Assembly (NCBI GenBank): GCA_964631205.1
Contig: CAZVWU010000002.1
Location: forward strand, 69,031-133,030
DNA length: 64,000 bases
Direction: 5' to 3'
From: an uncultured archaeon
GTDB lineage: Archaea > Aenigmatarchaeota > Aenigmatarchaeia > QMZP01 > JACQNV01
Shown here: positions 1 through 64,000 of the stretch, in pieces
Layout of the letters: each line of letters begins with the position of its first letter
Position numbering within the stretch: position 1 is the stretch's first letter
Made by a program: the position numbers and the translations under genes
The notes under the pieces: generated by a model
Told to the model about the DNA's origin: nothing
The model's input: only the letters and a program-made list of their open reading frames with translations
Database searches by the model: none

Positions 1-495
1 ATAGTGTTCAGGCCCCACAATGTTTATGGACCTGATATGGGATGGGAACATGTTATACCGCAGTTTATTCTGAGGATGAATGAGCTTGCAAAATCGCCTG
101 ACGACAAGATAAACTTCCCTATCATGGGGACAGGGAAAGAAACGAGAGCATTCACTTTTATTGATGATTTTGTTGACGGCCTTATGTATATAATACAGAA
201 AGGCGGGCATATGGAAATATATCATGTCGGGACAATGGATGAGATTTCAATTGAGAGTGTAGCAATACAGATTGGAAAACAGTTAGGAAAGGAGATAACC
301 ATAATCCCTGGGGAGAAGCCTAAAGGCAGCACTCCTGTGAGGTGCCCTGATATTACAAAGCTGAAAAAACTTGGTTTTTCACAAAAAGTATCTTTTGTAG
401 AGGGGCTAAGGCATACAGTCAAATGGTATGTGGAAAATTCAGGGAAAAAGCCGGATTATTCAAATGACTCTATCAGTGTAGCGGCTAAAAACTAA
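1..495 (+). CDS. NAD-dependent sugar epimerase/dehydratase (extended SDR), C-terminal part; 5' end cut by window edge
   Basis: ORF 4..495 is open from base 1. FRPHNVYGP and GTGKETRAFTFIDD motifs are typical of nucleotide-sugar epimerases/dehydratases. Confidence 0.7.
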   Translation: MVFRPHNVYGPDMGWEHVIPQFILRMNELAKSPDDKINFPIMGTGKETRAFTFIDDFVDGLMYIIQKGGHMEIYHVGTMDEISIESVAIQIGKQLGKEITIIPGEKPKGSTPVRCPDITKLKKLGFSQKVSFVEGLRHTVKWYVENSGKKPDYSNDSISVAAKN

Positions 496-1196
496 AACCT
501 CATTCTGTAAAAAATAATGTCTGATGTTGATTCGTCTTGCCCATCCACAGCATTAACAACTATTTTAGCGATTTCAGCCGGCTTAATATAATTTGAAGTG
601 TCCCTCTCTATTCCTGCATTCTTAAAAATGTCGGTTTGCATTCCTCCAGGGTAGATTCCGAACACCTGCACATTATTTTTGTTTGCCTCCATCCTAAAGC
701 TTTCTGTAAAACCTTTGATTGCGGCCTTGCTTGCGCAATATATTGCTCTGTTTTCCCTTGGCGTTATTGCATTTATGGAAACTATGTTGACTATTTTGCC
801 TGACCCCTTTTCTTTCATGTGCGTGTAGAAAATCCTTGTCAGTTGGATGTGAGATATTGTATTAATTTCAATAAGTTCAGTTATTTCTTCTTCAGTTAGA
901 TCTTGAAGTTGCTTTTCATTAAAAATTCCCGCATTGTTTACCAGCACATCCACTTTGCCGTATTTTTTTAATGTTTCAGACAAAAGTTTTTCCCTAATTT
1001 CTTTTTTTGCGATGTCGCCTGCAATAATAAGGCAATCAACTTTATTTTTTACAATCTGTTGTTTAACCGTCTCAAGCTTATTTAGATCCCTGCCGGATAA
1101 ACCAAGATCATAGCCTTTTTTTGAGAATGCTAAAGCAATGGCTTTTCCTAAGCCTGAACCAGAGCCTGTTATCAGGGCGACTTTTGGTGTTTTCAT
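492..1196 (-). CDS. short-chain dehydrogenase/reductase (classical SDR)
   Basis: N-terminal TGSGSGLGKAIA Rossmann motif, NNAG, and YCASKAA catalytic YxxxK. Confidence 0.8.
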   Translation of the reverse strand: MKTPKVALITGSGSGLGKAIALAFSKKGYDLGLSGRDLNKLETVKQQIVKNKVDCLIIAGDIAKKEIREKLLSETLKKYGKVDVLVNNAGIFNEKQLQDLTEEEITELIEINTISHIQLTRIFYTHMKEKGSGKIVNIVSINAITPRENRAIYCASKAAIKGFTESFRMEANKNNVQVFGIYPGGMQTDIFKNAGIERDTSNYIKPAEIAKIVVNAVDGQDESTSDIIFYRMRF

Positions 1197-1206
1197 GACA
1201 ATTAGA

Positions 1207-1681
1207 TTAAATCTTTACTTTAAATCTTTTTATTTGCACTAGAGCTTTTAGGATTTCAGACTTCTGGTCATAAGCCATTTTTGGGAGGCTGTCCACAGCA
1301 AACCATTTTGTACCGCTGAACTCAACGCCTTCTTTTTTCTGAATTCCTAAAATAATTTTCACAGGGTAAACGTGTGTGCACGAGTGTTTTGTTTTGTCTT
1401 GGGATGGCTTGTCATCTATCCAGCAGGGGAAGTTTGGTGAGAATGGGGACAGGATTTTTACCTTTACATTCAATTCTTTGGCCTGCCTGTTTATTGTTTC
1501 TAAAAGTGTTTCGTTTTTCCATTGCCTCCCCTCCAATAAGGCACCATTTGCCTTTTTCGTAGCCTGTTTTCCTTACAAGGAGCAGGGCTTCTAGCTTTGA
1601 TTTTACTTTTTTTAGAATTAAGAGATCGGCTGTCGGTATGGGTGTTTTTTGTCTTACCAGATTGTATTCTTTGGTTGACAT
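1207..1681 (-). pseudogene. Nudix hydrolase interrupted by a +1 frameshift (one extra A in an A5 run, T5 on plus strand 1514-1518)
   Basis: ORFs 1412..1681 and 1207..1536 overlap in different frames. Joined they read ...KGKWCLIGGEAME/NETLLETINRQAKELNV, a Nudix-box-like segment. Total length is 3n+1. Confidence 0.6.
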
Positions 1682-1781
1682 TCAGTAGTCTTTGTTTTTT
1701 GAAGATGACATAATCATGTATATTATTTGAGAATTAGTTGGTTTTCTAGTTAATATTCAAAAATAGGCATTATCTGATTGA

Positions 1782-2663
1782 TTATTTTTTATTGAATAGT
1801 GTGTTTATGATAGCCATTCCCATTTGTTCTGTTCCAGCTGCCACTATTCTCCTTTTCCCGTTGAAATCGTAGGCACTGGAATCCAATGCCATAGGATTGT
1901 CTTTATCCAGTTCAGCTATCCAGCCGCCACCTTCCTTAACAAACAAATAACCTGCACCAAGCTCATGCTCTTTTTGCCTTAGGTTTACCCATCCGTCAAA
2001 GGAACCTGTGCCATCTGGCTTGCCGCCGACTAAACTTGCATAGTGGCCACCTGAAGTTGCGTAATCTTTGACCCATGCAACGCGTGAAAGGCCGTTCAAA
2101 TCTACATGTTCATTGGTTCCAATTAAAGCATAGTGATCGAAACCTATCCTTGCAGGCTCTTTTCCTGAGAAATCTGTCCTTCCGGAACACTTCACATGTT
2201 TGCCGTCAAGTGTAACTCCCTTTCCGCTCTCAGCATACCAGAGTTTTCCAGAATTTATTTCAACTATTCCAGCTGCAACCAAATCCGAGTATCTCGGTTC
2301 TCTAGGAGAGTCGAAGACCGCGACTATTGAGGTTGAAGGCGCCAACCCTCTAGCTGACCTCCAATTGTCTGTCCCGTCTATATCATCAAAAGCAATTGTG
2401 ATTTCAGGGTTTTTATGGGCTTTTATCCCACCATGATTTTTTACTAATTCCTCATCGAAAAATACTGCCTTAACACGATTGTCCATCAAATATCCTAGGA
2501 CGTTCTGTGCTATAGCAAGATCTGCTTTCGAAGAAGGGTTGTACATTTCTGCTCCGGCATCGTAAACCACTTGCCTGCCTTCTTCGCCTACAACCAAAGC
2601 TGTATCTCTAGATATTTTCAGCACCCCTAGGACGAGTTGTTTGTAGGTTGTCATAAGTTCCAT
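1782..2663 (-). CDS. inositol monophosphatase / FBPase-family phosphatase
   Basis: FDDIDGTDNW matches the DPxDGT metal-binding motif of the IMPase family; size is ~290 aa. Confidence 0.65.
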   Translation of the reverse strand: MELMTTYKQLVLGVLKISRDTALVVGEEGRQVVYDAGAEMYNPSSKADLAIAQNVLGYLMDNRVKAVFFDEELVKNHGGIKAHKNPEITIAFDDIDGTDNWRSARGLAPSTSIVAVFDSPREPRYSDLVAAGIVEINSGKLWYAESGKGVTLDGKHVKCSGRTDFSGKEPARIGFDHYALIGTNEHVDLNGLSRVAWVKDYATSGGHYASLVGGKPDGTGSFDGWVNLRQKEHELGAGYLFVKEGGGWIAELDKDNPMALDSSAYDFNGKRRIVAAGTEQMGMAIINTLFNKK

Positions 2664-3325
2664 TCCGATTCTGGAAAATATAACTCTTTATAAAAACGAA
2701 ATTTTACCAAGGGCTGTAAATCTCTTGCAAATTCTATCGGTATTCCCCATTTTTCAGCTATCTCTACAAGCCTAGGGCCACATGGTATCGTCATGCCATT
2801 TATGTGGGTATATGTTCTTATCCTACCTGTCGTGATTATTTTTTCAGGTACAGACCTCTCATTTACTTTTCCATCTAAAAAATCTCTTTTACCGAAGAAC
2901 GCTTGCCAGAAGTTACCTGTTTCTGCACAAAAAACTAAATTAATTGAACAGAGACTTGAATAATCTAGTCTTTCTTCAGGAGGTAATCGCCTTTTGGTTC
3001 TCAACCTTTCATATATAGCTTCTCCTGTAATATCCTCTGGTAAAAGTAGAATACCACCTCTTTTTTTTGCTTTTTCTCTTTGAGTATAAAGCTCGCGACA
3101 ATCCTGTTTAGTGCCAACAAAAAGAACTCTATCGGATGTAGATGCGCTGCGGACAGGCGGAGTTTTATAGAAATGCTCTTCTGTAGATTCTTTACGAGGG
3201 TTATCTCTATAAATATCTGTTTCATACCACCATAAAAGTGTTTTTGTAATCGGCACTTCGTGTCCTGTCACTACCAAGAGCCTTTTTCTCAAACCTTCTC
3301 TAAGAGACCTATAATCCGTCCTCAT
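2651..3325 (-). CDS. hypothetical protein (224 aa), co-directional with and overlapping the IMPase-like gene by 13 nt
   Basis: Long ORF with no recognisable motif; operon-like overlap with 1782..2663. Confidence 0.5.
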   Translation of the reverse strand: MRTDYRSLREGLRKRLLVVTGHEVPITKTLLWWYETDIYRDNPRKESTEEHFYKTPPVRSASTSDRVLFVGTKQDCRELYTQREKAKKRGGILLLPEDITGEAIYERLRTKRRLPPEERLDYSSLCSINLVFCAETGNFWQAFFGKRDFLDGKVNERSVPEKIITTGRIRTYTHINGMTIPCGPRLVEIAEKWGIPIEFARDLQPLVKFRFYKELYFPESEWNL

Positions 3326-3387
3326 AAATATACCGGAAGAATGAATAGTGAGCTTATAAAGCTTATTACTATTTATTGGGCATATTT

Positions 3388-4206
3388 ATGGCAATAGCAT
3401 TTGATCCTTCTAAAATAGACCCTGTAATAAGAGAACGATGGGAAGCTGATGGGAAGCAAATTCCTTATGTGAACAATTTAACTAGCAAGGGCCCTGTTTA
3501 TATCGTGGATAATTCTGGGAATTTCTGGGCTGCTGTAGTTGATGTGAAAACTAAGGGCTATAGGTATCTATTTGCAGTAGCCAGGTGCATAAACGGCGGG
3601 GGAAATTATGATGACCCTAAACTCCTAACGCCACTTGATCTCATGAAGGCGGAGATTGAAGAGGAATTGGATAATAGGGAAGTTTCACAGGCTTTGGCTG
3701 ATTCGGTAGTTCCTATTGGTGAATACTTCAAAATAGGCGAACAACGGGCTCACGGCCATAAAGAAATGGGCACTGTAAGGATACATGACAGTATTTTTGC
3801 GTCAACAATAGAAATGGGCGCCCTCTTCGAGGCTTTGAAACTCCCAAGAGAACTCCAAAACCATAAAGCGCTTGAAGAATATTTGACTAGAATTTCGCCT
3901 CAAAATGCGCGGAGAGTTTTCTCGTACAGTGAATTGAATACAGGTGTTCCAAGGGTCTTGGTTGAATGCATTGAAAGGGTGCCTTTTGCATGGGGCGATG
4001 GCGTGGAATTTGTAGACGCTACAAAAAAATTGCATGGCTTTGTTCCTGTTCTTGAGACAGATGAGGAGGGGATGACTGTTTTAAAGCTTTCGACAAACCC
4101 ATTAACACGTTATACAGAAAGATTGGATTTATTGGAGATAACTATTAGAAATCCATTTAAGAAAAAATTAGCTGATGGCGACGCTCTCCAGCTAGACAAG
4201 AAATAG
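3388..4206 (+). CDS. hypothetical protein (272 aa)
   Basis: ORF 3376..4206, with start moved to the first ATG at 3388. Divergent from 2651..3325. No recognisable motif. Confidence 0.5.
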   Translation: MAIAFDPSKIDPVIRERWEADGKQIPYVNNLTSKGPVYIVDNSGNFWAAVVDVKTKGYRYLFAVARCINGGGNYDDPKLLTPLDLMKAEIEEELDNREVSQALADSVVPIGEYFKIGEQRAHGHKEMGTVRIHDSIFASTIEMGALFEALKLPRELQNHKALEEYLTRISPQNARRVFSYSELNTGVPRVLVECIERVPFAWGDGVEFVDATKKLHGFVPVLETDEEGMTVLKLSTNPLTRYTERLDLLEITIRNPFKKKLADGDALQLDKK

Positions 4207-4263
4207 GACAGTAGGCAGCTTTTTATTTAACTTACAACTATTTTATTTAGTTGATTAGATTTT

Positions 4264-4941
4264 ATGAAAGTTAGTTTGGCTATTTTAACTTACAACGAAA
4301 TTGAAGGCGTTAAAGTAATAGTCCCGAGAATCCCAAAAAAGGGGCTTTACGAAATTTTTTGCGTTGACTATAATTCCAAAGATGGGACTGTTGAGTGGAT
4401 GAAGAAGCATGGGATAAGGGTTGTGCACCAGAAGACAAAAGGCAGGGCAGAGGCTGTTAGGATTGCTTTTGAAAAGGCAAAAGGTGATGCTGTGATAATT
4501 TTCAGCCCTGACGGGAATGAGGTTCCTGAAGACATTCCAAAACTGATTAAGAAAATGGGGGAGGGGTATGATCTTGTCATAGCATCAAGGTTTACAAAGA
4601 CTTCAAAGGCTGCAGATGCAGGATGGATGCATGCTTTTGGGAATAACATGATCACATTCTCTACAAATTTGTTCCATGGGACTCATGTCACAGATGCAAT
4701 AAACGGGTTCAGGATTGTGGACAAGAAAGCTTACCAGAAAATAGGCGGTATAAAAGCCACAAGGCATGAGGGGGATGTTGAGATGACAATAAAGTTTGCA
4801 AAGGCTGGATTCAGTATAGGGGAGATCCCGACAGATGAACCCCCAAGAATTGGCGGGCAAGCAAAGATAAGGACTTTCACTGACGGCAAACTTTACATGA
4901 AGACTATATTGAAAGAGTGGATAAGCAGGGATAAGGGATAA
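4264..4941 (+). CDS. GT2 glycosyltransferase, dolichyl-phosphate sugar synthase-like
   Basis: N-terminal VSLAILTYNE, SPDGNE (DxD-like) and overall GT-A layout, ~225 aa. Confidence 0.8.
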   Translation: MKVSLAILTYNEIEGVKVIVPRIPKKGLYEIFCVDYNSKDGTVEWMKKHGIRVVHQKTKGRAEAVRIAFEKAKGDAVIIFSPDGNEVPEDIPKLIKKMGEGYDLVIASRFTKTSKAADAGWMHAFGNNMITFSTNLFHGTHVTDAINGFRIVDKKAYQKIGGIKATRHEGDVEMTIKFAKAGFSIGEIPTDEPPRIGGQAKIRTFTDGKLYMKTILKEWISRDKG

Positions 4942-4968
4942 TCTTATATATTCAGTTGAGAAACGGTT

Positions 4969-6381
4969 ATGGGTTTTTTTATAACGTTTCGGAGGTTAGG
5001 CGATTGGATTTCCAAGAGCGATAGGAATGCGGCTTTATTTTTTCTTGCACTTGTAATCCTACTAAAATTCCCAACAATGGCGTTGGATTACCATTGGGAC
5101 GCAATACTTTATTCAAGGCAGGCATTGTTTTATGCAGATAATGGACCGTTCGCTGTCCCAGAAGGAAGGATTGCGCATGTTCCGCTGCTGCAGTGGATTA
5201 CAGCAATACCATTTAAAATTTTTGGAGAATCTCCATTTGTTGCGCATTTTATTATATCCATTTTCTCTTTTATTGGAGTTTTTTATGCATATAGGCTGGG
5301 GAAACATTTAAAAGGGAACGGAGCTGGTTTAATTGCAGCTTTTTTTGTTTTGCTGTTGCCTGCTTACTTCTCAATAAGCGGCCAGTTTTTATTTGATGTG
5401 CCTGTTACAGCTGCTACCTTGGCTGCGGTATATTATTTCATAAAAGATGACACTAAGAAATATCTTGTTGCTGCAGGCGCTGCTGTCTTATTAAAGGAAA
5501 GTGGTATATTGGTTGTCGGTGCTGCAGTGTTGTATGCCATTTTCAAAGAAAGAAAGAAAATAATTATTTATGCGTCCCCAATGGCTCTCACAGTATTGTG
5601 GCAGTTTTGGATGTCGTTGAACAGGGAAGTAAGCGGGTTTCTGATACCTTCAACAATAGGCAAAATTCCTTTAAGGTTATTTGCATCTATGTATGATGCG
5701 CTTTTTATCAACTATGCCTGGCTTCTTTTATTGCCAATGATTTATGCTGTTTACAAGAAAAAAATTCTGTTCAAAGATAAGGCATCAATTATACCGCTTA
5801 CTGTTACTGTTTACATTTTATTTTTCGGGCTTGTGCCTGTTTTTATTTTGCCTAGGTATTTTTTGCCTGGGACTGCTCTGTTGTGCGTATTGTCTGCGGC
5901 GGCTCTTAATGATTCTTTAAAAAAATATAAAATTGCAGCTATTTTAATTTGCGCCCTTTTTGTTTCAGGGTATTTTTTCCATTATGGGATAAAGGGGGTT
6001 TTGGAGGACCCAATTTATAGGGGAGGGATTTACCAGAGCATTACCACGCAATTAAAAAATGGTGAGATGACTTTGGATTACATTGACTTTGTAAAAGCGG
6101 AAGAGGGAGCTCTGGATTACATCTCTTCAAACTATAAGGGAAAAACAGTTGCTGCAAAATTCCCAATATATGAGCCCGAACTGGCTTCTGTTGAGAATGG
6201 GAAAAGGAAATGGTCTGCAAATAATATAACAGTCATCCCGACAGAACAGTTTGATAGGGCAGATATTCTGGTTCAGGAGTCCTGCTGTTTGGATTCTCTA
6301 AAGCCTGATTGGCCAGAAGCTGCAAGGTTTGGAGCCGGCTGGATAAATGAAGTTATTGTTTACAAAAATCCTGCCAAATAA
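4969..6381 (+). CDS. polytopic GT-C-like glycosyltransferase (ArnT/PMT-like)
   Basis: More than 10 predicted TM segments, an acidic motif in the first loop (DYHWD) and a C-terminal soluble domain. Confidence 0.55.
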   Translation: MGFFITFRRLGDWISKSDRNAALFFLALVILLKFPTMALDYHWDAILYSRQALFYADNGPFAVPEGRIAHVPLLQWITAIPFKIFGESPFVAHFIISIFSFIGVFYAYRLGKHLKGNGAGLIAAFFVLLLPAYFSISGQFLFDVPVTAATLAAVYYFIKDDTKKYLVAAGAAVLLKESGILVVGAAVLYAIFKERKKIIIYASPMALTVLWQFWMSLNREVSGFLIPSTIGKIPLRLFASMYDALFINYAWLLLLPMIYAVYKKKILFKDKASIIPLTVTVYILFFGLVPVFILPRYFLPGTALLCVLSAAALNDSLKKYKIAAILICALFVSGYFFHYGIKGVLEDPIYRGGIYQSITTQLKNGEMTLDYIDFVKAEEGALDYISSNYKGKTVAAKFPIYEPELASVENGKRKWSANNITVIPTEQFDRADILVQESCCLDSLKPDWPEAARFGAGWINEVIVYKNPAK

Positions 6382-7908
6382 TTATTTTTCACAGATTTTT
6401 TCCCCTGTCAGACAGATGTAGTTGCATGCCCTCTCTGGTTTTTTGTTTTGGAAGTTTTTGTATCTATAGATTTCTGTTGTAAGGTTGTTTTGAGAAACTG
6501 AGGATTCGAGGGTTAGGCTGTCTTTTATTTTGTCTATTGTTTTGTCCTGGCTCCAGGCAGAGTAAATTATATAATAGGCGTTTGATTCGTCAAGGGTTTT
6601 GAGGATTTCTTCTTTTGTCTTGTTTCCAAATGCGCACGACCTTATTATAACTGCAGTTTTATTTTTGCCTTTCGTTGCAATATCCGAAATAATGGAAGAA
6701 GAAAACAGCGGCTCGTCATCTGAAAACAGTGCTACTGAGGCTCCTTCTGGAAGGTTTTGGAGGATTGTGTTGGACACTTTTTCCTGTGGGTAGCCTTGGA
6801 TTGTCGGATAGAATACCAAAATTGAGGTTATTGAATAGAGTGTAAGAATGGAATAGATAATTTTACTGTTTTTTATTTTTGCCAGGTAGAATGAAAGGCT
6901 TACATAAGCAGGCAAAAGGAACAATTGGGAAAATCTTAGTTCTTTATTTGGAATTATAGAGAGACTGATATAGAAAATGAGGGAAAATATTAAAAATTCT
7001 TTCCAGAATTTTTCTTTTTTGTAGATATAGAATACTAGGGACAGGAAAAAAACTAATGTTAACGGCGCGAAAACGGTTGGCTCTATGAGGAAATATAGCC
7101 AGAATCCAGGGCTTAAAGGGTTGGTGGGTTCGCCCTGCTGCGCTGCATAGCTTATAGCCACTATCTTGTTTATTTCTAGCCCGCCTACAGAATTGAGTAG
7201 AAGCAGGTACGGAGTTATGAAAATTATTACTGGTAATATTAAAATTACTAAATTGTTGATTTTCTTTTTTAATTGTAAATCTTTTCTGGAAAATATGTAA
7301 ACGATGAAAAAGATTAGCAGGATGCCGGATACCTGCTTGCTCAGAATCGCAAGGGAAACTGATATTCCAGCCAACAGCCAATATCTTTTACTTTCTTTTT
7401 CAAACGCCTTGGAGAAAAATAATATTGATAAAAGGATGGAAAAGTATGCGGAGAAGTCTTGGAAGGCCCTTGACGCATAAAGGAGGCTGTAGCTTGACAA
7501 GGAGAAAAATATTGTAGATATAAAGGCTGTTTTTTCATTAAAGTGTTTTTTTAGGAGTATGTAGAAAACAGAAAATGCAAGGAGCGCATAAATTAAGTTT
7601 ACCATTCTTGCTACGACGATGGATGGACTTGAAAGAAAAAATACAAATGCATTTGTAAGATGGTATACTGGCGGGTAGGCTATCTGGAGTTTTGGGTAGT
7701 GGACAAGGTAGTTTATGCTGAAATCATACAGGTTGCTGTACGATAGCCCTATTTTTGGGATATTGGATATTAGATCTTTGTAAAAAACCGAAAGTAAAAG
7801 ATGTGTTCCTTCATCTGAGAATGTGTAATTGTAAAAGAACGTTGGGACTAAAAAAATTGAAAATACAACCAGATAGATTATAAAAGCATTGGAATATACA
7901 GATTTCAT
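6382..7908 (-). CDS. polytopic GT-C-like glycosyltransferase (ArnT/PMT-like)
   Basis: Many TM segments, first-loop FSDEGTH (DE motif of GT-C enzymes) and a C-terminal soluble domain. Confidence 0.55.
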   Translation of the reverse strand: MKSVYSNAFIIYLVVFSIFLVPTFFYNYTFSDEGTHLLLSVFYKDLISNIPKIGLSYSNLYDFSINYLVHYPKLQIAYPPVYHLTNAFVFFLSSPSIVVARMVNLIYALLAFSVFYILLKKHFNEKTAFISTIFFSLSSYSLLYASRAFQDFSAYFSILLSILFFSKAFEKESKRYWLLAGISVSLAILSKQVSGILLIFFIVYIFSRKDLQLKKKINNLVILILPVIIFITPYLLLLNSVGGLEINKIVAISYAAQQGEPTNPLSPGFWLYFLIEPTVFAPLTLVFFLSLVFYIYKKEKFWKEFLIFSLIFYISLSIIPNKELRFSQLFLLPAYVSLSFYLAKIKNSKIIYSILTLYSITSILVFYPTIQGYPQEKVSNTILQNLPEGASVALFSDDEPLFSSSIISDIATKGKNKTAVIIRSCAFGNKTKEEILKTLDESNAYYIIYSAWSQDKTIDKIKDSLTLESSVSQNNLTTEIYRYKNFQNKKPERACNYICLTGEKICEK

Positions 7909-8589
7909 ATGTACGATTCCGAATATTTCAAAACAGTAGACAAGAGCTATAACAGCTTTGATATCCTAAGGTTAAAGACGGTTGTTAATATATTAAAAGA
8001 TTTGCCTAAAGGGAATTTATGCCTGGATGCCGGATCTGGAGGGGGGCATTATCTTGATTTTCTTGTAGAGAGGTTTACTAAAGTAATTGGTTTTGAATTC
8101 AGCAAAGCCGGGATTAAGCAGTCAAAAAATATTATTCGTAAAAAAGCATTTATAATAAATGGGAGTCTTGTGGAGAGGCTGCCTTTTATCGACAATAGTT
8201 TCGATTTTATTCTCTGCTCTGAAACATTGGAGCATTTGGACGGTCTGGATACGGTGTTGTCTGAACTGAAAAGGGTATTAAAAAGTAATGGGAAGCTGCT
8301 TGTTACTGTGCCTAATTTTACAAAGCTTAGCTTTGAATATATAAGGGAGATTGTTTCTGAAAAAGACCCTACGCATATTCACAGGTACTCTTTTTGTGGA
8401 TGGGAAAAAATTTTATCCAGATATTTTTCCATTAAAAGGATATCATCTTCAAGCTTTATTCCTTCCTTTCCGCTGTATAGTCTGGGATTTTCAGACACGC
8501 GTATTTTAAAGATCGAAAGCATAACCAGAAAAATTCCAGTTTTCAGGGCTCTTGGAAGAGAATGTATTTTTCTTTTGGAAAAGCGTTAG
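7909..8589 (+). CDS. class I SAM-dependent methyltransferase
   Basis: LDAGSGGGHY motif I, and FDFILCSETLEHL typical of the Methyltransf_11 type. Confidence 0.8.
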   Translation: MYDSEYFKTVDKSYNSFDILRLKTVVNILKDLPKGNLCLDAGSGGGHYLDFLVERFTKVIGFEFSKAGIKQSKNIIRKKAFIINGSLVERLPFIDNSFDFILCSETLEHLDGLDTVLSELKRVLKSNGKLLVTVPNFTKLSFEYIREIVSEKDPTHIHRYSFCGWEKILSRYFSIKRISSSSFIPSFPLYSLGFSDTRILKIESITRKIPVFRALGRECIFLLEKR

Positions 8590-10286
8590 ATTATTTTTTC
8601 CAAATATTCCATTTCCATTCTACAATTGCCTGAACTCTCAATCTGTGTTTGCATAAATCCGTATTCGTTTATTTTTGGATTTATCGTCTGGCCGTTGATG
8701 CGTATTTTCCAGTCTTTGTCGTAAGTTTCTTTGATTGTAAGGTTCCCTGCTGTGCATTCGAAATCTGCCTGTATTCTATTGCCGGCCTTTGCAACTTTTG
8801 AGGATATCTGCTGGGCGTTTATTTCTATATAGGAGAATTCAGGGATAGCTTTATAGATTATAAATCCATTTTCTTCTTTTGAGATTTTGAACTGGGTGTT
8901 GTTATTAAAATAATTTAAAAGTTCTGGGGAATTTTTGCTTATCATTATGTAGTTTATCATCCCGGCTTTTGCAAGCTCATTGAATTCAGCCTGGCTTATT
9001 GACATTGGGTCTTGTATTTTTTTCAGGAAAGGTGCGCGCTTTTCAAAAAGGTCGTTTGTGTTCTGCGATTGCGGAAGCCAGCCTGTTATTATTTCATTCC
9101 CGTTTATTGGGGGGAGGTAAGCCGAGAAAAGCGAACAGCCTTGGCATGTTTTCTCTTCATCCAGTATCAAAGTTCTATCGCCTGTTTTAGGGTACTCTGG
9201 CTGTTTTGCGAAATTTATGGTGAATGCTGAAAAAAGTATTATGTTTGAAATAATCAGGAGTGTTGTAAGGTATATGAATGGCTTTCTTTTGCAATTTGAA
9301 GTGATTAAAATTGCTATAGGGATTGCCATCAATATTATTATTCTTTTATAGTCTAGGAAAAAGAATAGCAAGGCTGAAATTGCAAGCCATGGGAAGAATT
9401 CCTTGAGGATTTTTTCTTTATAATTAAACAGCGCTAGTGCTAAAGAGAGGCATAAAAGCGACCCGAAAACAACAAAAATTTCTATCGGTATTCCCATTGT
9501 TGTAAGCCTTTGGTTTGTTGTGGAGGCGGTATATGTAAGCGGATCTGAGAGAACCGAGAGGCCGCCTTCCCTTCCTGAATAGATGCCTTGGGAAAATGGC
9601 AAATACCAGAACGAGGCCGCTATTGCAGGGATTATCAATATTGGTGCTGCTCTCATAAGAGCGGCTTTATTGAAATATCTGGAGAGCACCCATATAATTG
9701 CCGAGAAATAGAGAAATAATCCCATTAAGACATGTGTTATTAAAACAGGGGCCAATAAAATAATGGGTTTGAATATGCCCGCCTTGTTGTCCAAAGCCTT
9801 TTTGAGATAAATTAAAAATAGCATTGAAAAAAGGAAGGATGCTAAAAACGGCAGGTTGCTATTTCTGTAAAAAACCAGTATGGCTGGGGAAAGGGAAAAA
9901 ACAAAAAGGGCTGCAGATTTTTGGACCTGTGTGAGGTCAAATTCGTTTAGGAAAATAAAAAAGCAAACTGGAAGGAGCAATAGAATTATATTTATGAATA
10001 AACTGTAGGAAAGATATAGTCCTATAAAGGATATGCTGGATGCTATGAGATAGGAAAGTGGCGGGTAATATTTGAGGAAAGGGGATCCGCCATACCAGTA
10101 AGTGTTCCAGCCTGTTACTCCATTATCGGAGATGTGCCATATCTTGAAGATATGCGCTGAAAAGTCTGAGGAGTCTAGGGGGACAGACTCATTGGATAAT
10201 GGGTAGGACTTCCAGAGATAGAGCACGAGTATTAGCAGAAGGGATAATATTGCAATATTCTTTTTTAAAAGATTAGATACCGACAT
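8586..10286 (-). CDS. large polytopic membrane protein with C-terminal soluble domain, possibly GT-C-like
   Basis: 566 aa with more than 10 TM segments, located in the glycosylation island. No firm catalytic motif seen. Confidence 0.4.
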   Translation of the reverse strand: MSVSNLLKKNIAILSLLLILVLYLWKSYPLSNESVPLDSSDFSAHIFKIWHISDNGVTGWNTYWYGGSPFLKYYPPLSYLIASSISFIGLYLSYSLFINIILLLLPVCFFIFLNEFDLTQVQKSAALFVFSLSPAILVFYRNSNLPFLASFLFSMLFLIYLKKALDNKAGIFKPIILLAPVLITHVLMGLFLYFSAIIWVLSRYFNKAALMRAAPILIIPAIAASFWYLPFSQGIYSGREGGLSVLSDPLTYTASTTNQRLTTMGIPIEIFVVFGSLLCLSLALALFNYKEKILKEFFPWLAISALLFFFLDYKRIIILMAIPIAILITSNCKRKPFIYLTTLLIISNIILFSAFTINFAKQPEYPKTGDRTLILDEEKTCQGCSLFSAYLPPINGNEIITGWLPQSQNTNDLFEKRAPFLKKIQDPMSISQAEFNELAKAGMINYIMISKNSPELLNYFNNNTQFKISKEENGFIIYKAIPEFSYIEINAQQISSKVAKAGNRIQADFECTAGNLTIKETYDKDWKIRINGQTINPKINEYGFMQTQIESSGNCRMEMEYLEKII

Positions 10287-10336
10287 ATATCGATTTGGTG
10301 AACAGATAACTATAAAAAAATACGCCTATATCCAGC

Positions 10337-12064
10337 TTATAATATCTTATACACAAGGCTGCAATCTGAAAGATTGCTTGTTAGGCAGTTCTGCTCTGTC
10401 TCATAAACAAGCTTGTAATCCGGGGAGTTTGCGATGAAATTTACAAATTCAACTGGATAGCTTTCTCCTTCATTGCCCTGGCTGATTGAGAATTTTTGTA
10501 TGAATATGTAATCTGCGCCGTGGAGCTTGAAGATTTTTGTTGTGTCGTTGTTTTTTGCCAATACGGCTTGGTCTATTCCTGGATCTGATATCCAGACTGT
10601 ATCCCGCCTGCAGGCGTATTCTGCACGGTGTTGCCATAGGGTCACCAATAAAGATCCTTTCTCAGTATTTTCTTTTATCCAGTCGCATCCTTGGAAAAAC
10701 GATGGTGAAAATTGCTTGATAGGCTTCAGGGACTGGGCTTTGGCATTTGCTGTGTTTAATGTCCAGACAACAATAACTGCAACAAAAATTATTGCAATTA
10801 TGGGCCCGATTTTCTGCACTGTTTTCATTGAAGAATAAATTTTTTCAGAGGCAATTCCTGCAAATATTGCCAGAGGGGCTGTTATCCCTAGCATCGCTCT
10901 CGCAGAGTCTTCGGCGCGGCTGGTTGCTGAGAGATAATAGGTTATAGACAATGTGAGGGCGAACCACAATAATATGAAAAGTTCACCGTTCTTTCTGTTC
11001 ATCAGGATATAGAATATGCCTATAGCTCCCAGCAGTATGACAAGCGGCGTATATGCAAATTCAATAAAGTTTGTTATTCCCATCCTTAGCAAAGAATCGT
11101 TAGTTCCGCCTGCCGAAAGACCGGCGAATGCTTTTGAGCCTTCGTTTATTTGGGGGATTTCTTTGAGAACCACGATAGAACTGCCTGTTGTAAATCTGTC
11201 GAGCACAGGGACACCAAATGTTTTTGCCTGCAAATAGTTATGCAAGAAGTACCAAGGCCCCACCACAATTAAAAATATTGCAAGGAGCGGGAATAACTTA
11301 TGGCCAAATTCTTTGGGGTTCCGCTTTGTGGAGGCCAGAAGTATGAAAAAATAGAGGATAGGTATTATAAATCCTCCGACGTCTGTGAGGGCTGCCATGC
11401 CTGCACAGGCTCCGGAAATTAATGTAAACCGTTTCCTTTTTTCTGTCTCGGCGAGGTAAAGGAAGTACATTGACGCTGCCAGCAGCAGGACGAAAACAAC
11501 TTCCACATAAAGCAGTATGGTGTATGTGATAAATGAAGGCATTATTACCAGAAATAAAGAGGCTAAAATCCCTGCCTCTTCAGAGAATATTTTTTTTACA
11601 AAAAGGAAAAGGACCATGGCTGTGACAACATTTACAATTGGTAACAGGGCTTTCATGAAAATTTCCCCGCCTATACCAAAAAAAGATGCCAGAAGCATCA
11701 TCATGTAAGGCGGCCTGATAAAATAATTTTTGAAAGCATCGCTTTCAGATTGTATATGATAGAATTGCGGGATTTGCTTATTCTCCCACATCCAGGCAGC
11801 CCTGGAGGCATAAAGGCCTTCGTCGCCAAAAACAGTTGGGGTAGTTAGGGTTACACTTAGATTAATTATAAGCGAAGCCCCCATAAGGAGGGAAAACAAG
11901 ATCCTCCATCTCCTTTTGAAAATAAGAAAGGAAATTGCAGTGCTTGCTGCGATAATTATTGCGGCTGTTGCGAGCTCTTTTATAAAAAAATAAGACAACA
12001 AGCCGTTTATTATAATGTTCAATACTATCAGCATGCTAAGGCTATTCTGATTTTTTATCTCCAT
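10337..12064 (-). CDS. polytopic GT-C-like glycosyltransferase (PMT_2/ArnT-like)
   Basis: First-loop FGDEGLYASRAAW (DE motif), many TM segments and a C-terminal soluble domain. Confidence 0.6.
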   Translation of the reverse strand: MEIKNQNSLSMLIVLNIIINGLLSYFFIKELATAAIIIAASTAISFLIFKRRWRILFSLLMGASLIINLSVTLTTPTVFGDEGLYASRAAWMWENKQIPQFYHIQSESDAFKNYFIRPPYMMMLLASFFGIGGEIFMKALLPIVNVVTAMVLFLFVKKIFSEEAGILASLFLVIMPSFITYTILLYVEVVFVLLLAASMYFLYLAETEKRKRFTLISGACAGMAALTDVGGFIIPILYFFILLASTKRNPKEFGHKLFPLLAIFLIVVGPWYFLHNYLQAKTFGVPVLDRFTTGSSIVVLKEIPQINEGSKAFAGLSAGGTNDSLLRMGITNFIEFAYTPLVILLGAIGIFYILMNRKNGELFILLWFALTLSITYYLSATSRAEDSARAMLGITAPLAIFAGIASEKIYSSMKTVQKIGPIIAIIFVAVIVVWTLNTANAKAQSLKPIKQFSPSFFQGCDWIKENTEKGSLLVTLWQHRAEYACRRDTVWISDPGIDQAVLAKNNDTTKIFKLHGADYIFIQKFSISQGNEGESYPVEFVNFIANSPDYKLVYETEQNCLTSNLSDCSLVYKIL

Positions 12065-13262
12065 AATTTTTTACAATATGCTCCAATAATTTCTTATATT
12101 CCTTGAAAATTTTTTCTTTTCTATATTGTTTGATTTTTTTGCAGTTGGATTTAAATAGTTGAATTTGTTTCTCATTGTTATAAAGATTGATAATATCTTC
12201 TGCGATGGTTGCCTGGCTTGAAATAATCCCGATATTATTTTCTTTAACAATATCCCTCAAACCGCCAGAAGATTCCAATGTTATTATAGGGATCCTGTAT
12301 TCCATTGCTTCAAGCGAGACAATTCCGAAAGGCTCTGGCCATCTCGAAGGCGCCACGAGGAAATCTGCCCTTTCAAAAAACTTGTATTTTTCTTCCACCA
12401 AAAAACCGTGTGTGTGTATATTGAGGTCTTTTCTGTCAACTGTGGTTTTAAGCGGCCCTTCACCTATCACGTCGATTCTGAAATCAATTTTTTGTTTAAG
12501 GAGCTCTTGGGCCAAAGGAATCAAAAGATCTGCGCCTTTTTTCAGTTCAACTCTTCCAGCAAACAATAGGTTTAATTTTTCGCCTCTTTTATTTTTTATT
12601 GGGTTTTTATTTTCTTTACCAAAGTATGGGTAGGGGATTACTCTAGACTTGTAGCCGCGTTCTTCAAGCCTTTCTTTTACAAAATTGGAATGGCAGACAA
12701 TTTCTTTTGCATTGCTCAGGAGCTTTCTTTTCATGTTGGACTCGATGTAAAGCTGCGGTATAAAGAATGGCTCAGCAGGAAAGCTAAATTTCTTTGAAAG
12801 GCAGAAGGAGCATCTCCAGTTTTCTTTTTGTGTGCAAAATTTTTGGTCATCTTTGAACAAGTCCTTTGAAAAGCAGACTGGCCAGTAATCATGAGCATCA
12901 AGAAGGAATGGTATTTCTTCGGCTGCCTGAAGCGGAGCCAGAGAAAGGTGGTAAAGGTTGTTTATATGCAGGATGTCAGGGGTTTCCTTTTTGTAGATCT
13001 GCTTAATTTGGCTGATTAAAGGCTTATTGAAAGCCAGCCATGGAAGGGTTATCCCTGGAGCCTGCTTCATATGCTTAAAATTCAGAGGTGACGAATTTAT
13101 TTTGTATGTTTTAAATCCTGTGCCCCCAGATACTGCATTCTGTGTTATTAAAAATATTTCAAAGCCCTGGTTTTCAAGATAGGTGTACAGGGCTTTCAGG
13201 AATAATTCTGTGCCGCCTGTTGTTTTAGGTGGGAAAAAGTCGTTTACCAAACCGATTTTCAT
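12042..13262 (-). CDS. GT4-family (GT-B) glycosyltransferase
   Basis: MKIGLVNDFFPPKTTGGTE N-terminus and C-terminal EPFGIVSLEAM (EX7E-type) motif. Start moved to the ATG at 13262. Confidence 0.8.
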   Translation of the reverse strand: MKIGLVNDFFPPKTTGGTELFLKALYTYLENQGFEIFLITQNAVSGGTGFKTYKINSSPLNFKHMKQAPGITLPWLAFNKPLISQIKQIYKKETPDILHINNLYHLSLAPLQAAEEIPFLLDAHDYWPVCFSKDLFKDDQKFCTQKENWRCSFCLSKKFSFPAEPFFIPQLYIESNMKRKLLSNAKEIVCHSNFVKERLEERGYKSRVIPYPYFGKENKNPIKNKRGEKLNLLFAGRVELKKGADLLIPLAQELLKQKIDFRIDVIGEGPLKTTVDRKDLNIHTHGFLVEEKYKFFERADFLVAPSRWPEPFGIVSLEAMEYRIPIITLESSGGLRDIVKENNIGIISSQATIAEDIINLYNNEKQIQLFKSNCKKIKQYRKEKIFKEYKKLLEHIVKNYGDKKSE

Positions 13263-13335
13263 AACATGAGTCTCCTCTCTATTTAGCATTGATAGAATGT
13301 TTATTAATACGTTAAGTATATTTTACAGATAGGCT

Positions 13336-15411
13336 ATGTTTTTGTTCAATAATATAAATAAAAAATCGGCTGCAATAGTGGCTGTCTCGCTGCTGCTGAT
13401 AATGTACATATCTGTTTTGGTCAGGGCAGGGACGCTTTCATCGCCGACTGTGTTGGATTATGATCCATGGTATTTCTACAGGCATGCGGAAAACATAGTC
13501 AACAACAATATGCAGATACCGAAGTGGGACTATTTGAGCTTTTATCCTCCCGGCAGGCCAATAGAACCGTATCAGGGCTGGCCTTTTACAGTCGCTGTAT
13601 TTTACAAAATTTCCTCTATTTTTAGCAATATCTCCCTTATGGAGGTTGCGAAATTATCGCCGCTTATAATGGTCTTGCTTACACCAATACCGGCATTCCT
13701 GCTTGGCAGGCTGCTTATCAATAAATGGGCTGGGATTGCTACGGCTGTCTTTGCAACGCTGTCGCCGGCTTTTGTGACTGTCTCAATGGGCGGGTATACC
13801 GACAGCGATGCACCTGTTGTATTTTATTTTTTCCTGACAGTTTATTCGATAATTCTTGCTATGAAAAAGAAGAAACCGCAGTACTACGGTTTTGCTGTTC
13901 TTGCCAATATACTTTTTGTATTCAACTGGGGAGGCGGATGGCTTCCTTCAATACTTTTCCTTGCGTTTATCCCGGCATACCTCATATTCAGAGCAGTCGA
14001 GGAGATGGTGCATAACAAAAAGCTGGCTTTGCATTCAGGCCCGATAATGCAGGATTTTAGGGAGATCATAAAGCCGCTGCTCATAACAATAGGCCTTATA
14101 AGCATTGCTGGGTACATACTAGGTTTTGGCTCGCCAGTGCATTCTTTAATTGGGGGCTTGGGATTTACAGGCCTTTCAGAGGGCGGGTTGATTGTGAACA
14201 TTTCTGTGGCTGAGCTGCAGCCGTTAAATGTGTTCACAAAAGAAGGGTTCCTTACTGTTGTCAACAGAGTTGGGTTGGCTCCAACTGTTTTTACACTAAT
14301 TTTCCTGCCTGTATTGGTTGCATACAAACTGTTTAAAAAGAAAAGGATAGAATTCCCTGAAATATTTTTGTTTTTGTGGGCGCTTGTTGGGTATTACCTT
14401 ATCACAAGGGGCATGAGGTTTTCCCTTCTTTTCTCGATAGCAGGGGCGGTTTCTGCTGGTTATGTAATCGGCAATCTGGCAAAATATGAAAAGAAGAATA
14501 TCTTGTCGGCAGCAATTTTTGGTGTGATAGGCTTCCTTATGCTTGTATCTGTTTCTGATGCGTTTGCTACCGGGTTTGCGAATACAGGATTGGAAATAAA
14601 CCAGAACTGGTATGACATGTTGGACTGGCTTAAGCAAAACGCTGACAGGGATTCGCTGATTTCAACGTGGTGGGATCCGGGGCACATCATAGAAGGCTAT
14701 ATTGGCTTGAAGGCTCATGCGGATGGAGCGCACTGCGCGCCTGAACTGTGCATACCTTACAATCACAATATACGGATAAGGGATATGGGCAGGATATTCT
14801 CGACTTCAGATGAAAACGAGGCTGTAGAGATATTGAAAAAATACAAGGAGCTTAGCCCCAAACAATGCGAGCGCGCAAGGGAAGCGTTTCCTTCGGTTTT
14901 CCCTGCTGACGCGTGCAAGCCTATTACTGATATTTATTTGATCGCGAGCTCCGACCTTATTGGGAAATATTACTGGCTAAGTTTTTTCGGCTCATATGAC
15001 CCAAAAACAAAAAGCGGTGATGGAAAGAGTTTTGTCACTTTAAGTGCGGCCAGCCAGGAGCCTGATGGAACCATAGTTTATGGAAATGGGGTTGTAACCT
15101 TAGCAGTAAAGGATGGGAAACCAGTCCCAATAGCAAATGTGCAGGGAAAGAATGCCTTGATAAGGAACCTTGTGGTTTACCAGAACGGCCAGCCAAATAT
15201 TTTGGATTTTGCGGATGGGAATTCGACGCAGGAACTGGTTGATGGGCTTTTATGGGTGGATCCTGGGTTCAGGAATGCAATATTTATGGAAGGGGCTGTG
15301 AGGGATAGCCTATTTACTAGGATGTTTTTCCTTAATGGGGCCGGCCTTAACAAATTCACGCTTGTTTACCAGAACCCTGAAATAAAAGTATTTAAGGTAA
15401 ATGTTAGTTAG
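13336..15411 (+). CDS. aglB: archaeal oligosaccharyltransferase AglB/STT3
   Basis: Polytopic N-terminal half plus a soluble C-terminal domain carrying TWWDPGH (the WWDxG signature). Confidence 0.85.
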   Translation: MFLFNNINKKSAAIVAVSLLLIMYISVLVRAGTLSSPTVLDYDPWYFYRHAENIVNNNMQIPKWDYLSFYPPGRPIEPYQGWPFTVAVFYKISSIFSNISLMEVAKLSPLIMVLLTPIPAFLLGRLLINKWAGIATAVFATLSPAFVTVSMGGYTDSDAPVVFYFFLTVYSIILAMKKKKPQYYGFAVLANILFVFNWGGGWLPSILFLAFIPAYLIFRAVEEMVHNKKLALHSGPIMQDFREIIKPLLITIGLISIAGYILGFGSPVHSLIGGLGFTGLSEGGLIVNISVAELQPLNVFTKEGFLTVVNRVGLAPTVFTLIFLPVLVAYKLFKKKRIEFPEIFLFLWALVGYYLITRGMRFSLLFSIAGAVSAGYVIGNLAKYEKKNILSAAIFGVIGFLMLVSVSDAFATGFANTGLEINQNWYDMLDWLKQNADRDSLISTWWDPGHIIEGYIGLKAHADGAHCAPELCIPYNHNIRIRDMGRIFSTSDENEAVEILKKYKELSPKQCERAREAFPSVFPADACKPITDIYLIASSDLIGKYYWLSFFGSYDPKTKSGDGKSFVTLSAASQEPDGTIVYGNGVVTLAVKDGKPVPIANVQGKNALIRNLVVYQNGQPNILDFADGNSTQELVDGLLWVDPGFRNAIFMEGAVRDSLFTRMFFLNGAGLNKFTLVYQNPEIKVFKVNVS

Positions 15412-15429
15412 ATAATACGTCTTCGTATA

Positions 15430-15678
15430 ATGGGTATGATGCTTAAGTTTAAAGTAAAAGGGAAGGACGCCTACGAAACTTTGGAGAATGGCTCATTTCT
15501 GTCAATGGGTATTGGGGTTCTTTTGGTTATAGTGGGCTTCAGTCTTTCTGTAAACTCGTCAAGTGTTTTGGCAGGCACAGCAGCAATTCTCGGCTCGTTT
15601 ATATTTTTTGTTTCGCTTGTGGCGCTTATCCTCACACTTTTTGCGAAAGAGATAAAAAGCGGCAGACAGGAAGCCTGA
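15430..15678 (+). CDS. small membrane protein (82 aa)
   Basis: Two hydrophobic segments, sits just downstream of aglB. No homology recognisable. Confidence 0.4.
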   Translation: MGMMLKFKVKGKDAYETLENGSFLSMGIGVLLVIVGFSLSVNSSSVLAGTAAILGSFIFFVSLVALILTLFAKEIKSGRQEA

Positions 15679-15730
15679 TTTTTGGTTCGGGTTGTATAAG
15701 CAGACACAGATTTATTGCTTTTTTAACTAA

Positions 15731-16765
15731 TTATAAAACTGAAAGGAAAGCTAAAGAAAGCAGAAGGGTTATTGTGCAGATTATTACCTGGCCTGCGATG
15801 AGCAGCATTGTTATGTCTCTTTCGCTGAACCTTTTGAATTTCATTAAAATATGTATTAATGAATAGGTTTTTTTATACGGGGTTTCTAGGATGCCTTTTT
15901 TGTTGAGGTTGCCGAGTGTGCGGGCCTTGAACTTGGATCTGAGCTTTAAGAAAAACTCGAGAATCCATAAAAAGAATATGAATATCCCGAATCTTTCTAT
16001 ATCCCCTATAATCAGTGAAGTCGCTATGGAGGCTCCGACAAGAAAGGTCAGTGAATCACCAGGCAGGATTTTTGCAGGATACCAGTTGAACAAAAGCATT
16101 GATAAAAGGGCTCCTGCTGCTGAGAAAGCTATTATTGCGGCTTCAGGCCTGCCTGCAAAAAAGGCATAGATCCCTATCGAGAGCGTTGTTACAAACCCGA
16201 GTCCTGCTTCCATGCCATTCATGCCTGCGAGCATGTTTGTGGCGTTTGTTACAAAGACTATTGCGAGAGGCACTATCAGCAGGGGGAAAAAGATTCCAAA
16301 ATTCACTACACCGAAGAATGGGAGTGCCATCTCTGTGACACCTGCACGAACAGCCATAATTGGGATTGCTGCCGGCAGAACCAGTAAGGGCTTTTGCCAT
16401 TGCTTAAGGCCGATCCTATAATCTGCAAGTCCTTTGTCTTTTTTCAGGGAGGGCGAAACATTGATGTCGTCGAAGAACCCTATAAACGTGATTATAAGTA
16501 TTGAAAAGGCTGCTGCTAGGATGTAAGAAAGGTTTGTTGAGCTGTTTATAATTAGGAATCTGTCCACAGCTATAAACAAAAAGGCTGCTGCTAGGAACCC
16601 TATGAGCACAATAACCCCAGCAGAGGTTGGGAGCAGAGGTTTATTGATTTTTTGCTGGTCTATAGCACGTATACCGACCCTGAATAAAAATTTTTTTACA
16701 GATTTATAGAAGAGCAGGACTGTTAGGAGTGCTGCCAGAAAAACTAAAATGTAAACGTAAGCCAT
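15731..16765 (-). CDS. UDP-GlcNAc:dolichyl-phosphate GlcNAc-1-P transferase-like (MraY/WecA/AglH family)
   Basis: Polytopic protein with FFDD and NATNMLAGMNGMEAG motifs of the polyprenyl-phosphate sugar-1-P transferase family. Confidence 0.8.
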   Translation of the reverse strand: MAYVYILVFLAALLTVLLFYKSVKKFLFRVGIRAIDQQKINKPLLPTSAGVIVLIGFLAAAFLFIAVDRFLIINSSTNLSYILAAAFSILIITFIGFFDDINVSPSLKKDKGLADYRIGLKQWQKPLLVLPAAIPIMAVRAGVTEMALPFFGVVNFGIFFPLLIVPLAIVFVTNATNMLAGMNGMEAGLGFVTTLSIGIYAFFAGRPEAAIIAFSAAGALLSMLLFNWYPAKILPGDSLTFLVGASIATSLIIGDIERFGIFIFFLWILEFFLKLRSKFKARTLGNLNKKGILETPYKKTYSLIHILMKFKRFSERDITMLLIAGQVIICTITLLLSLAFLSVL

Positions 16766-16817
16766 TCAGGTAATTAGGCTAGGTGAATTATAAATATATT
16801 CCGCTTTTGACAAGCGG

Positions 16818-17147
16818 CTAAACAGGCGCGCCCTTGAGCTTCAGGATGGCGGCTGCTATGTCGCCTGTTTCTTCCAAAGCTTTCGCTGCCTCTTGCTTCG
16901 TGACTCCGGTCTGCTCTATTATTATTTTAATGTCATCTTCAGAAAATTTGCTTCTGTATCTTTCAACAATTTCGCCTGTTATCTGGAGGCTTTCCTGGCC
17001 CCCCATATTTATTCTAGTTACCTGCGGGTTTGAAATCACAAGGTCTTTTTCAGGGGTTTTTATCACCACTTCTTCAGCTATTATTTCCTCCGATTTTATC
17101 CCCATTTTTTTCATCGCCTGTTCAATTTGCTTCGGATTGATTTTCAT
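16818..17147 (-). CDS. nac: nascent polypeptide-associated complex protein (NAC)
   Basis: NAC beta-barrel segment (VVIKTPEKDLVISNPQV...) plus a C-terminal UBA-like TKQEAAKALEETGDIAAAILKL. Confidence 0.85.
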   Translation of the reverse strand: MKINPKQIEQAMKKMGIKSEEIIAEEVVIKTPEKDLVISNPQVTRINMGGQESLQITGEIVERYRSKFSEDDIKIIIEQTGVTKQEAAKALEETGDIAAAILKLKGAPV

Positions 17148-17242
17148 AGTAAGTGCCTTCTAGTGCAGGTCTTTTCCTCAGAAAAGAAGTGCTTTTCTAT
17201 TGTTTTTTATTATATAAATTCAATGTATTCCAATAAGAGTAT

Positions 17243-17875
17243 ATGAATGTATTTAAACATCTGATTGAAGATCTTGAACTTGACTATGAAAATCACCCAA
17301 GATTAATATGTTTTGCTGTTATTGTTTTGTTTTGGTTTTTGATTTTAATACAGTCTTATTTTGCAGCCCCTAGGAATTTTACAGTTGTTTTTTTAGATAC
17401 TTGGGAGATATTGTTTTTTGTTGTTCCTCTATTGGTTGTTGTTGCAAGATTAAAAATCAGGAATTTGCTGCTGTTTGGGGGGGGGCATATAATTTTGGGG
17501 ATTTCCGTAGCGTTTCTAAGATTCCCTAGCTTCATTAAAATAGAATATGCAACACTTTTTTTTTTAACAGGCATTTGGTTGATTGGTGAGTGGTTTAATT
17601 ATAGAAAATTCAAAAAATGTTTGCTTTCAGAATTGCTTAAAGGAAATTATTATCTGGCATTTGGTTTGGTTTTATCAGCTGGCCTGTTAGGCTCTATTGT
17701 GGAGTTTGTGAATGCGCCTGCAGGCCTTTGGTGGTATAGATTTCCATTTCCTTCTCTAGAAATTTTTGGGGTTCCAATATTTATTGCTGTTTTTGGGTGG
17801 TTTCCATGGATTTTGGCAATGTTTATATTCCTGTATCCGTTTGCTTTAAAGAAGCCTAAAAAATTTAGGTCTTAA
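17243..17875 (+). CDS. polytopic membrane protein of unknown function
   Basis: 210 aa with ~6 TM segments. Contains the G9 tract encoding FGGGH. Confidence 0.5.
   Translation: MNVFKHLIEDLELDYENHPRLICFAVIVLFWFLILIQSYFAAPRNFTVVFLDTWEILFFVVPLLVVVARLKIRNLLLFGGGHIILGISVAFLRFPSFIKIEYATLFFLTGIWLIGEWFNYRKFKKCLLSELLKGNYYLAFGLVLSAGLLGSIVEFVNAPAGLWWYRFPFPSLEIFGVPIFIAVFGWFPWILAMFIFLYPFALKKPKKFRS
17477..17485 (+). repeat. G9 homopolymer inside a membrane-protein CDS (in frame here)
   Basis: Read directly as ctgtttGGGGGGGGGcat. Such a run is unusual in an AT-rich genome. Confidence 0.9.
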
Positions 17876-18088
17876 TCAGATTTTATTTGATATCTCTCAA
17901 TAAAAAGCTCTATACTTTTAATCCTTAATTTTATAAAGTAAACATACAAGTTATTTCCATATGATCTGGGATCTACGCAAGCTTTCTTTTAGTTAAGGTT
18001 TTCTTAATATAAAGCTGAAATCTATTGCAAGTGTAAATATAAGGGAGGGTTAGAGGAACCGTAGGTTCCCTATGAGAAAGAAAAAATT

Positions 18089-20734
18089 ATGATTGAATTC
18101 CAAATCCTGGATGTGGATTATGTGCTGGTTGACGAGAAACCAGTAATCAGGATATTCGGGAAGACAGAGGACGGGAAGACTGTTTGCGGGTTTTATGACA
18201 AATTTTCGCCGTATTTTTATGTGGAGGACAAGAAGGCTATAGAGGCTTTAAAGGGGGATCCTAATATATTGCAGATTTTGGATACAGACAGAAAACTTAT
18301 AGGGTCTGCCGAACAGGTTTACAAAGTCATAACAAAAAACCCTGCGAAAACGCCTGATGTAAGGGAGCGGTTAAGGTCGCTGGGTTTTACAAGTTATGAA
18401 GCTGATATATTGTTCAGGTATAGGTTTTTGAATGATGTAGGGCTTGGAGGGCTTTGTTGGATCAAGGCGCAGGAAGCTGATGTTAACACTTCGACTGTCA
18501 GGACAGAACGGGCTGTCAGGCTTGAAAATCTGGAAAGGGTTGATAAATTGGCTGATGCGCCGTTGAGGATTGTTGCATTTGACATTGAGTGCGTATCTGA
18601 GCTCACGCCATTGCCCGATGCAAAAAGGGATCCTGTAATAATGATCTCTTTCGCGTTCAGCCATCCGTACAAAGGCCAGAATGACCTTGTCCTGAGCTGG
18701 AGGTCTGGGGCAAACCTGAAGGCTCTCGAGACAGAAAAGGAGATGCTGGAAGAGTTTGTAAAAATAATAAATGAGTATGATCCTGACATAATAACAGGGT
18801 ATAATGTGAACAACTTCGACTTCCCTTATATTTTGGAAAGGATGAGGCAGTTTGGGGTAAAACCGACATTCAGCAGATGCGGGACAAAGCAGGTTTATGA
18901 CAAAAAGGTTGGCATCAATTCGAGGACATCAATTGCAGGCAGGATTGTTGTTGACAGCTTCGCTATCATCAAAAAAGATTTTTCTCTGACAAGGTATGGG
19001 CTGGATTTTGTCGGGGAGAAACTGCTTGGGGAGAAAAAAGTTGACATCAAGAAATCGGAAATAGGGAAGATGTGGAAAGGCACGAAAGAGCAGTTTGACA
19101 AGCTGGTTTATTATTCCAGGATAGACTCTGTCCTTGCTTTAAACCTTGTCCAGAAGCTAAAGCTCATGAACAAATATTCTGCGCTTTCGAAGGAGGCAGG
19201 GACCCTTTTGCAGGACAGCTTGGACAGCGGTGAGACCACAAGGATTGAGAATTTTTTGCTCAGGGAGTTTAATAAAGGCGGGTATATTTTTCCAAACAAG
19301 CCAGTTGACGGGGAGGTTGGAGCAAGGGAGGCTAAAAGCAAGGTTGAGCTGAAGGGAGGGTTTGTATTGGAGCCGGAAAAGGGTTTGCATTCAAATATTG
19401 TTGTTTTAGATTTCAAGAGCATGTATCCATCTATTATTATTTCTTTCAATATGTGCCCGACAACTTTGGTGAGGGATGCCAGAAATATTGATAAGGAAAA
19501 GGTTTTTGAGACGCCCGCAAAGGCGTATTTTTACAAGCCTGAAATTAGGCAAGGGATTATACCCAAGATACTTGTCCAGTTGATGGAGAGAAGGGATAAG
19601 GCTAAAAAGAAATACAAGAATGCGGCAAACGAGATGGAGAAAAATATATTGTACGCAGAGCAGTGGGCGCTGAAGATTCTAGCAAATTCTTTTTACGGGT
19701 ATTTTGGGTATGCAAGGGCAAGGATGTATGATCTTGCTATTGCAAATTCTGTGACGTCTTTTGGACGCGAAATAATCCATACGACTAAAGACAGCATTGA
19801 AAAAATGGGTTATAAGGTTGTCTATGGTGACACTGACTCCGTGATGGTTGAGATAAGGGAGGAAGACCTGGAAAAGGCGAAAAAAATTGCAACAGAAGTT
19901 TCTGCCAGAATTACAGATGAGCTGCCAGGCATAATAGAGCTTCAGTTTGAAAAAGTTTTCAAAAGGTTCCTGCCGCTTTCAAAAAAAAGGTATGTGGCTT
20001 GGAAATTTGAGCCGGCTGGAACAGGGTGGGAGGAGAAGATTGAGATGAAGGGTGTTGAGACTGTTCGGCGCGACTGGTGCCCGCTTGTTGGCGAGACAAT
20101 GAAGGATGTAATTGATGTTGTATTGAAGGAGAACGATCCGAAAAAAGCGCTGACTTATTTCAAAGGCGTTATTGAGCAGGTTGTCCAGAATAAGGTGGAT
20201 CTGAACAAGTTGGTGATTACAAAAAGCATCACGAGGAAGCTTACAAGCTATGCTGGGGTGCAGCCGCATGTTGAATTGGCGAAGAAGATTGAGAAAAGGG
20301 GCCAGGCTGCTGGGATAGGCGATAGGATCGGGTATGTGATTATAAAAGGGAATGACATTTTATCGAAAAGGACAGAGGACCCAGTTTATGTGGCTGAAAA
20401 TGGGCTGGAGATAGACCCAAAATATTATATTGAAAACCAGCTTTTGCCGCCTATTGAAAGGATTTTTTTTGCGCTGGGCATAACCAAGTCAGAGCTTATG
20501 GGGGGCGGAAAGCAGGTGGGGCTGTTTGATGTTTTCAAGAAGATGGCTGCATCAAGCGGGCAGGATGGGAAGAAACAGCTAACAGAACTTCACGCAAGCC
20601 TTTTCACAGGGTTCATATGCAAGTCGTGCAGCAAAAAGTTTGACAGGCCTCCGTTGGCCGGCTATTGCGAGTGCGGCGGGCATTTGCTGTTTAATTCTGA
20701 TCACGGGACTGCTGAACAGCTTGTGATGAGTTGA
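18089..20734 (+). CDS. polB: family B DNA polymerase with C-terminal Cys4 extension
   Basis: Exo motifs FDIE and YNVNNFDFPY; pol motifs DFKSMYPSII, KILANSFYGY and YGDTDS. C-terminal CKSC-x14-CEC. Confidence 0.95.
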   Translation: MIEFQILDVDYVLVDEKPVIRIFGKTEDGKTVCGFYDKFSPYFYVEDKKAIEALKGDPNILQILDTDRKLIGSAEQVYKVITKNPAKTPDVRERLRSLGFTSYEADILFRYRFLNDVGLGGLCWIKAQEADVNTSTVRTERAVRLENLERVDKLADAPLRIVAFDIECVSELTPLPDAKRDPVIMISFAFSHPYKGQNDLVLSWRSGANLKALETEKEMLEEFVKIINEYDPDIITGYNVNNFDFPYILERMRQFGVKPTFSRCGTKQVYDKKVGINSRTSIAGRIVVDSFAIIKKDFSLTRYGLDFVGEKLLGEKKVDIKKSEIGKMWKGTKEQFDKLVYYSRIDSVLALNLVQKLKLMNKYSALSKEAGTLLQDSLDSGETTRIENFLLREFNKGGYIFPNKPVDGEVGAREAKSKVELKGGFVLEPEKGLHSNIVVLDFKSMYPSIIISFNMCPTTLVRDARNIDKEKVFETPAKAYFYKPEIRQGIIPKILVQLMERRDKAKKKYKNAANEMEKNILYAEQWALKILANSFYGYFGYARARMYDLAIANSVTSFGREIIHTTKDSIEKMGYKVVYGDTDSVMVEIREEDLEKAKKIATEVSARITDELPGIIELQFEKVFKRFLPLSKKRYVAWKFEPAGTGWEEKIEMKGVETVRRDWCPLVGETMKDVIDVVLKENDPKKALTYFKGVIEQVVQNKVDLNKLVITKSITRKLTSYAGVQPHVELAKKIEKRGQAAGIGDRIGYVIIKGNDILSKRTEDPVYVAENGLEIDPKYYIENQLLPPIERIFFALGITKSELMGGGKQVGLFDVFKKMAASSGQDGKKQLTELHASLFTGFICKSCSKKFDRPPLAGYCECGGHLLFNSDHGTAEQLVMS

Positions 20735-20774
20735 TTTGTTTTTTTTGGACATTTCTCAGTTCTTTTAGGTATCT

Positions 20775-20830
20775 GTTTATTTCCTTTGCTGATATCTCGG
20801 CTTCGAACTTTTCCTGAAGAAGGGCTGCCA
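20775..20830 (+). repeat. weak, partial copy (D) of the multi-hairpin repeat family
   Basis: ATTTCCTTTGCTGATATCTCGG then CTTC..GAAG resembles copy B (ATTTCCTTCGCTATTGCTCGG ... CTTC..GAAG). Lies between the convergent polB and 20852..21352 genes. Confidence 0.25.
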
Positions 20831-20851
20831 ATTACTGGTTGCGTTTATTAT

Positions 20852-21352
20852 CTACAGACGCCGTCTAGCACTGGGTGTTCTGGTTGCTGTTGGTGTTGGG
20901 CTTGGTTGTGTTGTTTGTGAGAAGGGACTGATTGTTATTGGCAATAGTGGACCTTGAGGGGAAAAGCTAACATAAGCTTGTACAAATAATTTAGATACAT
21001 CGTTAGCTTCTATTGTGAAGTGGCCATCAAAACTGCTAGTTCCAAGAGGCCCGCCTCCGGCTGAGCCGGTGGCCAATCGCCATTGTGCGTTTGGGTTAAT
21101 TATGTTGCTGGTTGAAGCATCAAAAGTGCCGTCTCTTCTCCAGAGTTTCAGTGTAACGTTCTGCTCTACAGAGCCTTTGTTGAGAATGGAGATAAACGAG
21201 GGTCCGGTTGAGGGCCCACTAGCCAAATAATGCCCTACTAAAATGTTGGTAGATCTACTGGAGTGAGAAGCATATCCTGTATAGCCTATACCTGCCATAA
21301 GAAGGAGTATTGACGCTAGTATAATAATCGGAATAAGGTTTTTGTATTGCAT
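20852..21352 (-). CDS. membrane-anchored/secreted protein with Pro/Thr-rich C-terminus
   Basis: N-terminal hydrophobic segment, C-terminal TTQPSPTPTATRTPS. No family recognised. Confidence 0.5.
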   Translation of the reverse strand: MQYKNLIPIIILASILLLMAGIGYTGYASHSSRSTNILVGHYLASGPSTGPSFISILNKGSVEQNVTLKLWRRDGTFDASTSNIINPNAQWRLATGSAGGGPLGTSSFDGHFTIEANDVSKLFVQAYVSFSPQGPLLPITISPFSQTTQPSPTPTATRTPSARRRL

Positions 21353-21413
21353 TAATTGTCCTACTTTGAGAAGCTCTGATTAATGATTGGGCTTCCTGGA
21401 ATTTATACTTAAT

Positions 21414-21693
21414 TATAACACTGTTATATTAATACCCCTTCACTTCGTCTGGAGAAATCATTTCTTTCTATTAAAATCGCTATACATAGGCGTGTTTTTG
21501 ATTAAAATTTTTCTTAAAAAGTTTACTTCATGTGAAATAGGCTTGCTTGGTTTAAAGTTCACATAGAAAGCCTTATAGAGGCTCTGTATAGCGGTTTTTC
21601 AATGTTCCACAGGAAATCATGGGGTGAAGTTCATTTCTTGAAGGGGAAGGTTCATGTGTATAGGCTAATCCTACATATATAACAATGTTATAT
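21414..21693. other. origin-like non-coding locus: two palindromes and inverted ORB-like elements flanking an AT-rich core
   Basis: Palindromes at 21414-21428 and 21678-21692. Minus-strand CTCCAGACGAAGTGAAGGGG at 21435-21454 and plus-strand TTCCACAGGAAATCATGGGGTG at 21605-21626. Nested inverted repeats at 21435-21442/21639-21646 and 21478-21486/21585-21593. The surrounding 416-nt gap has no convincing ORF. Confidence 0.4.
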
Positions 21694-21768
21694 TAGGTAA
21701 TGAAACTTAAATGCCCAATTCCAATAATTAATTATATGGATGTTAAGAAATTCTGCGAGGTGAGGCGA

Positions 21769-22440
21769 CTAGTATGTTGAAAGCATTCGAGGTTGCTGTT
21801 TCTCTAATAACATCTCTGGGTATGTCTTCATTATTAGGTCTGGTTCGCCTAATCCGAGCCTTTCCGTAAAGTCAAAAATAATTTTTTCAGCAGCTTTTCT
21901 TTCAAGCGTCCTTTGCTTTTTTTTCATTGAATTTGAGCCTACAACTTCCACTTCAAATTCAGTGAATTTGCCTAGTTCGTGAATGTCATCGATGCATATG
22001 TGAAGTTCGCCTACTTTTGGCGGCTTTTCATAAACTAGTTTCTCATTTACGACCCACAAATCGCTTCTTCTGCCAACCACTTCAACTACCGGCTGCATAA
22101 TGGAACGTCTGCTATCATACTCTTCTTGGTCTATCGGCCTCTGCAATTCAAATGCGTGGTTTCCATCGTCTCCATTATTGTTTACATATATTTTAATCGA
22201 CTCATAATGCCTCGGCTTTGTTGGCCTGCCTTGGCTGTCATATCCTTGGACCAGCCTTAGTCTCCTGCAGTCGCCGCCTGTTTCTTGATGAAAATAGAAA
22301 TAGGTATCTTTTCTGTCTGTCACCGGCAGTTTTATTGGTTTTTCGCCGAGAGCATTTGCGATTGCTGTGTATAAATTGCCTTTAGCCCTCCACTCAACTT
22401 CCAGCCCAGACTCGCTAAAACAGGCTTCTAAATCAACCAT
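21769..22440 (-). CDS. CYTH-domain protein (class IV adenylyl cyclase / triphosphatase fold), tentative
   Basis: N-terminal LEVEWRAK (ExExK-like), DTYFYF...RRLRLV, and C-terminal ELGKFTEFEVEV followed by a helix. Start moved to the ATG at 22440. Confidence 0.5.
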   Translation of the reverse strand: MVDLEACFSESGLEVEWRAKGNLYTAIANALGEKPIKLPVTDRKDTYFYFHQETGGDCRRLRLVQGYDSQGRPTKPRHYESIKIYVNNNGDDGNHAFELQRPIDQEEYDSRRSIMQPVVEVVGRRSDLWVVNEKLVYEKPPKVGELHICIDDIHELGKFTEFEVEVVGSNSMKKKQRTLERKAAEKIIFDFTERLGLGEPDLIMKTYPEMLLEKQQPRMLSTY

Positions 22441-22547
22441 AAAAAATATACTTGGAATGGTTTTAAATACTGCTGAAACGCCCTTCGACAATGATGCATA
22501 AACCCAGGTTTATGCTTTTAAAGACAGTTCAATATCCATACATAATT

Positions 22548-23354
22548 ATGCCAAGGATTGTTGTTTTGAAGATAGGCGGTTCTGTAATAACAAAAAAGGA
22601 TGAAAACTTGCTGGAGGCCAAAACAGATGTGATAAGGGGGGTAGCCAGAGCAATTAAAAAAGCAATGGAGGAAAGGGAATTTAAATTGGTTTTAGTCCAT
22701 GGCGCTGGCCCATTCGGGCATAAATTAGTTCAGGGATATGGGATAAATGACGGCTTGAAAACAAAAAAAGATGTAGAAGGCTTTGTAAAGACTTGCAGCG
22801 CAATTTCAGACCTTAACAAAATAGTTGTTGGTTGTTTTCTGTCAGAGGGGCTTTTAGCTATCGGGCTCCAGCCGACAGGTTTTGTTGTGCAGAAAAACAA
22901 AAAAATAGAAAAGTTTGGTTGTGAAATAATTGAGGCTTTGCTGGGATTGGAAGAAAATATAATTCCTGTTCTTTGTGGCGACATGGTTATTGATAAAAAA
23001 TTGAAAGCCAGCGTGCTTTCGGGGGATGCAATTGTCCCGTATCTTGCAAGCAAGATTGGGGCATCCCAAGTTTTGATGGGCACTGATGTGGACGGGATTT
23101 TTACTGCTGACCCAAAAAAGGATGCGGAAGCTAACTTTATAAAAGACGTCAATCTAGGGAATCTGGCCGAAGTCTTAAATAATTCAGAAGGCGCCAGCAC
23201 AGTTGATGTTACAGGCGGGATGAAAGGGAAGGTTATGGAAATAAAAGAAAATTTAAGCGGGATAGAGACAATTGTCTTTAACCTAAATATAGAAGGCAAT
23301 TTATATAAAATTCTTACAGGAAAAGAGGCCAAGAAAACAACAATAAATCTATAA
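22548..23354 (+). CDS. isopentenyl phosphate kinase (amino-acid kinase fold)
   Basis: VVLKIGGSVITKKD and VHGAGPFGH motifs, ~268 aa. Start moved to the ATG at 22548. Confidence 0.8.
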   Translation: MPRIVVLKIGGSVITKKDENLLEAKTDVIRGVARAIKKAMEEREFKLVLVHGAGPFGHKLVQGYGINDGLKTKKDVEGFVKTCSAISDLNKIVVGCFLSEGLLAIGLQPTGFVVQKNKKIEKFGCEIIEALLGLEENIIPVLCGDMVIDKKLKASVLSGDAIVPYLASKIGASQVLMGTDVDGIFTADPKKDAEANFIKDVNLGNLAEVLNNSEGASTVDVTGGMKGKVMEIKENLSGIETIVFNLNIEGNLYKILTGKEAKKTTINL

Positions 23355-24570
23355 ACCTGTTGCCAAACTAAAAGCAGGCGCTAAACGAGCAAAATAAAGG
23401 ATTGTTGGAAGAAGGAAAAAGCCCATCATATTGCTTCTCCTGATTTTCAGTGAATTTGCTAATATCCCGATAAAGACGCCGGTTGCGAGGATTAATAATC
23501 CAATAAAACCGCTAAACATGAACGCTAATGCCACCAACAAAACCAAAACCGAGATGTTGATTTTTTGGTAGTTGATGTTCTGGATTTTTCTTATGATGAG
23601 CCTGCCTGCCTTCAAAGTGACTATAGCGGCTATAAACGTTGCGACTAGGCCAACGCCCATTATCAGCATAAGGTCATAAAGTGTAGGTGTGGCAAGGATT
23701 TGTGAAATTGCTGCTGCAGCTCCACTTCTTGTTTTCTCAAGTGTGAAGAATGCGATGAATGTGAAGAATATGTTGGATACATTTATCCCGCCGAGAGCTG
23801 TGAGGAACTCCTTCGCTTTTGCCTTGAAAGTATTGGAGGCTATCACGCCTGCCTGTGAAGATCCTATACCAGGAAGTATGCCTACCAGAAGGCCTGCAAA
23901 CCAGCCAATGAATATGCCCTTGTAGCTTACATCAACTTCACGCGCCTCTGACTGTTTGGGAATTTCTATGCCCCCCCCCCCAGCTTAGGAGGATGCCGCT
24001 TAACCCAAACATACCTGTCAGGGCTGGGAAAATTGAGGTTGATGGAAAGCTTCCAAGCGAGATTGCCCCGAAAATTCCGGACAGCAGAAAAATCAGCGCT
24101 GCATAAAACATGCCTTTTCCTTTTTCTGAAATTATCATCCACAAGGCTACAAAAATCAAAAGGTAATGGATATAGGCGCTTAAATTATTGTAAAGGATTG
24201 GAAGGATCTGGAAAAGTAAAGGAAATGTTAGGATCGTGAGCAGCGCTGCTCCTACCCCGCCAATTGTCGTCAAGAAAAGGGCTTCATATGCCTTGCCCTC
24301 AAGCATCATTTTGTGGCCAGGCAAAACAGAAAGTTCTGTCCCTGCTTCAGGCGCACCGAACAAAATTGACTGGATGAATTCTGTAAAGATGTTCGTGATA
24401 GATAAAGAGACTATGAACGCAATAATCGAATATACTGGAAACCCTGACAGAAGTATTGGTGAAGACAAAATAATTGCAAGGATTGTGTTGGGGTGGATGC
24501 CGGGGATAAGGCCTGTCGCTGTGCCGACAACAACTCCTAAGAATATAAATAAAATTAGTTCGAAGAACAT
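23349..24570 (-). pseudogene. TctA/DUF112-family membrane transporter split by a +1 frameshift in a G11 tract
   Basis: ORFs 23938..24570 and 23349..23846 are collinear halves. Reading G10 instead of G11 gives ...LSWGGGIEIPKQSEAREVDVSYKGIFIGWFAGLLVGILPGIGSSQAGV... Total length is 3n+1. Confidence 0.65.
23971..23981 (-). repeat. G11 (C11 on plus strand) homopolymer at the TctA-like frameshift site
   Basis: Read directly as tctatgCCCCCCCCCCCagc. Confidence 0.95.
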
Positions 24571-24602
24571 TCAGTTACTGTATTGGGAAAATAAATAATA
24601 AA

Positions 24603-25688
24603 TCACTTAAATTTTTTCCTGACCTCTTCCATTATGGACTGGTAGCCTTTGCTGTATTCAAGCTCTTCTGGAATTAAGGTTGCTGGATGGACAAACCCCT
24701 GCTCACGCATAAATTCCGCTTTCTTCACGGCCTTCTGCCTGAAATAATCCCAGTCAGGCGTTTCGAACCCGTCTGTGAAGGCTGTGAACTTGCCTTCATG
24801 CACGCTGAAGAGCATTGCGCTTACAATTGGGATGCAGTAATTTACTGTTGCTTGGGTGTTCCTTTTTACAGGCATCAATGGCATGTGGTGGCTTCCGCGT
24901 GTGTCGCCAGCCACATAGTGGGCTGTCTTGAATACAGAGCATGCCTCTTCTGTTGCAGGGAAGTTTTTCTGGACCCTTATGATTGCGGCAGGGTCGTCTT
25001 TGCCTACATATGTTCCAGCAATATTGTGGAGCCTGTCTGTTGTTGCAACCAGTATTGGCTCGCCGTCTTTTGTCCAGACAGAATCAACAACATATCTGCC
25101 GGGGTACATTAAAATTGCAGCGATTTTAAAAATGTCTTCTGGCGTATGAAGCTCAGCTTTCTTATCCTCCATTACATCCATTACAACAAATTTCACGCCT
25201 TTTGTCAGATTAGGATTAACTATTAGCCCGGTATTTGCACTCGGCTCGCAAAACAACCTGTAAAACGGATAATTAAATGCCCCGGGCTCGGTTTTGTCTG
25301 CTGTAAGCAAAACAAAAGCTTCGTTTGGACGCTCCTCAAATTCCATTTCTGCAACACCGGGACCAAGACCTTTGACATTGCCTGAGAAAGAATCTTTCAA
25401 TAAATCCTGCCCTGCCCCATAAAGGCCTTGGGATTTCGCGACTTCTGTGCCTGCCTTGAAAGCGTCCCATGCAAGCTTGTGGATTTCCGGGTTTCCAACA
25501 CCCTTTTTGTGCGCCATTAAAATATGGATGTCATCGCCTGTATAACCGAGATAAGCATCGATAAGGAGCGTGCCGCCGTTTTTCCCTATGTGCTCCTTTA
25601 CTGAATTAAATAATTCCTCGCTTGGCTTGGTGTGGCCGCCTATTGACCCGACATCCGCTTTTATTGCGCTCAGTGTTATTTTTGGCAT
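24603..25688 (-). CDS. fbp: bifunctional fructose-1,6-bisphosphate aldolase/phosphatase (class V FBPase)
   Basis: MPKITLSAIKADVGSIGGHTKPS N-terminus and overall ~360 aa, characteristic of the archaeal FBPA/P. Confidence 0.9.
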   Translation of the reverse strand: MPKITLSAIKADVGSIGGHTKPSEELFNSVKEHIGKNGGTLLIDAYLGYTGDDIHILMAHKKGVGNPEIHKLAWDAFKAGTEVAKSQGLYGAGQDLLKDSFSGNVKGLGPGVAEMEFEERPNEAFVLLTADKTEPGAFNYPFYRLFCEPSANTGLIVNPNLTKGVKFVVMDVMEDKKAELHTPEDIFKIAAILMYPGRYVVDSVWTKDGEPILVATTDRLHNIAGTYVGKDDPAAIIRVQKNFPATEEACSVFKTAHYVAGDTRGSHHMPLMPVKRNTQATVNYCIPIVSAMLFSVHEGKFTAFTDGFETPDWDYFRQKAVKKAEFMREQGFVHPATLIPEELEYSKGYQSIMEEVRKKFK

Positions 25689-25746
25689 AAATAAATTGGA
25701 TGAAATTGATTTTCAAGCTTTAAATGTTTATACCTAATAGTCTGGT

Positions 25747-26597
25747 ATGAAAAAACACAAAAAGCAAAAGAAATTATTGCCTGCCATAATTTTGGTTTTG
25801 GTAGCATACAGTATTGCAGTAAGCTCTGTTTATACCATCACAAAAAACGAGCAGAAGCTGCCTGTTTACTGGGAAATTTCAGGGGTTATGTTGTCCCTAG
25901 CATACATGCTTCAAAAATTTCTTATCAAGTTGATATAGACAGGTTGGTTAGAGATGTTGATGTAGTGGCTCTGGAGGTAGATTTAAATGAAGTGTTGAAC
26001 AAAGCGGAAGGGTTGAACCTGACAGGCGAAAATTTGGAGAGGTCACTTTCTCTTGAAGCAATTAAATATTACAGGGATTTTTTTGGCGAAGCCGAGTGGG
26101 AGGTCATAAAAACGCTCAAGGCTGGAGTTGTAAGCAGTATCGTTGATTCGAGGCTTGCTGAGGAGCATGGACTCATAAACAAGATGGATGAGTTTGCATT
26201 TGGGCGGGCATTAACTTTGGATAAAAAAATTATTGGATTGGAAAATGCGAGTCTGCAGATTGATTTTTTGTTGGATAGTCCAGAGGATTCTATAAGGTCG
26301 CTGGAAGAGATTGCAGGAAACGAGACAGAGTACAGGAAATCGTTGGACGCCATCGAGACCATATACAAGAAAGGCGATCTGGAACTTATGAGGGCTTTAT
26401 ACAGATTGACTGCAAACCAGTCAATTGAAGCCCAGTATTCAATTAATGTAAGGGATCCAATTTTGCAGAACAGGAGCAAAGAGGTTCTCGAAAAAGAAAA
26501 AACTTTAATAATGGTCGGTTTCGGGCATGTACCCGGGATTATAGATGAATTGAAAAAAGAATTTCAAGTGAAAGAAATTAATTCTGTCAGGAAATAG
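25747..26597 (+). pseudogene. TraB/GumN-family protein with N-terminal TM, interrupted by a -1 frameshift at a G4 run (25882-25885)
   Basis: ORF 25747..25938 ends ...PVYWEISG. The frame of 25944..26597 upstream reads GYVVPSIHASKISYQVDIDRLVRDVDVVALEVD (GSxH-type TraB/GumN core). C-terminal MVGFGHVPG. Length is 3n-1. Confidence 0.6.
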
Positions 26598-26637
26598 TTT
26601 GGCAAAAGTATTTAACTGTGGAAGGGGAATTTGTGTT

Positions 26638-27309
26638 ATGGATCCTATTATCCTGGTGAATTTTAAGGCCTATAAAGAATCGCTCAATTCAAACGGCTTG
26701 AGGCTGGCCGAAATTTGTGAAGATGTTGCAATAGAGCATGGAGCCAACATCGGAGTTGCTCCTCAACCAATTGATCTGAGGGAAATCACAGCTGGAATCG
26801 ATTTGCCTGTTTTTGCGCAGCATATAGATCCACTGGACGGGGCCGGAGCCTTTACAGGACATATTGTTGCTGAGAATCTAAAAAGTTTTGGCGTGGATGG
26901 GAGCCTTATCAACCATTCTGAAAGAAAAATGAAACTTGATGACATCAAAAAGGCTGTTGAGATATTGAAAAAACAGGGGATGGTTTCTGTTTGCTGCGCA
27001 GCCACGCCAGAAGAGGCCGACCAGGTTGCAAAATTCGGGCCTGATTATATTGCAATTGAGCCTCCTGAGCTTATAGGCAGCGGCGTTTCTGTCTCAACGA
27101 GCAGGCCGGAGGTTGTGACAAGATCTGTTGAGATTGTAAAGCAGGTTAATCCTCATATTAAAGTTTTGTGCGGTGCAGGGATAACAACCGGGGAGGACGT
27201 CAAAAAAGCTATTGAATTGGGGGCACGTGGGATCTTGGTGGCTTCTGGTGTAGTCAAGTCGGCAGATCCCAAAAAAGTTTTGGTGGAGTTTGTGAAAAAT
27301 TTGAAATAA
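26638..27309 (+). CDS. tpiA: triosephosphate isomerase (short archaeal type)
   Basis: ILVNFKAY, INHSERK, IAIEPPELIG and GAGI motifs. Start moved to the ATG at 26638. Confidence 0.9.
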   Translation: MDPIILVNFKAYKESLNSNGLRLAEICEDVAIEHGANIGVAPQPIDLREITAGIDLPVFAQHIDPLDGAGAFTGHIVAENLKSFGVDGSLINHSERKMKLDDIKKAVEILKKQGMVSVCCAATPEEADQVAKFGPDYIAIEPPELIGSGVSVSTSRPEVVTRSVEIVKQVNPHIKVLCGAGITTGEDVKKAIELGARGILVASGVVKSADPKKVLVEFVKNLK

Positions 27310-27358
27310 TCTGTAATCTCTTTTTCGTGTTTTGTACCTTTTCTTTCGGGTTATAAGG

Positions 27359-27381
27359 CCTTTCTTTTTGGAAAAGAAAGG
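27359..27381. terminator. perfect 10-bp hairpin between convergent genes
   Basis: CCTTTCTTTT-tgg-AAAAGAAAGG between the tpiA (+) and HTH regulator (-) 3' ends. Confidence 0.4.
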
Positions 27382-27387
27382 GGTATA

Positions 27388-28110
27388 CTATTCTATCCTT
27401 TTCAGCCTTTCGATCAGCTCTTCTTGCCTTGAAAGTTTGCAGAGGGCAAGAGGGATATTCTCGTGCTCCGCAATCATTTTTGCAACTGGGTCTATTGGGT
27501 TTTGGAGACCGTGGAGAATAACAAGGCCAGGTTTCAGGTTTGTGAGCTTGATTGCTACTATTGGTGTCCTTCCAGTCGAGACTTTTGTGAAGATAAGGGC
27601 GCGCTGTGTTGTGCTGCCGTAGATTTTTGCAAGGTCTTGGAAAGACATTTCTGTTATTGCGCGGATCGAATCTATAACTGTGTAGCCGTAGATTTCCTTG
27701 TTGTGGTCGTTGTTGTGGATGAACTCGGATTCGGTAGCTTTGCAAAAATCTGTCACCCCAACCCCCCCAAAAAATTCTTTTATATCAATTATGCTGTTTT
27801 CTGGGTTTGGCTTGGTCGTGTTGCAGAAGCTTTTCAGAATCTCTGCGCCCCTTTTTTCATCAAAAGATATCAGGGCTTCTATGTAACGTTTGATTATTTT
27901 TATTCCTGGGGATTTCCTTCTGCCTGATTCATAATCACAGACAACAGAAGGCGAGATGCCGAGCTCCCTTGCAAGCTCGTTTTGGGAGATCTTAAAAGTT
28001 GTCCTCCATTTTTTGAAAACTGCCCACGGTTCATTTGATAATATAATTTCGCTGGCAATGGTTTTTGAGAGCCTTATCTTGACATTAAATTCGTCAGAAA
28101 TTGTATCCAT
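27388..28110 (-). CDS. XRE-type HTH transcriptional regulator with C-terminal domain
   Basis: ISQNELARELGISPSVVCDYESGRR is a classic XRE/Cro HTH; ~150 aa C-terminal domain of unknown role. Confidence 0.7.
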   Translation of the reverse strand: MDTISDEFNVKIRLSKTIASEIILSNEPWAVFKKWRTTFKISQNELARELGISPSVVCDYESGRRKSPGIKIIKRYIEALISFDEKRGAEILKSFCNTTKPNPENSIIDIKEFFGGVGVTDFCKATESEFIHNNDHNKEIYGYTVIDSIRAITEMSFQDLAKIYGSTTQRALIFTKVSTGRTPIVAIKLTNLKPGLVILHGLQNPIDPVAKMIAEHENIPLALCKLSRQEELIERLKRIE

Positions 28111-28187
28111 GTTCGATAATTGGCTTATAGATTTAAAAAGTAATGTTTCTTACCACAAACCAAAAAATAAGGTTAGTTATAAGACTT

Positions 28188-28862
28188 CTAATCAAAAAGC
28201 AATACCCTACTATCCGGTCTCAGGTATTTGTCTACACGATCTAAATTCTTTGCCAAAAGAGATACTGCTTCTCTATAGGCCTGTCGAATCTGTTTTTTCT
28301 GATCAGGATTCAAAGGGGTTTTTGAGTCGCATATTACTTGTTCGCTGCCTTCTTTAATACCTGCTACAAATCCGACGTCCGCTATAATTCCACGATCTTT
28401 TGCATTAGTTAAATCTAAACCGTCCGTATTATAGTCGCTTATTTTTATTCTAACATCTCTCTTGTAGGATCTTGAATTAACATTTAAAACGTCTTCAGAA
28501 TTTTCGTGTGTTAGCCAGAAATCAAACTCTGTGTCTTGGCACCTGTTTATTGCCTCAAGAACAAACCCATTCCCTTTAGTTCTCAAATAATCTGCAATTG
28601 CTTTGGCGCACTTTGATGTGAAATCTGTGGTTGTAGTTTCTGTGTCAAGACGTGTGGATCCGGGTTTTAATGACGAACCTCCATATCGTTGCTTTTGCTG
28701 TTCGTCTCCTGATTTGGTTTCCTGATTTAAAGTATCGACTTGTCTTTTATAGACCGGTTCTTTGCTCACACACCCACCAAACAACGGCAAAACTGTAGCA
28801 CCTGCTAATGTGAACGCCTGCGCCGTTCGCGCTAAATATGAATTGTTGGTTCTCATAACCAA
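28188..28862 (-). CDS. putative secreted lipoprotein
   Basis: N-terminal hydrophobic segment ending LFGGC (lipobox-like). No family recognised. Confidence 0.45.
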   Translation of the reverse strand: MVMRTNNSYLARTAQAFTLAGATVLPLFGGCVSKEPVYKRQVDTLNQETKSGDEQQKQRYGGSSLKPGSTRLDTETTTTDFTSKCAKAIADYLRTKGNGFVLEAINRCQDTEFDFWLTHENSEDVLNVNSRSYKRDVRIKISDYNTDGLDLTNAKDRGIIADVGFVAGIKEGSEQVICDSKTPLNPDQKKQIRQAYREAVSLLAKNLDRVDKYLRPDSRVLLFD

Positions 28863-28940
28863 TTTTATAACCTTGGGGTTTATAAAGGTTTTCCTCAGTT
28901 ATTACTTTTAAATAGCATCCTTGTAAATGTACAACCATAA

Positions 28941-29144
28941 ATATAACATTGTTATATAGTTATTTATTTTCCAGCGACACCCCCCCATTTCTAATGGAAA
29001 ATGCCTTTAAAACTAAAAGTAATTAATTAAATTATAACATTGTTATATTTTAAGTTGTTTGTTTTTAATTTATTTAATCTCCATATGAAATTGTGGGGTG
29101 TCCTACTAATATAACACTGTTATACACCTTAACTTCACATGGAG
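28941..29144. other. candidate replication origin (ORB-like inverted repeats, AT-rich unwinding region, three palindromes)
   Basis: Minus-strand TTCCATTAGAAATGGGGGGGTGTC at 28976-28999 and plus-strand CTCCATATGAAATTGTGGGGTGTC at 29079-29102. A ~78-nt stretch between them has only ~10 G/C. Palindromes at 28942-28956, 29033-29047 and 29110-29124. A weaker ORB-like element is at 29125-29144. Lies directly upstream of orc1/cdc6. Confidence 0.6.
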
Positions 29145-29206
29145 TTTTTAAGTTAAGAGAACATAATTTATTATCTTTTTATTTCTTATGGAACCCCAGG
29201 GAGCTT

Positions 29207-30406
29207 ATGGCTAAACAGCAAACTTTCCAAGACATCTTTTCGAATTATGAGCTTGCAAGCTTGTCTGTTTTTAAAAATAAAGACGTTTTAAGCCCGGATT
29301 TTATCCCAGAAGTCGCTGTCCACAGGGAAAAGCAAATAAAGCAGATAGCCTCAATCCTTGCCCCCTGCCTAAGGAACCTGAAAGTCTCCAACATCTTCCT
29401 TTTTGGCAAAACCGGCACTGGAAAAACAGTCTGCGTCAAGCAAGTCACCCAAGACCTTGAGAAACGCGCGAATAGGATAAAAATTATCTACATCAACTGC
29501 AAAATGAAAAGGGTCTCTGACACAGAATACCGCCTGCTCGCAGAACTTTGCCGTTCCTTCGGCAAGAAAATCCCGCCAACAGGCCTGCCGACAGATGAGA
29601 TCTACAGGATTTTTTACGAGTCAATTGAAGCAGAGAAAAAAAGCATAATTCTTGTGCTGGATGAAATAGACACCCTTGTAAAAAAAACAGGCGACGAGCT
29701 GCTCTACAACCTCACAAGAATCAACCAAGACCTTAAAAACTCAAAAATCTCAATAATTGGGATCTCAAACGATATCATGTTTATTGAAAATTTAGATCCG
29801 AGAGTGAAATCCTCGCTCTCTGAAGAAGAAATCCTTTTCCCGCCATACAACGCCCACCAGCTTCAGGACATCCTTACCCAAAGGACAGAGCAGGGCTTCA
29901 ATCCGTCTGCAGTTGAGCAGGGTGTGATAACAAAATGCGCAGCCCTTGCAGCACAGGAACACGGCGATGCGAGGAAAGCCCTTGACCTCCTGAGAATAGC
30001 CGCAGAACTCGCAGAAAGGGAAAACAAGCCAAAAGTCCTTTTGTCGCACGTGGATATAGCAGAAGAAAAGCTTGATCTTGACAAAACAGTTGAGATAGTT
30101 AAAACCCAGCCAAAGCAGTCGCTTGCTGTCCTTGCAGCCACAATAAGGCTTGTAGAAGCAGGAAGGAAAAACATCCAGACAGGTGACATTTTCGAGCTCT
30201 ACCAGCAGCTCTGCCCCAACGCCGGCCTAAAAAACCTCACACAAAGGAGAGTCTCCGACCTTATAGGGGAACTTGATATGCTTGGCATCCTGACGACAAA
30301 AGTCATCTCAAAAGGCCGCTACGGCAGGACCCGCGAGATCCGCCTCCTTTTAAGCAAGCCGGTTATTGAAAAGATAAAGAAAGTCCTTACTGAAAACTAC
30401 CTCTAA
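29207..30406 (+). CDS. cdc6: Orc1/Cdc6 replication initiator
   Basis: Walker A GKTGTGKT, Walker B LVLDEID, sensor regions and a C-terminal winged helix. Start moved to the ATG at 29207 because the upstream extension covers the ORB elements. Confidence 0.95.
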   Translation: MAKQQTFQDIFSNYELASLSVFKNKDVLSPDFIPEVAVHREKQIKQIASILAPCLRNLKVSNIFLFGKTGTGKTVCVKQVTQDLEKRANRIKIIYINCKMKRVSDTEYRLLAELCRSFGKKIPPTGLPTDEIYRIFYESIEAEKKSIILVLDEIDTLVKKTGDELLYNLTRINQDLKNSKISIIGISNDIMFIENLDPRVKSSLSEEEILFPPYNAHQLQDILTQRTEQGFNPSAVEQGVITKCAALAAQEHGDARKALDLLRIAAELAERENKPKVLLSHVDIAEEKLDLDKTVEIVKTQPKQSLAVLAATIRLVEAGRKNIQTGDIFELYQQLCPNAGLKNLTQRRVSDLIGELDMLGILTTKVISKGRYGRTREIRLLLSKPVIEKIKKVLTENYL

Positions 30407-30439
30407 TTATAATTTAAAGCTTTCTTCAAATATCTAAAC

Positions 30440-30886
30440 ATGGTCAGAAGATCCATGTTTGGCGTGGCTGGAGCGATTTCAGGCGCCCTTTTACTGGGGT
30501 ATGGTTTAGGGTATAGAGCACATACAGGGAAACCCAGAAAAGCAGCAGACGATTATGCAAGTACAACAGTGCCTGGCGGCACCGGGCCTCACTGGCTTGA
30601 ACCGCTGAAAAGCCAGAGGCATAGGGATCGCTATAACATTATATGCAGATTGAGTGGGATTAGAGAAGATGCGATTGTCAGTATTGTCGCACAAAGTCTG
30701 CCTACGCGCCAAAATAACGGCAATTATATTTTTAGCGGGATAATAAGCATCCATTATGTAGAGCCTATACAAAAAGGAAACGATTGCACTATACAATTAA
30801 CCGACATTGACAATGATGGGATTAATGATCTAATTATCCGCCAAAAACCCAGGGAACGAACGACCAATTACCTGAAAAAGTTTTAA
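30440..30886 (+). CDS. membrane-anchored hypothetical protein
   Basis: N-terminal TM and C-terminal DIDNDGINDL (Ca-binding-like DxDxDG). Confidence 0.45.
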   Translation: MVRRSMFGVAGAISGALLLGYGLGYRAHTGKPRKAADDYASTTVPGGTGPHWLEPLKSQRHRDRYNIICRLSGIREDAIVSIVAQSLPTRQNNGNYIFSGIISIHYVEPIQKGNDCTIQLTDIDNDGINDLIIRQKPRERTTNYLKKF

Positions 30887-30903
30887 TTTTCAGCAATATC
30901 AAC

Positions 30904-31764
30904 ATGGAAAAATCCGAAATAGTGAATAAGTTTTTGCAGGAAGGCTTTTTATTATCACCAAAAATATTGGATAAGCTGACTGAAGAAAAAATAAGTCAGT
31001 TGCTTCCAGAAATCAAAACAAAAAATATTTTAGTTTTAACTGAATTGGATGAACCTGAAATAACTTTTACAATAAAAAAACAGGCAAAGCCAAAATCCGT
31101 GACAGTGAAAGACATAGCTGAATACTACAGCAAAAAATATTCCGCCATTAAAACCATCCTTTCAGCTAAACTCGACCCGATCTCAATAAACAACCTGAAA
31201 AACGGGAGCCAGCAGACAATAATAGGCCTAATCTCAGGAAGCGGCGCTGCCTTTTTTGCTGAGGATTCAACAGGAAAAATTGAATTGGTTTGCGACAAAC
31301 AAATGCAGCAAAATTCGATTCTGGGATTGGCAGGCCAGGTGAAAGAAAACAAATTTTTTGTTTCAGGCGTTTTTTATCCTGACATCCCTTTAGACAAAAA
31401 AATAAAAGAAATAGATTTTAAGCTGATATTTAGACTAGAAAAGGGCCAGCCGATAATTCTTGTAAACGGAAGAGAAATAAAGGATTTTCCAATGCCAACC
31501 ACAGCCTCAATTAAAAAAGGCCAAACAACCAATATTTTAGTCTACAAGCCAGAACAACCCTTAACCAAAAACCAGCTGGTAGAAGCCCTGAAATTAAGGT
31601 GCCTCCCGGAGCCCAAAATACCATCAGAAAATTATATAATCGAAGATGAGCCAGACCTGTTCTGGGTAATACAAAAGGACAGCTGGGTAGAAAATTATAA
31701 GGGGGTCAAAATAATCTCTGGCGAATCAGCTGAAATTGGCGCGGAACCGGGAAAATACATATAA
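30904..31764 (+). CDS. DP1 / polymerase B-subunit-like protein with OB fold and a reduced, catalytically dead phosphoesterase remnant
   Basis: DP1-like N-terminus (IVNKFLQEGFLLSPKILDKL). OB-fold segment IIGLISG..FFAEDSTGKIELV..ILGLAGQV..FFVSGVFYPDIPL. C-terminal NYIIEDEPDLFWVIQKDSW sits where DP1 has PDIF..GHxH. The 286-aa protein contains no histidine. Confidence 0.6.
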   Translation: MEKSEIVNKFLQEGFLLSPKILDKLTEEKISQLLPEIKTKNILVLTELDEPEITFTIKKQAKPKSVTVKDIAEYYSKKYSAIKTILSAKLDPISINNLKNGSQQTIIGLISGSGAAFFAEDSTGKIELVCDKQMQQNSILGLAGQVKENKFFVSGVFYPDIPLDKKIKEIDFKLIFRLEKGQPIILVNGREIKDFPMPTTASIKKGQTTNILVYKPEQPLTKNQLVEALKLRCLPEPKIPSENYIIEDEPDLFWVIQKDSWVENYKGVKIISGESAEIGAEPGKYI

Positions 31765-31786
31765 GCTTTGTTAAACAAATCATTTT

Positions 31787-31999
31787 ATGGCAGAGTACAA
31801 ATCCAGAGGTTTGGGGCTGCTAAAAGAAAATTACAATAAAACCCTTGCTGCCATAGGCGCCACATGTATAGGCGGAGGCGTGCTTCTTGATCATGGGAAT
31901 TCCCCATATTGCTGGGTTGGCGCTATGATTGGCCTGCTAACAGCAGCCACTATTTATCAACAGCTTGAAGAGTACCTAATTGAAGCCAGAAGGAAATAA
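31787..31999 (+). CDS. small membrane protein (70 aa)
   Basis: Two hydrophobic segments; no homology recognisable. Confidence 0.35.
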   Translation: MAEYKSRGLGLLKENYNKTLAAIGATCIGGGVLLDHGNSPYCWVGAMIGLLTAATIYQQLEEYLIEARRK

Positions 32000-32701
32000 T
32001 CACTTCTTCTCTTTCTTCGTTTCTTCAGCAGATTTCATCTCAGCTTTAACCTTGTTCCCTTCGATCTCTACAATCCCATATTTCCCGTTAATCACAGGCC
32101 CCGGATAAAACAAAACAGTGCCGCCAAGCTTGTCTTCCCCAGCCCCTTCGTGTATGTGCGCTGAAATGCAAAGCGCGGGCTTTTTAGCCAAAATAAACTC
32201 CCTTATGGATTTGGAGCCGACATGCTCGCCTGACAAAATCTTGTCAAGCTTAGTGTCCTTTGGCGGATTGTGCACAACCAAAACAAATTTTCCTGCTTCC
32301 AGTTTTTTAGAATTATAATCCAAGCCCTCCTTAACCTCTGCCTCTGTTGGCTCAAAAACTGTCCTGAACGGCGTCTCAGCTCCCCCAAAACCAATAAACT
32401 CGATGCCAGAAACCATCCTTGCTTTCGAATGGATATTGATCCCATACTCCTCAAATAAATCCACAACCTCATAAGGGTCATGGTTTCCGGGAATGCAGAG
32501 CAAAGGTTTTTTCAGCAAAAGCAGTTTCTGGACAACCATATCCGCCACATCAACCTGCTCGAGATCCAGCGGGCTGTCAAAACAGTCTGTAAGGTTTCCA
32601 GCACAAACAACCAAATCAACCCTTTCCTTTCCAGCCTTCTCCAGAACCTCATCCAGCTTGTCCAGCCTACTGTGTATGTCAGCCAGCACCAATATTCGCA
32701 T
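32000..32701 (-). CDS. calcineurin-like metallophosphoesterase
   Basis: ILVLADIHS, GNLTD, IPGNHD, VVHNPP and SAHIHEG motifs. Confidence 0.8.
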   Translation of the reverse strand: MRILVLADIHSRLDKLDEVLEKAGKERVDLVVCAGNLTDCFDSPLDLEQVDVADMVVQKLLLLKKPLLCIPGNHDPYEVVDLFEEYGINIHSKARMVSGIEFIGFGGAETPFRTVFEPTEAEVKEGLDYNSKKLEAGKFVLVVHNPPKDTKLDKILSGEHVGSKSIREFILAKKPALCISAHIHEGAGEDKLGGTVLFYPGPVINGKYGIVEIEGNKVKAEMKSAEETKKEKK

Positions 32702-32740
32702 ATCTACTAATCTAATTATTACTTTAAATAACTATACTAT

Positions 32741-33499
32741 ATGAAATCCTTTATACTAAAGACGGCAAAAGAACAGAACATAATCCCCCTTTTTTATGCA
32801 GAGTCCGGGAGTAGATTATGGGGATTCCACTCAAAAGACTCTGATTTTGATATAAGGGGAATCCACCTCATTCCAAGAGAAGATTATTTTAAAATAACCA
32901 AATCAAAAGATGTGGTCGAAATAATGGAAAGCGAAAAAGACTTTGTAAGCTTTTCCATAGACAAGGCCTTCTCCTTACTTTCCTCAAGCAACCCAAGTTT
33001 ATTAGAATGGTTCAGGGGGGATGTGATTTATTTGAATAATATTAAAGGCTATGAAAAACTAAAGTCCGAAGTCCTAAAAAATATAAACCTGAAAGCCCTT
33101 TACCATCACTATGTAAGCATGGGCAAACAAAATTACATAAAATATGTGGAAAAAGAAAAACAATTTACTTACAAAAAAATCCTGTATGTGCTGCGCGGAC
33201 TGTTATCAGCCATTTATATATACAATAAAAACAAAGCCCCGCCTCTTAGAACAGAAAATCTCATAAAAGAATTGGATTTTGAGAAGCCTGCAGAAAACCT
33301 ATTAAACGCGATTCTTGAGAAAAAAAAGGCAGGCTCTGAAAAGCAATTGGTTAAGGAAAAGGATTCTGTAAGAAAAATAATAGATTCGTTATTCGATAAA
33401 ACAAATAAATTGTCAGCTCCAGTTACCGGAAATAAAAAGAAGCTTCTGGAAACACTCAATTCCTTTTCAATAAAAATAAAAGAGGAACAGTACCTATGA
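32741..33499 (+). CDS. predicted nucleotidyltransferase (RlaP/YcgL-like)
   Basis: LFYAESGSRLWGFHSKDSDFDIRGIH matches the GS-x-G...DxD pol-beta-type NTase core. Confidence 0.65.
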   Translation: MKSFILKTAKEQNIIPLFYAESGSRLWGFHSKDSDFDIRGIHLIPREDYFKITKSKDVVEIMESEKDFVSFSIDKAFSLLSSSNPSLLEWFRGDVIYLNNIKGYEKLKSEVLKNINLKALYHHYVSMGKQNYIKYVEKEKQFTYKKILYVLRGLLSAIYIYNKNKAPPLRTENLIKELDFEKPAENLLNAILEKKKAGSEKQLVKEKDSVRKIIDSLFDKTNKLSAPVTGNKKKLLETLNSFSIKIKEEQYL

Positions 33500-33864
33500 A
33501 AACTTATGCAAAAGGCGCGCGCGCGGAGCTCGAGCTCCTGCATTTTTTAAATTCAAAAGGCTTTGCAGTAATAAGGGCGCCTTCTTCCGGAGGAGACCTT
33601 TCACCTGTTGATGTGGTCGCAATAAAGAGAGGGCTGATAATCGCAATAGAATCCAAAAACCATGCCAAGAAACCAAAGCTCCCACAGGACAGAATAGACC
33701 GCCTGAAAGAATGGTCAGACAAAGCCGGAGCTATCACCTTTTTAGGCTGGCGCACAAAAAACAAATGGCTTTTCCTCCAGCTAAAAGACGTGATAGAAAA
33801 CAAGTATGGGGACGAGAACTGGTTTGGGATGGAAAATTTTCTAAACGCTTTGGATTTCAGATAG
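33496..33864 (+). CDS. hjc: Holliday junction resolvase Hjc
   Basis: KGARAELELLHFLNSKGFAVIRAPSSGG...DVVAIK...IESK layout of archaeal Hjc. ATGA overlap with the upstream gene. Confidence 0.85.
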   Translation: MKTYAKGARAELELLHFLNSKGFAVIRAPSSGGDLSPVDVVAIKRGLIIAIESKNHAKKPKLPQDRIDRLKEWSDKAGAITFLGWRTKNKWLFLQLKDVIENKYGDENWFGMENFLNALDFR

Positions 33865-33877
33865 AAAAATTAAAACA

Positions 33878-35251
33878 TCACTTTTTATTTGCCCTCAAAA
33901 TCTCCCCATACCTGACAAGAGCAGCGATACCCTTCACTGCCCTCTCAGGCGTTATATAGGTGGGTATCCCCCTTTTCTCCAAATCTGCCAAACACCTCTT
34001 TGTGAATTCGCCGCCTGTTGCGCACACAACAATCGGCTTCTGCGTTTTATTTTTTATCTCTGAGATCACATCAATAACAGAAGGCTGCAAGGAAACTGTC
34101 TGGAACAGGGAAATAACAATTATCCCATCCACATTTTTGTCTTTAACCAAAATTTCTAAAGCCCCCCTGTACCTTTCCTGATCCGCATCCCCAACAAGGT
34201 CAAGCGGATTGTGGACAGCCCCATAAGAGGGCAGAACTCCCTTCAAAAGCCCTATTGCTTCAGGGGAAAACTCTGCAAGTTCCAGCCCGCTTTCAATCAC
34301 TGAATCTGAAGTTATAACCCCGAACCCGCCGCCATTCGTGACAACAGCAATCCTTTTGCCTTTGGCAGTGGCTTGCTTTTCCAATGCCTTTGCAAAGTCA
34401 AAAATATCCTCAATACTCTCTGCTTCAATTATTCCTGCCTGCCTGAAAGCGGCCCTGTAAATATCGTAAGACCCTGCGAGAGCCCCAGTGTGCGATGTAG
34501 CGGCCGACGACCCTTTTTCTGTTTTGCCTGCCTTGAAAATTATTAGAGGTTTTTTGGCAGAAATTTTCCTGGCAATATCCATGAACTTCCTGCCATCTGA
34601 TACGCCTTCCATATACATCACAATCACCTTTGTTTTTTCATCCTCGCCCAAATACTCCAAAAACTCAACATCCTTCACTCCAGCCTGGTTCCCATAAGAA
34701 ACAAATTTTGCAATACCAATCCCCTGGTCTGCGATCATGTCCAGCAAGGTAGACCCAAAAGCGCCTGACTGGGAGAGAAAAGAGATCCAGCCCTCTTTCG
34801 GCCTCCTCAGCTTTGTTTTGGGCAAAAATAAGGTGTCAACCTGCGACTGCGCATTGAAAATCCCAAGGCAGTTCGGCCCTAAAATCCTTGTCTTGCTCCC
34901 TTTCACTGTTTTCAAAAGCTCTTCCTCGGATTTTTTATCCCCTGCCTCAGAATAGCCAGAGGTGACAACCACAATAGCTGGAATTTTCTTTTTCACGCAT
35001 TCCTTCAAGACCTTTGCAACAGCCTCCTTCGGAACAGCAACAACAGCGAGATCTACAGCCTCCTTTATCTCCAGCACAGACTTGTAAGCCTTCAAAAACA
35101 TTATCTCCTGCTCGTGGGGGTTCACAGGATATATCTCGCCCTTATATCCATCCTTCAGCGCCTCGAGTATAGAGAACCCAACCTTGCCCCTTTCCTTTGA
35201 GGCCCCTATAACAGCAACTGATTTCGGGTTAAAAAAAGCATCAAGATTCAT
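33878..35251 (-). CDS. ADP-forming acetyl-CoA synthetase alpha-type subunit (CoA-binding + ligase-CoA domains)
   Basis: FFNPKSVAVIGAS N-terminus and GPNCLGI motif. Start moved to the ATG at 35251; the longer ORF extension runs into the divergent promoter and palindrome. Confidence 0.8.
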   Translation of the reverse strand: MNLDAFFNPKSVAVIGASKERGKVGFSILEALKDGYKGEIYPVNPHEQEIMFLKAYKSVLEIKEAVDLAVVAVPKEAVAKVLKECVKKKIPAIVVVTSGYSEAGDKKSEEELLKTVKGSKTRILGPNCLGIFNAQSQVDTLFLPKTKLRRPKEGWISFLSQSGAFGSTLLDMIADQGIGIAKFVSYGNQAGVKDVEFLEYLGEDEKTKVIVMYMEGVSDGRKFMDIARKISAKKPLIIFKAGKTEKGSSAATSHTGALAGSYDIYRAAFRQAGIIEAESIEDIFDFAKALEKQATAKGKRIAVVTNGGGFGVITSDSVIESGLELAEFSPEAIGLLKGVLPSYGAVHNPLDLVGDADQERYRGALEILVKDKNVDGIIVISLFQTVSLQPSVIDVISEIKNKTQKPIVVCATGGEFTKRCLADLEKRGIPTYITPERAVKGIAALVRYGEILRANKK

Positions 35252-35299
35252 ATAGATTGTTTGGTTTTTCGCAATAAATAGGGCTGCAACAGCCACATA

Positions 35300-35314
35300 C
35301 ATAACAGTGTTATA
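35300..35314. promoter_or_regulatory. palindrome copy 6 (cATAACAgTGTTATA) in a divergent promoter region
   Basis: Read directly. Lies between the starts at 35251 (-) and 35379 (+). Confidence 0.6.
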
Positions 35315-35378
35315 TCTGATGGCATAAGGGGCTCTCTCTTCATATGCACTTAAACCCAAGGAACCAGATAGTAAAAGT

Positions 35379-36359
35379 ATGGATAATGACACAAGGCTCT
35401 TGGAAATGGCACTCAGAACAGAACCCACAGACATTAAAACAGCCTTGCGTTTCTCCAACGCTTATCTAAGGAGCGGCGAGTTAAGGGAAGCTTACCTGAC
35501 ATTGCTGGAAGCAGATGCAGTGTTTCCAGACATCCCTGAAGTGAAAGCGTTGCTAAACCAAATCAATCTCACAGACTTCGCAAATTACGAAATGGTTTCA
35601 GGCAGAAATTATAACGACGGCCTCCAAACTTTGAGAGCTGGAGACACTTCGCTTCAACCATATGTTATAATAGATGGCGAAAAGCTTGCAAGGCCTCTAG
35701 ACCTATCGGAGATCGCTAAATCAAGGCTGGAAGAATATGCTCTAATAGATGACCAAAGGCTTGCAAGGCCTCTAGATGGCCTATGGGAGATCTTTCTATG
35801 GAAGATCCTTAAATTAAGGCTGGAAGACCCATGGGAGATCGGTAAATCAAGGCTGACAAACCCAATCCCGTCAGGTGAACATCAGAAGTCCTGTGCAGCA
35901 ATAGCTTATAGAGCAGAAGACCCTGATAATTTCAAGTTCATTCGAAGATCAAAAGAACTCATAATACTTCAAAGAAACCCCAGCAGATACCTCCGACTCG
36001 AACCAGGCCAATACGAAAATATCGCCGGAACAGTTCTGAACAGAAAAAGGGCAAAATACAGGAAACCTTTAGAAGAAAAGGAAGTATTGGATCACGAGGG
36101 CTGGAACGCCATTATTCCGGATCCGGAATTGTTAAAAGATTATGTAAAACTAGCATTCGCCGAGCTTAAAATGAACCCCATACACGCAGACACGGAGAAA
36201 GGAATGACTTTCGATATAAGGTCGCAAGAAGAAATATCAGAAATAACTGAAGATCGGCTGCACGCTCTGGACATGTACTACCTCAGCTTCGGCTCTGGTA
36301 CGAGCGACAGACACGACCTTACCAGCAGTCCGCAGTTCGCCCGAGTAGTCCCAAAGTAA
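35379..36359 (+). CDS. hypothetical protein with TPR-like N-terminus and internal tandem repeats
   Basis: Long ORF with repeated LARPLD...EI(A/G)KSRLE peptide units. Confidence 0.5.
   Translation: MDNDTRLLEMALRTEPTDIKTALRFSNAYLRSGELREAYLTLLEADAVFPDIPEVKALLNQINLTDFANYEMVSGRNYNDGLQTLRAGDTSLQPYVIIDGEKLARPLDLSEIAKSRLEEYALIDDQRLARPLDGLWEIFLWKILKLRLEDPWEIGKSRLTNPIPSGEHQKSCAAIAYRAEDPDNFKFIRRSKELIILQRNPSRYLRLEPGQYENIAGTVLNRKRAKYRKPLEEKEVLDHEGWNAIIPDPELLKDYVKLAFAELKMNPIHADTEKGMTFDIRSQEEISEITEDRLHALDMYYLSFGSGTSDRHDLTSSPQFARVVPK
35668..35850 (+). repeat. imperfect ~75-90 bp tandem repeats inside a CDS
   Basis: gcttgcaaggcctctaga...gagatc...aaatcaaggctggaaga recurs 2.5 times. Confidence 0.7.
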
Positions 36360-36447
36360 ACTTTTGCTCCAAAAGTTTAATCAAAAAGGGAGGCTAAATT
36401 TCCTTCGCTATTGCTCGGAAATTTTACGGCTTCCACTACCGAAGGCG
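36357..36447 (+). repeat. multi-hairpin repeat family, copy B
   Basis: TAAACTTTTGCTCCAAAAGTTTAATCAAAAAGGGAGGCTAAATTTCCTTCGCTATTGCTCGGAAATTTTACGGCTTCCACTACCGAAGG aligns along its length with the reverse complement of 63421-63523. Confidence 0.75.
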
Positions 36448-36522
36448 AGGCGGAAATTGGGGCCAAAACTATTCAAATAAGCATAACCATGATTATAACA
36501 AGAAAACATATTCTGAAATCCT

Positions 36523-37572
36523 CTATTTCCCAAACAAATTTATCAATGGGTGATCCATATCTATCTCCTTCAACCCAGCCCTTTTCACTGAATCAAATAC
36601 TTGGTCAATTTTTTTATTATCAAGCCCCTTGTAAAATTCCCTGAACATCATGCCCGTTGAAATGCTGCCGGCCAGCTGCCCCTTCCATTTTATTTCATAT
36701 TCTTTCAAAATATTTTCAGAAAAATTGTTTTTATCAAAAGCCTTCTTGATTACTTTAGCTCCAATCTTGCCGCAAACCATCCCGTAATAAATCCCGCCGA
36801 AACTCCATGGTTTTGTCTGGGCAGCAGCATCCCCAACCAAAATTGTCCTGTCAAAATATGTTTTGTGGAAACCTGTAGGTATAGGAGAGGCTCTGCGTTC
36901 ACAACTGCATTTCTTATCCTTGATTTTAAAAAAATCCTCCATCAGCTCAAACTTAACCCCTGTCCCCAAAATCCCGTACTCAACCCTTTTGCCTCTTGGG
37001 ATCCTCCACAAAAACCCGTCCTTTACTTTTTCAGAATCAAACCAGACCTCGAAAAAACCAGAAGGGTCCTTCTCCTCAACCATTGTCATCAGACCAAGAA
37101 CGCTGTCAATCGGCTTGACATCCCATGCCCTTCTTACAACAGAATTGTTCCCATCTGCACCAATAACTAGTTGAGCCTGAAATGCTTGTTTATTTGTTTT
37201 AATTTTTACTTTTTCTTTTTCAACCTGAATTTTTTCAACTTTATTATTAAAAAAAATATTATTCACTTTGCTCGCCAGAAAACTGTCTAACTTATCCCTG
37301 TCCAGGGCATAAGTCCCCTGTTTAATCACGAGATTGTGTTTTTTTCCAAAAGGAGAGTATAAGGTGCAATTATTTATCTCATTTTCCACAAGCCCATCAA
37401 CCGGTATATAATTCCTTATATCCTTTGAAACAAGCCCTGAACATGCTTTCCCGCCTGCAGTTTTTTTAGACTCCAGAACAATAACCTTAAACTTATCCTG
37501 AAGCAGGCTTGCAATATAAGATCCTGCAGGCCCGCCGCCAACAACTATAATATCCGCCTCAGTCTTTGACAT
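36523..37572 (-). CDS. geranylgeranyl reductase-family flavoprotein
   Basis: DIIVVGGGPAGS FAD motif and LVGDAAAQTKP motif. Start moved to the ATG at 37572. Confidence 0.8.
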   Translation of the reverse strand: MSKTEADIIVVGGGPAGSYIASLLQDKFKVIVLESKKTAGGKACSGLVSKDIRNYIPVDGLVENEINNCTLYSPFGKKHNLVIKQGTYALDRDKLDSFLASKVNNIFFNNKVEKIQVEKEKVKIKTNKQAFQAQLVIGADGNNSVVRRAWDVKPIDSVLGLMTMVEEKDPSGFFEVWFDSEKVKDGFLWRIPRGKRVEYGILGTGVKFELMEDFFKIKDKKCSCERRASPIPTGFHKTYFDRTILVGDAAAQTKPWSFGGIYYGMVCGKIGAKVIKKAFDKNNFSENILKEYEIKWKGQLAGSISTGMMFREFYKGLDNKKIDQVFDSVKRAGLKEIDMDHPLINLFGK

Positions 37573-37673
37573 AAATTTTTCCTCAAGACAATTCCCCACC
37601 GACTATGCTATCCGCGTCCATACAACCATAAGATTATAAATAATGGATTTAAGCCTATTCCGAATAATATTCT

Positions 37674-38555
37674 ATGCTCGAACAAAATGCCAATCAAGCG
37701 CAGCCGCAAAAAAAATCATTTTATAACTACAAGCTCTTTGTCATATTCTCAATAGGGTTTTTGGTGCTGTCAATAGGAATATTAGTAAACAGCTATTTGA
37801 CAACAGGCGACTTCCTGCAAAGGGGCATAGAGCTAAAAGGCGGCTCTGTGATAAGCATCCCTGCTTCAGGGCCAGTTGACATAAGGCTTGTTGAAGAAAG
37901 GCTCTCAGAATTCCCCCAGCTCTCTGTCCGCCAAATAAACGGGATATCAGGCTCTGAAATCTCAATTGAAACATCATCAGACACAGACCCCCAGGAAATA
38001 CTCGATAAGGTTAAAGATATAGCCCAAACAGAAAAGGCATCTATTAGGTCGGTAGGCTCATCCTTGGGGTCTTCCTTCTTTTTCCAAGTCCAGGTAGGCC
38101 TTATCGCATCCTTTATACTGATGGCAACAGTAGTCTTTGTGATGTTCCGTTCCTTCGCGCCATCAGTTGCTGTCATCCTCGCCGCTGTCTCAGACATAAT
38201 AGAAACAATGGCAGTTATGAACCTGCTTGGAATACAGCTAACCCTCGCAAGCTTTGCTGCCCTTTTGATGCTGGTTGGTTACTCGGTTGACACAGACATG
38301 CTTCTTGGCTCCCGCGTGCTAAAAGGCTCTTCTTCAATCCCAATCTCTGAAAGAATTAAAGGCGCATTTAAAACAGGCATGACAATGAACATCACAACAA
38401 TAGCTGCCCTGATAATATTATTCTTTTCAAACCTGTCGCCTGTGCTGACCCAGATAGCTTCTGTCCTGATTATAGGGATTGTCCTCGACATGATCAACAC
38501 ATGGATCCAAAACGTCGCAATAATAAGGAGGTACGCAGAAAGCAAAGGTTTATGA
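37674..38555 (+). CDS. secF: protein-export membrane protein SecF
   Basis: N-terminal TM, ~100-aa external domain with LKGGSVISI, then 5 TM segments. Confidence 0.8.
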   Translation: MLEQNANQAQPQKKSFYNYKLFVIFSIGFLVLSIGILVNSYLTTGDFLQRGIELKGGSVISIPASGPVDIRLVEERLSEFPQLSVRQINGISGSEISIETSSDTDPQEILDKVKDIAQTEKASIRSVGSSLGSSFFFQVQVGLIASFILMATVVFVMFRSFAPSVAVILAAVSDIIETMAVMNLLGIQLTLASFAALLMLVGYSVDTDMLLGSRVLKGSSSIPISERIKGAFKTGMTMNITTIAALIILFFSNLSPVLTQIASVLIIGIVLDMINTWIQNVAIIRRYAESKGL

Positions 38556-38619
38556 TATTGATATGCTGTGCTAAATTGGATGGGATAGGCCAAGCTAACA
38601 AGGCGGACGTGTTTGTGAT

Positions 38620-40434
38620 ATGGCTTTAAAATTGCTTGAAAACTGGAAAGTGGTTGTTTTAGCGATAATGGTAATTGCAAGCCTTGCGGCTGTTGGCCTG
38701 AAATCAGGCCCAAGTAAAGGGGTTGAAATAGGCTTTATCTCAGAAAGCTCCCCTGCAAAAAACATCCTTTCGCAGGGCACGGTAATAACCAGTGTTGATG
38801 GTGTCCAGATATCCAACCTGAATGACTGGTTTAGGGAAACATCCAGCCTGAAAGGTCCAGTAGAGATCACAGCTAACGGGGATGACTATAAAATCACAGT
38901 AAATGATACCCTTGGCCTTGATGTCCTTGATGTCCAGAAATTCAACTTGGATCTTGGCCTTGACCTACGTGGCGGCACAAGGGTAATCCTGAAACCAAAA
39001 GAAAATGTTTCAGCAGAAGTTGTTGAAAACATAAAGCAGACACTGCAGACAAGGGCAAACCTTTACGGCCTCAAGGAAATAAAATTCAAGACCCTCACTG
39101 ACCTATCCCAAAACAATTTCATCCAAGTCGAGGCGAGCGGCGTAGGGTCTGACACAGTGAAAAACCTTCTGGCAACAACAGGCAAATTCCAGGCAAAAGT
39201 CACAAAACCAGTATACTTTTTCAACGCCACACAAGCAGAAATGCAGCTTGGCGAGAAAAAATACCCTGTTAAATTGGTAAATGCCCTCTCAGTCGAGATC
39301 GACAGCAAAACCCTGAACCCAGGCGACAAATTCCAGCTTGAAGAGATAAGCATACAATACCTTAACAGGACAGGACAGGCAGCCCTTTTCCTTGCAGATG
39401 TGTATGAAGGCAAGGACATAGAGCTTGTCTACTCTGATCCCCAGAGGTCTGGTGTAATCCCAGTTGGCGATAACAGCTACAGGTTTTATTTCGGCGTCCT
39501 TGTCTCACAAGAAGGCGCTGAAAAGTTCGCAAAAGTCACAGCAGGAATACCTTCTGTGCCTGATGCGTCAGGCGAATCATTCCTTCAGGGATCTGAGATC
39601 CTGATATATGTGGACGACAATCTTGTCTCATCCCTTAGGATCGGCTCAGAGCTCGGTGGCAAGCCTTACACCAATCCCCAGATAAGCGGAGGCAGGCCAA
39701 CACGAAAAGAATCTATTGAGGAGAAACTCCAACTCCAGACATTCCTTAGGTCAGGCTCCATACCAACAGGCCTGGATATAGTCTCGATAGATATAATATC
39801 CCCAACACTTGGAGCAGGCTTCATATCCTCCACGCTATACATAGGCCTGTTTTCTGGGCTAGCAGTCTTCCTCGTAGTGTTTGCCAGATACAGGAAACCG
39901 AAGATTGCGCTCCCAATGTTTTTTATTGCTATTTCAGAAATCATACTCATACTTGGAGTGGCGGCAATAAACGATTCAAGGATATGGCTCTCCATACTTG
40001 GCCTTAACACGATTATTTTAATAGTTGCCTGGTGGAAGAAGAAAGAAGTTGACATATTCTCTTTCCTTGGAGCCCTTACAATACCGCTTCTTGGAGCAGG
40101 CCTTTCATGGACAATAGATTTGCCGGCAATAGGCGGCATAATAGCAGCGATAGGGACAGGCATAGACCACCAGATTATAATCGCCGATGAAACCTTGCTT
40201 GGGGAGAAAAGGAAGCTTCTTGGCATGAAAGACAAAATAAAGGCCGCATTCTTCATAATCTTTGGCGCTGCCGCAACAATGGTAGCAGCAATGGCCCCGC
40301 TTCTTTTCCTGGTCGCAGAATTTGTGAAAGGCTTTGCAATCACATCCATAATAGGCGTGTGGATAGGGATATCAATGACAAGGCCAGCCTACGCAAAAAT
40401 AATTGAGGCGATGCAAAAAGAGCACGGGACATAG
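38620..40434 (+). CDS. secD: protein-export membrane protein SecD
   Basis: N-terminal TM, long external domain with LGLDLRGGTRVILKP, then 5 C-terminal TM segments. Confidence 0.8.
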   Translation: MALKLLENWKVVVLAIMVIASLAAVGLKSGPSKGVEIGFISESSPAKNILSQGTVITSVDGVQISNLNDWFRETSSLKGPVEITANGDDYKITVNDTLGLDVLDVQKFNLDLGLDLRGGTRVILKPKENVSAEVVENIKQTLQTRANLYGLKEIKFKTLTDLSQNNFIQVEASGVGSDTVKNLLATTGKFQAKVTKPVYFFNATQAEMQLGEKKYPVKLVNALSVEIDSKTLNPGDKFQLEEISIQYLNRTGQAALFLADVYEGKDIELVYSDPQRSGVIPVGDNSYRFYFGVLVSQEGAEKFAKVTAGIPSVPDASGESFLQGSEILIYVDDNLVSSLRIGSELGGKPYTNPQISGGRPTRKESIEEKLQLQTFLRSGSIPTGLDIVSIDIISPTLGAGFISSTLYIGLFSGLAVFLVVFARYRKPKIALPMFFIAISEIILILGVAAINDSRIWLSILGLNTIILIVAWWKKKEVDIFSFLGALTIPLLGAGLSWTIDLPAIGGIIAAIGTGIDHQIIIADETLLGEKRKLLGMKDKIKAAFFIIFGAAATMVAAMAPLLFLVAEFVKGFAITSIIGVWIGISMTRPAYAKIIEAMQKEHGT

Positions 40435-40492
40435 GGTAAAACTATAGTAATTCCAAAAATCATGTCAGGAACTAAAATTTTAGTTCAAGGCT

Positions 40493-40780
40493 TTAGATGT
40501 ACTCAATAGGCACGTTAGTCTCTCTTGAATATCCATCAAAAAGCCTTTCGACTGTTTCAGATTCTGGAGCTGATAGCCCTTCCCTAGAAATAGCCACAGG
40601 CTGATCCCTCTGGTTAAAGTAAGGTAGGTCGAAACTAATTTTCCCTACAAGAACCTTAAAATCAGTTTCCAGATGGCCAGATACAATTAAGCCCCCAGAG
40701 CCTGTATATGCGGGTGTATATGTGGCCAAATATTTCCTCTCACCGTTAACAGCGAACCCTCTGAACTCTATCTTCGGCAT
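40493..40780 (-). CDS. hypothetical protein (95 aa)
   Basis: ORF tightly coupled (2-nt gap) to 40783..41316. Confidence 0.4.
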   Translation of the reverse strand: MPKIEFRGFAVNGERKYLATYTPAYTGSGGLIVSGHLETDFKVLVGKISFDLPYFNQRDQPVAISREGLSAPESETVERLFDGYSRETNVPIEYI

Positions 40781-40782
40781 AA

Positions 40783-41316
40783 CTAAGACTTCTCGACAAA
40801 TTTGGTCACGTTGCCAAAAAGGTGTATAAATTCAGGATTTATTGTGCCCGTCCCTACAAAACCTTCAACCTCTATTGTGTTATTATTTGTTGACTTGCTC
40901 CAGCCATCCTTTAATATGTTCATCTTTGTGTTGGAAAGGCTGAGCTTATTAAGTTTTAAGCGCGATCCCAAATCTGCATTGCCTAATTTAAAATCCACTT
41001 TTAAAGGCGTCCGTGAATCAATAAGCTTCAATGTTTTGTTAAAGTAATCAACCCTTACTTCCCCCAAAAAGGCTGAAAATGTTGTAGATTCTATGGTTAT
41101 GTCAATGGGCGATTCAGGCTTGAGAACAAACTCTCCTTGAGGAAAAACATAAAGATCTAGGGTTCCCCCAGGCTTCCCTGAGGCGCCGAAGCTCACCTTG
41201 CCGCTTCCTTTGAAAGCCCCTGTAAATTTATCAGCTACCCCTTCAAAATTTATAAGCACTAGCACAATAATCACAACAATTATAATAATCGCAGCAATCA
41301 CTTTTGAAGAAAACAT
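40783..41316 (-). CDS. membrane-anchored hypothetical protein (177 aa)
   Basis: N-terminal TM, beta-rich remainder. Confidence 0.45.
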   Translation of the reverse strand: MFSSKVIAAIIIIVVIIVLVLINFEGVADKFTGAFKGSGKVSFGASGKPGGTLDLYVFPQGEFVLKPESPIDITIESTTFSAFLGEVRVDYFNKTLKLIDSRTPLKVDFKLGNADLGSRLKLNKLSLSNTKMNILKDGWSKSTNNNTIEVEGFVGTGTINPEFIHLFGNVTKFVEKS

Positions 41317-41393
41317 ATAAAGGCTGGCCCCCTAGAGTTATATACCTGTTAATAATATATATAATAAGGTTTAAATCTATCACTAATTATCTT

Positions 41394-42590
41394 ATGTCTT
41401 TTCAACCAACCCTCTTCCAGCTCGGCGGCACGGATATAATATCCTCCCTATTTTCCATGTTTTTATTGGTAATATTTTTCATGTTCTACCCAAGGCTGAT
41501 GATGGGCCAGATAATATGGAAGCTGGAAAAAAGCGCGTCTGAGATAGAGGAGATGGCTGCCAGCTCCAAAAAAATACTAATCAGGCAGATAGCAAAAAAG
41601 CCGAAAAAGGAATTGAAAGAGGCAGTCGACAGATTCTACGAATTTTTCTCCACAGGGCCTGTCGACCTTGACCCTTACGGAATAATCAAAAAATGGGATT
41701 ATGTGGTAAGGGAACAGAAGGACCGATTTACCCAATTTGTCAAGGGGATAGCACCAAGGCTTGATAGCGATAAAAAAGCGAACGTGGAGATGGGCTTTGC
41801 TGCAGGGATAACACTTTATGATGTCGCGAAAATAGTCAGGCATTTTGTTGAAACAGCAAAAAAGACAAAGAACATCCAAATAGCAATGATCATCCAGATG
41901 CAGATGCCAATGATCGAGAAGATCTCCAAATCCTTATATGCAGGCACAAAGGCCCTTGTGAAAGGCGAGCCTGTTGGCGACGGGTTAGGCCCGCTAGTTG
42001 CAGCAGACCTTATAGGGAATAACCCTGTAAAAGAAATTGAAGAAGATATTGTCGCCGCAAAAACAAAAATCAAAGGCAGGACTGTTTTTGTCATGAAATC
42101 AAAAGGCCCTGGGGGCAGGCTAGGCTATCCTGGAAAAGCCCTGCTTAAGCTTGCAAAAGGCCAGAAAATCTCTAAAATAATAACAGTCGATGCAGCAGCC
42201 AAATTAGAAGGCGAGAAGACAGGCAGCGTTGCGGAAGGGATTGGCGTTGCAATGGGCGGGATCGGGGTCGAAAGGTCTTACATAGAAAATATAGCTGTCC
42301 AGAAGAATATACCAATAGACGCTGTGATTGTAAAGATGTCGCAGGAAGAGGCAATCATGCCAATGAGAAAATCGATAAAAGATGCAGTCCCAAAGGCAAA
42401 GGAAGCAATAAACAGGATGATAGAATCATCCAAATCAAAAGGCCCTATCGTTATAATCGGCGTCGGCAACACATCAGGCGTAGGCAACAGCAAAAAAGCA
42501 GCTGAGCAAACAGCTTCATGGGTGGAGAAAAACGAAAAGGAAATCAAGAGAAGGCAGAAAGAAAAAGGCAAGAAAGACGATATAGAATAA
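41394..42590 (+). CDS. conserved archaeal membrane-anchored protein (DUF1512-like, tentative)
   Basis: N-terminal TM then a ~350-aa soluble part, with Lys/Glu-rich tail. Family name is from memory only. Start moved to the ATG at 41394. Confidence 0.45.
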   Translation: MSFQPTLFQLGGTDIISSLFSMFLLVIFFMFYPRLMMGQIIWKLEKSASEIEEMAASSKKILIRQIAKKPKKELKEAVDRFYEFFSTGPVDLDPYGIIKKWDYVVREQKDRFTQFVKGIAPRLDSDKKANVEMGFAAGITLYDVAKIVRHFVETAKKTKNIQIAMIIQMQMPMIEKISKSLYAGTKALVKGEPVGDGLGPLVAADLIGNNPVKEIEEDIVAAKTKIKGRTVFVMKSKGPGGRLGYPGKALLKLAKGQKISKIITVDAAAKLEGEKTGSVAEGIGVAMGGIGVERSYIENIAVQKNIPIDAVIVKMSQEEAIMPMRKSIKDAVPKAKEAINRMIESSKSKGPIVIIGVGNTSGVGNSKKAAEQTASWVEKNEKEIKRRQKEKGKKDDIE

Positions 42591-42606
42591 GACTTATTCT
42601 GATTTT

Positions 42607-42984
42607 CTAACCACTTCTTTTAGGCATCTGTCCGGATCCTTTCATCTCCTTTGCTCTGGATAACTCTCTTTTAAAAAACTCTTTTTTCAGATAGCGCGCA
42701 ACACTAACAGCCAACCTTGCTGCAACTTCTCTACCGTCCCCAGACTTGTAACCCCCTTCTTCAAGGTGGTTCTCTGTAAATTCAAAAAGCATCCTCATCT
42801 CTTCAGGCTCTACGCCAACATCAATGCAGCCATCTGTTAAAATCTGCGCATACGGAACAAGACGAAACTCATCCACATCACCGCTTACTACCCTGTAAAT
42901 ACGAAGCAGATCATCAACAGCTTCCCCTGGCGTGATAGAAGAATTATAACACCCGAAAATCCTGTTTAATTCATGTTCATCCAT
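42607..42984 (-). CDS. hypothetical protein (125 aa)
   Basis: ORF only; no motif recognised. Confidence 0.4.
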   Translation of the reverse strand: MDEHELNRIFGCYNSSITPGEAVDDLLRIYRVVSGDVDEFRLVPYAQILTDGCIDVGVEPEEMRMLFEFTENHLEEGGYKSGDGREVAARLAVSVARYLKKEFFKRELSRAKEMKGSGQMPKRSG

Positions 42985-43099
42985 AACGTTGATAATTTGA
43001 ACTTAAACTTTAAATATCCAACTCCACAATCCTGTCGCCAATTTAAATTTCAACTTCAATTAACTTAATGGAAAATAAAAAACTGCTTTTAATTGGCGT

Positions 43100-44632
43100 A
43101 TGACATTCCAACCCCTCTACAAAGGCGGCTCGACTTCCAGCAACAGCCTTATAATCGGAGATCCAGAAGGCTCTGTTGGAATTGTTACCCTCTGGAGCAA
43201 AGCCAAAGAAATAGCCAAAAAAATAGACCCAAAAAATTATTGTGTAATCGGCCAGCTATTTTCAGCTGAGAGGGGCCTTGATTTCCTTGCAAGAAACCTA
43301 CTCGCAAACCCACAGATAACCAACCTTATTGTAACCGGCGTCGACTTCTCAAAATCCGGGATTGTTTTGATTGATTTTTTCCAAAATGGCTTTGAAAAAG
43401 GCAAGGCAGACACAACAGAAAAGGATTGCTGGCGCGTGAAAAGCCAGTACGCGGGCTATATAGATCTGGACATACCTGAAGAGGTTTTGAACAATCTCCG
43501 TGAAACAGCAAATATAATTAAAGCGCCCAATATAGAAACCTTTGATTTTTCCACTTTGCAAAAACCCAGCAAAGCAAGAAGTAAAAATATTTTTCTCAAA
43601 AAAGAAGAGTCTATAAAACAGTATGTCGGCGAATACACAGGCCATATTGTGAGAGGCAAAACAATTGCAGAAGCCTGGCTGAAAATCCTGGACACCATTT
43701 TAAAATTTGGCAGGGAATCCGGGACACACTATGACGAAAAACAAAAGGAGCTTGTAAACCTACTTTCAATAATTTCTGAAGAAGACCCGAACAACTTTTA
43801 TATTCCAAGCTTTTTGCCTGGCGATGAACAGCACATAAAGGAATACATCCCTAGGATAACACGCGACCTTCCAGGAGGGATCCACAAAAACGAATATACG
43901 TATGGATCCAGAATGAGATCCTGGTTTGGCACAGACCAGGTAAAAAACGCAGTGGCCAAACTTGTAAGGGAGCCAATATCCCGCGCAGTTGTGATAAGCC
44001 TCTGGGACACTGTAAAAGACCTGACATTAGGCGGCTCGCCCTGCTTGAATCACATCTGGTTCAGGGTCGCAGACAACAAGCTCCACATGACAGCAATCTT
44101 CAGATCCCATGACATGTTCGAAGGATATCCAGAAAACGCTTTTGGCCTGCGATCCCTTCAGGAAGAAATCCGACAAGGAATTGTTTCAGGCCTAAAAGAA
44201 AAGGGCGAAGAAATGGATTTGAAATTAGGCGACCTGATGATACTCTCCCAGTCAGCGCACATATACAAAGACTGCTGGGAAACATCCCAAATTACAGTGC
44301 AAAAATACCTCACCGGGAAATACACATACCATTTGGCAGAGCTTGATCCGCGCGGAAATTTTATAATCACAGTTGATTTCGGCTTGGGGGATATTGTAGT
44401 CGAACACACATCCCAAACCAATGAGAAAATCGGCGAGTACAGGGCAAAATCTGCAGCCGAGCTCCGTGATATTTTAACAAAAGAAAAAGTGATCTCTCTT
44501 ATCCCGCATGCGTTGGACTTGGGTATGGAGCTCATGAAGGCAGAAATTGCTCTAAAAACAGGCTCCCATTACAACCAGGACCAGCCGCTGGATTTTAATG
44601 AATTGAGGAATTTGCTAAAAGAAAATCACTGA
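43100..44632 (+). CDS. thyA: thymidylate synthase (ThyA-type) fused to an N-terminal MtrA-like domain
   Basis: The C-terminal half has GGSPCLNHIWFRV...AIFRSHDMFEGYPENAFGL...SQSAHIY, which parallels ThyA PCH..QFYV / RS.D..LG.PFN. The N-terminal ~150 aa (AERGLDFLARNLLANPQITNLIVTGVD..FQNGF) parallels MtrA ([22 protein letters not shown]..HKNGV). Confidence 0.7.
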   Translation: MTFQPLYKGGSTSSNSLIIGDPEGSVGIVTLWSKAKEIAKKIDPKNYCVIGQLFSAERGLDFLARNLLANPQITNLIVTGVDFSKSGIVLIDFFQNGFEKGKADTTEKDCWRVKSQYAGYIDLDIPEEVLNNLRETANIIKAPNIETFDFSTLQKPSKARSKNIFLKKEESIKQYVGEYTGHIVRGKTIAEAWLKILDTILKFGRESGTHYDEKQKELVNLLSIISEEDPNNFYIPSFLPGDEQHIKEYIPRITRDLPGGIHKNEYTYGSRMRSWFGTDQVKNAVAKLVREPISRAVVISLWDTVKDLTLGGSPCLNHIWFRVADNKLHMTAIFRSHDMFEGYPENAFGLRSLQEEIRQGIVSGLKEKGEEMDLKLGDLMILSQSAHIYKDCWETSQITVQKYLTGKYTYHLAELDPRGNFIITVDFGLGDIVVEHTSQTNEKIGEYRAKSAAELRDILTKEKVISLIPHALDLGMELMKAEIALKTGSHYNQDQPLDFNELRNLLKENH

Positions 44633-45549
44633 AGTTTATCCACATCCGCCGGATTCAAAACAGGCATCCCGAAAAGCTGGTAATCTTCATCCAATCTAGG
44701 GCAAGCACAATTTACTAAGGCATCCAGTTTCAGCCCCATCAGTTTTTCTTTTGTAATAAAATCCATAACAAGTATCCATGATTTCTTTCCCATGCCCTCC
44801 AGTTTTTTCTTCAAAACCTCAGCCTGCCTTATGTACATCTGTCCTGGTTTTGTTGAGACTACAATGCCAAAATTTTTACCTTCTTTAGCCTTTTCGATCT
44901 GCGCAAGCTTTATCCTTATCCATTTGTCCCTTTCCCTCGAAAAATCAATTATCTCATTCTTATCTGTGCTCAAAGAAAAAACCGGCTTTTGTGTTTTGTA
45001 AACAATTCCCAGAGGATGGAATCTCCCAGAGCCAACAAACAGTATGCAATCCGCATCGCCCTGCAAGGCAGCTGCCTGATCACAACCTAAAACTTGCCCA
45101 ACCTGTTTTGAAATTCCCGGTTTCCCGAAGGCTAAAACTTTTTTATTTTTATTTTCAAGGAATTTTTTGACTTCAGGCAGGCATTCAATATGCTGCGCAG
45201 TCGAAACCAAATTAAAGGAATTAAACTTTTCTATTTTATAAAATTCTTTTTCAAGAGCAGGAAGAGGATCGTATTCCAGCCTGTAAGGCCAGTAAAAAAT
45301 CGGAATTTTAGCAGTAACCCCAAACGATGTATGCCCAATATTAATTATCCCATCACACCCTAAGTCAACAGCCTCGTGAACCCGGATATCGCAAGCTCCC
45401 CACATCGGCTCACATGATAAAATCACCTCAAAACATTCCTTTTCCAAATTGTCCGCAATCTCCTGCATTTTTGTCTTCAGCCCTTCTGGAAACTGGACAT
45501 AGACCTTTTTCACTTTCTTCTCTTTCAACTGTTTTATTAAATCTTCCAT
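44626..45549 (-). CDS. dph2: diphthamide synthesis enzyme Dph2 (2-(3-amino-3-carboxypropyl)histidine synthase)
   Basis: VQFPEGLK, GCDGIINIGHTSF and LFVGSGRFHPLG motifs. Confidence 0.85.
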   Translation of the reverse strand: MEDLIKQLKEKKVKKVYVQFPEGLKTKMQEIADNLEKECFEVILSCEPMWGACDIRVHEAVDLGCDGIINIGHTSFGVTAKIPIFYWPYRLEYDPLPALEKEFYKIEKFNSFNLVSTAQHIECLPEVKKFLENKNKKVLAFGKPGISKQVGQVLGCDQAAALQGDADCILFVGSGRFHPLGIVYKTQKPVFSLSTDKNEIIDFSRERDKWIRIKLAQIEKAKEGKNFGIVVSTKPGQMYIRQAEVLKKKLEGMGKKSWILVMDFITKEKLMGLKLDALVNCACPRLDEDYQLFGMPVLNPADVDKLQ

Positions 45550-45605
45550 AATTTCGGTTATCTAAACCCATGACTTCCCTGAGTTTACAGTGAAGACACA
45601 AGACA

Positions 45606-46313
45606 TTAGATATCCACCCACCCTTTCCTTGCCTGTTCAAGCCTTTCAAAAGTCCCTGTGTCAAACCACTGGCCTGAAAAGGGGAAGCCTGAAAGCTTCC
45701 CTTCAGCTGCCAGTTTGGGGAAAACATCCTTTTCCAGCATGGAAAACCCTTCAGGGATAATGCCCAAAACCTGTGGCTCCATTATATAAAATCCGGCATT
45801 TATAAGGTTGGAGGGAGCCTCTTCCCTTTTCGGCTTTTCAATAAACTCCAGTATTTTGCTTCCCTCGAGTCTGGCAACGCCATACTGCGAAGGGTCTTCA
45901 ACAGTTGTCAAAGCGATTGTTGCCAAAGCCCCTGTTTTTTTATGCAGCTCAAACATACTATCGATCTCAATTTTTTTAAGCTCATCTGCATTTGAAACAA
46001 CAAAAGTTTCTTTTAAAAAGTTCTCAGCCTTTTTAAGAGGTCCTCCGGTCCCCAACGCCTCATCTTCTTCTATGTATTTTATTTCTAACCCAAACTCCTC
46101 CCCAGTCCTGAAATGCAATTTAATTTTTTCTTTCAGATAACCAACAGAAAAATAAACCTGTTGTACACCATATTTTTTCAAAAGGTCAAGCAGGTGCTCA
46201 CTTACAGCTTTCCCATGCACATCTATCAGAGGCTTTGGCGTATTATCAGTAAGAGGCTTCAGCCTCGTGCCCTTCCCGCCTGCAAGTATCACTGCTGTTT
46301 TCAGAATTTCCAT
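45606..46313 (-). CDS. sugar-1-phosphate nucleotidyltransferase
   Basis: AVILAGGKGTRLKPLTDNTPKPL and EDEALGTGG motifs. Confidence 0.8.
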   Translation of the reverse strand: MEILKTAVILAGGKGTRLKPLTDNTPKPLIDVHGKAVSEHLLDLLKKYGVQQVYFSVGYLKEKIKLHFRTGEEFGLEIKYIEEDEALGTGGPLKKAENFLKETFVVSNADELKKIEIDSMFELHKKTGALATIALTTVEDPSQYGVARLEGSKILEFIEKPKREEAPSNLINAGFYIMEPQVLGIIPEGFSMLEKDVFPKLAAEGKLSGFPFSGQWFDTGTFERLEQARKGWVDI

Positions 46314-46363
46314 AACACAATAAAAGAACTAAAAACTGTAGTTTAAATTAGTTTTCTCAGATT

Positions 46364-47647
46364 CTATTTCCCCCGCGCCAGTTTTATGTGCGACTCTGCA
46401 AGCTCATATTCATGCGCCTGTGCCCCAAACAAATTCAGGTCCTGTGCAGATGCTGCGCATGCTATAATTTCTGCTAACTTCTTTGCATTATTTCCAGAAG
46501 GATTTCCAGGCCCTGCGCACCCAAGAATCTCTAAACATTCTTTCGCTGTGCCAAAACCTGTCCCACCGCCAACAGTCGCCACCTCCAAACAAGGAAAGCT
46601 TGCAGAGAAAAGTAGATCTTCGCCAACCATCTCCAGATTCACAAAAGCAGAAGAGCTCTCCACAATCTGCGCAGCATCCTGTCCTGTCGCAATGAACATC
46701 GCAGCTATTGTATTTGCAACATTTACATTGAATCCAGAAAAAGTTCCTGCAAGGGCTGAGCCCTGGTGTTTAAGCTGAACTAATTCAACAATCTCCTTTG
46801 GTTCAACATTGAAAGTCTCCTTTATTATTTTTCCAGAAATCAGACATTCAGTCTCAACTGATTTCCCTCTGCCCAATAAAACATTCATGTGAGTGGCTTT
46901 TTTATCTGAACACATGTTCTCGGCAAGGCTGATAAGCTTTACCTCAGGATGCTCTTCCCTCAGCGCCTTTATCCCATTCGCAGAATATTTTGTCACAGAA
47001 TTCATCCCCATCGCATCCCCTGTTTGGAAATAAAATCTAAGATGGACCCTTCTGCCAATTTGAAACGGCTGTATATCCAATAGCTTGGAAACCTTGCTTT
47101 CCTTTTCAGCAGCTATTTTTATTTTCTGATAGAATTCGCCTTTCTTTTTTATTTCATCCACCAGCCACCTTGCCCTTTTAATATCAGGCAGCTCAACCAG
47201 CGGCGCCCTTGTCATGTGGTCCCTTGTAACCAAAACCCTTATTCCTCCAGCCTGATTGAAAACAGAACAACCTCTTGTAAGACCTGCCACAAGAGCCGCC
47301 TCATTTGTGGCAACAGGAAGATAGAATTCGCCTTCTGCATACTCCCCAAGAATTTTCAGCGGCCCGCCTATACCTAAAGGGACAATAGAACCTCCTATCT
47401 GGTTTTCTATGCCTGTAGTCCCCTTCTCAGGATCAGCCACAGAAACAAAACTATTTTTAATTTTTTCAAATTTTTTATCTCGCTTCTCCTCAAGAAACCT
47501 CAACCTTAATTCAGCAGCCTCTTTATTCGCCTTCAAAAAACCATCTTTCTGATTATTATAAACCCTTTCCAGAATGACCTTTTCCAGCTGATAAGGCTTG
47601 ACCTTCCCTTCTTTTAATTCAGAGTAGATAGAATCCAGAATATCCAT
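46364..47647 (-). CDS. hmgA: HMG-CoA reductase
   Basis: PVATNEAALVAG, DAMGMN and GTxGGG motifs, ~427 aa. Confidence 0.9.
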   Translation of the reverse strand: MDILDSIYSELKEGKVKPYQLEKVILERVYNNQKDGFLKANKEAAELRLRFLEEKRDKKFEKIKNSFVSVADPEKGTTGIENQIGGSIVPLGIGGPLKILGEYAEGEFYLPVATNEAALVAGLTRGCSVFNQAGGIRVLVTRDHMTRAPLVELPDIKRARWLVDEIKKKGEFYQKIKIAAEKESKVSKLLDIQPFQIGRRVHLRFYFQTGDAMGMNSVTKYSANGIKALREEHPEVKLISLAENMCSDKKATHMNVLLGRGKSVETECLISGKIIKETFNVEPKEIVELVQLKHQGSALAGTFSGFNVNVANTIAAMFIATGQDAAQIVESSSAFVNLEMVGEDLLFSASFPCLEVATVGGGTGFGTAKECLEILGCAGPGNPSGNNAKKLAEIIACAASAQDLNLFGAQAHEYELAESHIKLARGK

Positions 47648-47699
47648 AGGAAAGGTAGCAAAATAATCTATATAAAGCCGACTATAATATTATTACGAT

Positions 47700-47969
47700 A
47701 TGAAATTAGAGATAATCGAAGACGAGAAAAACAAGCTGAAAATAGCAGTTGACGGTGAATCGCACACCTTGTTGAATATTCTCAGGGAAAATGCATGGAA
47801 ATCAGGCGCTGACCAAGCCGCTTATCTTATTAACCACCCATACAACTCACCTCCGGAATTGATAATCCATTCAGACAACCCAAGAAAAATCCTGAACGCT
47901 GCAGCCCAGCTTATTGTAGACCAGGCAAAAGAGTTCAACAAAGAATTCACGGCCGCGGCCAAGAAATAA
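47700..47969 (+). CDS. rpoL: DNA-directed RNA polymerase subunit L (Rpo11)
   Basis: ~89 aa; EDEKNKLKIAVDGESHTLLNILRE matches the Rpo11 dimerisation fold signature. Confidence 0.8.
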   Translation: MKLEIIEDEKNKLKIAVDGESHTLLNILRENAWKSGADQAAYLINHPYNSPPELIIHSDNPRKILNAAAQLIVDQAKEFNKEFTAAAKK

Positions 47970-47995
47970 TTTTTAGAACCAAACCAATTAATTCT

Positions 47996-48589
47996 ATGCG
48001 CCTTTCAATAATCAAGCCGGAAATAAGGGTTGTTGGATTCGATGACTGCGCTTTTACTTTTGGGCAGAAAGAGACCATTGTTATAGGAACCATATTCAGG
48101 GGCGGGGATTATCTCGACGGCTTGATATCAACCAAAATAAAAGTTGACGGGCTGGACTCAACAGCCAAATTGGCAGAATGCATCAACTCAAGCAGGCATA
48201 AAGACCAGATTCGGATTATCATGCTTAATGGGATAACTTTCGGCGGCTTTAATATAGTTGATATACATGAACTCCATAAAAAAACCTCCATGCCTGTGAT
48301 AGCCGTTGTGGGGCATAAACCAGATTTAAAATCTATAAAACTGGCTTTGGAAAAATTCAAAGATTTTAGAGAAAGATTTTCTCTAATTGAAAAAGCAGGC
48401 AAAATCAGGAAAATAAATATTGAAGCCCAACACAGAAAAAACACAATCTATTACCAGCAGTCAGGCCTTGACACAAAAACTGCGGAAAAAGTTATTAAGG
48501 CGACCTCGACAAGGTCTACTATACCAGAGCCTTTAAGGATAGCCGACATAATATGCAAAGGCCTTTCACCAGTATTTTATGAAAAATAA
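47996..48589 (+). CDS. UPF0215/DUF99-family protein
   Basis: IRVVGFDDCAF N-terminus and GITFGGFNIVD. Confidence 0.7.
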   Translation: MRLSIIKPEIRVVGFDDCAFTFGQKETIVIGTIFRGGDYLDGLISTKIKVDGLDSTAKLAECINSSRHKDQIRIIMLNGITFGGFNIVDIHELHKKTSMPVIAVVGHKPDLKSIKLALEKFKDFRERFSLIEKAGKIRKINIEAQHRKNTIYYQQSGLDTKTAEKVIKATSTRSTIPEPLRIADIICKGLSPVFYEK

Positions 48590-49091
48590 AAACAAGATAA
48601 AAAACGACGGAAAAGACACAATACTTTTCATCATCATAGGCATCCTGTTGGCAATCGGACTGAATCAGGGAATGGCATTCGTACTGGCAACAGAATACCC
48701 TATAGTTGCTGTTGAATCCAACTCAATGACGCCTTTTTTTTATAGGGGCGACATACTGCTTGTAAAAGGGGTTACAAAAGAAGAGCTTAAAACAAGCGAT
48801 GTAATAGTCTTTTCCGTTCCCGGAAAACAAGTTCCAATAGTCCACAGGGTTGTAGCGGTGAATAGCGACGGGACATACCAGACAAAAGGCGATGCAAATT
48901 CAGGCCAGCATCCATGGGAAACCAATATACAATTCAGCCAGATAAAGGGCAGAGAAATTTTCATCCTTCCGGTGCTAGGGTGGGTCAAAATAGGGATTAC
49001 AGAAATAATCGGCTCAAATATTTTATTTTTTGCCGTATTTGGAACTGCAGTAACATTTATATATATGATTACAAATAAGAAGAAAGTTTAG
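48579..49091 (+). CDS. archaeal-type signal peptidase I (S26B)
   Basis: N-terminal TM, SNSMTPFFYRGDILLV, VHRVV and TKGDAN motifs. Confidence 0.75.
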   Translation: MKNKNKIKNDGKDTILFIIIGILLAIGLNQGMAFVLATEYPIVAVESNSMTPFFYRGDILLVKGVTKEELKTSDVIVFSVPGKQVPIVHRVVAVNSDGTYQTKGDANSGQHPWETNIQFSQIKGREIFILPVLGWVKIGITEIIGSNILFFAVFGTAVTFIYMITNKKKV

Positions 49092-49105
49092 AATTTACGC
49101 ATGTT

Positions 49106-49429
49106 ATGGAATTCTGCGACAATTGCGGTTTAGTTTTGATTGCAAAAAAGGAAGGCACAAAATCCTTTCTTGTATGCAGGAAGTGCGGCTACAAATCCAA
49201 AGACTACAAGCCTCTTGAGATAAGGGAAAAAGTGCAAAAGGCCCCCTTGGAAGATGTAATAGTCATAGAAAAAAGCGAGGAAGCCCTTCCAAAAACAAAG
49301 TCAGTCTGCCCGAAATGCCAGAACAAGGAAGCCTACTGGTGGATCCAGCAGACCCGTTCAGCAGACGAGGCTCCAACCCTTTTCCTCAGATGCACACAGT
49401 GCAAGCATTCGTGGAGAGAATACGGTTAA
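49106..49429 (+). CDS. tfs: transcription factor S (TFS/RpoM)
   Basis: Two Zn ribbons (CDNCG..CRKCG; CPKC..CTQC) and the acidic-hairpin TRSADEA. Confidence 0.85.
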   Translation: MEFCDNCGLVLIAKKEGTKSFLVCRKCGYKSKDYKPLEIREKVQKAPLEDVIVIEKSEEALPKTKSVCPKCQNKEAYWWIQQTRSADEAPTLFLRCTQCKHSWREYG

Positions 49430-49514
49430 TTGGAATTTTGAATTGAGCCAAATCTACCCTTTCTTTATTTAAAACTTCAATCCCAACTAAACTAGAGTTA
49501 ATTTTTTATTTACT

Positions 49515-50117
49515 ATGATCCTCCCAGACCATGAGATTAAAAAATACCTTGCTGAAGGCAAGATTGTTGTTGAACCTTTGACTGATCCAGAAGTGCAGAT
49601 CCAGGCAGCGTGGATAGACCTTAGGCTTGGGGATGAATTCAAGGTCTTCAAGCACACACAGGAAGCTTTTATAGACTCGAAAAACCCAAAAGAATATACA
49701 GAGGACATGGTATCAAACGGGAACCCGATAATCCTTCATCCAAAAGAGTTCATGCTCGGGATAACAAAAGAAACAATAAAGATGCCAGACGACCTTGTAG
49801 GCTACATTGATGGGCGATCCTCCCTAGGTCGGCTTGGGGTAACAGCCCACATAACCTCTGCTTGGGTTGATCCAGGGTTCCAAGGCAGGCTTGTACTTGA
49901 AATCTCTAACCTCGGCAAAATGCCTGTGACGATATATCCGGACATGAGAGTTGCCAAACTTTTATTTTTCAAATTAACCTCGCCTTCAGAAAGGCCTTAC
50001 AATGTAAGGAACTCCAAATACCAAAACCAGAGCAAGGTGACAGAAAGCAAAATCCATACAGACAAAAACATCGAGTGGTTCACAAAGGTATATAAGGATA
50101 CAGTTTCAAAAAGCTAG
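49515..50117 (+). CDS. dcd: dCTP deaminase
   Basis: ILPDHEIKKYL, GYIDGRSSLGRLG and VLEISN motifs. Confidence 0.85.
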   Translation: MILPDHEIKKYLAEGKIVVEPLTDPEVQIQAAWIDLRLGDEFKVFKHTQEAFIDSKNPKEYTEDMVSNGNPIILHPKEFMLGITKETIKMPDDLVGYIDGRSSLGRLGVTAHITSAWVDPGFQGRLVLEISNLGKMPVTIYPDMRVAKLLFFKLTSPSERPYNVRNSKYQNQSKVTESKIHTDKNIEWFTKVYKDTVSKS

Positions 50118-50137
50118 TAGACTTTATCAGGTGATTT

Positions 50138-50662
50138 ATGGGAATCAGACCAGGCAGATGTTATAGAACAATAAAAAGGCCGTACACAAGGCAGAGCCAG
50201 AAGAAGCCGAAAAAAGGTTATGTTAAGGGAGTTCCAGGCTCCAAGCTGGTGACCTTTGAAATGGGGAAACCAAAAGATAATTTTTCCCTGCATGTAAATC
50301 TAGTGGCTGAAAGGCGCGTCCAGATCAGGCACAATGCCCTGGAGGCAGCAAGAATTGCAGCAAACAAGGCCCTTGCGGATGCCATAGGTGAAGAAAACTT
50401 TTACATGAAAGTCGCAGTCTATCCACACCACGTCTTAAGGGAAAATGCAATGGCAACAGGCGCAGGCGCAGACCGTTTCCAGTCAGGGATGAGGCTCGCC
50501 TTTGGAAGGCCTATTGGGGTGGCGGCCCAAATAAAACCAAAGCAAACACTTTTTATTGTCCAATCTATCCCAGGAAAATACAGCGAAATAAAGGAAGCAT
50601 TCAGGATAGCGATGTCAAAACTCCCAACACCATGCAAGCTGGTTGTTGAAAAAACAGGTTAA
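50138..50662 (+). CDS. rpl10e: 50S ribosomal protein L10e (uL16)
   Basis: MGIRPGRCYR N-terminus and GAGADRFQSGMRLAFG. Confidence 0.9.
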   Translation: MGIRPGRCYRTIKRPYTRQSQKKPKKGYVKGVPGSKLVTFEMGKPKDNFSLHVNLVAERRVQIRHNALEAARIAANKALADAIGEENFYMKVAVYPHHVLRENAMATGAGADRFQSGMRLAFGRPIGVAAQIKPKQTLFIVQSIPGKYSEIKEAFRIAMSKLPTPCKLVVEKTG

Positions 50663-51342
50663 ATATAACCGACTTTTTTCTTGTCTTCAAGCCAGCCGCC
50701 CAATCTTCTTATAGGTTCGATCTTACTGTGTAGGCTTTCTGGAAGTTCTTCTTTTAACTCTTCCGTAAGGTTTTCAAACTCCGGCGGCTCTGCCTGGCTT
50801 AACCTCATCCCTATAAGCCCTCTAAGTACCCTGTACAAAAATCGTTTCTGCGCCATTCCCGCATATTGATCTTTCATGCCAGACACCAATACAGAAGATG
50901 CAACAATAAACTCGTCATCCACCTTTTCAGGCTTAAACAAACCTCTTATATCCATAAGCTCCTGCCTAAATGAATAGAAGTCGCCACTGAACTTTTCAAC
51001 TAATTTTTTACCTTCGTCTTCTGGAGGATATCCGCGCGCTATGATAAGGTCGCTTTTGAGTTCAGGCCCGCCTATATATCTGATAATTTCAGTAACAGAA
51101 GGGAACCCAATTAAATCAAGCCTCATCAATAATCTTTGCAAAAGCCTGTCCTTATCATTTCTTCCAGTTCCTTGATAAGCATTGCTGAGAGCCTTGCAGT
51201 GAGGTTTTACTGGTTCGCCTGTTCTATAAAACTCAATAAGCTTATCTATGCAATCTGCACCATTTCCATTAGAATAACTTACTCCTGTCCAGTTAGGGTT
51301 AACTGAAACAGGAACTCTAGCCGGGTTATATTCCATAATCAC
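50659..51342 (-). CDS. hypothetical protein (227 aa)
   Basis: ORF only; no motif recognised. Confidence 0.45.
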   Translation of the reverse strand: MIMEYNPARVPVSVNPNWTGVSYSNGNGADCIDKLIEFYRTGEPVKPHCKALSNAYQGTGRNDKDRLLQRLLMRLDLIGFPSVTEIIRYIGGPELKSDLIIARGYPPEDEGKKLVEKFSGDFYSFRQELMDIRGLFKPEKVDDEFIVASSVLVSGMKDQYAGMAQKRFLYRVLRGLIGMRLSQAEPPEFENLTEELKEELPESLHSKIEPIRRLGGWLEDKKKVGYI

Positions 51343-51434
51343 ATTAAATTGCTCAATAGACTTATAAATTTATCCCCACAGACTAAATCCTGAGCGGAAA
51401 GATTTTTAAACTAGAAACAATTATTATCTGTCTT

Positions 51435-53783
51435 ATGCCATATGTCCTTGCCCTCGAAGATGTGAACAGGAATACAAAAAATGCCGGCAATAAGGCTGCA
51501 AACCTCGGCGAAATGCTCAAAGCAGGCCTTCCAGTCCCAGCCGGTTTTGTTATAACATCAGAGGCCTTTGACTTTTTCTTGAAATTCAACAGGTTGGAGG
51601 AAAGGATACAGCAAGCCTTAAAGGAGATAGACATTGAAAATATAGACCTGCTCAAGCAAAAATCCAAGGAAATAGAAGACCTTATAATCGGCGGGCAGAT
51701 GCCTGATAGTTTGCGCAGGGAAGCAAGGGATTTCTATGAAAATATTGGAGTCGGCAAAGAAGCAAGGATGCTCGGAGGAGCGGCTCTGGACATTATAAGA
51801 GCTGGGAGGGAAAGGGTTTTCGTTGCTGTTAGAAGCTCAGCCCTGATCGAGGATTCAACTTCAGCCAGCTTTGCAGGCCAGATGAGGACATATGTGAATA
51901 TTAATGGAACTGACAAGATGCTTGAAGCAGTCAGAAGGTGCTGGGCATCGCTGTTCGCTCCCCGCGCAATTTTTTACAGAAAAAAGAAAAATATCTCAGG
52001 CCCTTTATCAACAGGCATAATGGTCCAAAAAATGCTTGAGCCTGAAAAATCTGGAATAACCTTTTCAGCAGACCCTGTGAACGGAAATAAAAACAAAATG
52101 ATTATAGAAGCCTGCTACGGATTAGGCCAGTCAGTTGCTTCCGGCTTTGTGATACCAGATATGTATACGCTAGACAAGCAGACAGGCCAGCTTCTGGAAA
52201 AAAAACTTGGGAAAAAATCAATCCTGTTCAGGAAAGACCAGATAGGCAAAACAATAATAGAGACAGTAAACCCCGAAAGAGCCTCCAGCCATTCTCTTTT
52301 GGAACCAGAGATATCAAAATTAGCTGAAATAACAAAAAGGATAGAAAACTTGTACGGCGGCCAGCCGCAGGACATAGAATGGTGCATAGAACGGGGAAGA
52401 GTTTTTGTCCTTCAGTCAAGGCCAATAACAACGCTAAATAAAGAAACAGCTAACTCGCCTCCTTTAGAGCAAAAGGAGCCTTTATTAAAGGGATCAGTAG
52501 CTTGCCAGGGCAGCTTCCATGGAAAAACAAAAATTATAACAAGCCCAGACTCAATATCAGATCTCTCCACCGGTGATATAATTATTTCAAAAACAACAAA
52601 CCCGGATTTTGTGCCTTATATAACAAAAATTGCTGGAATTATAACAGATCAAGGCGGAATAACAAGCCACTTTGCAATAATTAGTAGGGAGTTTGGCACC
52701 CCTTTCATATGCGGAACAGAAAATTCGACACAAACCATCCAGGAAGAACAGGAAATCTCCACTGACGGATTTTCAGGCAATATATATCCTTCACCCAAAA
52801 AAGTCGAGCCGGCTTTATCGGACCAAAAAAACGAAATAGCTCAGAAGACAGAAAATCTTTTTAAAGATCCGTTAGAAGGTCTCACAGCGACGCAAATAAA
52901 AATAAACCTCACTTTGTTAGGGGAAACTGAAAAACTGCCTGATGCAACCGACGGGATAAACCCGCTAAGCATGGAACACATAATTGTCAGTTCGGGAAGA
53001 AACTATTTGGCTTCTGTAAAAACAAGTCCTGGAGAATTGGCATCTTTTTTAGCAGAAAAAATTGGAAATGTTGCGGCTTCCACTAATGGCAAGCCTGTAT
53101 GGTATAAGTGCTTGGATCTCAAAGCAGATGAATTGCAGATCGTTGACGGAATTGAAGAAGAGCTGAAAGAAACTAACCCACTTCTTGGCAGGCGCGGAAT
53201 AAGGGCTTCAATAGCAAATGAGGAAATTTTAAAATGTGAGTTAGCTGCACTAAAGATGTTGAAAGAGAGCGGCTTAACCCACGTAAACATCCTTCTCCCC
53301 TTTATAACAGCTCCAGAAGAAATAATTTTTGCAAAAAAACTAATAGATTTTCCTTTAAAAATAGGGATTATTGCAGAAACACCTGCAGCCTTGGTAGACC
53401 TTGAAAGGATATGCAGCGCAGGAGTTGATTTTGTAACAATTGATTTGAACAACCTTACACAACTCACTCTTGGAGTTGACAGGTCAAACCCTGACGTATC
53501 TGGCCTTTATTCTGAAAGTCATCCTGCTGTGTTAACTCTAGTAAAAAAAGCTATTGACACATGCAAAAACTTAGGCATAAAATGCGGCATATATGGCGAC
53601 TGCGCAAACACCATGCCAGATATTGTAGAAAAGCTTGTTGAATTCGGAATAGATTCAATTTCAGTTGATCCAAATTCTGTCCAGGCGGTAAAGAATGTTA
53701 TTTTAAGGACAGAAAGAAGGCTACTTCTCGATAAAGTCAGGTTCCAAGGACAAGAAAACAAAACTTATAAGCCTTATTATTAA
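51435..53783 (+). CDS. ppsA: phosphoenolpyruvate synthase (pyruvate, water dikinase)
   Basis: GNKAANLGEM ATP-grasp N-terminus, phospho-His domain GGITSHFAIISREFGTP, and a C-terminal PEP-utilising barrel with CGIYGDC. Confidence 0.9.
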   Translation: MPYVLALEDVNRNTKNAGNKAANLGEMLKAGLPVPAGFVITSEAFDFFLKFNRLEERIQQALKEIDIENIDLLKQKSKEIEDLIIGGQMPDSLRREARDFYENIGVGKEARMLGGAALDIIRAGRERVFVAVRSSALIEDSTSASFAGQMRTYVNINGTDKMLEAVRRCWASLFAPRAIFYRKKKNISGPLSTGIMVQKMLEPEKSGITFSADPVNGNKNKMIIEACYGLGQSVASGFVIPDMYTLDKQTGQLLEKKLGKKSILFRKDQIGKTIIETVNPERASSHSLLEPEISKLAEITKRIENLYGGQPQDIEWCIERGRVFVLQSRPITTLNKETANSPPLEQKEPLLKGSVACQGSFHGKTKIITSPDSISDLSTGDIIISKTTNPDFVPYITKIAGIITDQGGITSHFAIISREFGTPFICGTENSTQTIQEEQEISTDGFSGNIYPSPKKVEPALSDQKNEIAQKTENLFKDPLEGLTATQIKINLTLLGETEKLPDATDGINPLSMEHIIVSSGRNYLASVKTSPGELASFLAEKIGNVAASTNGKPVWYKCLDLKADELQIVDGIEEELKETNPLLGRRGIRASIANEEILKCELAALKMLKESGLTHVNILLPFITAPEEIIFAKKLIDFPLKIGIIAETPAALVDLERICSAGVDFVTIDLNNLTQLTLGVDRSNPDVSGLYSESHPAVLTLVKKAIDTCKNLGIKCGIYGDCANTMPDIVEKLVEFGIDSISVDPNSVQAVKNVILRTERRLLLDKVRFQGQENKTYKPYY

Positions 53784-53803
53784 TTTAGCTATTGGTGATT
53801 ACG

Positions 53804-54793
53804 ATGAAATCAACAGCAGTAGCAAACGCAAACATAGCCCTTGTAAAATATTGGGGAAAAAGAGACTCTAAACTCATCCTTCCACAGAATGGAAGCCTTT
53901 CCATGACTTGTGACGGGCTATCCACAATAACCACAGTAGATTTTTCTCCAGAATACAATCAAGACACAATTTTAATCAATGATGAAGAATTAAGGAAAGA
54001 TGAAAAAGACGTTTTAGGCCACTTGGACAGGATAAGAAACCTTGCAGGAATAAATGAAAAAGCAAAAGTTGTCTCAGAAACAAATTTCCCAGTAGCCGCC
54101 GGCCTCGCCTCCTCTGCTTCTGGCCTTGCAGCAATAACTTTAGCAGCCACCAAGGCAGCCGGCCTAAATGTTCCAGAAAGAGAATTGACTATTCTCACTA
54201 GACAAGGTTCAGGCTCAGCTTCCAGAAGCATCTGTGAAGGTTTTGTAGAGTGGTATAGAGGCCAGAAAGAAGATGGGTCAGACAGCTTTGCAGAGACAAT
54301 AGCCCCAAAAAACCATTGGCCAGAATTCAGGATGATTGCCACAATTTTAACTGAGAAACAAAAGCCCGTTAGCAGCCGAGCAGGAATGGCGCAATCTGTT
54401 GCAAATTGCCCTTATTATACTAGCTGGATAAAAGAAGCGACAAAGGATTTGGAAACTGTAAGAACTGCCATAAAAGAAAAAAACTTCCAGAAACTTGGGG
54501 AAACAGCAGAATTAAACTGCCTGAAAATGCATGCAGTTATGATGACTACTACACCACCTATTATTTACTGGATTCCTGAAACCCTTGAAGTAATACATAC
54601 TGTGCGTGCTTTAAGAGAAGAAGGTATACAAGCCTATTTCACAATAGACGGCGGTCCGCAGGTAAAAGTAATGTGTCTGGAAAAGGATGCAGAAAAAATA
54701 AACAAAATGCTCCAAGAACTCTCTTCAGTCAAAAGGACAGTTGTCTGCAAGCCAGGGGACGGAGCAAAATTATTGGACAAACACTTATTTTAA
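53804..54793 (+). CDS. diphosphomevalonate decarboxylase homolog (MDD, or phosphomevalonate decarboxylase)
   Basis: NIALVKYWGKRD, AAGLASSASG and FTIDGGPQV motifs. Start moved to the ATG at 53804. Confidence 0.85.
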   Translation: MKSTAVANANIALVKYWGKRDSKLILPQNGSLSMTCDGLSTITTVDFSPEYNQDTILINDEELRKDEKDVLGHLDRIRNLAGINEKAKVVSETNFPVAAGLASSASGLAAITLAATKAAGLNVPERELTILTRQGSGSASRSICEGFVEWYRGQKEDGSDSFAETIAPKNHWPEFRMIATILTEKQKPVSSRAGMAQSVANCPYYTSWIKEATKDLETVRTAIKEKNFQKLGETAELNCLKMHAVMMTTTPPIIYWIPETLEVIHTVRALREEGIQAYFTIDGGPQVKVMCLEKDAEKINKMLQELSSVKRTVVCKPGDGAKLLDKHLF

Positions 54794-54794
54794 T

Positions 54795-55296
54795 ATGTCA
54801 GAACTCTTTGATGTCGTGGACGATCAAGACAATGTAATTGGAAAAGCTACAAGGGGCGAATGCCATGAAAAAGGGCTTCTGCACAGAACAGTACATATAC
54901 TTATACTAAATTCAAAAGGAGAGCCTGCTGCTCCAGAAAAGAAGCCAGAATATGGATACAGCCCCCGGTTACTGGACCTCCTCTGCAGCAGGCCATGTAG
55001 ACCTTGGGGAAATTCCAGAAAAAGCAGCTTACAGGGAGCTCGAAGAAGAGCTGGGAATAAAAGCAGAATTAAAACAAATAGGAAAAATTATAGCCAAAAA
55101 CCCGCAGCACGCCCAGCTCGTCAGCATATTCCTCGGCTGCTGCGACAGCGGATTTAAACCTGATAATAAAGAGATTGAAGAGATAGAGTTTGTTAAAACA
55201 AGTAAAATAAAAAGAGAAATCCGCCTTTACACAAGAAAATTCACACCAGCCTTTATAGAAATTTTCAGGAAATTCTGCGAGGTGGAAGGATTATGA
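54795..55296 (+). pseudogene. idi: type-1 isopentenyl-diphosphate isomerase / IDI-like Nudix protein with a +1 frameshift in an A4 run (54914-54917)
   Basis: Frame a reads ...GLLHRTVHILILNSK. Frame b reads ESLLLQKRSQNMDTAPGYWTSSAAGHVDLGEIPEKAAYRELEEELGI. Removing one A joins them. Length is 3n+1. Confidence 0.65.
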
Positions 55297-56036
55297 TTAA
55301 ACTAGTCGTCTTCGATTTTGACGGTGTAATAATTGATAGTGCACACGAGTGTTTTGTTGTCTGCCAAGAGATTGTGAAAAGGCTTGGTTGGAAAAGTATA
55401 GACAAGTTAGAAAAACAGTTTCTCGAAGCGCGCTCTTTTGTGCTTGCCGCAGAAGATTGTTACTATATTGTACGGTCTTTTAATGACAATCTGAATATAG
55501 ATTTTTCTAATTTAACTCAAGAAGAATTTGAAAAATTAAAGCTGAAATTAAATGGAGATTTCCAAGGTTTTGTAAAATTATTTTACGAAATAAGATATGA
55601 CATGCAGAAAAAAGATATCGAAAACTGGCTAAAACTGCACAGACTTTATCCAGGCGTGAAAGAAGCGTTTTCGGATATTTCAAAAAAATACAAAATTGCC
55701 ATTGCAACAACAAAAGACAAAAAATCTGCCCTTGATCTGCTTAAGGCAAATGGATTGTATATAAAGGAAAACCAGATAACAGGAAGGGAGCTGGCTCATG
55801 ATAAACTTACCCAGCTAAAAATTCTGTCAAAAAACCTGAACATAAAACCAGAAGAAATCTTTTTTATAGAGGACATGCTACAAAATTTGAAGCCTTGCTT
55901 GGATATTGGTTGCAAAGGCGCGTTAGTTTCCTGGGGCTATTCGAATAAAGCACAACAGGAAGAGGCAAAAAAGCTGGGAATATTCGTTTTAAAACCACAA
56001 GATTTGATCAAACAAATTCCTGGTATACAAAACTAG
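55293..56036 (+). CDS. HAD-superfamily hydrolase
   Basis: VVFDFDGVIIDS motif I, IATTKDKKS motif II region and FIEDM motif. Confidence 0.75.
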   Translation: MIKLVVFDFDGVIIDSAHECFVVCQEIVKRLGWKSIDKLEKQFLEARSFVLAAEDCYYIVRSFNDNLNIDFSNLTQEEFEKLKLKLNGDFQGFVKLFYEIRYDMQKKDIENWLKLHRLYPGVKEAFSDISKKYKIAIATTKDKKSALDLLKANGLYIKENQITGRELAHDKLTQLKILSKNLNIKPEEIFFIEDMLQNLKPCLDIGCKGALVSWGYSNKAQQEEAKKLGIFVLKPQDLIKQIPGIQN

Positions 56037-57004
56037 AAATTTAAGTTCCTTGCATAGCTACCGAGTGCACCAGCAAGACCTTTTCTAGGAACAACTACTA
56101 ATTGCGGATCTTCTCTAGCTTTTCGGGCTTCGTGGGGGAATGCGTAACCGCCTTCAACAAAGAACTGGTATCTAAATCCCGCCCTTGCCAAATCAGCTTG
56201 TTGTTTAGGGTCAATCCTATCATTCACTCTCCAAACTTGGCTGTATGGAACATCTTCTTGTTTTGCAAACATCCTTAGCTGGCCTATTTTATCTGTAGTC
56301 CTTTCTTTTCCAATAATCTTACCTTTTGTTATCACACACTGTATACCTTCACCAACATCTTCTTGCCTCAGTCTTCCTTGACTTCCGTAGAGTGTGCAAA
56401 GTTCCCAAGTAGATTTCTCATCCTTCGATGTTGCGAAAACAGGCAAAAGGCCAGAAACCACAAAATATTTATCTCCTTCCTGTTCAGTTGTCCAGGTATC
56501 CCTCATCAGCCTTAATTCGTCCACAGCGTCTGGAAATGGGCTTTGTGTGGCTAACCATGCCTGATAATTCCTTCCTTGTGCTCTTGTCCTCTCATCATAA
56601 AAAGCTTTCTTAAATGCAGCCCTCAATTCTTTTGTTGCCGCTTTGTCAGCTTCAAATTTTTCTACCAAAGGCGCAACTGTTCCTTCTGTTGTACTAGCTA
56701 AAACTGCATCCACTAACCCAGGATTATTAACAATAACCCTATCAACAGTCAAATAATCCTCTGCAACTTCAACAACTGGCCTCAACCTATGAAAAGCCTG
56801 CATCTCTCTGGTTTCTGCAACTGTTCCAACTTCTTCTGCTTCCACCAGTCTTCCAAATAAATATCTTCCAGGTTCTACAGTATTCCAGGCATTAGAAGCA
56901 GTTAAACCGCATTCAGTCACACCGTCATTTACAAATCCTTCAAAACTCAAAGCGACCACTATTTTCGTAGCCGGTTTGTAGACAGCTTCCTGTTGTTCTG
57001 CCAT
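56033..57004 (-). CDS. hypothetical protein, possibly a degenerate HAD-fold paralog lacking the Asp nucleophile
   Basis: IVVALSFEGFVNDGV in place of DxDG, and FATSKDEKS resembling IATTKDKKS of the neighbour. Start moved to the ATG at 57004 behind a TATATAAA box. Confidence 0.4.
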   Translation of the reverse strand: MAEQQEAVYKPATKIVVALSFEGFVNDGVTECGLTASNAWNTVEPGRYLFGRLVEAEEVGTVAETREMQAFHRLRPVVEVAEDYLTVDRVIVNNPGLVDAVLASTTEGTVAPLVEKFEADKAATKELRAAFKKAFYDERTRAQGRNYQAWLATQSPFPDAVDELRLMRDTWTTEQEGDKYFVVSGLLPVFATSKDEKSTWELCTLYGSQGRLRQEDVGEGIQCVITKGKIIGKERTTDKIGQLRMFAKQEDVPYSQVWRVNDRIDPKQQADLARAGFRYQFFVEGGYAFPHEARKAREDPQLVVVPRKGLAGALGSYARNLNF

Positions 57005-57062
57005 AAATATCTTCAAATATTGACAGCAAACTATATAAATCTTATATTTCATTATTTATTCT

Positions 57063-58104
57063 ATGGTTAGAGTCTCTGCGCCAGGCAATTTGTTTTTACT
57101 GGGGGAACATGCAGTGGTAATATGAAAGGTACGCATTTATAGGCGCTCCTGACAGGCGAACAACTGTGACAACTAGACCAAGAACAGATGGGAAAATATT
57201 TGTTGTTTCTAGAGATTATGGGCAATTCGATGATACTGTAGACGAGGCTGTTAAAAGGCAATTTCCAGACACTGTAAGCTATGGCGCTTCTGATATAGGA
57301 GCCCTCGAAGGCGATGCTGTGATGAACCCTGCTAGAGATGTAATCGGCGAATTTGGAAGAAGATACGGGCTTGGTAATGGCCTGGATATTTACATAGAAT
57401 CTAATATTTCCAGAACAGGTGGAATGAGTAGTTCGACGGGATTGTCCTGTTCATTATGGGGCGCACTTAGCCAGCAAGTCAGGCACACTGTTACTAAAGA
57501 TGAATTCTGGGGAATTGCTTATCCTGTAAACGTGAAAGTTCATGGAGGAGCAGCTTCCGGAGCTGAAATCCATTCAAGTGTTCATGGGGGCTACCACAAA
57601 GTCAGGATAGACAGAAGTTCAGGAAAGCCAGTTGCAGTTGCACAAAAATTAGCAGGCATAGCTCCTTGTACACTAATAGTTGGCAATTCTGGTGTCAGAA
57701 CACAAACAAGAAAGACAGTCCCTTATGTAGCCGAAGGAAGAAGAAATGACACAGCTTCTTATGAAGCTGTATTTACACAAATAGGGCTACTGACAGAAAA
57801 GGCAACAGGATTATTTGAATCTGGTGATCTAAGTGGTGTAGGGTCCTGTATGGACGAAGACCATGAACTTCTTGCAAGAGAATTGGGGGTCTCCCATCCA
57901 AAGCTAAACAGGATGGCAAGAGCAGCTAAAAATGCAGGTGCATTTGGAGCTAAAATGGCTGGTGGCGGAAAGGGCGGAATAATAATAGCGCTTGCGAATC
58001 CAGATACAGAGTGGGACGTGACTCATGCGATACAGATGGTTGGTGCAGAAGAGGTTTATAAAACAGTTCTCGGCGGAGAAGGATTAAAAATAGAAGAAGG
58101 TTAA
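57063..58104 (+). pseudogene. mevalonate-kinase-like GHMP kinase (paralog A) with a +1 frameshift at ~57120
   Basis: ATG 57063 gives MVRVSAPGNLFLLGEHAVV then a stop. The next frame continues YERYAFIGAPDRRTTVTTRPRTDGKIFVVS, collinear with paralog B. GGMSSSTG and GGGKGG motifs. Length is 3n+1. Confidence 0.7.
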
Positions 58105-58170
58105 TTGTTCTGTAGTACGTGCAAGCGGTAATAAGTTTATAAAGCTTCCTGCCAATAACTGCTAATTCAT

Positions 58171-59220
58171 ATGTCAAAATTTTCTGCGCCAGGTAATGTG
58201 TTCTTTTTAGGCGAGCATTCAATAGTCTATGGAAGGCCGGCTATTGTAGCTGCTGCTAATTTCAGGACGCACGCCCACGTAAAGAAAAGGGAAGACAATA
58301 AAATTGTTCTTAATTCTGAAAACTATGGAAGTTTTGAGCACACCTTAGAAGATTTAAAAAATAAAGAGTGGGTTGTTAAACTCGCAACACCAACAGAGCA
58401 GGCAAAAAATGATTACAAGCCTGATGGGAAAATAATGGAAGTTCTTGCTCCAGCTAAAGATTTGATAGGAAGACTGGCACAAATTCATGATTTAAAAAAT
58501 GGGTTTGAATTGAATTTAAAATCAGAAATTCCAAAGGAATCTGGTGGAATGAGCTCGTCTACAGCTTTCTTGTCTTCTGTCTTGGGGGCTTTAAATCACG
58601 AATTCGAATTGGGTATAGACCACCAGAATTTTTTTGATGTGCTTCTTCCATTCCAAATAAAAATCCATGGAGGAGCCGCTTCAGGAGCTGAAATAACTTC
58701 AAGCTCCCTAGGCGGCTATAACTGGGTAAAAAGAGATTTAACAAAAACACCACCTGTTTTGGAAAGAAAAAATCTGGGGAAGCAAGATTTCAATTTAGTT
58801 ATTGGAAATACAGGTGTAGCTGGATTAACAGCAGAGACAGTTCCATATGTCAGAAGCGGCTTTAATGGGGACAATTCTTCTTATAACGCGGTTTTTGACA
58901 GGATAGCAGAGCTTGTTTCAGCAGCTGAAAAAGCAATTAAGTCAGGGGATGCAAAATTATTAGGGCAATTAATGGATGAAGACCATGAACTTTTGGCAAG
59001 GGATTTAGGCGTCTCCCACCCAAAATTAAACAAGCTTGTTGATACTGCCAGAAAAGCTGGAGCGTATGGTGCAAAGCTTTCTGGTGGAGGGAAGGGCGGT
59101 GTAATTGTTGCTTTGGTAAATAAAGACTCACAGGAAAAGGTTGCAAAAGCAATACAGGCAGCAGGCGGTCATGCTTATCTGACAACTGTTGGCGGGCACG
59201 GTTTGCAAAAACACGACTAA
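58171..59220 (+). CDS. mvk: mevalonate kinase (GHMP kinase, paralog B)
   Basis: SAPGNVFFLGEHSIVYGRPAI, GGMSSSTA and KLSGGGKGG motifs. Confidence 0.75.
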   Translation: MSKFSAPGNVFFLGEHSIVYGRPAIVAAANFRTHAHVKKREDNKIVLNSENYGSFEHTLEDLKNKEWVVKLATPTEQAKNDYKPDGKIMEVLAPAKDLIGRLAQIHDLKNGFELNLKSEIPKESGGMSSSTAFLSSVLGALNHEFELGIDHQNFFDVLLPFQIKIHGGAASGAEITSSSLGGYNWVKRDLTKTPPVLERKNLGKQDFNLVIGNTGVAGLTAETVPYVRSGFNGDNSSYNAVFDRIAELVSAAEKAIKSGDAKLLGQLMDEDHELLARDLGVSHPKLNKLVDTARKAGAYGAKLSGGGKGGVIVALVNKDSQEKVAKAIQAAGGHAYLTTVGGHGLQKHD

Positions 59221-59639
59221 GACATAACCTGGAAATCAATATCACTCACAGCACCCTTTCTTCTCACACCTAATTGCTCCAGACAGTAAACAACTCTCTG
59301 TATAATATCCTTGTCCTTTTCGAGCTCCTGCCTATTCTTTAATACCTCTATAGCAATTTCCCTGTAAACACCTTTTAGATTCCTGCCAATTTCGAGTATT
59401 ATATGAGTACAGCTCTGCCTAATCTTTTTATCCCCGGTATCAAGCTTGTTAATAAGAAAATCAAAACCTTCTCTTCCAGCTGCCGTGAAAATCGCGAATA
59501 CCATATAATTAACTCTCCTAACCCTTTCTGCGAACTGCTCATCTATAGTACCCAAGGCGTTCATTATCTCTACATACCTATCCAACGATTCGCACTGTTG
59601 AAACTGTCCAACCAGCGAATCGAAATTTTCTTTTCCCAT
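59217..59639 (-). CDS. hypothetical helical protein (140 aa)
   Basis: ORF only. Confidence 0.4.
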   Translation of the reverse strand: MGKENFDSLVGQFQQCESLDRYVEIMNALGTIDEQFAERVRRVNYMVFAIFTAAGREGFDFLINKLDTGDKKIRQSCTHIILEIGRNLKGVYREIAIEVLKNRQELEKDKDIIQRVVYCLEQLGVRRKGAVSDIDFQVMS

Positions 59640-59783
59640 AGCATAAAGTGACGTGCGCTAACGAATTCTCTGCGCTGGACATGTTAGCACAACATCACTA
59701 CTTATACATGATAATGCAATTTATTAACTTTTGTTGTCCATAAAGGACTACAACTTTATAAATTCAAAATACAATTGTAAGAT

Positions 59784-60515
59784 ATGGACAAAGAAGAAGT
59801 CTTAAAGCTGTTCGGTTTGGATGAATATGAGATCAAGGTTTATCTCGCCCTTTTGGCATCCGGTTCTGCCAAAGTAAACCAGATAGCAAAAAAGCTTGGC
59901 ATGCCAAGAACAACGGTTTACAGGATCCTAGATTACTTAATACTAAAGGGGCTTGTAAGCTATGTAATAAAATCAGGCATAAAACACTTCGAGACAGCAG
60001 ATCCTAAAAACTTACTTAGTATCTTAAAAGAGAAGCAGAAATATATCGAGGACATATTACCGGAACTTGAAGGCATGAGGGCTTCTTTGAAAGAAAAGCC
60101 GGAAATAGAAGTTTACGAAGGGAAAGAAGGGATAAAATCCATAATGGACGACTTGATAAATGAGGAGAAGACTATATCTGCGTTCTCATCCACCAAAGAT
60201 ATTTTCAACTTACTTCAATATTATACCCCCAACTTTATCAAAAGACGTGTTAAATTTGGAATACACATCAAACTAATCACAGAGAAAACAGAACAAACAA
60301 AAAAAGAACTGAAAGCAAAAGACAGGGTCGAGCTAAGAGAAACAAGATTTATACCCAAAATAGGCCAAATACCGAACACAATATATATCTATGGAAACAA
60401 AGTGGCAATTTTAAACACCGATATAAAAAATCCTCAAGGCATACTGATCCAAAATAAAAATTTCGCAGAAACCCAAAAACTCCTATTCGATTTTATTTGG
60501 GATAAAATCAGTTAA
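59784..60515 (+). CDS. TrmB-family transcriptional regulator
   Basis: LGLDEYEIKVYLALLASGSAKVNQIAKKLGMPRTTVYRILDYLILKGLV winged-helix N-terminus. Confidence 0.85.
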   Translation: MDKEEVLKLFGLDEYEIKVYLALLASGSAKVNQIAKKLGMPRTTVYRILDYLILKGLVSYVIKSGIKHFETADPKNLLSILKEKQKYIEDILPELEGMRASLKEKPEIEVYEGKEGIKSIMDDLINEEKTISAFSSTKDIFNLLQYYTPNFIKRRVKFGIHIKLITEKTEQTKKELKAKDRVELRETRFIPKIGQIPNTIYIYGNKVAILNTDIKNPQGILIQNKNFAETQKLLFDFIWDKIS

Positions 60516-60558
60516 AATATGCCTTTTTAAATCTACCTGAGAAATCCCTTTATTTACT

Positions 60559-61674
60559 ATGCTAAAAGTCTCTGCGCCCGGGAAACTCTTTTTGACAGGC
60601 GAATGGGCTGTTTTGGAGGTTGGAAATCCGGGGATTGTAACAGCAGTAGATAAAAGAGTGTTTGTCGAGCTGGAGGAAGCTGATAGAATTACTCTGGATT
60701 TACCTGAGTTTAATATGGAAAATTTACAAGCGGATTTTGATGGGAGAATTTTGTCATGGTCAAGGCAGATTACTGATAAAGAGAAAACAGACCTGATTTT
60801 TATAAAAGGCGCAATTGAAACAACCCTCCAATATCTGGGAAGCGGCAAAAAATTCAGAATTAAAAGTTATGGCGGAGACACCCAGATGGAGATAAACGGC
60901 CAGAAAAAGAAAATAGGATTTGGCTCCTCTGCAGCTGCGGTGGTGGCAACGGTCGCCGGTTTATTGAATTTTCACGGGTATGACATAAAAAATAGGCAGG
61001 TAAAGGACACTATTTATAAACTCTCAACAATTGCGCATTTTTTTGCACAAGGGAAAGTTGGCTCTGCTTTTGATGTGGCAGCTTCAACCTACGGCGGAAT
61101 GTTTGTTTACAAAAGGTTTGATCCGAAATGGCTCGCAGAAAAACTTAATTCAGGATCTTCTGTAAAGCAAGCTGTGGAAGAAAAGTGGCCTGGATTTGAA
61201 GTCGAAGAATTAACTGTTCCAGAAGACTTTAATCTTCTTGTGGGCTGGACAAAAGATTCAGCATCCACGTCTGCCATGGTAAAGCAGATGGATTCGTTCA
61301 AAACCGGAAAACCAGAAGAGTATAAAAAATGTTATGATAATATCGCAAACCTAGTAAGAGAACTTATACCAGAGTGGAAGAATTTTAATAAAGAAGCTTT
61401 TGTTGAAATCCTAAAACAAAACCAAAATCATCTAAGAGAACTTGGCCAACTTTCTGGCGTAAACATAGAAACACCAGAGCTGAAAAAAATGGCTGAGATC
61501 GCAAACGCAAATGGAGCTGCTGGAAAGCTTTCTGGAGCAGGTGGAGGGGATTGCGGCATAGCTGTATGCTTTGATTCTGAAACAGCCAGCAAAATCAGGG
61601 AAGAATGGACAAAAGCTGGGATATACCCAATAGATACCGCATTGGACAAAGATGGTGTAAGAATAGAAAACTGA
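60559..61674 (+). CDS. phosphomevalonate kinase-like GHMP kinase (ERG8 type)
   Basis: SAPGKLFLTGEWAVLEVGNPGIVTAVD, GFGSSAAAVVA and KLSGAGGGDCG motifs. Confidence 0.7.
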   Translation: MLKVSAPGKLFLTGEWAVLEVGNPGIVTAVDKRVFVELEEADRITLDLPEFNMENLQADFDGRILSWSRQITDKEKTDLIFIKGAIETTLQYLGSGKKFRIKSYGGDTQMEINGQKKKIGFGSSAAAVVATVAGLLNFHGYDIKNRQVKDTIYKLSTIAHFFAQGKVGSAFDVAASTYGGMFVYKRFDPKWLAEKLNSGSSVKQAVEEKWPGFEVEELTVPEDFNLLVGWTKDSASTSAMVKQMDSFKTGKPEEYKKCYDNIANLVRELIPEWKNFNKEAFVEILKQNQNHLRELGQLSGVNIETPELKKMAEIANANGAAGKLSGAGGGDCGIAVCFDSETASKIREEWTKAGIYPIDTALDKDGVRIEN

Positions 61675-61732
61675 GTCAAAAACTGCTCTGGTCAATAGAT
61701 GTTTTTGACTGTTGTATTCCTGTGTGGAATAC
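61675..61732. terminator. two perfect hairpins between convergent genes
   Basis: GTCAAAAAC...GTTTTTGAC (61675-61709) and GTATTCC-tgtgt-GGAATAC (61714-61732). Confidence 0.35.
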
Positions 61733-61745
61733 CAGAATTTAATCT

Positions 61746-62084
61746 TCAGTATAAAAGAGGCAGCCTCTTGGCTGTCATCCCTTTGTTGTAATGTGGGCCC
61801 CCGACATCCCCTAATTCCGATAAAATAGTGAGTTCTGATTTATTCAATTTAAGGAGATATGTATTATTTTTCATCTGCTTTAGATCCTTTAGTATCCTGG
61901 GCGAGTTTATTTTTCTTTTTAAGGAGCTTGCATTCAACATCTCGCTGTAGAAATGGAGCCTGTCAAAGTAGTATTCTTTGTGGTTGCCCCCCCTATAATT
62001 TTTTCCGAAGCTCTCCAAACTGTTAATCACATGAGCAACCTCAAGATAAAATTTATGGAGCTTTCTGCAAGCATGAAGAAGCAT
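61746..62084 (-). CDS. hypothetical protein (112 aa)
   Basis: ORF only; weak support. Confidence 0.3.
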   Translation of the reverse strand: MLLHACRKLHKFYLEVAHVINSLESFGKNYRGGNHKEYYFDRLHFYSEMLNASSLKRKINSPRILKDLKQMKNNTYLLKLNKSELTILSELGDVGGPHYNKGMTAKRLPLLY

Positions 62085-62115
62085 TTTAAAGACTTGGTTG
62101 AACTACTATTTAAAA

Positions 62116-62274
62116 TTATACCAGCAAGAACTTGAATGTGATTTCCAAGATAATTATTGCAACAGAGCCGATTGCCACATGCTCAGGCTTTAGTTTTATC
62201 GAATCTTCAGCCTCTTCATAATATCTCATCAGCCCAGCACTGCTCTGCGGCATATACATCTTATCTTTTGGCAT
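62116..62274 (-). CDS. secG: preprotein translocase subunit Sec61beta (52 aa; below the ORF-track cutoff)
   Basis: My translation is MPKDKMYMPQSSAGLMRYYEEAEDSIKLKPEHVAIGSVAIIILEITFKFLLV. It has the SSAGLxRYY motif plus a C-terminal TM, as in archaeal Sec61beta. Confidence 0.7.
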   Translation of the reverse strand: MPKDKMYMPQSSAGLMRYYEEAEDSIKLKPEHVAIGSVAIIILEITFKFLLV

Positions 62275-62339
62275 ATCAACTTAACTTATAATAAAGCTAT
62301 TTAAGCATATAAATAAATTGTGTGCAGTGCATAGCCCAC

Positions 62340-62640
62340 TTTTTGTACATGCTAGCCTTTTCCGGCAGATGTCTTATGTGCTTTTTGCATGTTGGTAGAT
62401 TTGTCTTAGCCCTGTAACCAGGTTGCACGCCACACGCTGATATATTTCACTTACAATTGCTTTCGAAGTTCTGCATTTCTGCATCATGACTCAAGCAGTA
62501 TAATCTTTTCTGCTACCAGCGAATCTTCTCAGAGTTACGCCTCACGGCATTGTGTTGGGACTTCCCACGTGAATGGAGCTTCCTCATCTAGCCTTTTACG
62601 AGAGGCTTCCGCCTTCTGCAAAAGTCTACAGTACCCAAAA
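62340..62640 (-). ncRNA. candidate structured ncRNA with RNase P RNA-like motifs (boundaries uncertain)
   Basis: In minus-strand sense: GGGAAGUCC (62557-62565), ACAGGGCUAAG (62404-62414), UGUAAGUGAAA (62444-62454), and a hairpin AGCCU-n8-AGGCU (62589-62606). AGUCC can pair with GGGCU as in P4. No plausible CDS in the region. Confidence 0.3.
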
Positions 62641-62774
62641 GTGTGACCTTCTGGAACTGATTTCAACGAACTACCTGCACTGCTCACTAAAAGAGTGATA
62701 GTTTGATAGTTTATATTGGTTTTCCATAGACACAAATATACATCTAACATCCTATCGGTGAGCAGGTACAAAGC

Positions 62775-62795
62775 CTTATATAACAGTGTTATATA
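62775..62795. promoter_or_regulatory. palindrome copy 7, extended to 21 nt (TTATATAACAGTGTTATATAA); possible promoter/operator for the downstream minus-strand non-coding region
   Basis: Read directly. Both halves contain TATA-like sequence. Confidence 0.5.
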
Positions 62796-62878
62796 AACTA
62801 GAGTGACTGCCCGAGTATTTAATCGAACTTTTCCAAACATGAATTAAATAAAGCAGCGGCTACTTCTATTAAAAGTTG

Positions 62879-62961
62879 AAAAATTTCTTGAGCCGAAGCG
62901 AAAGAAATTCAGTTTTCTTTTAGTTCAGTTTTTCTTTGGATAGCGTTACCAGAAAGAAAAA
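62879..62961 (-). repeat. multi-hairpin repeat family, copy C, ~30 nt past the 23S 3' end
   Basis: aatttctt-gagccgaagcga-aagaaatt plus ttttctttgg...ccagaaagaaaa, in the same order and orientation as copy A. Confidence 0.6.
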
Positions 62962-63420
62962 GTGATGGGTGAGTTAGATTCCAATTGACAGAGAGGACTC
63001 AGTTGGGGGTTGGTGACCGTGAGCTGAATGCCTCGTTACCTCGGCACTTACACCCCGGTTCCATCAAACCTGTCGTCTACAGGACCCTCCTTCGCGCTCC
63101 GCTATTAGAGGATGGACGACTTGAATTATTTTTCGCAAGTCGTCGGTCTGTCGCCTAGCAGGTTGCGAAATAGTTGCCTCTTTTCAGGGACGGGTTCGCG
63201 CTTAGATGCTTTCAGCGCTAATCCGCCAATCGCGTAGCTACCCAGCAACACAGTGATGACTGGTACACCAGAGGCGACGGTGCAGTGTTCCTTTCGTACT
63301 AATTGCACCTTCCCTTCAGGCAACTGACACCTTCAGTAGATATAGACCGTACTGGCTCGCACCGTACTTAACCCAGCTAACGTGGCTTTTTGATGGGTGA
63401 ACACCCCCACCCTTGGCTGC

Positions 63421-63523
63421 TTTCAGAACTTGTTCTTCGTGGAAGGCGTAAAAATTTCTGAACCGAAGTGAAGAAATTTTAGCCTCCTCTTTTGATTAAC
63501 CTTTTCTCTTGAAGAAAAGGTTA
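63421..63523 (-). repeat. multi-hairpin repeat family, copy A: 103-nt insertion in the 23S rRNA (H91-equivalent loop)
   Basis: Interrupts CCUGGCUGUGCAGCA / GCAGCCAAGGGU. Flanked by gctgc at 63416-63420 and 63525-63529. Confidence 0.7.
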
Positions 63524-63587
63524 TGCTGCACAGCCAGGAGAAGCCGAGCCGACGGCGGAGAAGCAACGCGCGGGGTCAATTTGTTCC

Positions 63588-63766
63588 CACGAGTTCTCAT
63601 TTAATTTATCATCTAGAGTATAGACTACTCTAATCAAATTCCGCCATCAAAACTGAAATAAATTGTTGCTGCAATCTTTCAGTTAATGGTCTTTCTACTA
63701 ATAACCTGACACTATAAGTCCATTCAGTTAAACAGTAGTAAAAAGAAGATAAGAGAACTTGCGGCA
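63588..63766 (-). other. second ~180-nt insertion (intron or expansion) in 23S rRNA, H89-equivalent region
   Basis: Interrupts GCGAAAGUUCC / GGAACAAAUUGACCCCGC. Closed by AGUUCUC/GAGAACU (63753-63759 with 63592-63598) and GUUCC/GGAAC (63767-63771 with 63583-63587). Confidence 0.6.
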
Positions 63767-64000
63767 GGAACTTTCGCCCGCCACGACTCCATTACCCCCG
63801 AGATAGCTTTTCTGTTAAACCTAGCCCCCAGTAATGAGGACATAAGGGATCGCTAAGCCGCACTTTCGTGTTAGGATCTCTTACTGGCAAAGATCCTATC
63901 AAGCCTGCTTTTGCCTTTACACTCTTTTCCGGATTTCTGACCCGGATGAGCAGACCTTAGGGCGCTTTCGATGCTTTGTCGAAAGCGTACCGCTTGCTGG

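Follow-up and report, generated by a model that had tools for sequence, protein, structure and literature searches.

A conserved palindrome midway between inverted ORBs upstream of archaeal orc1/cdc6 genes is a candidate protein-binding site at putative replication origins

Background

The stretch of DNA analyzed here (64 kb, hereafter the window), part of an Aenigmarchaeota-like (DPANN) chromosome and about 90% of which is coding according to the gene calls, carries seven copies of a short palindrome, TATAACAnTGTTATA, most of them around two loci with ORBs, and the question it raises is which function such an element could serve there. The closest known system is the ucm origin motif of Sulfolobus and its binding protein UBP. 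The ucm motif, halfway from ORB2 to ORB3, is required for origin firing and is bound by UBP (PMC12141716), which binds it as a monomer (Dhanaraju et al. 2025, PMC12141716). UBP binds >300 further sites, mostly intergenic, and has been reported only from Sulfolobales and Desulfurococcales; the same paper discusses the bacterial proteins IHF and Fis and explicitly asks about analogous origin factors in other archaeal lineages (PMC12141716).

Results

A scan of the window for TATAACANTGTTATA allowing up to 1 mismatch returned exactly seven matches (Table 1), where shuffled sequence leads one to expect 0.03, and none of 100 shuffles reached seven. The initial annotation of this DNA had counted seven copies and proposed such a comparison, which at the scope of the window comes out in its favor; it had also rightly described the copy at 35300 as mismatched in its outermost base, this being the sole inexact match (1 mismatch, a C in first position). 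For the last copy its extension to a perfect 21-nt palindrome is correct, while the coordinates 62778-62792 have to be replaced by those in Table 1. The core AACANTGTT is confined in the window to these seven palindromes (1.5 expected). Because no copies with 2 mismatches were found in the window and the four with 3 mismatches are at chance level (3.78), the sites are all-or-nothing. The half-site TGTTATA occurs 17 times in the window outside the palindromes, approximately as expected by chance, and the majority of these lie in coding sequence as judged from the gene calls. The centre base of the palindrome is free (A10/C7/G5/T9) while the arms are almost invariant, and flanking bases widen it to aTATAACAnTGTTATAt.

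None of the seven copies lies within a credible CDS, so that the earlier statement to this effect holds after correction of the gene starts; the non-coding status of all copies depends on using the true starts of orc1 (29207) and of the gene for the ADP-forming acetyl-CoA synthetase alpha (ACD; 35251). Two open reading frames that overlap copies were rejected as genes: 21387..21566 over copy 1 and 62535..62840 over copy 7, the latter also overlapping the RNase P RNA gene. This RNA gene, overlooked in the initial annotation, is what had been described as an ORF-poor stretch beside copy 7, which itself lies ~160 nt upstream of it; the 3' end of the 23S rRNA is ~200 nt upstream of copy 7.

Table 1. 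Palindrome copies, ORBs and selected genes of the window
Feature	Position	Strand	Remarks
Palindrome copy 1 (TATAACACTGTTATA)	21414..21428		Outer left flank of ORB pair A
ORB, pair A left	21433..21453	-	3 mismatches to TCCAYANGAAATNNNGGGGTG; conserved in 4 genomes
ORB, pair A right (TCCACAGGAAATCATGGGGTG)	21606..21626	+	0 mismatches
Palindrome copy 2	21678..21692		Outer right flank of ORB pair A
XRE-type gene	27388..28110	-	Cro/C1 HTH and DRTGG-like C-terminal domain
Palindrome copy 3	28942..28956		Outer left flank of ORB pair B
ORB, pair B left (putative orc1-adjacent origin)	28978..28998	-	1 mismatch
Palindrome copy 4, centre of putative origin	29033..29047		Placement conserved in related putative origins
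ORB, pair B right (TCCATATGAAATTGTGGGGTG)	29080..29100	+	0 mismatches
Palindrome copy 5	29110..29124		Between ORB(+) and mini-ORB(-)
Two mini-ORB cores (29133-29143, 29182-29192)	29133..29192	-	Between copy 5 and orc1
orc1/cdc6 initiator gene	29207..30406	+	399-aa product, exact match on record
ACD gene	ATG 35251	-	457 aa vs 453-465 aa in relatives
Palindrome copy 6 (CATAACAGTGTTATA)	35300..35314		Between divergent ACD (ATG 35251, -) and TPR gene (ATG 35379, +)
RNase P RNA gene	62323..62620	-	RF00373, 55.5 bits (below the RF00373 gathering score of 84), E 1.4e-14, full model length
Palindrome copy 7	62779..62793		21-nt palindrome 62776-62796

The canonical ORB pattern has exactly four matches in the window (0.36 expected), which form two inverted pairs and thus bear out the earlier report of two ORB-containing loci; of the seven palindromes, five frame or enter these pairs, as had been stated. 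From the ORBs, the adjacency of orc1 and a turn of the GC skew at ~28 kb of the window we infer that these loci are probably replication origins. Copy 4 sits in the middle of pair B (its centre at 29040, the ORB midpoint at 29039), away from the TATA-like box of either neighboring gene. Copy 3, of which orthologous copies are present in relatives, is ~60 nt past the TTTATAAA box of a 224-aa gene on the minus strand, copy 5 is 90 nt ahead of the orc1 ATG, and the mini-ORB nearer to orc1 overlaps its likely promoter/TSS region. Pair A, 7.5 kb from pair B and without orc1, is bracketed by copies 1 and 2 and has two to four palindrome copies across four genomes. Copy 1, which has orthologues in L002, L004 and L006, is separated by 4 nt from the G-string end of ORB(-) and precedes the ATG of a 166-aa gene (20852..21352, minus strand) by 62-76 nt; copy 2 is in no gene's promoter, since it comes 77 nt after the stop codon of 21769..22491 (minus strand). 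The sixth copy is found, as annotated, between the divergent ACD and TPR genes (35379..36359 for the latter).

Regions upstream of orc1 were compared in a non-redundant set with at least 150 nt available (Orc1 51-100% identical, GC 31-58%), which includes a Nanohaloarchaeote (L063). All 21 regions contain the palindrome with up to 2 mismatches, and 19 of them with up to 1. The usual state is a single copy near the centre of the AT-rich spacer that separates the inverted ORBs. Of 12 loci in which the ORBs on either side could be scored (spacers of 60-136 nt), 10 have the palindrome within 6 nt of the ORB midpoint, and ten loci keep a constant 34-44 nt between ORB(-) and the palindrome. By a crude ORB scan, the copies of L024, L152 and L133 are 20-40 nt from the midpoint. 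XRE loci without orc1 nearby have no palindrome copy; the element follows the origin, not the neighboring XRE gene. These placements suggest that the palindrome is a conserved core part of the origin midway between inverted ORBs, which the initial annotation had missed.

The exact 15-mer was also found directly upstream of iscS, iscU-iscS, nifU, sufB/D, sufC and cysK-like genes in Bathyarchaeota, Theionarchaea, Nitrososphaerales and Aenigmarchaeota. The contig scan gave at least 120 blocks, and among the matches listed 7 of 35 archaeal but 1 of 85 bacterial blocks have Fe-S or cysteine genes within 2.5 kb (Fisher p = 7e-4). In L030, L038 and L066 the 15-mer is between the TATA box and the ATG, and for L048 and L098 there is an overlap of its left arm with a TATA-like box. 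The placement between TATA box and ATG is the position of a repressor and looks operator-like, a use in other archaeal phyla that had likewise gone unnoticed. Among the neighbors of these sites no Rrf2 or SufR gene was found and MarR accounts for 2 of 139; a literature search returned no archaeal regulator of Fe-S or cysteine genes with this motif.

Discussion

We propose, with a probability of about 0.58, that aTATAACAnTGTTATAt is the recognition site of a conserved archaeal DNA-binding protein, likely a homodimer, and that it serves both as a part of the origin and as a transcription operator. The two-fold symmetric appearance remarked on before, with arm sequence kept across lineages around a free centre base, fits this proposal. 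The binder would be sequence-specific and shared by several archaeal phyla. Its site would be built into the orc1-linked origin of Aenigmarchaeota and of at least one Nanohaloarchaeote, with one copy at or near the midpoint of the spacer into which, by analogy with Sulfolobus, ORB-bound Orc1 would deliver the MCM helicase; the lineage of the window would have gained additional copies outside the ORB pair, and two more bracket the second pair. A protein bound between two Orc1/MCM loading sites would most likely modulate origin firing, by licensing, bridging or blocking, as a parallel to ucm/UBP at Sulfolobus oriC1. Because the palindromes of pair A are outside and not central, a single model of a spacer between two MCMs misses some copies. 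The same protein would probably also be a transcription factor, with a repressor-type operator between TATA box and start codon of Fe-S-cluster and cysteine genes, and in the window it may act from upstream sites at the divergent ACD/TPR promoters and the RNase P RNA gene. The origin and operator roles could also belong to different proteins in different lineages.

Three binders had been suggested from the window. The XRE-type protein, whose gene is a syntenic neighbor of the putative origin across Aenigmarchaeota, is the best candidate, although unproven. Operators of Cro/C1 (XRE)-type proteins, such as those of phage 434 and of the C proteins of restriction-modification systems, are palindromes of ~14-19 bp bound by HTH_3 dimers, and the HTH of the XRE-type protein resembles C-proteins and 434 Cro in fold. 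Autoregulation is typical of this class, whereas the XRE-type protein failed that test: no copy is present upstream of the XRE gene except where the upstream region is the origin, or in L212. For TrmB we found nothing in support, and Orc1 is taken up below. A PDB sequence search with five small uncharacterized proteins encoded in the window turned up no match to UBP.

In bacterial oriC, accessory sites (IHF, Fis, SeqA, CtrA and Spo0A boxes) place non-initiator proteins that regulate multiple genes among the initiator boxes and tie origin firing to the state of the cell. The likeness is that of a non-initiator protein site amid initiator boxes; the domain of life, the initiator (DnaA vs Orc1), the DNA onto which the helicase is loaded (melted vs duplex) and the site sequences all differ. 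The bacterial regulators IscR, CymR and SufR have palindromic sites that overlap core promoters of isc, suf and cys genes, similar to the 15-mer between TATA box and ATG of iscSU, sufCBD and cysK in several archaeal phyla, and to our knowledge the sequences are unrelated. With ucm the palindrome shares the character of a short, conserved non-ORB motif about midway between inverted ORBs in an AT-rich spacer beside orc1, with further copies at origin-like loci and other, mostly intergenic, sites. However, ucm (Sulfolobus/Saccharolobus) is TTATACAAAC and not palindromic, whereas the element of the window is a perfect palindrome of 15-17 bp, which implies a dimer in place of the UBP monomer, and the binder probably differs as well; the palindrome is present in 1-4 copies per origin, unlike ucm, and the function that is demonstrated for ucm (PMC12141716) is putative for the palindrome.

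The alternative that survives best, although we consider it unlikely, is that the palindrome is purely a transcriptional operator for orc1, its divergent neighbor (XRE or the 224-aa gene) and a small regulon, with the placement between ORBs a by-product of the shared intergenic region. The gene orc1 invariably adjoins the element, outer copies in close relatives are 37-44 nt away from the start codon of XRE and 68-73 nt away from that of orc1, the 15-mer is clearly promoter-associated at Fe-S and cysteine genes, and copies 6 and 7 are close to promoters. Nevertheless, the conserved copy tracks the ORB midpoint and not the orc1 ATG, the distance to which varies from 52 to 242 nt, and ORBs and a separate TTTAAA box intervene before orc1; the orc1 genes of distant lineages come with a TTTAAA box of their own and an ORB adjoining the ATG. 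The copies at pair A, where there is no orc1, and copy 2 behind a stop codon also argue against a pure operator.

It is improbable that the palindrome is a structural element, a cruciform or a hairpin formed on melting, that marks where unwinding or priming begins and has no binding protein dedicated to it. The AT-rich spacer is where melting is expected, and L152 has a symmetric variant, TATTACAcTGTAATA, with both arms changed and pairing kept. However, the arm sequence itself is conserved, beyond mere complementarity, across lineages with Orc1 51-66% identical, the arms are kept across phyla without co-variation, one-arm changes that break pairing are common (TGTAATA in 6 instances), the hairpin is weak (-1.7 kcal/mol, z about -1 to -2), and the copies at Fe-S promoters would be left unexplained.

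Still more doubtful are back-to-back TATA boxes, that is, a bidirectional TBP/TFB core promoter, for example for transcription into the origin. In favor of this are the TATA-like outer bases, some Fe-S promoters (L030, L048, L098) in which one arm overlaps or abuts the TATA box, and L044, where the palindrome is centred ~24 nt ahead of a tRNA gene. The earlier idea that these ends serve the flanking genes as TATA boxes nevertheless fails in the window, where genes have a TTTAAA/TTTATAA box 22-35 nt ahead of the ATG without the TGTTATA half-site, and those adjacent to palindromes have such a box of their own, 20-70 nt from the palindrome (copy 6 is upstream of the boxes of both ACD and TPR genes). 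Neither TBP nor BRE requires the invariant ACAnTGT core with its fixed 1-nt centre. The palindrome is not the generic promoter.

We regard it as very unlikely that Orc1/Cdc6, as a dimer or with a partner, recognizes two kinds of origin site, the palindrome being the second. At the DPANN loci the palindrome strictly accompanies orc1 and the ORBs, and some archaeal Orc1 paralogues are transcription regulators (PMC9738581); but Orc1 is an unlikely binder because canonical ORBs, with their dyad and G-string, are separate sites of a different form, the palindrome having neither, and its presence at Fe-S promoters of phyla whose origin contexts are unrelated points to a classical transcription factor. 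Chance or remnants of a mobile element (MITE ends, integration sites), which the clustering of five of seven copies within 7.7 kb might suggest, are already refuted by the shuffle expectation, the lack of flanking direct repeats or transposase genes at the palindromes and, above all, the conservation data, with orthologous copies in matching positions in genomes whose Orc1 is 51-80% identical.

Copies of the palindrome and putative origin architecture in the window

The palindrome has the form TATAACAnTGTTATA, and a search of the window with TATAACANTGTTATA allowing up to one mismatch returned exactly the seven copies that the initial annotation had claimed, against 0.03 copies expected from dinucleotide-preserving shuffles of the window. 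The copies are numbered from left to right in the table below, and only copy 6 carries a mismatch, a C at its first base. The 9-nt core AACANTGTT has no further occurrence in the 64 kb, no copies with two mismatches are present in the window and the four copies with three mismatches are at the level of chance; the sites are thus either near-perfect or absent. Copy 7 had been placed one base too far to the left (62778-62792), while its reported extension to 21 nt was confirmed as a perfect palindrome (62776-62796). Our gene calls give a coding fraction of about 90%, and once the real gene starts are considered it holds that no copy lies in a credible CDS: orc1 encodes a 399-aa product of which an identical version is on record from a 133-kb metagenomic contig (ENA ERZ27284378), the alpha gene of ADP-forming acetyl-CoA synthetase (ACD) encodes 457 aa vs 453-465 aa in relatives, and the ORFs over copies 1 and 7 were judged not to be credible genes. 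Away from the origins the palindrome is sparse, with two copies in ~66 kb, and the 10 kb that we read beyond the window (74 kb in total) contained no copy.

The canonical pattern of the Orc1 recognition box (ORB), TCCAYANGAAATNNNGGGGTG, with up to three mismatches, matched the window four times vs 0.36 matches expected. The four ORBs form two inverted pairs, A and B, and the five palindromes described initially as framing two ORB-containing loci do so, copies 1 and 2 being at pair A and copies 3 to 5 at pair B. The center of copy 4 is at 29040 and the midpoint of the pair B ORBs is at 29039; copies 3 and 5 are just outside this pair, and two mini-ORB cores lie between copy 5 and orc1. At pair A both palindromes are outside the ORB pair, not in the spacer. 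The cumulative GC skew changes direction at ~28 kb.

Features of the window and exact copies of the 15-mer next to Fe-S or cysteine genes in other genomes
Feature	Position	Strand	Remarks
Copy 1	from 21414
ORB pair A	21433-21453 and 21606-21626	(-) and (+)	canonical ORB pattern
Spacer of pair A	21454-21605		second inverted repeat
Copy 2	from 21678		downstream of a gene's stop codon
TctA, 3' ORF	23349-23846	(-)	profile positions 275-422
TctA, 5' ORF	23938-24570	(-)	profile positions 1-209
XRE (Cro/C1-type HTH protein)	27388-28110	(-)
224-aa gene	28188-28862	(-)	no family match
Copy 3	from 28942
ORB pair B	28978-28998 and 29080-29100	(-) and (+)	adjoins orc1; canonical ORB pattern
Copy 4	from 29033
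Copy 5	from 29110
orc1	29207-30406
286-304-aa protein	30904-31764	(+)	next after orc1
Metallophos gene	32000-32701	(-)	stand-alone
ACD alpha	start 35251
Copy 6	from 35300		between divergent ACD-alpha and TPR genes
TPR gene	35379	(+)
TrmB-like protein	59784-60515
RNase P RNA gene	62323-62620	(-)	RF00373, 55.5 bits, E 1.4e-14, full model length, gathering score of 84 not reached
Copy 7	62779-62793		~160 nt upstream of RNase P RNA gene
Exact 15-mer	L009		directly upstream of cysteine desulfurase gene
Exact 15-mer	L066		directly upstream of iscU-iscS operon
Exact 15-mer	L045		directly upstream of nifU
Exact 15-mer	L038		directly upstream of sufB-sufD
Exact 15-mer	L030		divergent sufCBD / iscS-like promoter
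Exact 15-mer	L048, L098		directly upstream of cysK-like genes

Conservation at related putative origins

Loci or contig blocks of other genomes are denoted here by L-numbers. The whole arrangement is kept in three relatives whose Orc1 is 76-79% identical by BLAST (77-80% in the homologue list), namely L002 (a 330-kb JGI contig), L004 and L006 (GCA_053529675.1). Their divergent intergene between orc1 and XRE has copies interleaved with ORBs (two in L004, three in L002 and L006), one copy directly follows the XRE stop codon in all three, and the orthologue of ORB pair A, ~5.5 kb off, has two to four copies. One copy on the pair A side lies in the relatives within the 3' coding part of TctA (L002 4643, L004 5494, L006 7170), and the TctA of the window does not have this conserved palindrome.

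We took 80 loci around homologues of XRE with 39-81% identity. In every one of these loci that bears orc1 the palindrome lies upstream of orc1, irrespective of the place and direction of XRE, and the loci among the 80 without orc1 have no palindrome near XRE; the motif therefore tracks orc1 and not XRE. A set of orc1-upstream regions was assembled from the hits in the XRE loci, four orc1-linked matches in species genomes and one further locus. The palindrome is present with up to two mismatches in 21/21 non-redundant regions where at least 150 nt were available and with up to one mismatch in 19/21. These regions, which include one from Candidatus Nanoanaerosalina of the phylum Nanohalarchaeota, span Orc1 identities of 51-100% and genome GC contents of 31-58%.

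Beyond the clade of the window there is usually one copy, which sits in the AT-rich spacer between an ORB on the (-) strand and an ORB on the (+) strand. Using an ORB scan that is simple and crude, both flanking ORBs could be scored in 12 loci, 10 of which have the palindrome no more than 6 nt from the midpoint of a spacer of 60-104 nt; ten loci have 34-44 nt between the (-) ORB and the palindrome, and in L024 and L152 the palindrome is clearly off-center. When the count is made per lineage, with the clade of the window taken as one lineage and L024 and L152 added, the position is central in 7/9, for which our own arithmetic gives a chance of ~3e-4 at ~0.2 per locus. The consensus drawn from the instances widens to aTATAACAnTGTTATAt with a free center base, variants in one arm (TGTAATA) are frequent, and L152 contains the symmetric variant TATTACAcTGTAATA.

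Nature of the site

We estimate a probability of about 0.58 that the element is a protein-binding core part of DPANN replication origins, analogous to the ucm motif of Sulfolobus origins, which would double as a transcriptional operator. A dimer-type protein would bind the palindrome midway between the inverted ORBs. The strongest competing reading sees a purely transcriptional operator of orc1 and its neighbors; we regard this as rather unlikely given how often the palindrome is centered between ORBs, and in its favor some copies are close to promoters. A TTTAAA/TTTATAA box is found 22-35 nt before the ATG in the upstream regions of 39 genes of the window, and boxes so close to the start codons imply that most mRNAs of this organism would be leaderless or have very short leaders. 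The 224-aa gene, XRE, orc1, ACD and the divergent gene TPR each have a box of their own, with the palindromes 20-70 nt farther upstream.

The initial annotation had allowed that the TATA-like ends of the palindrome could act as TATA boxes in both directions. This does not agree with the separate boxes of the adjoining genes or with the behavior of the half-site TGTTATA, which outside the palindromes has 17 copies in the window, about the number expected by chance and mostly in coding DNA according to the gene calls, and which is not enriched at other promoters of the window. A generic or core promoter element (BRE/TATA), an AT-rich box that precedes transcription starts by about 25-30 nt throughout a genome, was rejected on the same evidence. 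The other part of that proposal, a site for a dimeric type of protein, fits the symmetry, the conserved arms and the free center, as far as the sequence can indicate. The arms are kept as sequence and not by co-variation, and a hairpin or cruciform was rejected since the structure is weak (-1.7 kcal/mol), so that the palindrome is most plausibly a site for a two-fold symmetric, sequence-specific protein. It is not an ORB or mini-ORB (dyad TCCAnnnGAAA plus G-string), because the four ORB matches are elsewhere with no overlap with the palindromes. Xer/dif sites have two 11-bp arms with a 6-8-bp spacer and occur once per replicon near the terminus, and the palindrome was rejected as one of these, having arms of 7 bp, a center of 1 nt and seven copies, at the origin.

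No description of this element was found in the literature that we searched, and the only matches to the motif string there were a KdgR box, which is unrelated, and primer sequences. The palindrome would provide a sharply defined candidate origin element in DPANN archaea, of 15-17 bp at the midpoint of an ORB pair and kept in every examined origin down to an Orc1 identity of ~50%. Genetic manipulation of DPANN archaea is not yet possible. The palindrome could be used as bait for its binder, as a marker that improves origin prediction in lineages represented only by MAGs, and as a testable link of replication initiation to an Fe-S/cysteine regulon.

Comparison with ucm and UBP

To our knowledge, the only auxiliary archaeal origin element with a known binder that has been described, ORBs apart, is ucm with its binding protein UBP in the Sulfolobales. 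[quoted passage not shown] UBP has been reported in Sulfolobales and Desulfurococcales only, and its discoverers ask about analogues in other lineages (PMC12141716). The element described here resembles ucm in lying approximately midway between inverted ORBs, in an AT-rich spacer of an orc1-linked origin, and in occurring elsewhere as well, namely as copies 6 and 7, after the XRE stop codon in relatives and at Fe-S/cysteine promoters. It differs in that ucm is TTATACAAAC, which is not palindromic and is bound by a UBP monomer, whereas our element is a palindrome. Because of the different sequence and symmetry, the monomeric binder and the range of UBP, we class the element as one that would work like ucm and is outside that family. 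Five small uncharacterized proteins of the window gave no PDB sequence match to UBP.

Fe-S and cysteine genes in other archaea

A scan of one genome per species gave at least 120 blocks with the motif, with 35 archaeal and 85 bacterial blocks among the matches listed; four of the listed archaeal blocks are orc1 origins. The copies linked to Fe-S or cysteine genes (see the table) come from Bathyarchaeota, Theionarchaea, Nitrososphaerales and Aenigmarchaeota. Among the matches listed, such genes lie within 2.5 kb in 7/35 archaeal vs 1/85 bacterial blocks (Fisher p = 7e-4). The commonest families among 139 neighbors include Aminotran_5 (5), Cys_Met_Meta_PP (3), PALP (3), CBS (3) and SUFBD (2). 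No recurrent transcription factor emerged beside the Fe-S sites, MarR being found in 2 of the 139 neighboring proteins.

The palindrome lies between the TTTAAA/TTTATAA box and the ATG at sufC (L030), sufB (L038) and iscU (L066), and at the cysK-like genes of L048 and L098 it reaches into the TATA-like box with its left arm. At these places it covers the core promoter, which is the classical position of an archaeal repressor; none of the seven window copies is between a TATA box and a start. The palindrome is a candidate for a pan-archaeal Fe-S/cysteine operator, and no archaeal Fe-S regulator with such a motif was found in the literature searched. Since MAGs of Aenigmarchaeota have both the Fe-S/cysteine context (L030, L038) and the origin context (L024, L036), the economical reading, based on the identical sequence of the site, is that one DNA-binding specificity may serve both. 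A more speculative proposal, which we hold to be quite improbable, is that one archaeal regulator that ancestrally repressed Fe-S/cysteine genes through the palindrome was wired into the center of oriC in Aenigmarchaeota and related DPANN, where the loading or escape of the helicase would be gated by Fe-S/sulfur (or nucleotide) status. XRE with its DRTGG-like domain, maybe a split relative of COG1395, would be this regulator.

Candidate binding proteins

Three binders had been proposed in the initial annotation. Nothing supports the TrmB-like protein, and Orc1/Cdc6 has separate sites of its own, the ORBs. XRE is favored by being a steady neighbor of the origin and by its recognition helix, SPSV(I/V)(S/C)DYEsGRR, which is almost invariant over 40-100% identity; against it stands the lack of an autoregulatory copy apart from shared origins and L212. 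Upstream of XRE (-200 to +10, in the usable loci of the 80) three matches with up to three mismatches were found, each an origin copy that XRE has in common with a divergent orc1, and there is no excess of such copies other than these; autoregulation was thus rejected, with the exception of L212, where a perfect site precedes the ATG of XRE by 43 nt.

The XRE protein consists of a Cro/C1 HTH (HTH_3) and a C-terminal domain, with no N-terminal nuclease domain. In an AlphaFold model (pLDDT 81) the C-terminal domain resembles DRTGG domains, for example AF1212 and the regulatory insert of CBS-pyrophosphatase. The family is also found in Bathyarchaeota, a phylum with Fe-S-linked copies. An Fe-S ligand in XRE was rejected, as C123, its only well-kept cysteine, is not retained by the bathyarchaeal homologues.

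Archaeal proteins of COG1395 (PAB2104) have an N-terminal PD-(D/E)XK (Hjc-like) domain followed by HTH_3 and a C-terminal domain (PMC1189080). Compared by architecture only, the window XRE has HTH_3 and the DRTGG-like C-terminal domain but no nuclease domain, and Hjc is separate. In seven metagenomic XRE loci (L130-L133, L140, L142, L143) a Hjc gene is beside XRE, divergent from it according to our reading of the hit coordinates, and in L212 Hjc is directly upstream of XRE on the same strand. Such a neighborhood, present in many Aenigmarchaeota, looks like the Hjc-like-HTH architecture of COG1395 divided over two genes.

Gene neighborhood and other observations

The window is a housekeeping region of the chromosome of an Aenigmarchaeota-like DPANN archaeon. 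Among its genes are PolB, orc1, Hjc, SecDF, mevalonate-pathway and glycosylation genes, ribosomal protein L10e, RpoL and TFS, and it ends within a 23S rRNA gene, of which it includes the 3' part. The named homologues of the orc1 product at ~59-66% identity are mostly labeled Aenigmarchaeota, with two labeled Nanoarchaeota, and the single named homologue at 79% is labeled just 'archaeon'.

Copy 7 had been noted upstream of an ORF-poor region, as it is; the region is explained by the RNase P RNA gene that we found there, which may be a divergent DPANN form missed by standard annotation. Downstream of the 3' end of the 23S rRNA (62990, -) no 5S rRNA was found at 62621-62990 with a permissive E-value, and the RNase P RNA gene follows.

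The spacer of ORB pair A, in the window as in L002 (3985-4110), L004 and L006, has a second inverted repeat, AAATCG(C/A)TATACATAG ... CTATGTATA(C)CGATTT, which is conserved in these four genomes, and a second origin, built around a different central element, may be located at pair A. Only this genome has the 224-aa gene separating XRE from the origin; in L002, L004 and L006, which are close relatives, XRE is directly divergent from orc1. The 224-aa gene looks like a lineage-specific insertion beside the origin. A conserved protein of 286-304 aa is always encoded next after orc1, with a 4-nt overlap with orc1 in relatives, and has a weak match to the OB region of the PolD small subunit, DP1 (6knb, E 0.8). 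The Metallophos gene is always near it, and the two proteins together may be a split DP1-like B-subunit. The two TctA ORFs of the window are separated by a gap of 91 nt, and relatives have a single gene of 403-404 aa; the split (23349-24570) may reflect either pseudogenization or a frameshift introduced by the assembly.

Some occurrences in other genomes have a form of their own. L098 contains six copies with up to two mismatches in 8 kb. An extended tandem form, TGTTATAACAnTGTTATAACA, is present in four blocks (L058 3300-3330, L087 4310-4345, L032 and L042). In L058 and L087 it directly adjoins the start codon of genes that are related to each other: the L058 gene has a NTP_transf_2 match in Pfam, and the L087 gene has no Pfam match and just an N-terminus that by eye is AbrB-like. 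The tandem form may be a separate autoregulated module with the same half-site. The palindrome is also arranged in tandem arrays on three IMG/VR viral contigs (L208 57-183; L209 92-168; L210 18-82 and 3312-3363). The array of L208 consists of three 56-bp repeats and is terminal in a small phage whose PolB is of the protein-primed type, and next to a lysin gene L209 has three copies spaced 31 nt apart. None of the three contigs contains homologues of window proteins, for which reason they were set aside; L208 and L209 are bacterial-phage-like in gene content, and the arrays probably represent phage operators or terminal repeats of no relation to the window. In the bathyarchaeon BA2 (L044, 5067-5081) the palindrome is centered ~24 nt before an apparent tRNA gene (GCCGGGGTGGCCGAGTGGT...), which is the position of a TATA box.

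Follow-up and report, generated by a model that had tools for sequence, protein, structure and literature searches.

A three-domain protein of archaea and cyanobacteria, very probably a thymidylate synthase, carries a ThyA core between MtrA-like and DUF4346 domains

Results

Gene and domain layout

The window, a 64,000-nucleotide stretch of DNA, belongs to a 0.9-Mb, 94%-complete, Aenigmatarchaeota-like genome. It contains an open reading frame, P0001, which a sequence-only reading had described as a thymidylate synthase (TS) of the ThyA type fused to an MtrA-like domain. The frame is genuine and intact, with start and stop codons confirmed, and its start codon agrees with the starts of 47 homologues in the alignment. 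Both parts named in that reading are present, but a third domain at the C-terminus, detected with PF14251, had been overlooked, and the ThyA core, which had been assigned to the C-terminal ~300 aa, is central and spans about 220 aa (Table 1).

All three domains are kept across the 48 aligned sequences, and full-length homologues with identities of 40–88% occur in DPANN archaea and cyanobacteria. The AF2 model has a mean pLDDT of 89.3 and a pTM of 0.72. In the linker, whose columns are variable in alignment A1, block pLDDT drops to 69 (residues 171–180). The suggestion that the fusion is of functional import is supported, as the architecture is conserved and a conserved fusion is taken to be functional. 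A scan for bacterial promoters and terminators gave no signal exceeding chance.

Table 1 Features of the three-domain gene and of the dCTP deaminase gene, in window positions.
Feature	Position	Strand	Description and basis
Three-domain thymidylate synthase P0001, whole gene	43100..44632	+	510 aa, open frame, ATG start and stop
N-terminal MtrA-fold domain, residues 1-161	43100..43582	+	NF002126, PF04208, 5LAA phmmer, VIA
Linker, residues 162-182	43583..43645	+	Reduced model confidence, weak conservation
Short archaeal-type ThyA core, residues 183-403	43646..44308	+	TIGR03283, PF00303, Foldseek, VIA
Codon of nucleophile Cys315 (= E. coli Cys146) in GGSPCLNH	44042..44044	+	HMMER alignments to solved ThyA
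C-terminal PterinBD-DUF4346 domain, residues 415-494	44342..44581	+	PF14251
dCTP deaminase (Dcd)	49515..50117	+	PF22769; candidate dUMP supplier

The ThyA core

The Pfam profile search that the sequence-only reading had proposed placed PF00303 at residues 266–403 with 49.8 bits, exceeding the gathering cut-off of 24.3. The top-scoring model for the core was TIGR03283 (E = 2.1e-36, residues 183–393, profile positions 2–198 of 201), yet its 125.3 bits lie below the equivalog cut-off of 174.55. Foldseek matched the core to ThyA with E = 5.4e-14 and a target TM of 0.65, and VIA-align superposed about 200 aa on Brucella ThyA with Z = 18.9 and an rmsd of 2.7 Å. The strongest structural match was 9iqc, a flavin-dependent dCMP monooxygenase (Z = 22.7), followed by the CMP hydroxymethylase MilA (Z = 20.5), both ranking above ThyA.

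Two ThyA motifs had been noted from the letters, SPCLNH with Cys315 and RSHDMFEGYPEN (R335, S336, D338, N346), and both were found. The dipeptide P314-C315 aligns with the PC of solved ThyA, and the Cys is nearly invariant among the 48 homologues. The E. coli signature residues C146, R166, S167, D169 and N177 correspond to C315, R335, S336, D338 and N346 of P0001, while Y94, E58, H207 and Y209 correspond to Y268, E217, H387 and Y389. The equivalents of L143 and H147 are Gly and Leu, respectively. Classical ThyA binds the phosphate through R21, R166, R126' and R127', the last two coming from the dimer partner. P0001 keeps R166 (R335) and R126 (R295) and carries Ala296 in place of R127, no residue was assigned to R21 in the alignments, and in the cyanobacterial three-domain forms both R126 and R127 are absent. 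E. coli ThyA has 264 aa and ends in a C-terminal closing segment. The P0001 core stops about 15 residues past its SAHIY motif and is followed by DUF4346, so it probably lacks this segment. N346 and D338 are invariant in the family alignment; Asn at position 177 indicates use of dUMP and not dCMP, and Asp at 169 is typical of folate-type and not flavin-type relatives of TS (PMC13326640). Judged from its sequence, P0001 is very probably a functional dTMP-forming enzyme.

Genome and pathway context

No ThyA/ThyX-type gene other than P0001 was found in its genome: P0001 gives the single PF00303 match, and ThyX (PF02511) was not found in the 94%-complete assembly. The sequence-only reading had linked the fusion to tetrahydromethanopterin and had proposed a comparison of folate with methanopterin genes. 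The genome carries folate-type C1 enzymes, with the SHMT and FolD genes side by side, and folate-using cyanobacteria rely on the same three-domain enzyme, which speaks against that link. Searches of the same 94%-complete assembly for FolA (PF00186), RibD_C, DHPS, MTHFR, PF00809 (Pterin_bind), a second MtrA and a homologue of the DHFR-family ORF of sister genome G119 found none of them. A B12-binding radical SAM enzyme is encoded.

Gene neighbourhoods were read by hand at nine loci. Dcd is present (PF22769, E = 2.4e-46 at G000:C2:118548-119003, window positions 49518–49973), about 5 kb downstream of P0001 and in a separate operon here. It adjoins the fusion gene in genomes G035 and G110, and P0060 combines the two in one protein. 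In cyanobacteria, a dCMP deaminase gene overlaps the stop codon of the three-domain gene in four genera, and in Microcystis Tmk lies 5 bp upstream. No conserved partner gene was seen around P0001 in the window. A partner of the ParB/sulfiredoxin fold (PF02195) was likewise not found, either beside P0001, elsewhere in its genome or in 6 of 7 relatives searched; the single match, in G110, is on another contig than the fusion gene of that genome.

The N-terminal MtrA-like domain

By profile, alignment and model comparison, the N-terminal domain is a homologue of MtrA, which bears out the likeness proposed earlier. NF002126 matched residues 14–181 with E = 1.3e-12 and 47.7 bits against a cut-off of 161, and TIGR01111 gave 19.4 bits against a cut-off of 249. 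The PF04208 match that had been suggested as a check was obtained (E = 2.2e-4), although its 21.4 bits fall short of the 25-bit cut-off. The phmmer match to PDB entry 5LAA had E = 5.8e-5, and VIA-align superposed 142 of 159 residues on 5laa_B with Z = 15.7, an rmsd of 2.5 Å and 22% identity; the next unrelated match had Z = 6.6.

In MtrA, His84 is the lower axial cobalt ligand and Glu54 its hydrogen-bond partner (PMC4915002). In the HMMER alignment to 5LAA, His84 is replaced by Ile88, Glu54 by A56 and Lys52 by F54. These three residues are replaced in each fused form examined, and the alignments contain no conserved His at the ligand site in 48 DPANN or 4 cyanobacterial sequences. The loss of the cobamide-ligating His, suspected from the letters, is thus confirmed, and since Glu54 is lost along with it, MtrA-style His-on cobamide binding by this domain appears unlikely from the alignments. 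The domain is nonetheless as conserved as the catalytic core: G51, S55, G59, D61, R65, N70, G80, D82, S84, S86, G87, F93, F94, G97 and W111 are invariant in the 48 sequences, and these residues map to the cobalamin-holding loops of MtrA after strands β2 and β3.

The C-terminal domain and the split pairs

PF14251 matched the C-terminal domain over its full length (1–86 of 86) with E = 6.2e-18 and 65.8 bits against a cut-off of 29.6. Folded alone, the domain gave a pLDDT of 89.9 and consists of three strands followed by helices. Searches of the PDB gave no convincing solved relative (best E of 0.12 with Foldseek, best Z of 6.7 with VIA-align); PSRP-3 and EVH1/PH-like proteins were set aside as weak matches of common arrangement (Z ≤ 6.7). 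A short-protein search with the domain returned a single match. DUF4346 also occurs on a DHPS-like protein (TIGR00284), on ferredoxin, on MtrA and in stand-alone ORFs, and a ferredoxin-DUF4346 fusion, rare at 3 of 301 genomes, is encoded in the P0001 genome. It is the Pfam name and these fusion partners that suggest that DUF4346 may bind a pterin.

In related archaea the same domains occur as adjacent split pairs, P0281/P0282 and P0283/P0284 (loci L008 and L009), each composed of an MtrA-DUF4346 gene and a ThyA-like gene. The MtrA-DUF4346 partner scores 181.8 bits with NF002126, above the cut-off of 161, and retains both members of the ligand pair, the His (within Gly-His) and the Glu. The ThyA-like partners P0282 and P0284 have a short core of the same type as P0001, and pairing of an MtrA-subfamily protein with a ThyA-like gene was found in at least 10 genomes. 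Alignment A3 places the TS core of the fused form in the linker between MtrA and DUF4346. A reading of the model NF002128 (390 aa) as MtrA, an unknown part and DUF4346 was rejected; the split proteins show the extra part of this model to be N-terminal.

Distribution of the three-domain form

The N-terminal domain matches 417 clusters at 50% identity, the majority of three-domain length, so the domain-architecture census proposed earlier yields a widespread arrangement that is not peculiar to this organism. The three-domain form occurs commonly among DPANN archaea and cyanobacteria (Microcystis, Nostoc, Phormidium); RefSeq labels the cyanobacterial form simply 'thymidylate synthase'. The possibility had been raised that the N-terminal domain is a known standard extension with a defined role. 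It is standard in a large family, but the part concerning a defined role did not stand. A literature search found no paper on the architecture, which also goes unmentioned in papers about the thymidylate metabolism of Asgard archaea, the comparative genomics of folate and MtrA-like proteins. From its sequence, the enzyme would be a ThyA variant with MtrA-derived flanking domains.

Each of 121 cyanobacterial genomes carries one TS type, with zero overlap: ThyX in 98, the three-domain form in 21 and canonical ThyA in 2. Members of a sister subfamily, their motifs intact, are found alongside ThyX in family f3 (for example in G012), and in genome G265 the fusion, canonical ThyA and FolA lie within one operon, so members of the family need not all be housekeeping TS. 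In relatives such as P0124 the TS core is dead (no Cys in P0124) and both accessory domains are kept, which suggests that the module also serves some purpose apart from assisting TS catalysis.

Discussion

Proposed function

Taken together, P0001 is probably a genuine thymidylate synthase with an accessory module that handles a pterin cofactor. The tentative part of this reading is what the accessory domains do, which is proposed from conserved residues and domain partners. Domain identities, catalytic signatures, pathway context, distribution and the status of P0001 as the only TS found are observed; we infer which C1 donor is used, which pterin is released and how the two accessory domains act.

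In the proposed mechanism, residues 183–403 would act as a short archaeal-type ThyA. Nucleophilic attack of Cys315 on C6 of dUMP, most likely supplied by Dcd, would be followed by acceptance of a methylene group from an SHMT-loaded, folate-type cofactor at the activated C5, forming dTMP. The TS core falls exactly between the two parts of an MtrA-like/DUF4346 module, at the position of their linker. With its His84/Glu54 pair gone and a strongly conserved pocket retained in the same loops, the fused module would have lost the MtrA-type role of methyl-cobamide carrier and taken on a cofactor-handling role instead. DUF4346 would stand in place of the folate-closing segment at the C-terminus of classical ThyA and bind or close over the pterin. 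The N-terminal domain would offer a second ligand-binding or phosphate-binding surface, and might replace the dimer-partner part of the classical site, since R127 is Ala here and both partner arginines are gone in the cyanobacterial forms.

Alternative roles of the accessory domains

A bypass of dihydrofolate reductase (DHFR) is a possible role for the accessory module, but on present evidence an unlikely one. The module would either re-reduce dihydrofolate, for which the DHFR-TS fusions of protozoa and plants are a functional analogue, or feed in electrons so that tetrahydrofolate leaves, as ThyX does via its flavin; FolA would then be dispensable. This fits the P0001 genome, in which PF00186, RibD_C and the G119-type DHFR ORF were not found. 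DHPS was not found either, so folate is probably scavenged there, and classical ThyA chemistry would consume it stoichiometrically. The fused or split system is present in 29 of 35 genomes of family f4 of the phylum, DHFR in none of the 35. A strong FolA match is absent from 16 of the 21 three-domain cyanobacteria but from neither of the 2 canonical-ThyA genomes, and it is absent from 11 of 12 three-domain carriers in a second cyanobacterial set. The ferredoxin-DUF4346 fusion could be read the same way, as could the accessory domains that outlast a dead TS core. However, FolA is also missing from 97 of the 98 ThyX cyanobacteria. These make dihydrofolate de novo and have to reduce it, which points to an unrecognised reductase in the phylum in any case. 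FolA is commoner with the three-domain form (5/21) than with ThyX (1/98), as if dihydrofolate were produced, and the G265 operon combines the fusion with FolA and canonical ThyA. In addition, a glycine motif for nucleotide binding is absent from the N-terminal domain, whose sole strong structural kin is a corrinoid protein, and the ferredoxin fusion is rare.

It is similarly doubtful that the extra domains are purely structural or regulatory, serving oligomerisation, core stabilisation or docking around a textbook ThyA, with an unrecognised reductase elsewhere. The missing cobalt-ligand pair and the lack of a conserved neighbour of P0001 in the window agree with such a scaffold. The diversity of proteins that carry DUF4346 fits a docking domain, and the lost partner-subunit arginines hint at an altered quaternary structure. 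Yet the invariant residues of the N-terminal domain lie in the cobalamin loops of MtrA and resemble a ligand pocket, not an interface, and they are conserved to the level of the catalytic core.

His-off corrinoid proteins exist, the corrinoid iron-sulfur protein being one example. A corrinoid relay, in which the N-terminal domain binds cobamide His-off and methyl-cob(III)amide methylates the Cys-activated dUMP, or cob(I) serves as reductant, would make P0001 a B12-dependent thymidylate synthase, but it is very unlikely. The split pairs, whose MtrA passes NF002126 with His and Glu kept, are in its favour. So is the B12-binding radical SAM enzyme, which indicates that the genome handles cobamides, and ferredoxin-DUF4346 might be a reductive activator. 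Against it stand the replacement of H84, E54 and K52 in all fused forms examined and the retention of D169, a marker of folate-dependent TS (PMC13326640), together with the classical ThyA signatures. Neither MTHFR nor a Pterin_bind/MtrH-type methyltransferase was found in the P0001 genome, and the relay is rated low for this reason.

That P0001 is not a TS but a member of the superfamily that modifies pyrimidines at C5 in another way, for example by hydroxymethylation or hydroxylation, is highly improbable: 9iqc and MilA outrank ThyA as structural matches and some relatives coexist with ThyX or canonical ThyA, but Asn346 indicates dUMP and Asp338 folate, residue 143 is Gly where hydroxymethylases carry Asp or Glu, no other TS candidate was found in the genome, the form is strictly complementary to ThyX and canonical ThyA in the 121 cyanobacteria, and its neighbours are tmk, dCMP deaminase and dcd.

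A further reading, which we consider unlikely, is that the three-domain enzymes represent a third functional TS class. Their ThyA core would be joined to a corrinoid-carrier-derived module (MtrA-like plus DUF4346) that supplies or recycles the C1 cofactor or reducing power, and dTMP formation would then need no dihydrofolate reductase as a separate enzyme. The split, His-containing archaeal version would be the ancestral, truly cobamide-dependent form.

Significance

Two classes of thymidylate synthase are known, the FolA-requiring ThyA and ThyX. Many ultra-small archaea depend on the three-domain ThyA, and so do about one in six of the cyanobacteria sampled, among them the bloom-formers Microcystis and Nostoc. 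Cyanobacteria present a long-standing 'missing dihydrofolate reductase' problem (PMC1971073). Most three-domain carriers are without FolA, and the role of the accessory domains could partly settle this problem or show that the folate cycle can be closed by a new route. Such work would also tie DNA precursor synthesis to a corrinoid protein fold of the methanogenesis type. Carriers are available in culture and complementation assays are simple, which opens the question to direct tests.

Comparison with known systems

Classical ThyA (EC 2.1.1.45, PF00303; E. coli, L. casei) has its fold in common with the P0001 core (VIA Z of about 18–19), along with the equivalents of the catalytic Cys, R166/S167/D169, N177, Y94, E58 and H207/Y209, and it shares the pathway neighbours dcd, dCMP deaminase and tmk with the three-domain family. 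Unlike it, P0001 has a core of only about 220 aa flanked by an MtrA-fold domain and DUF4346, carries Ala for R127 and Leu for H147, and belongs to a form that mostly occurs without FolA. The closest family model is that of the methanogen-type short TS (TIGR03283, MJ0757 type), a stand-alone protein of about 200 aa, whereas the P0001 core is nested between two domains, is not a TIGR03283 equivalog (125 bits against 174.55) and is found with folate-type, not methanopterin-type, enzymes.

ThyX (PF02511) occupies the same niche, as a strict alternative in the 121 cyanobacterial genomes, and is likewise mostly found without FolA, but its fold is unrelated. The bifunctional DHFR-TS of protozoa and plants, with an N-terminal α/β nucleotide-type domain joined to TS, offers an analogy only: it appears among the structural matches to P0001 solely by its TS half, whereas the N-terminal domain of P0001 is MtrA-type and PF00186 was found neither in the protein nor in its genome.

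With MtrA and its cytoplasmic homologues (PF04208; 5LAA, 5L8X; PMC4915002) the N-terminal domain has a Rossmann-like fold in common, and the conserved segments correspond to the β2-α2 and β3-α3 loops and the meander segment. It differs in the replacement of His84, Glu54 and Lys52, in the lack of a membrane helix in the protein and in scores below the curated cut-offs of all MtrA profiles (PF04208, NF002126, TIGR01111); unlike in Mtr/Mtx systems, no mtrH-type Pterin_bind gene was found in its genome. The split pair of Aenigmatarchaeota-like archaea shares with P0001 all three domains, the DUF4346 motifs and an upstream DUF1512 neighbour. It comprises two genes instead of one, its MtrA passes NF002126 and retains His and Glu, and its ThyA-like part reads KTND where P0001 has RSHD and keeps both partner arginines.

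Domain organization of the probable thymidylate synthase P0001

P0001 is encoded by a single uninterrupted ORF, the start of which coincides with the starts of 47 homologues in an alignment. The sequence-only reading had described it as an MtrA-like domain fused to ThyA. Profile searches bore out both domains but not the count of two, revealing a third, PterinBD-DUF4346. The MtrA match was weak with PF04208, and residues 14–181 matched the MtrA subfamily model NF002126 with E = 1.3e-12. An AlphaFold2 model built from 48 homologues gave a mean pLDDT of 89.3 and a pTM of 0.72. Modelled residues 1–161 superposed on 5LAA, an MtrA homologue with cobalamin bound (PMC4915002), with Z = 15.7 and an rmsd of 2.5 Å over 142 residues, while the best unrelated match reached only Z = 6.6. 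Modelled residues 179–401 matched structures of the thymidylate synthase (TS) superfamily with Z of 18–23. The C-terminal domain modelled by itself (pLDDT 89.9) showed a sheet of three strands with helices after it; structure searches found no convincing solved relative.

Coordinates of the features discussed (G, genomes, G000 being that of the window; C, contigs; L, fetched loci)
Feature	Location	Strand	Details
P0001 gene	window 43100-44632	+	510 aa
MtrA (PF04208)	P0001 residues 18-102		21.4 bits, under the cut-off of 25; E 2.2e-4
Thymidylate synthase (PF00303)	P0001 residues 266-403		49.8 bits, cut-off 24.3
PterinBD-DUF4346 (PF14251)	P0001 residues 415-494		65.8 bits, cut-off 29.6
DUF1512, ahead of fusion	window 41304-42590	+	G000
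ORF divergent from P0001 gene	window 42607-42984	-	125 aa, no Pfam match
Dcd	window 49515-50117		G000
SHMT	L007:2827-4167		G000
FolD	L007:4171-5025		G000
CofE-like F420-0:gamma-glutamyl ligase (PF01996)	L007:5014-5763	-	G000
B12-binding radical SAM enzyme	L007:11897-13408		G000, 503 aa
Ferredoxin (Fer4_15)-DUF4346 fusion	L001:1165-1761 = G000:C2:35284-35880		199 aa, outside the window
DUF1512, ahead of split pair	L009:269-1480		G001
Sister-subfamily fusion	L104:1390-2784		G012
Operon L100	G265:C48:3900-8200	-	three-domain TS, 485 aa, motifs intact; ORF, 138 aa, no family; canonical ThyA, 275 aa; FolA, 172 aa
Stand-alone DUF4346 ORFs, 122-162 aa	G040:C1:58047-59688
	G174:C11:5875-10532
	G239:C40:8744-13931

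Distribution and genomic context

P0001 is very probably a genuine dTMP-forming enzyme, predicted to use methylene-folate from SHMT. That the three-domain protein works as a TS is best supported by a sample of 121 cyanobacterial genomes, each of which carried exactly one TS type: ThyX in 98, the three-domain form in 21 and canonical full-length ThyA in 2, adding up to 121. In Phormidium, Hormoscilla, Nostoc and Scytonema, the start of a dCMP deaminase gene overlaps the stop of the three-domain gene, with a Dcd-like gene next in row in the latter two, and in Microcystis a thymidylate kinase gene ends 5 bp upstream. These neighbourhoods fit dTMP synthesis. Dcd also immediately adjoins the fusion gene in two DPANN relatives.

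Complementarity was looser in the window's phylum, where 122 of 301 genomes contained the fused or a split version and 155 contained ThyX, counts that are descriptive rather than statistical tests because the genomes are related to one another. A sister subfamily with about 30% identity to the fusion, intact motifs (PPCL and RSHD) and both partner arginines (R126 and R127, E. coli numbering, lent by the second subunit of the classical ThyA dimer) occurs together with ThyX in 8 of the 11 genomes of family f3. At L100, a member of this subfamily shares an operon with the genes for canonical ThyA and FolA.

The nearest homologues of P0001 are from Aenigmatarchaeota, Woesearchaeota and Nanoarchaeota. 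Searches of its own genome (0.90 Mb, 94% complete) found P0001 as the sole PF00303 match and no match to ThyX, FolA-type DHFR, RibD_C, Pterin_bind/DHPS, MTHFR or a second MtrA, and the DHFR-family ORF known from sister genome G119 had no homologue there; this leaves a single TS candidate and no dihydrofolate reductase that can be recognised. On the question of folate or methanopterin raised by the sequence-only reading, the folate-type C1 genes SHMT and FolD were found side by side; together with the failure to detect DHPS and the other genes, this indicates a folate-type C1 cycle that runs on a cofactor the organism probably does not make itself. Adjoining SHMT and FolD is a gene for a CofE-like ligase, which might glutamylate a scavenged pterin cofactor. 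The genome encodes a second DUF4346 protein, a ferredoxin fusion found at full length in 3 of the 301 genomes (G000, G275 and G095), the gene of which is convergent with that of the B12-binding radical SAM enzyme.

Possible roles of the outer domains

The C-terminus of classical ThyA closes over folate. In P0001, DUF4346 begins about 25 residues past the SAHIY motif, via one helix and a short linker, and would be placed at the site of this folate-closing segment. The N-domain may retain a putative ligand pocket in the loops that hold cobalamin in MtrA: despite loss of the cobalt ligand, the loops after β2 and β3 hold most of its invariant residues (G51, S55, G59, D61, R65, G80, D82, S84, S86 and G87). 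Our preferred, tentative reading is that the outer domains are a predicted cofactor-handling module. That they act purely as a scaffold seems doubtful.

A DHFR-sparing redox or recycling module is rather unlikely. A strong FolA match is missing from most cyanobacterial three-domain carriers (16/21), but also from nearly all cyanobacteria sampled, so its absence is not specific to this enzyme. Strong FolA matches were commoner in genomes with the three-domain form (5/21) than in those with ThyX (1/98), and were present in 2/2 genomes with canonical ThyA. In the window's phylum, by equally descriptive counts, DHFR_1 matched in 37 of 301 genomes (23 strongly), and family f4 had the TS system, fused or split, in 29/35 genomes and DHFR in 0/35. 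The stand-alone DUF4346 ORFs lie 1–5 kb from FolA, that of G174 also near canonical ThyA.

At least 10 genomes of the phylum carry two adjacent genes, the split version, in place of the fusion, which links the three parts in two independent gene arrangements. The first encodes an MtrA-DUF4346 protein of 264–284 aa (181.8 bits with NF002126, over the cut-off of 161) that retains Gly-His, the ligand-pair Glu and the meander motif. The second encodes a ThyA-like protein of 258–283 aa (best model TIGR03283) that keeps the Cys and both partner arginines and has KTND where the fusion has RSHD. In an alignment of both forms (A3), the TS core of the fusion falls in the MtrA-DUF4346 linker of the split protein. 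DUF1512 precedes both the fusion in the window and the split pair of G001 (L009), a small synteny common to the two arrangements. In P0124 (452 aa, metagenomic, also from Tara Oceans), both outer domains are kept, the MtrA-like one well conserved, around a TS core without the catalytic Cys, the YTYG-R motif or the RS of RSxD; this is either a pseudo-enzyme or evidence for an independent function of the outer module.

A His-off corrinoid relay is very unlikely. Alignment with 5LAA places Ile88 at His84, the cobalt ligand of MtrA, Ala56 at its hydrogen-bond partner Glu54, and Phe54 at Lys52, which touches the nucleotide tail (Wagner et al., PMC4915002). No conserved His occupies the His84 place among the DPANN or cyanobacterial members compared, in agreement with the earlier suggestion that the cobamide-ligating His is replaced. 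The ligand is lost in the fused arrangement only. Four cyanobacterial orthologues (L089, L080, L075 and L053) have a conserved Cys-Gln-Cys (SGSCQCLLDFF) at the MtrA Gly-His place.

Active site residues of the TS core

Residue equivalences (E. coli numbering) were obtained from HMMER alignments to solved ThyA and from family conservation. The motifs SPCLNH and RSHDMFEGYPEN, on which ThyA had first been recognized, are both found in P0001. Residues kept are C146 (C315), R166 (R335), S167 (S336), D169 (D338), N177 (N346), Y94 (Y268), E58 (E217), H207 (H387), Y209 (Y389) and R126 (R295), and those altered are R127 (Ala296), H147 (Leu316) and L143 (Gly312). In phage TS homologues, Asn at 177 is a sign of dUMP use, Asp at 169 of folate dependence (Asn there, flavin dependence) and an acidic residue at 143 of hydroxymethylases (PMC13326640, 2026). 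The P0001 residues at these positions all point to thymidylate synthesis, and a different pyrimidine modification is extremely improbable. In the same four cyanobacterial orthologues, the equivalents of R126 and R127 are both gone (IDAASAVMSLWD).

Family variants and relation to known thymidylate synthases

Whole P0001 has 948 relatives, with the same domain set in nearly all of the best 120; the N-domain alone retrieved 417 clusters at 50% identity, mostly of 450–550 aa. Variants include P0060 (698 aa), with a dCTP deaminase (Dcd) domain C-terminal to DUF4346; 862-aa forms such as P0165, in which a long N-terminal stretch precedes the best MtrA-like match near residue 311 and phmmer shows two N-domain-like stretches, one at residues 8–154; and P0153 and P0163 (385–400 aa), with a degenerate middle part. 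In a one-genome-per-species scan (399 loci), the full-length form was, outside the DPANN archaea, also widespread in cyanobacteria, including Microcystis, Nostoc, Phormidium, Scytonema, Pseudanabaena and Snowella, with about 40% identity over residues 3–495.

The architecture is already catalogued in precomputed Pfam domains and, for the cyanobacterial form, under the plain RefSeq name 'thymidylate synthase'; our literature searches found no paper describing or testing it. The nearest NCBIfam model for the TS core (residues 183–393) is TIGR03283 (E = 2.1e-36), and at 125 bits, under the equivalog cut-off of 174.55, the core is most like this methanogen-type short TS. We rate the three-domain protein as an uncharacterised form of a known kind of enzyme, of interest mainly as a widespread and directly testable family that provides the sole TS of cultured cyanobacteria.

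Follow-up and report, generated by a model that had tools for sequence, protein, structure and literature searches.

How does a structured segment of about 100 nt come to interrupt the 23S rRNA gene of an Aenigmatarchaeota archaeon, and is it retained in the ribosome or removed as an intron? In the 64,000-nt stretch of DNA analysed here (the window), an earlier note had described such a segment (copy A) inside the 23S rRNA gene, with similar modules just past the end of that gene (copy C) and at the end of a protein gene (copy B). It read them as either a small mobile element or mini-intron, or a processing/terminator module common to these sites.

The insert in helix 91 and its junction

The 3' 1,011 nt of the 23S rRNA gene are present at 62990–64000 on the minus strand (Rfam LSU_rRNA_archaea, model positions 2340–2987, 492.8 bits), where the gene is truncated by the end of the window; its signature sequence is also found in Candidatus Aenigmatarchaeota MAGs. 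A peripheral hairpin of this gene carries a further extension of 45 nt. When compared with the Rfam model and with 13 intronless relatives, the apical loop of helix 91 (H91) contains an insert of 103/104 nt at 63421–63523 (minus strand), exactly where copy A had been placed, which we propose to be an intron of the bulge-helix-bulge (BHB) type. The insertion site, which we take from our own alignment to follow about position 2534 of E. coli 23S rRNA, is to our knowledge not a listed rRNA intron position. Both the H91 and the H89 loops belong to the functional core of the ribosome, beside the A-loop, and known expansion sites lie elsewhere.

The earlier note had called for a comparison of 23S orthologues, which showed that the gene is interrupted at a precise bond relative to uninterrupted homologues. 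H91 is uninterrupted in 13 related genes (GUGCAGCA|GCNNCC, in the context ...GUGCAGCAGCGCCC...), while six other Aenigmatarchaeota genes carry 58–80 nt at a bond identical to that of copy A, with interiors that look unrelated to it. The insert is patchily distributed on a rough 23S tree and some sister pairs differ; the closest relative (L025, 87% identity) has identical H91 flanks and no insert. The same comparison removes one argument for mobility: the repeated GCAGC on either side of copy A had been taken for a target-site duplication, a reading that we reject. Because intronless relatives read GCAGCAGC there (GUGCAGCAGCAGCC or GUGCAGCAGCGCCC), both GCAGC copies are native sequence, one from the H91 loop and one from its 3' stem strand. 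The real flanking repeat, seen in the repeat family to which copy A belongs, is TAA(MC), as described below.

Archaeal introns of this type are defined by two 3-nt bulges on opposite strands with a 4-bp helix between them (PMC4033280). All seven genes with an H91 insert (that of the window and the six others) fold into a BHB junction with the helix GCAG/CUGY, a 5' bulge CA(U/A) and a 3' bulge AA(+G). Over these seven genes 97% of cells are paired, three of the four pairs of the outer helix h' are compensatory, and none of 500 shuffles matched the observed values. The boundary fold that had been suggested as a check thus finds a junction, albeit an imperfect one in the window: here the central helix GCAG/CUGA consists of 3 bp and a G.A mismatch (one of four pairs), a U.G pair stands opposite the 3' bulge, which is only 2 nt long if U.G closes, and the junction fails a strict BHB scan, making it a 'relaxed' BHB. 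In the canonical tRNA 37/38 geometry the cut falls after the second bulge nucleotide. Applied to H91, this rule predicts cleavage as CA|U and AA|G, that is, 5' after GCAGCA (A at 63524) and 3' before the G at 63420, and joining the ends gives GUGCAGCAGCAGCC, the sequence of the intronless genes L019 and L025.

The insert has two parts. Its core at 63439–63523 (minus strand; 91.4 bits with the covariance model introduced below, and supported by the fold and the consensus structure) is a copy of a repeat that we call R1, and runs from hairpin 1 (UAACCUUUUC...GAAAAGGUUA) through the linker AUCAAAAGA to the long hairpin 2 (GGAGGC...GCCUUCC). The remaining 63421–63438 (minus strand) are a host-specific 3' tail (GAAGAACAAGUUCUGAA), as judged by direct reading and comparison with L013–L029; this tail provides the intronic side of the BHB (GUU, CUGA) and resembles GGUUCUGYA, the 3' end of the H91 inserts of relatives. 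The R1 model had no match in 24 Aenigmatarchaeota 23S loci, and the H91 inserts of other lineages share only their ends and architecture with R1.

A second insert of 185 nt lies in the H89 loop (63581–63765, minus strand) and has, by its geometry and by length comparison with intronless relatives, the features of a canonical BHB intron. Its central helix GUUC/GAAC is paired at all four positions, the bulges are CU|G and AA|A, and h' is CCGC.../...GUGG; predicted splicing leaves GAAAGUUCCUAUUGACC, equal in length to intronless relatives. The BHB of this insert is canonical both in the window and in L025, and the central helix is fully paired in six of nine genes. Its sequence is unrelated to R1. 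We conclude with moderate confidence that copy A probably forms the central part of a BHB intron of archaeal type within the H91 loop, and that this intron carries a member of the putatively mobile R1 family.

The R1 repeat family

R1 is a family of two-hairpin elements of about 85 nt that lack both an ORF and terminal inverted repeats. Alignment and flanks place TAACCTTTT at the 5' end and GCCTTCCAC at the 3' end, and these sequences are not inversions of one another. Copy B (36357–36436, plus strand, 92.5 bits) lies between convergent genes, and the TAA with which it begins doubles as the stop codon of the ORF at 35379–36359; no BHB can form from its flanks. Copy C (62869–62965, minus strand) begins 25 nt past the 23S 3' end and is degenerate (34.8 bits, E 4.5e-5), with the outer stem of hairpin 2 replaced by AAAAG/CUUUU. 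We also found a partial copy at 21492–21525 (minus strand; an inverted match to copy B, 23.5 bits, E 0.01) with only hairpin 1 and the linker TTAATCAAAAA. By contrast, the weaker relatives proposed earlier at 20775–20830 and 27359–27381 neither aligned nor matched the model, even in a search with the filters disabled and an E-value limit of 10. The covariance model was built from ten copies, including A and B (which score 91 and 92 bits as training members) and leaving C outside; copies A, B and C align at 68% mean column identity, and the structured repeat first seen in them is real.

Scans with such a model, the approach that had been proposed, brought the family to 33 copies, of which about 30 lie beyond the window, spread over two MAGs of archaea and three metagenomes. 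Among genomes or metagenomes that are Aenigmatarchaeota-like, at least four contain R1. Further copies scored 45–98 bits, and those from other genomes that were never in the model 68–98 bits. A search of 596 Gb with the 22-mer TTAATCAAAANNGGAGGCTAAA returned ten archaeal sites in two MAGs and one bacterial chance match, and the same 22-mer matched ten metagenome contigs. The looser gapped pattern GGAGGCTAAA...CGCCTTCC gave mostly chance bacterial matches and added three useful loci. One locus holds a head-to-tail dimer of R1 (L090:6498–6662).

Compensatory changes in the stems, also noted earlier, are borne out in the larger set: 6 of the 25 predicted pairs are doubly changed, and GC/GC, AG/CU, AC/GU, GU/AC and AU/AU are all seen in the 2-bp apical stem. 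The unpaired parts are strongly conserved as well, with no variation in the linker TTAATCAAAA and little in the internal loops, and 50 columns do not vary over the ten copies. Folding energies did not differ between top and bottom strand, so that structure at the RNA level cannot be told from structure at the DNA level. In Rfam 15 there was no match to R1 (LSU rRNA and tRNA alone reached the gathering threshold), in keeping with the view that the family is undescribed, and an E-value scan of seven copy-bearing contigs gave spurious matches only. No R1 was found in the viral contigs searched, and no C/D box, H/ACA or K-turn signature was seen by eye.

R1 in tRNA introns and at gene boundaries

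R1 also occurs at position 37/38 of tRNA genes, namely tRNA-Gly CCC (L153 and L010) and tRNA-Ala UGC (L151, where the tRNA gene sits upstream of a 23S gene). All three junctions are canonical hBHBh' (helix-bulge-helix-bulge-helix): L010 and L153 have UUCC/GGAA or GGAG, CA|U, AU|A and CGAGC/GCUUG, and the central helix of L151 is UUUG/CAAA. As the intron option of ARAGORN misplaces the L153 intron, two inserts were removed manually, after which ARAGORN calls tRNA-Gly(CCC). With canonical junctions at 37/38 and a valid tRNA once the insert is removed, these R1 copies have the properties of BHB introns.

Outside RNA genes, R1 copies abut stop or start codons and carry a BRE/TATA-like box. The 5' TAA of the element falls on stop codons or, read on the other strand, on ATG starts (TTATG): its TAA/TGA terminates S12, S11, a rhomboid protein and the ORF before copy B, and L3, S3, eIF2-alpha, S24e and a DUF2203 protein have their start codon in a CAT at its boundary (for the L3 bordering R1, the Pfam alignment starts at the N-terminus). 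Many of these neighbours are ribosomal-protein genes, and about half of the copies next to such genes are antisense to the gene they touch. A strict BHB search around intergenic copies found none beyond chance; these copies are therefore not introns.

In 6 of 20 intergenic copies the element's own 5' end (TAACC, TAAAC or TAAGC, matching the variant of that copy) is repeated within 22 nt downstream, compared with 1.6% in controls (P 5e-7). This flanking repeat is always TAA(MC...), is 3–13 nt long and is clear in 6–7 of the 20 copies; being found 3' of about a third of copies and varying in length, it misfits a classical target-site duplication of fixed length. Judged as a classical MITE, R1 thus has neither terminal inverted repeats nor a fixed-length arbitrary duplication, yet it does show dispersed copies and filled versus empty orthologous sites. 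Specifically, the S12–S7 spacer measures 94 nt with R1 in MAG co1_90 and mostly -8 to +15 nt among the 30 relatives listed, and none of 79 other S12 loci contains R1. The same R1 subfamily is also found at non-orthologous loci of different genomes. The earlier reading of a mobile element or mini-intron therefore gains from the BHB boundaries, the patchy H91 site, the tRNA introns and the filled and empty S12–S7 spacers, and loses the argument from GCAGC.

Tblastx of the window against R1-bearing loci matched in the element alone, so there was no usable synteny. For copy B no empty site could be compared, the upstream ORF being an orphan without homologue; the neighbouring kinase gene of the window had no close relative among species-representative genomes and matched a single 7.9-kb Logan contig, which ends short of the rRNA. 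The 64-kb window contains no gene for a splicing endonuclease (EndA), ligase (RtcB), transposase, integrase or reverse transcriptase, and no transposase was found among 20 ORFs neighbouring R1 copies (8-kb loci).

Comparison with known systems, alternatives and meaning

Among known systems, copy A is most readily set beside the archaeal rRNA BHB introns of Thermoproteales 16S/23S genes and of DPANN LSU genes, where they occur beside group I introns (PMC4496867, PMC6125680): it shares with them the conserved core helix, the patchiness, a predicted junction of two bulges around a four-pair helix (relaxed in the window), and predicted cuts that would restore the native sequence. It differs in being only 103 nt long, without a homing-endonuclease ORF, in its one helix mismatch and in the genome-wide repeat inside it. 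In Thermoproteales, different RNA genes within a genome and across related genomes share near-identical ORF-less tRNA introns (the 'transposition' families of Fujishima et al. 2010, as summarized in PMC4033280 and PMC4090602), which implies that these spread, probably at the DNA level. R1 is alike in this respect; it differs in lying also outside RNA genes without a BHB (next to start or stop codons and within operon spacers), in its TAA(MC) flanking repeats, in its DPANN lineage and in occupying both rRNA and tRNA.

Bacteria harbor small repeats of about 100 nt that are structured, multi-copy and ORF-less and that settle at gene boundaries or inside genes (Neisseria Correia MITEs, REP/BIME, Rickettsia palindromic elements). 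R1 resembles them in size, structure, copy number, tolerance at gene ends, presence inside genes and possible promoter or terminator side-effects; it differs in lacking terminal inverted repeats, in its two unlike hairpins and in a flanking repeat that varies in length and in every case resembles its own 5' end. With PATEs derived from IS200/IS605 it shares the absence of inverted terminal repeats, subterminal hairpins and a short conserved left-junction sequence that can pair with the foot of hairpin 1 (TAACC/GGTTA); however, no TnpA/TnpB was seen at the 8-kb loci around copies, left and right hairpins are unlike, and the pentanucleotide covaries in hairpin 1. Analogies with integron attC and with IS200/IS605 are not supported by arrangement or neighbours. 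The intervening sequences of bacterial 23S rRNA (H25/H45) are excised by RNase III without religation, which leaves the rRNA fragmented. Copy A is likewise a short, structured and patchy insert in the loop of an rRNA helix, with removal from the rRNA proposed, whereas the bacterial sequences occupy peripheral helices, fragment the rRNA and have no BHB geometry.

We propose that in the pre-rRNA the exon GCAG would pair with CUGA near the 3' end of the intron, with the bulges C-A|U and A-A|G flanking this helix. Cleavage of the marked bonds would fall to the tRNA-splicing endonuclease, after which RNA ligase would join GCAGCA to GCAGCC to give the intronless H91 loop. R1 would be a small non-autonomous mobile element whose 5' end, TAA(A/C)C, often recurs immediately past the 3' end of the copy, and its insertion may be DNA-level and TAA-directed. 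It would persist only where it is harmless, within BHB introns that rRNA and tRNA genes already had, leaving together with the intron, and would also be tolerated on TAA stop codons or directly before start codons (TTATG). On this view R1 may have entered an older H91 intron, although it may instead have evolved from one.

Could copy A instead be a retained, lineage-specific expansion segment that extends H91, perhaps as a protein-binding platform, with the copies in ribosomal-protein operons serving as rRNA mimics for feedback? Such segments are inherited vertically in peripheral helices, and although the insert does extend H91 coaxially in their manner, the H91 and H89 loops are functional core and not known expansion sites, and the insert is patchy, its closest relative lacking it. 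The imperfect BHB of the window and the 45-nt extension in the same gene are in favor of retention, but bulges four pairs apart, with cuts that restore the native loop, recur in seven genes with unrelated interiors and again in H89, and the R1 core is also found in tRNA anticodon loops, where removal is required. Enrichment beside ribosomal-protein genes, including the S12–S7 intercistronic spacer, would suit mimicry, except that the antisense half of these copies makes RNA unable to mimic the rRNA copy. We consider retention improbable. That the likeness of A, B and C is chance among AT-rich, low-complexity hairpins is rejected as extremely improbable: composition (about 65% A+T), stems of simple A/T runs and the modest folding z-scores of single copies (-1.6 to -3.7) would allow it, but a pattern of 20 specified bases has 20 occurrences in DNA of related archaea against a single one in the rest of 596 Gb, and both the scores of independent copies and the invariant columns speak against it.

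R1 might also be mainly a cellular cis-acting module under selection (a portable promoter/terminator or processing signal), the intron copies being by-products. The invariant linker and conserved internal loops make a cellular function possible. The 3' strand of hairpin 2, cGnAAATTTTTA(AA)C, resembles BRE/TATA boxes of window genes, such as GGAAAGATTTTTAAAC before 51435; the TATA-like box of R1 is AAATTTTTAAAC, and 23 nt separate it from the ATG that follows on its strand both at S7 (L005) and at L004:2117, a spacing expected of leaderless mRNAs. Essential genes (L3, S3 and eIF2-alpha) start at the edge of R1 with no space for another promoter. Copies are also found after stop codons, and T4–T5 runs occur in them. 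The BRE/TATA-like box may have promoter activity. Nevertheless, the promoter idea draws on two or three spacings, copies between convergent genes and within introns need no promoter, the same operons manage without R1 in relatives, and stem covariation is unexpected for a plain protein-binding DNA site. A shared processing/terminator module, the other reading offered at the outset, may hold for the intergenic copies but cannot explain copies inside introns. We regard this explanation as unlikely, and prefer a BHB intron in H91 that carries a mobile repeat. A bolder form of the intron reading, which we offer as a doubtful but possible extension, is that R1 is active now and inserts into TAA(CC)-like sites, so that rRNA and tRNA genes gain BHB introns or have them enlarged, and that it carries an outward BRE/TATA box that rewires transcription of ribosomal-protein operons in reduced DPANN genomes. 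Insertion might then proceed by way of a circular or tandem intermediate, which would account for the terminal redundancy and for the dimer.

If this were true, an active R1 would give the 'transposition' of archaeal introns that encode no protein, long unexplained, its first concrete vehicle. R1 is seen in three states, in a core helix of 23S rRNA, in canonical tRNA introns and free-standing at gene boundaries; together with the flanking repeat and the filled and empty site, this makes the spread of such introns, a standing question in the field on which R1 may shed light, testable. It can now be asked which activity performs the cutting and joining at TAA(CC), and whether it acts through a DNA or an RNA intermediate. 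The heavy interruption of rRNA and tRNA genes in Aenigmatarchaeota affects rRNA-based surveys and tRNA prediction and, even in a minimal genome, a repeat can separate a ribosomal-protein gene from its former promoter.

Structure and membership of the R1 family

The earlier note had grouped three stretches of the window into one repeat family with stems kept by compensatory change: copy A, the core of a 103-nt insert in the 23S rRNA gene (63421-63523, minus strand), copy B (36357-36436, plus strand) and copy C (62869-62965, minus strand). Both proposals were borne out. The three copies align convincingly, and a search of 596 Gb of species-representative genomes for TTAATCAAAANNGGAGGCTAAA, an exact pattern common to A and B, gave eight matches in MAG CAYPFW01 of an uncultured archaeon, two in MAG CAYYYJ01 and one in a bacterium, which is a chance match; the pattern is also present on 10 metagenome contigs. 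The consensus of ten copies spans 82 positions, with 50 invariant columns. Hairpin 1 (UAACCUUUU-loop-AAAAGGUUA) is followed by an invariant single-stranded linker, AUCAAAA, and by hairpin 2. The latter has GGAGGC/GCCUUCC as its outer stem and further comprises an A/U stem, a 2x2 internal loop (UC/UC) that is conserved, and an apical stem of 2 bp. Compensatory double changes affect six pairs, and at the apex five different Watson-Crick combinations are seen. That the linker and loops are invariant calls for something that recognises them, either the mobility machinery or the cell.

A covariance-model scan, as the note had suggested, found only four R1 sites in the window: A, B, C (34.8 bits, with a model independent of C) and a hairpin-1 fragment at 21492-21525. 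The weaker relatives that the note had listed at 20775-20830 and 27359-27381 were not among them. Copies in other genomes, outside the model-building set, score 45–98 bits, and the family totals 33 copies; it has no match in Rfam, in line with the note's view that it is not a described family. Some copies carry a 50-nt extra hairpin (GACATCGATC.../...GATCGATGTC) nested in the apical loop of hairpin 2 (L010:1040-1095 and L152:700-760, L-numbers denoting loci from other archaeal MAGs or metagenomes), so the apex tolerates insertions. In a further subfamily a 62-nt 5' module (…GCAGAGATGTCTCGTGTCCTACGCACTCTGCGAGACACGAAGG) replaces hairpin 1; its copies (L004:4071-4223, L006:6887-7041, L158:600-730) are 90% identical to one another.

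Candidate introns in rRNA and tRNA genes

The 3' part of the 23S rRNA gene occupies 62990-64000 on the minus strand (1,011 bases; Rfam LSU_rRNA_archaea positions 2340-2987, 492.8 bits), and matches to a 27-nt signature of it are almost confined to MAGs named Candidatus Aenigmatarchaeota, which makes the organism a DPANN archaeon belonging to that group or close to it. The Rfam alignment places large inserts in two hairpin loops, which we take to be H89 and H91 (by alignment to the E. coli sequence); both sites would then lie in the functional core of the ribosome, adjoining the A-loop. We know of no retained expansions at this core next to the A-loop. By its predicted fold, the 185-nt H89 insert (63581-63765, minus strand; after about E. 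coli U2477) is a textbook bulge-helix-bulge (BHB) intron: its central helix is GUUC/GAAC, its bulges are CU|G and AA|A, the intron helix is long, and splicing would yield a product of native length. Inserts of 30–347 nt occupy this bond in eight relatives, and six of the nine genes have a fully paired central helix. A third insert, of ~45 nt (about 63105-63150, minus strand), lies in a clade-specific hairpin loop near the 3' end (119 nt between anchors vs 74 in relatives) and contains a hairpin GACGACUUG/CAAGUCGUC.

Two checks proposed in the earlier note, a presence/absence comparison of orthologous 23S genes and a search for BHB folds at the insert boundaries, were run at H91. Among 19 related genes covering the site, 13 are uninterrupted (CCUGGGCGUGCAGCAGCGCCCAAGG or a close variant) and six have inserts of 58–80 nt at the very bond used in the window. 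Insert interiors differ among genes, and the R1 model does not detect the six relatives' inserts. All seven start with A(U/A)(A/G)(A/G)CC and end with GG(U/C)UCUG(U/C/A)A. The junction folds into an exon-exon helix GGGCGU/GCGCC, a 4-bp helix of exon GCAG with intron CUGY, a 3-nt 5'-strand bulge CA(U/A), a 3'-strand bulge AA(G) and an intron helix AACC/GGUU that covaries to AGCC/GGCU and AAGC/GCUU. Across the seven genes 97% of cells in this proposed BHB are paired, and three of four intron-helix pairs are compensatory; no shuffle reached these values, and pairing collapses in slid registers. In the substrate defined for the archaeal splicing endonuclease, 4 bp separate two 3-nt bulges (PMC4033280), and the predicted junction is arranged in this way. 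If each bulge were cut behind its second nucleotide, as happens at position 37/38 of tRNAs, the product would be GCAGCA+GCAGCC, identical to the intronless sequence. The window's own motif is a relaxed BHB, since one of its four central pairs is G.A and it fails a strict BHB scan; broad-specificity endonucleases associated with disrupted tRNA genes have been reported in DPANN (PMC5829648). The insert is scattered on a rough tree of the relatives from 243 rRNA positions, and it is missing from L025, the relative closest to the window (87% identity, same flanks). On this comparative evidence copy A is quite probably spliced out of the 23S rRNA. The GCAGC repeat that the note had likened to a 5-nt target-site duplication is not one: intronless relatives have GUGCAGCAGCAGCC at this position.

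R1 cores are also found in tRNA genes, immediately 3' of A37 in the anticodon loop of tRNA-Gly(CCC) in L153 and L010, and after position 37 of tRNA-Ala(UGC), upstream of a 23S gene, in L151. In all three a host-specific 3' tail provides the strand pairing with anticodon-loop bases 32–35, completing a canonical helix-bulge-helix-bulge-helix; with the inserts taken out of L153, ARAGORN folds a normal tRNA-Gly. Further introns in these genes belong to a second family of sequences, (A)UACCCUUUCUCUUUU-loop-AAGAGAAAGCCUUAUAACCC..., which occupies D-loop and T-loop positions (L010:896-965 and 1155-1230, L153:1560-1640, L003:560-670) and is similar to the inserts at H89 and H91 in L015, L017 and L018, from other Aenigmatarchaeota. 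The L010 tRNA-Gly has three introns, that in the T-loop with a canonical BHB (UUCA/UGAA). Long inserts interrupt the 23S gene downstream of the tRNA-Ala (L151:609-1364), close to the 5' end of the gene; one of them encodes a LAGLIDADG-like peptide (…LVGLMLADGG…).

Intergenic copies and their surroundings

About 24 R1 copies are intergenic, and a BHB between these and their flanks cannot form. Their 5' ends are placed with codon precision: either the upstream gene (copy B's ORF, S12, S11, a rhomboid protein) has the TAA or TGA of R1 as its stop codon, or a CA before the 5' end makes CAT, the ATG of a divergent gene (L3, S3, eIF2-alpha, S24e, DUF2203). Reading frames crossing the boundary are in phase with the divergent ATG in 6–7 of 8 cases, and Pfam alignments begin at the N-terminus. 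Ribosomal proteins make up 7 of ~22 neighbours; among the others are the 3' end of a tRNA-Ser and, for copy C, the 3' flank of the 23S gene. In sequence, the 3' strand of hairpin 2 (cGnAAATTTTTAAAC) is similar to the BRE/TATA boxes found at promoters in the window; it lies 23 nt upstream of the S7 ATG and of the ATG at L004:2117. Genes such as L3 start at the other edge of R1, leaving no space for a separate promoter. That the box might act as a promoter is a side hypothesis, for which these placements are suggestive only.

No homologue of the ORF that ends at copy B (35379-36359) turned up among 5.8 billion proteins, which makes it an orphan; it has internal 75–93-nt tandem-like repeats (35651-35855) and a weak TPR match. 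The rest of the window holds ordinary archaeal housekeeping genes (PolB, Cdc6, STT3, mevalonate-pathway enzymes, PEP synthase, L10e), and no splicing endonuclease, RNA ligase, transposase or reverse transcriptase was seen among the genes of its 64 kb. An RlaP-type nucleotidyltransferase, of an RNA-repair pathway family, precedes the gene for the Holliday-junction resolvase Hjc (32741-33864). Three tandem paralogous GHMP-kinase genes with conserved 5' ends (57166-61674; repeat family D1) adjoin a diphosphomevalonate-decarboxylase-like gene and HMG-CoA reductase, an expanded mevalonate-pathway cluster that is unusual in a DPANN genome. A TctA-family transporter (23349-24570, minus strand) is broken into two ORFs at a ten-G run (23961-23970), which could be an assembly-error frameshift, phase variation or a pseudogene. 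The palindrome (A)TATAACATTGTTATAT occurs twice at 28939-29060, immediately upstream of Cdc6/Orc1 (29093-30406), and cumulative GC skew peaks at about 26–28 kb; a replication origin with origin-recognition boxes probably lies here. The same palindrome, TATAACAnTGTTATA, is not confined to the putative origin, being also intergenic at 21410-21430, 21680-21697 and 62775-62795, the last immediately downstream of copy C; it could be a transcription-factor site or a bidirectional TATA site.

Proposed mobility and known systems

In MAG CAYPFW01 the S12-S7 spacer measures 94 nt, R1 plus about 10 nt, compared with mostly -8 to +15 nt in the 30 related genomes inspected; the 79 other S12 loci all lack R1. 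The filled site reads CAG-TAA-[CC...CCACTAT-TAA]-TTTCATT-ATG, the outcome expected if R1 inserted at a TAA stop codon and the TAA was duplicated. In 6 of 20 intergenic copies, 5 nt or more from the copy's 5' end recur exactly within the 22 nt that follow it, vs 1.6% in controls (P about 5e-7). This repeat tracks each copy's variant (TAAGC in L154, TAAACT in L009, TAACCTTT in L007), and at L004:3025 it matches at 12 of 14 bases. One head-to-tail dimer was found (L090:6498-6662), and same-subfamily copies in different genomes lie at unrelated loci. From these patterns we infer that R1 is mobile. Degenerate repeats precede the BHB tails of the intron copies (GAAC in copy A, GAAAC in L153, TGAAC in L151), which suggests that R1 entered pre-existing short introns beginning UAA(A/C)C. 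Insertion would be directed to TAA, and selection would then remove insertions at harmful sites, leaving copies that coincide with stop codons and TTATG starts; an intronless H91, having no TAA, would offer no target, whereas an intron-bearing H91 would.

R1 differs from classical MITEs in having no terminal inverted repeats and a variable flanking repeat, and with no transposase seen among 20 ORFs neighbouring R1 copies it does not demonstrably fit the IS200/IS605 derivatives either. The closest known systems are the BHB introns that interrupt archaeal rRNA genes (PMC4496867, PMC6125680) and the Thermoproteales tRNA-gene intron 'transposition' families, whose mechanism is described as unknown (PMC4033280, PMC4090602). 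What is new, besides a family unmatched in Rfam, is that one structured core recurs in a probable rRNA intron, in tRNA introns and in intergenic copies that stand alone, all within a DPANN lineage, that TAA(MC) repeats flank it, and that an empty site is documented. These findings bear on work on archaeal introns and mobile elements.
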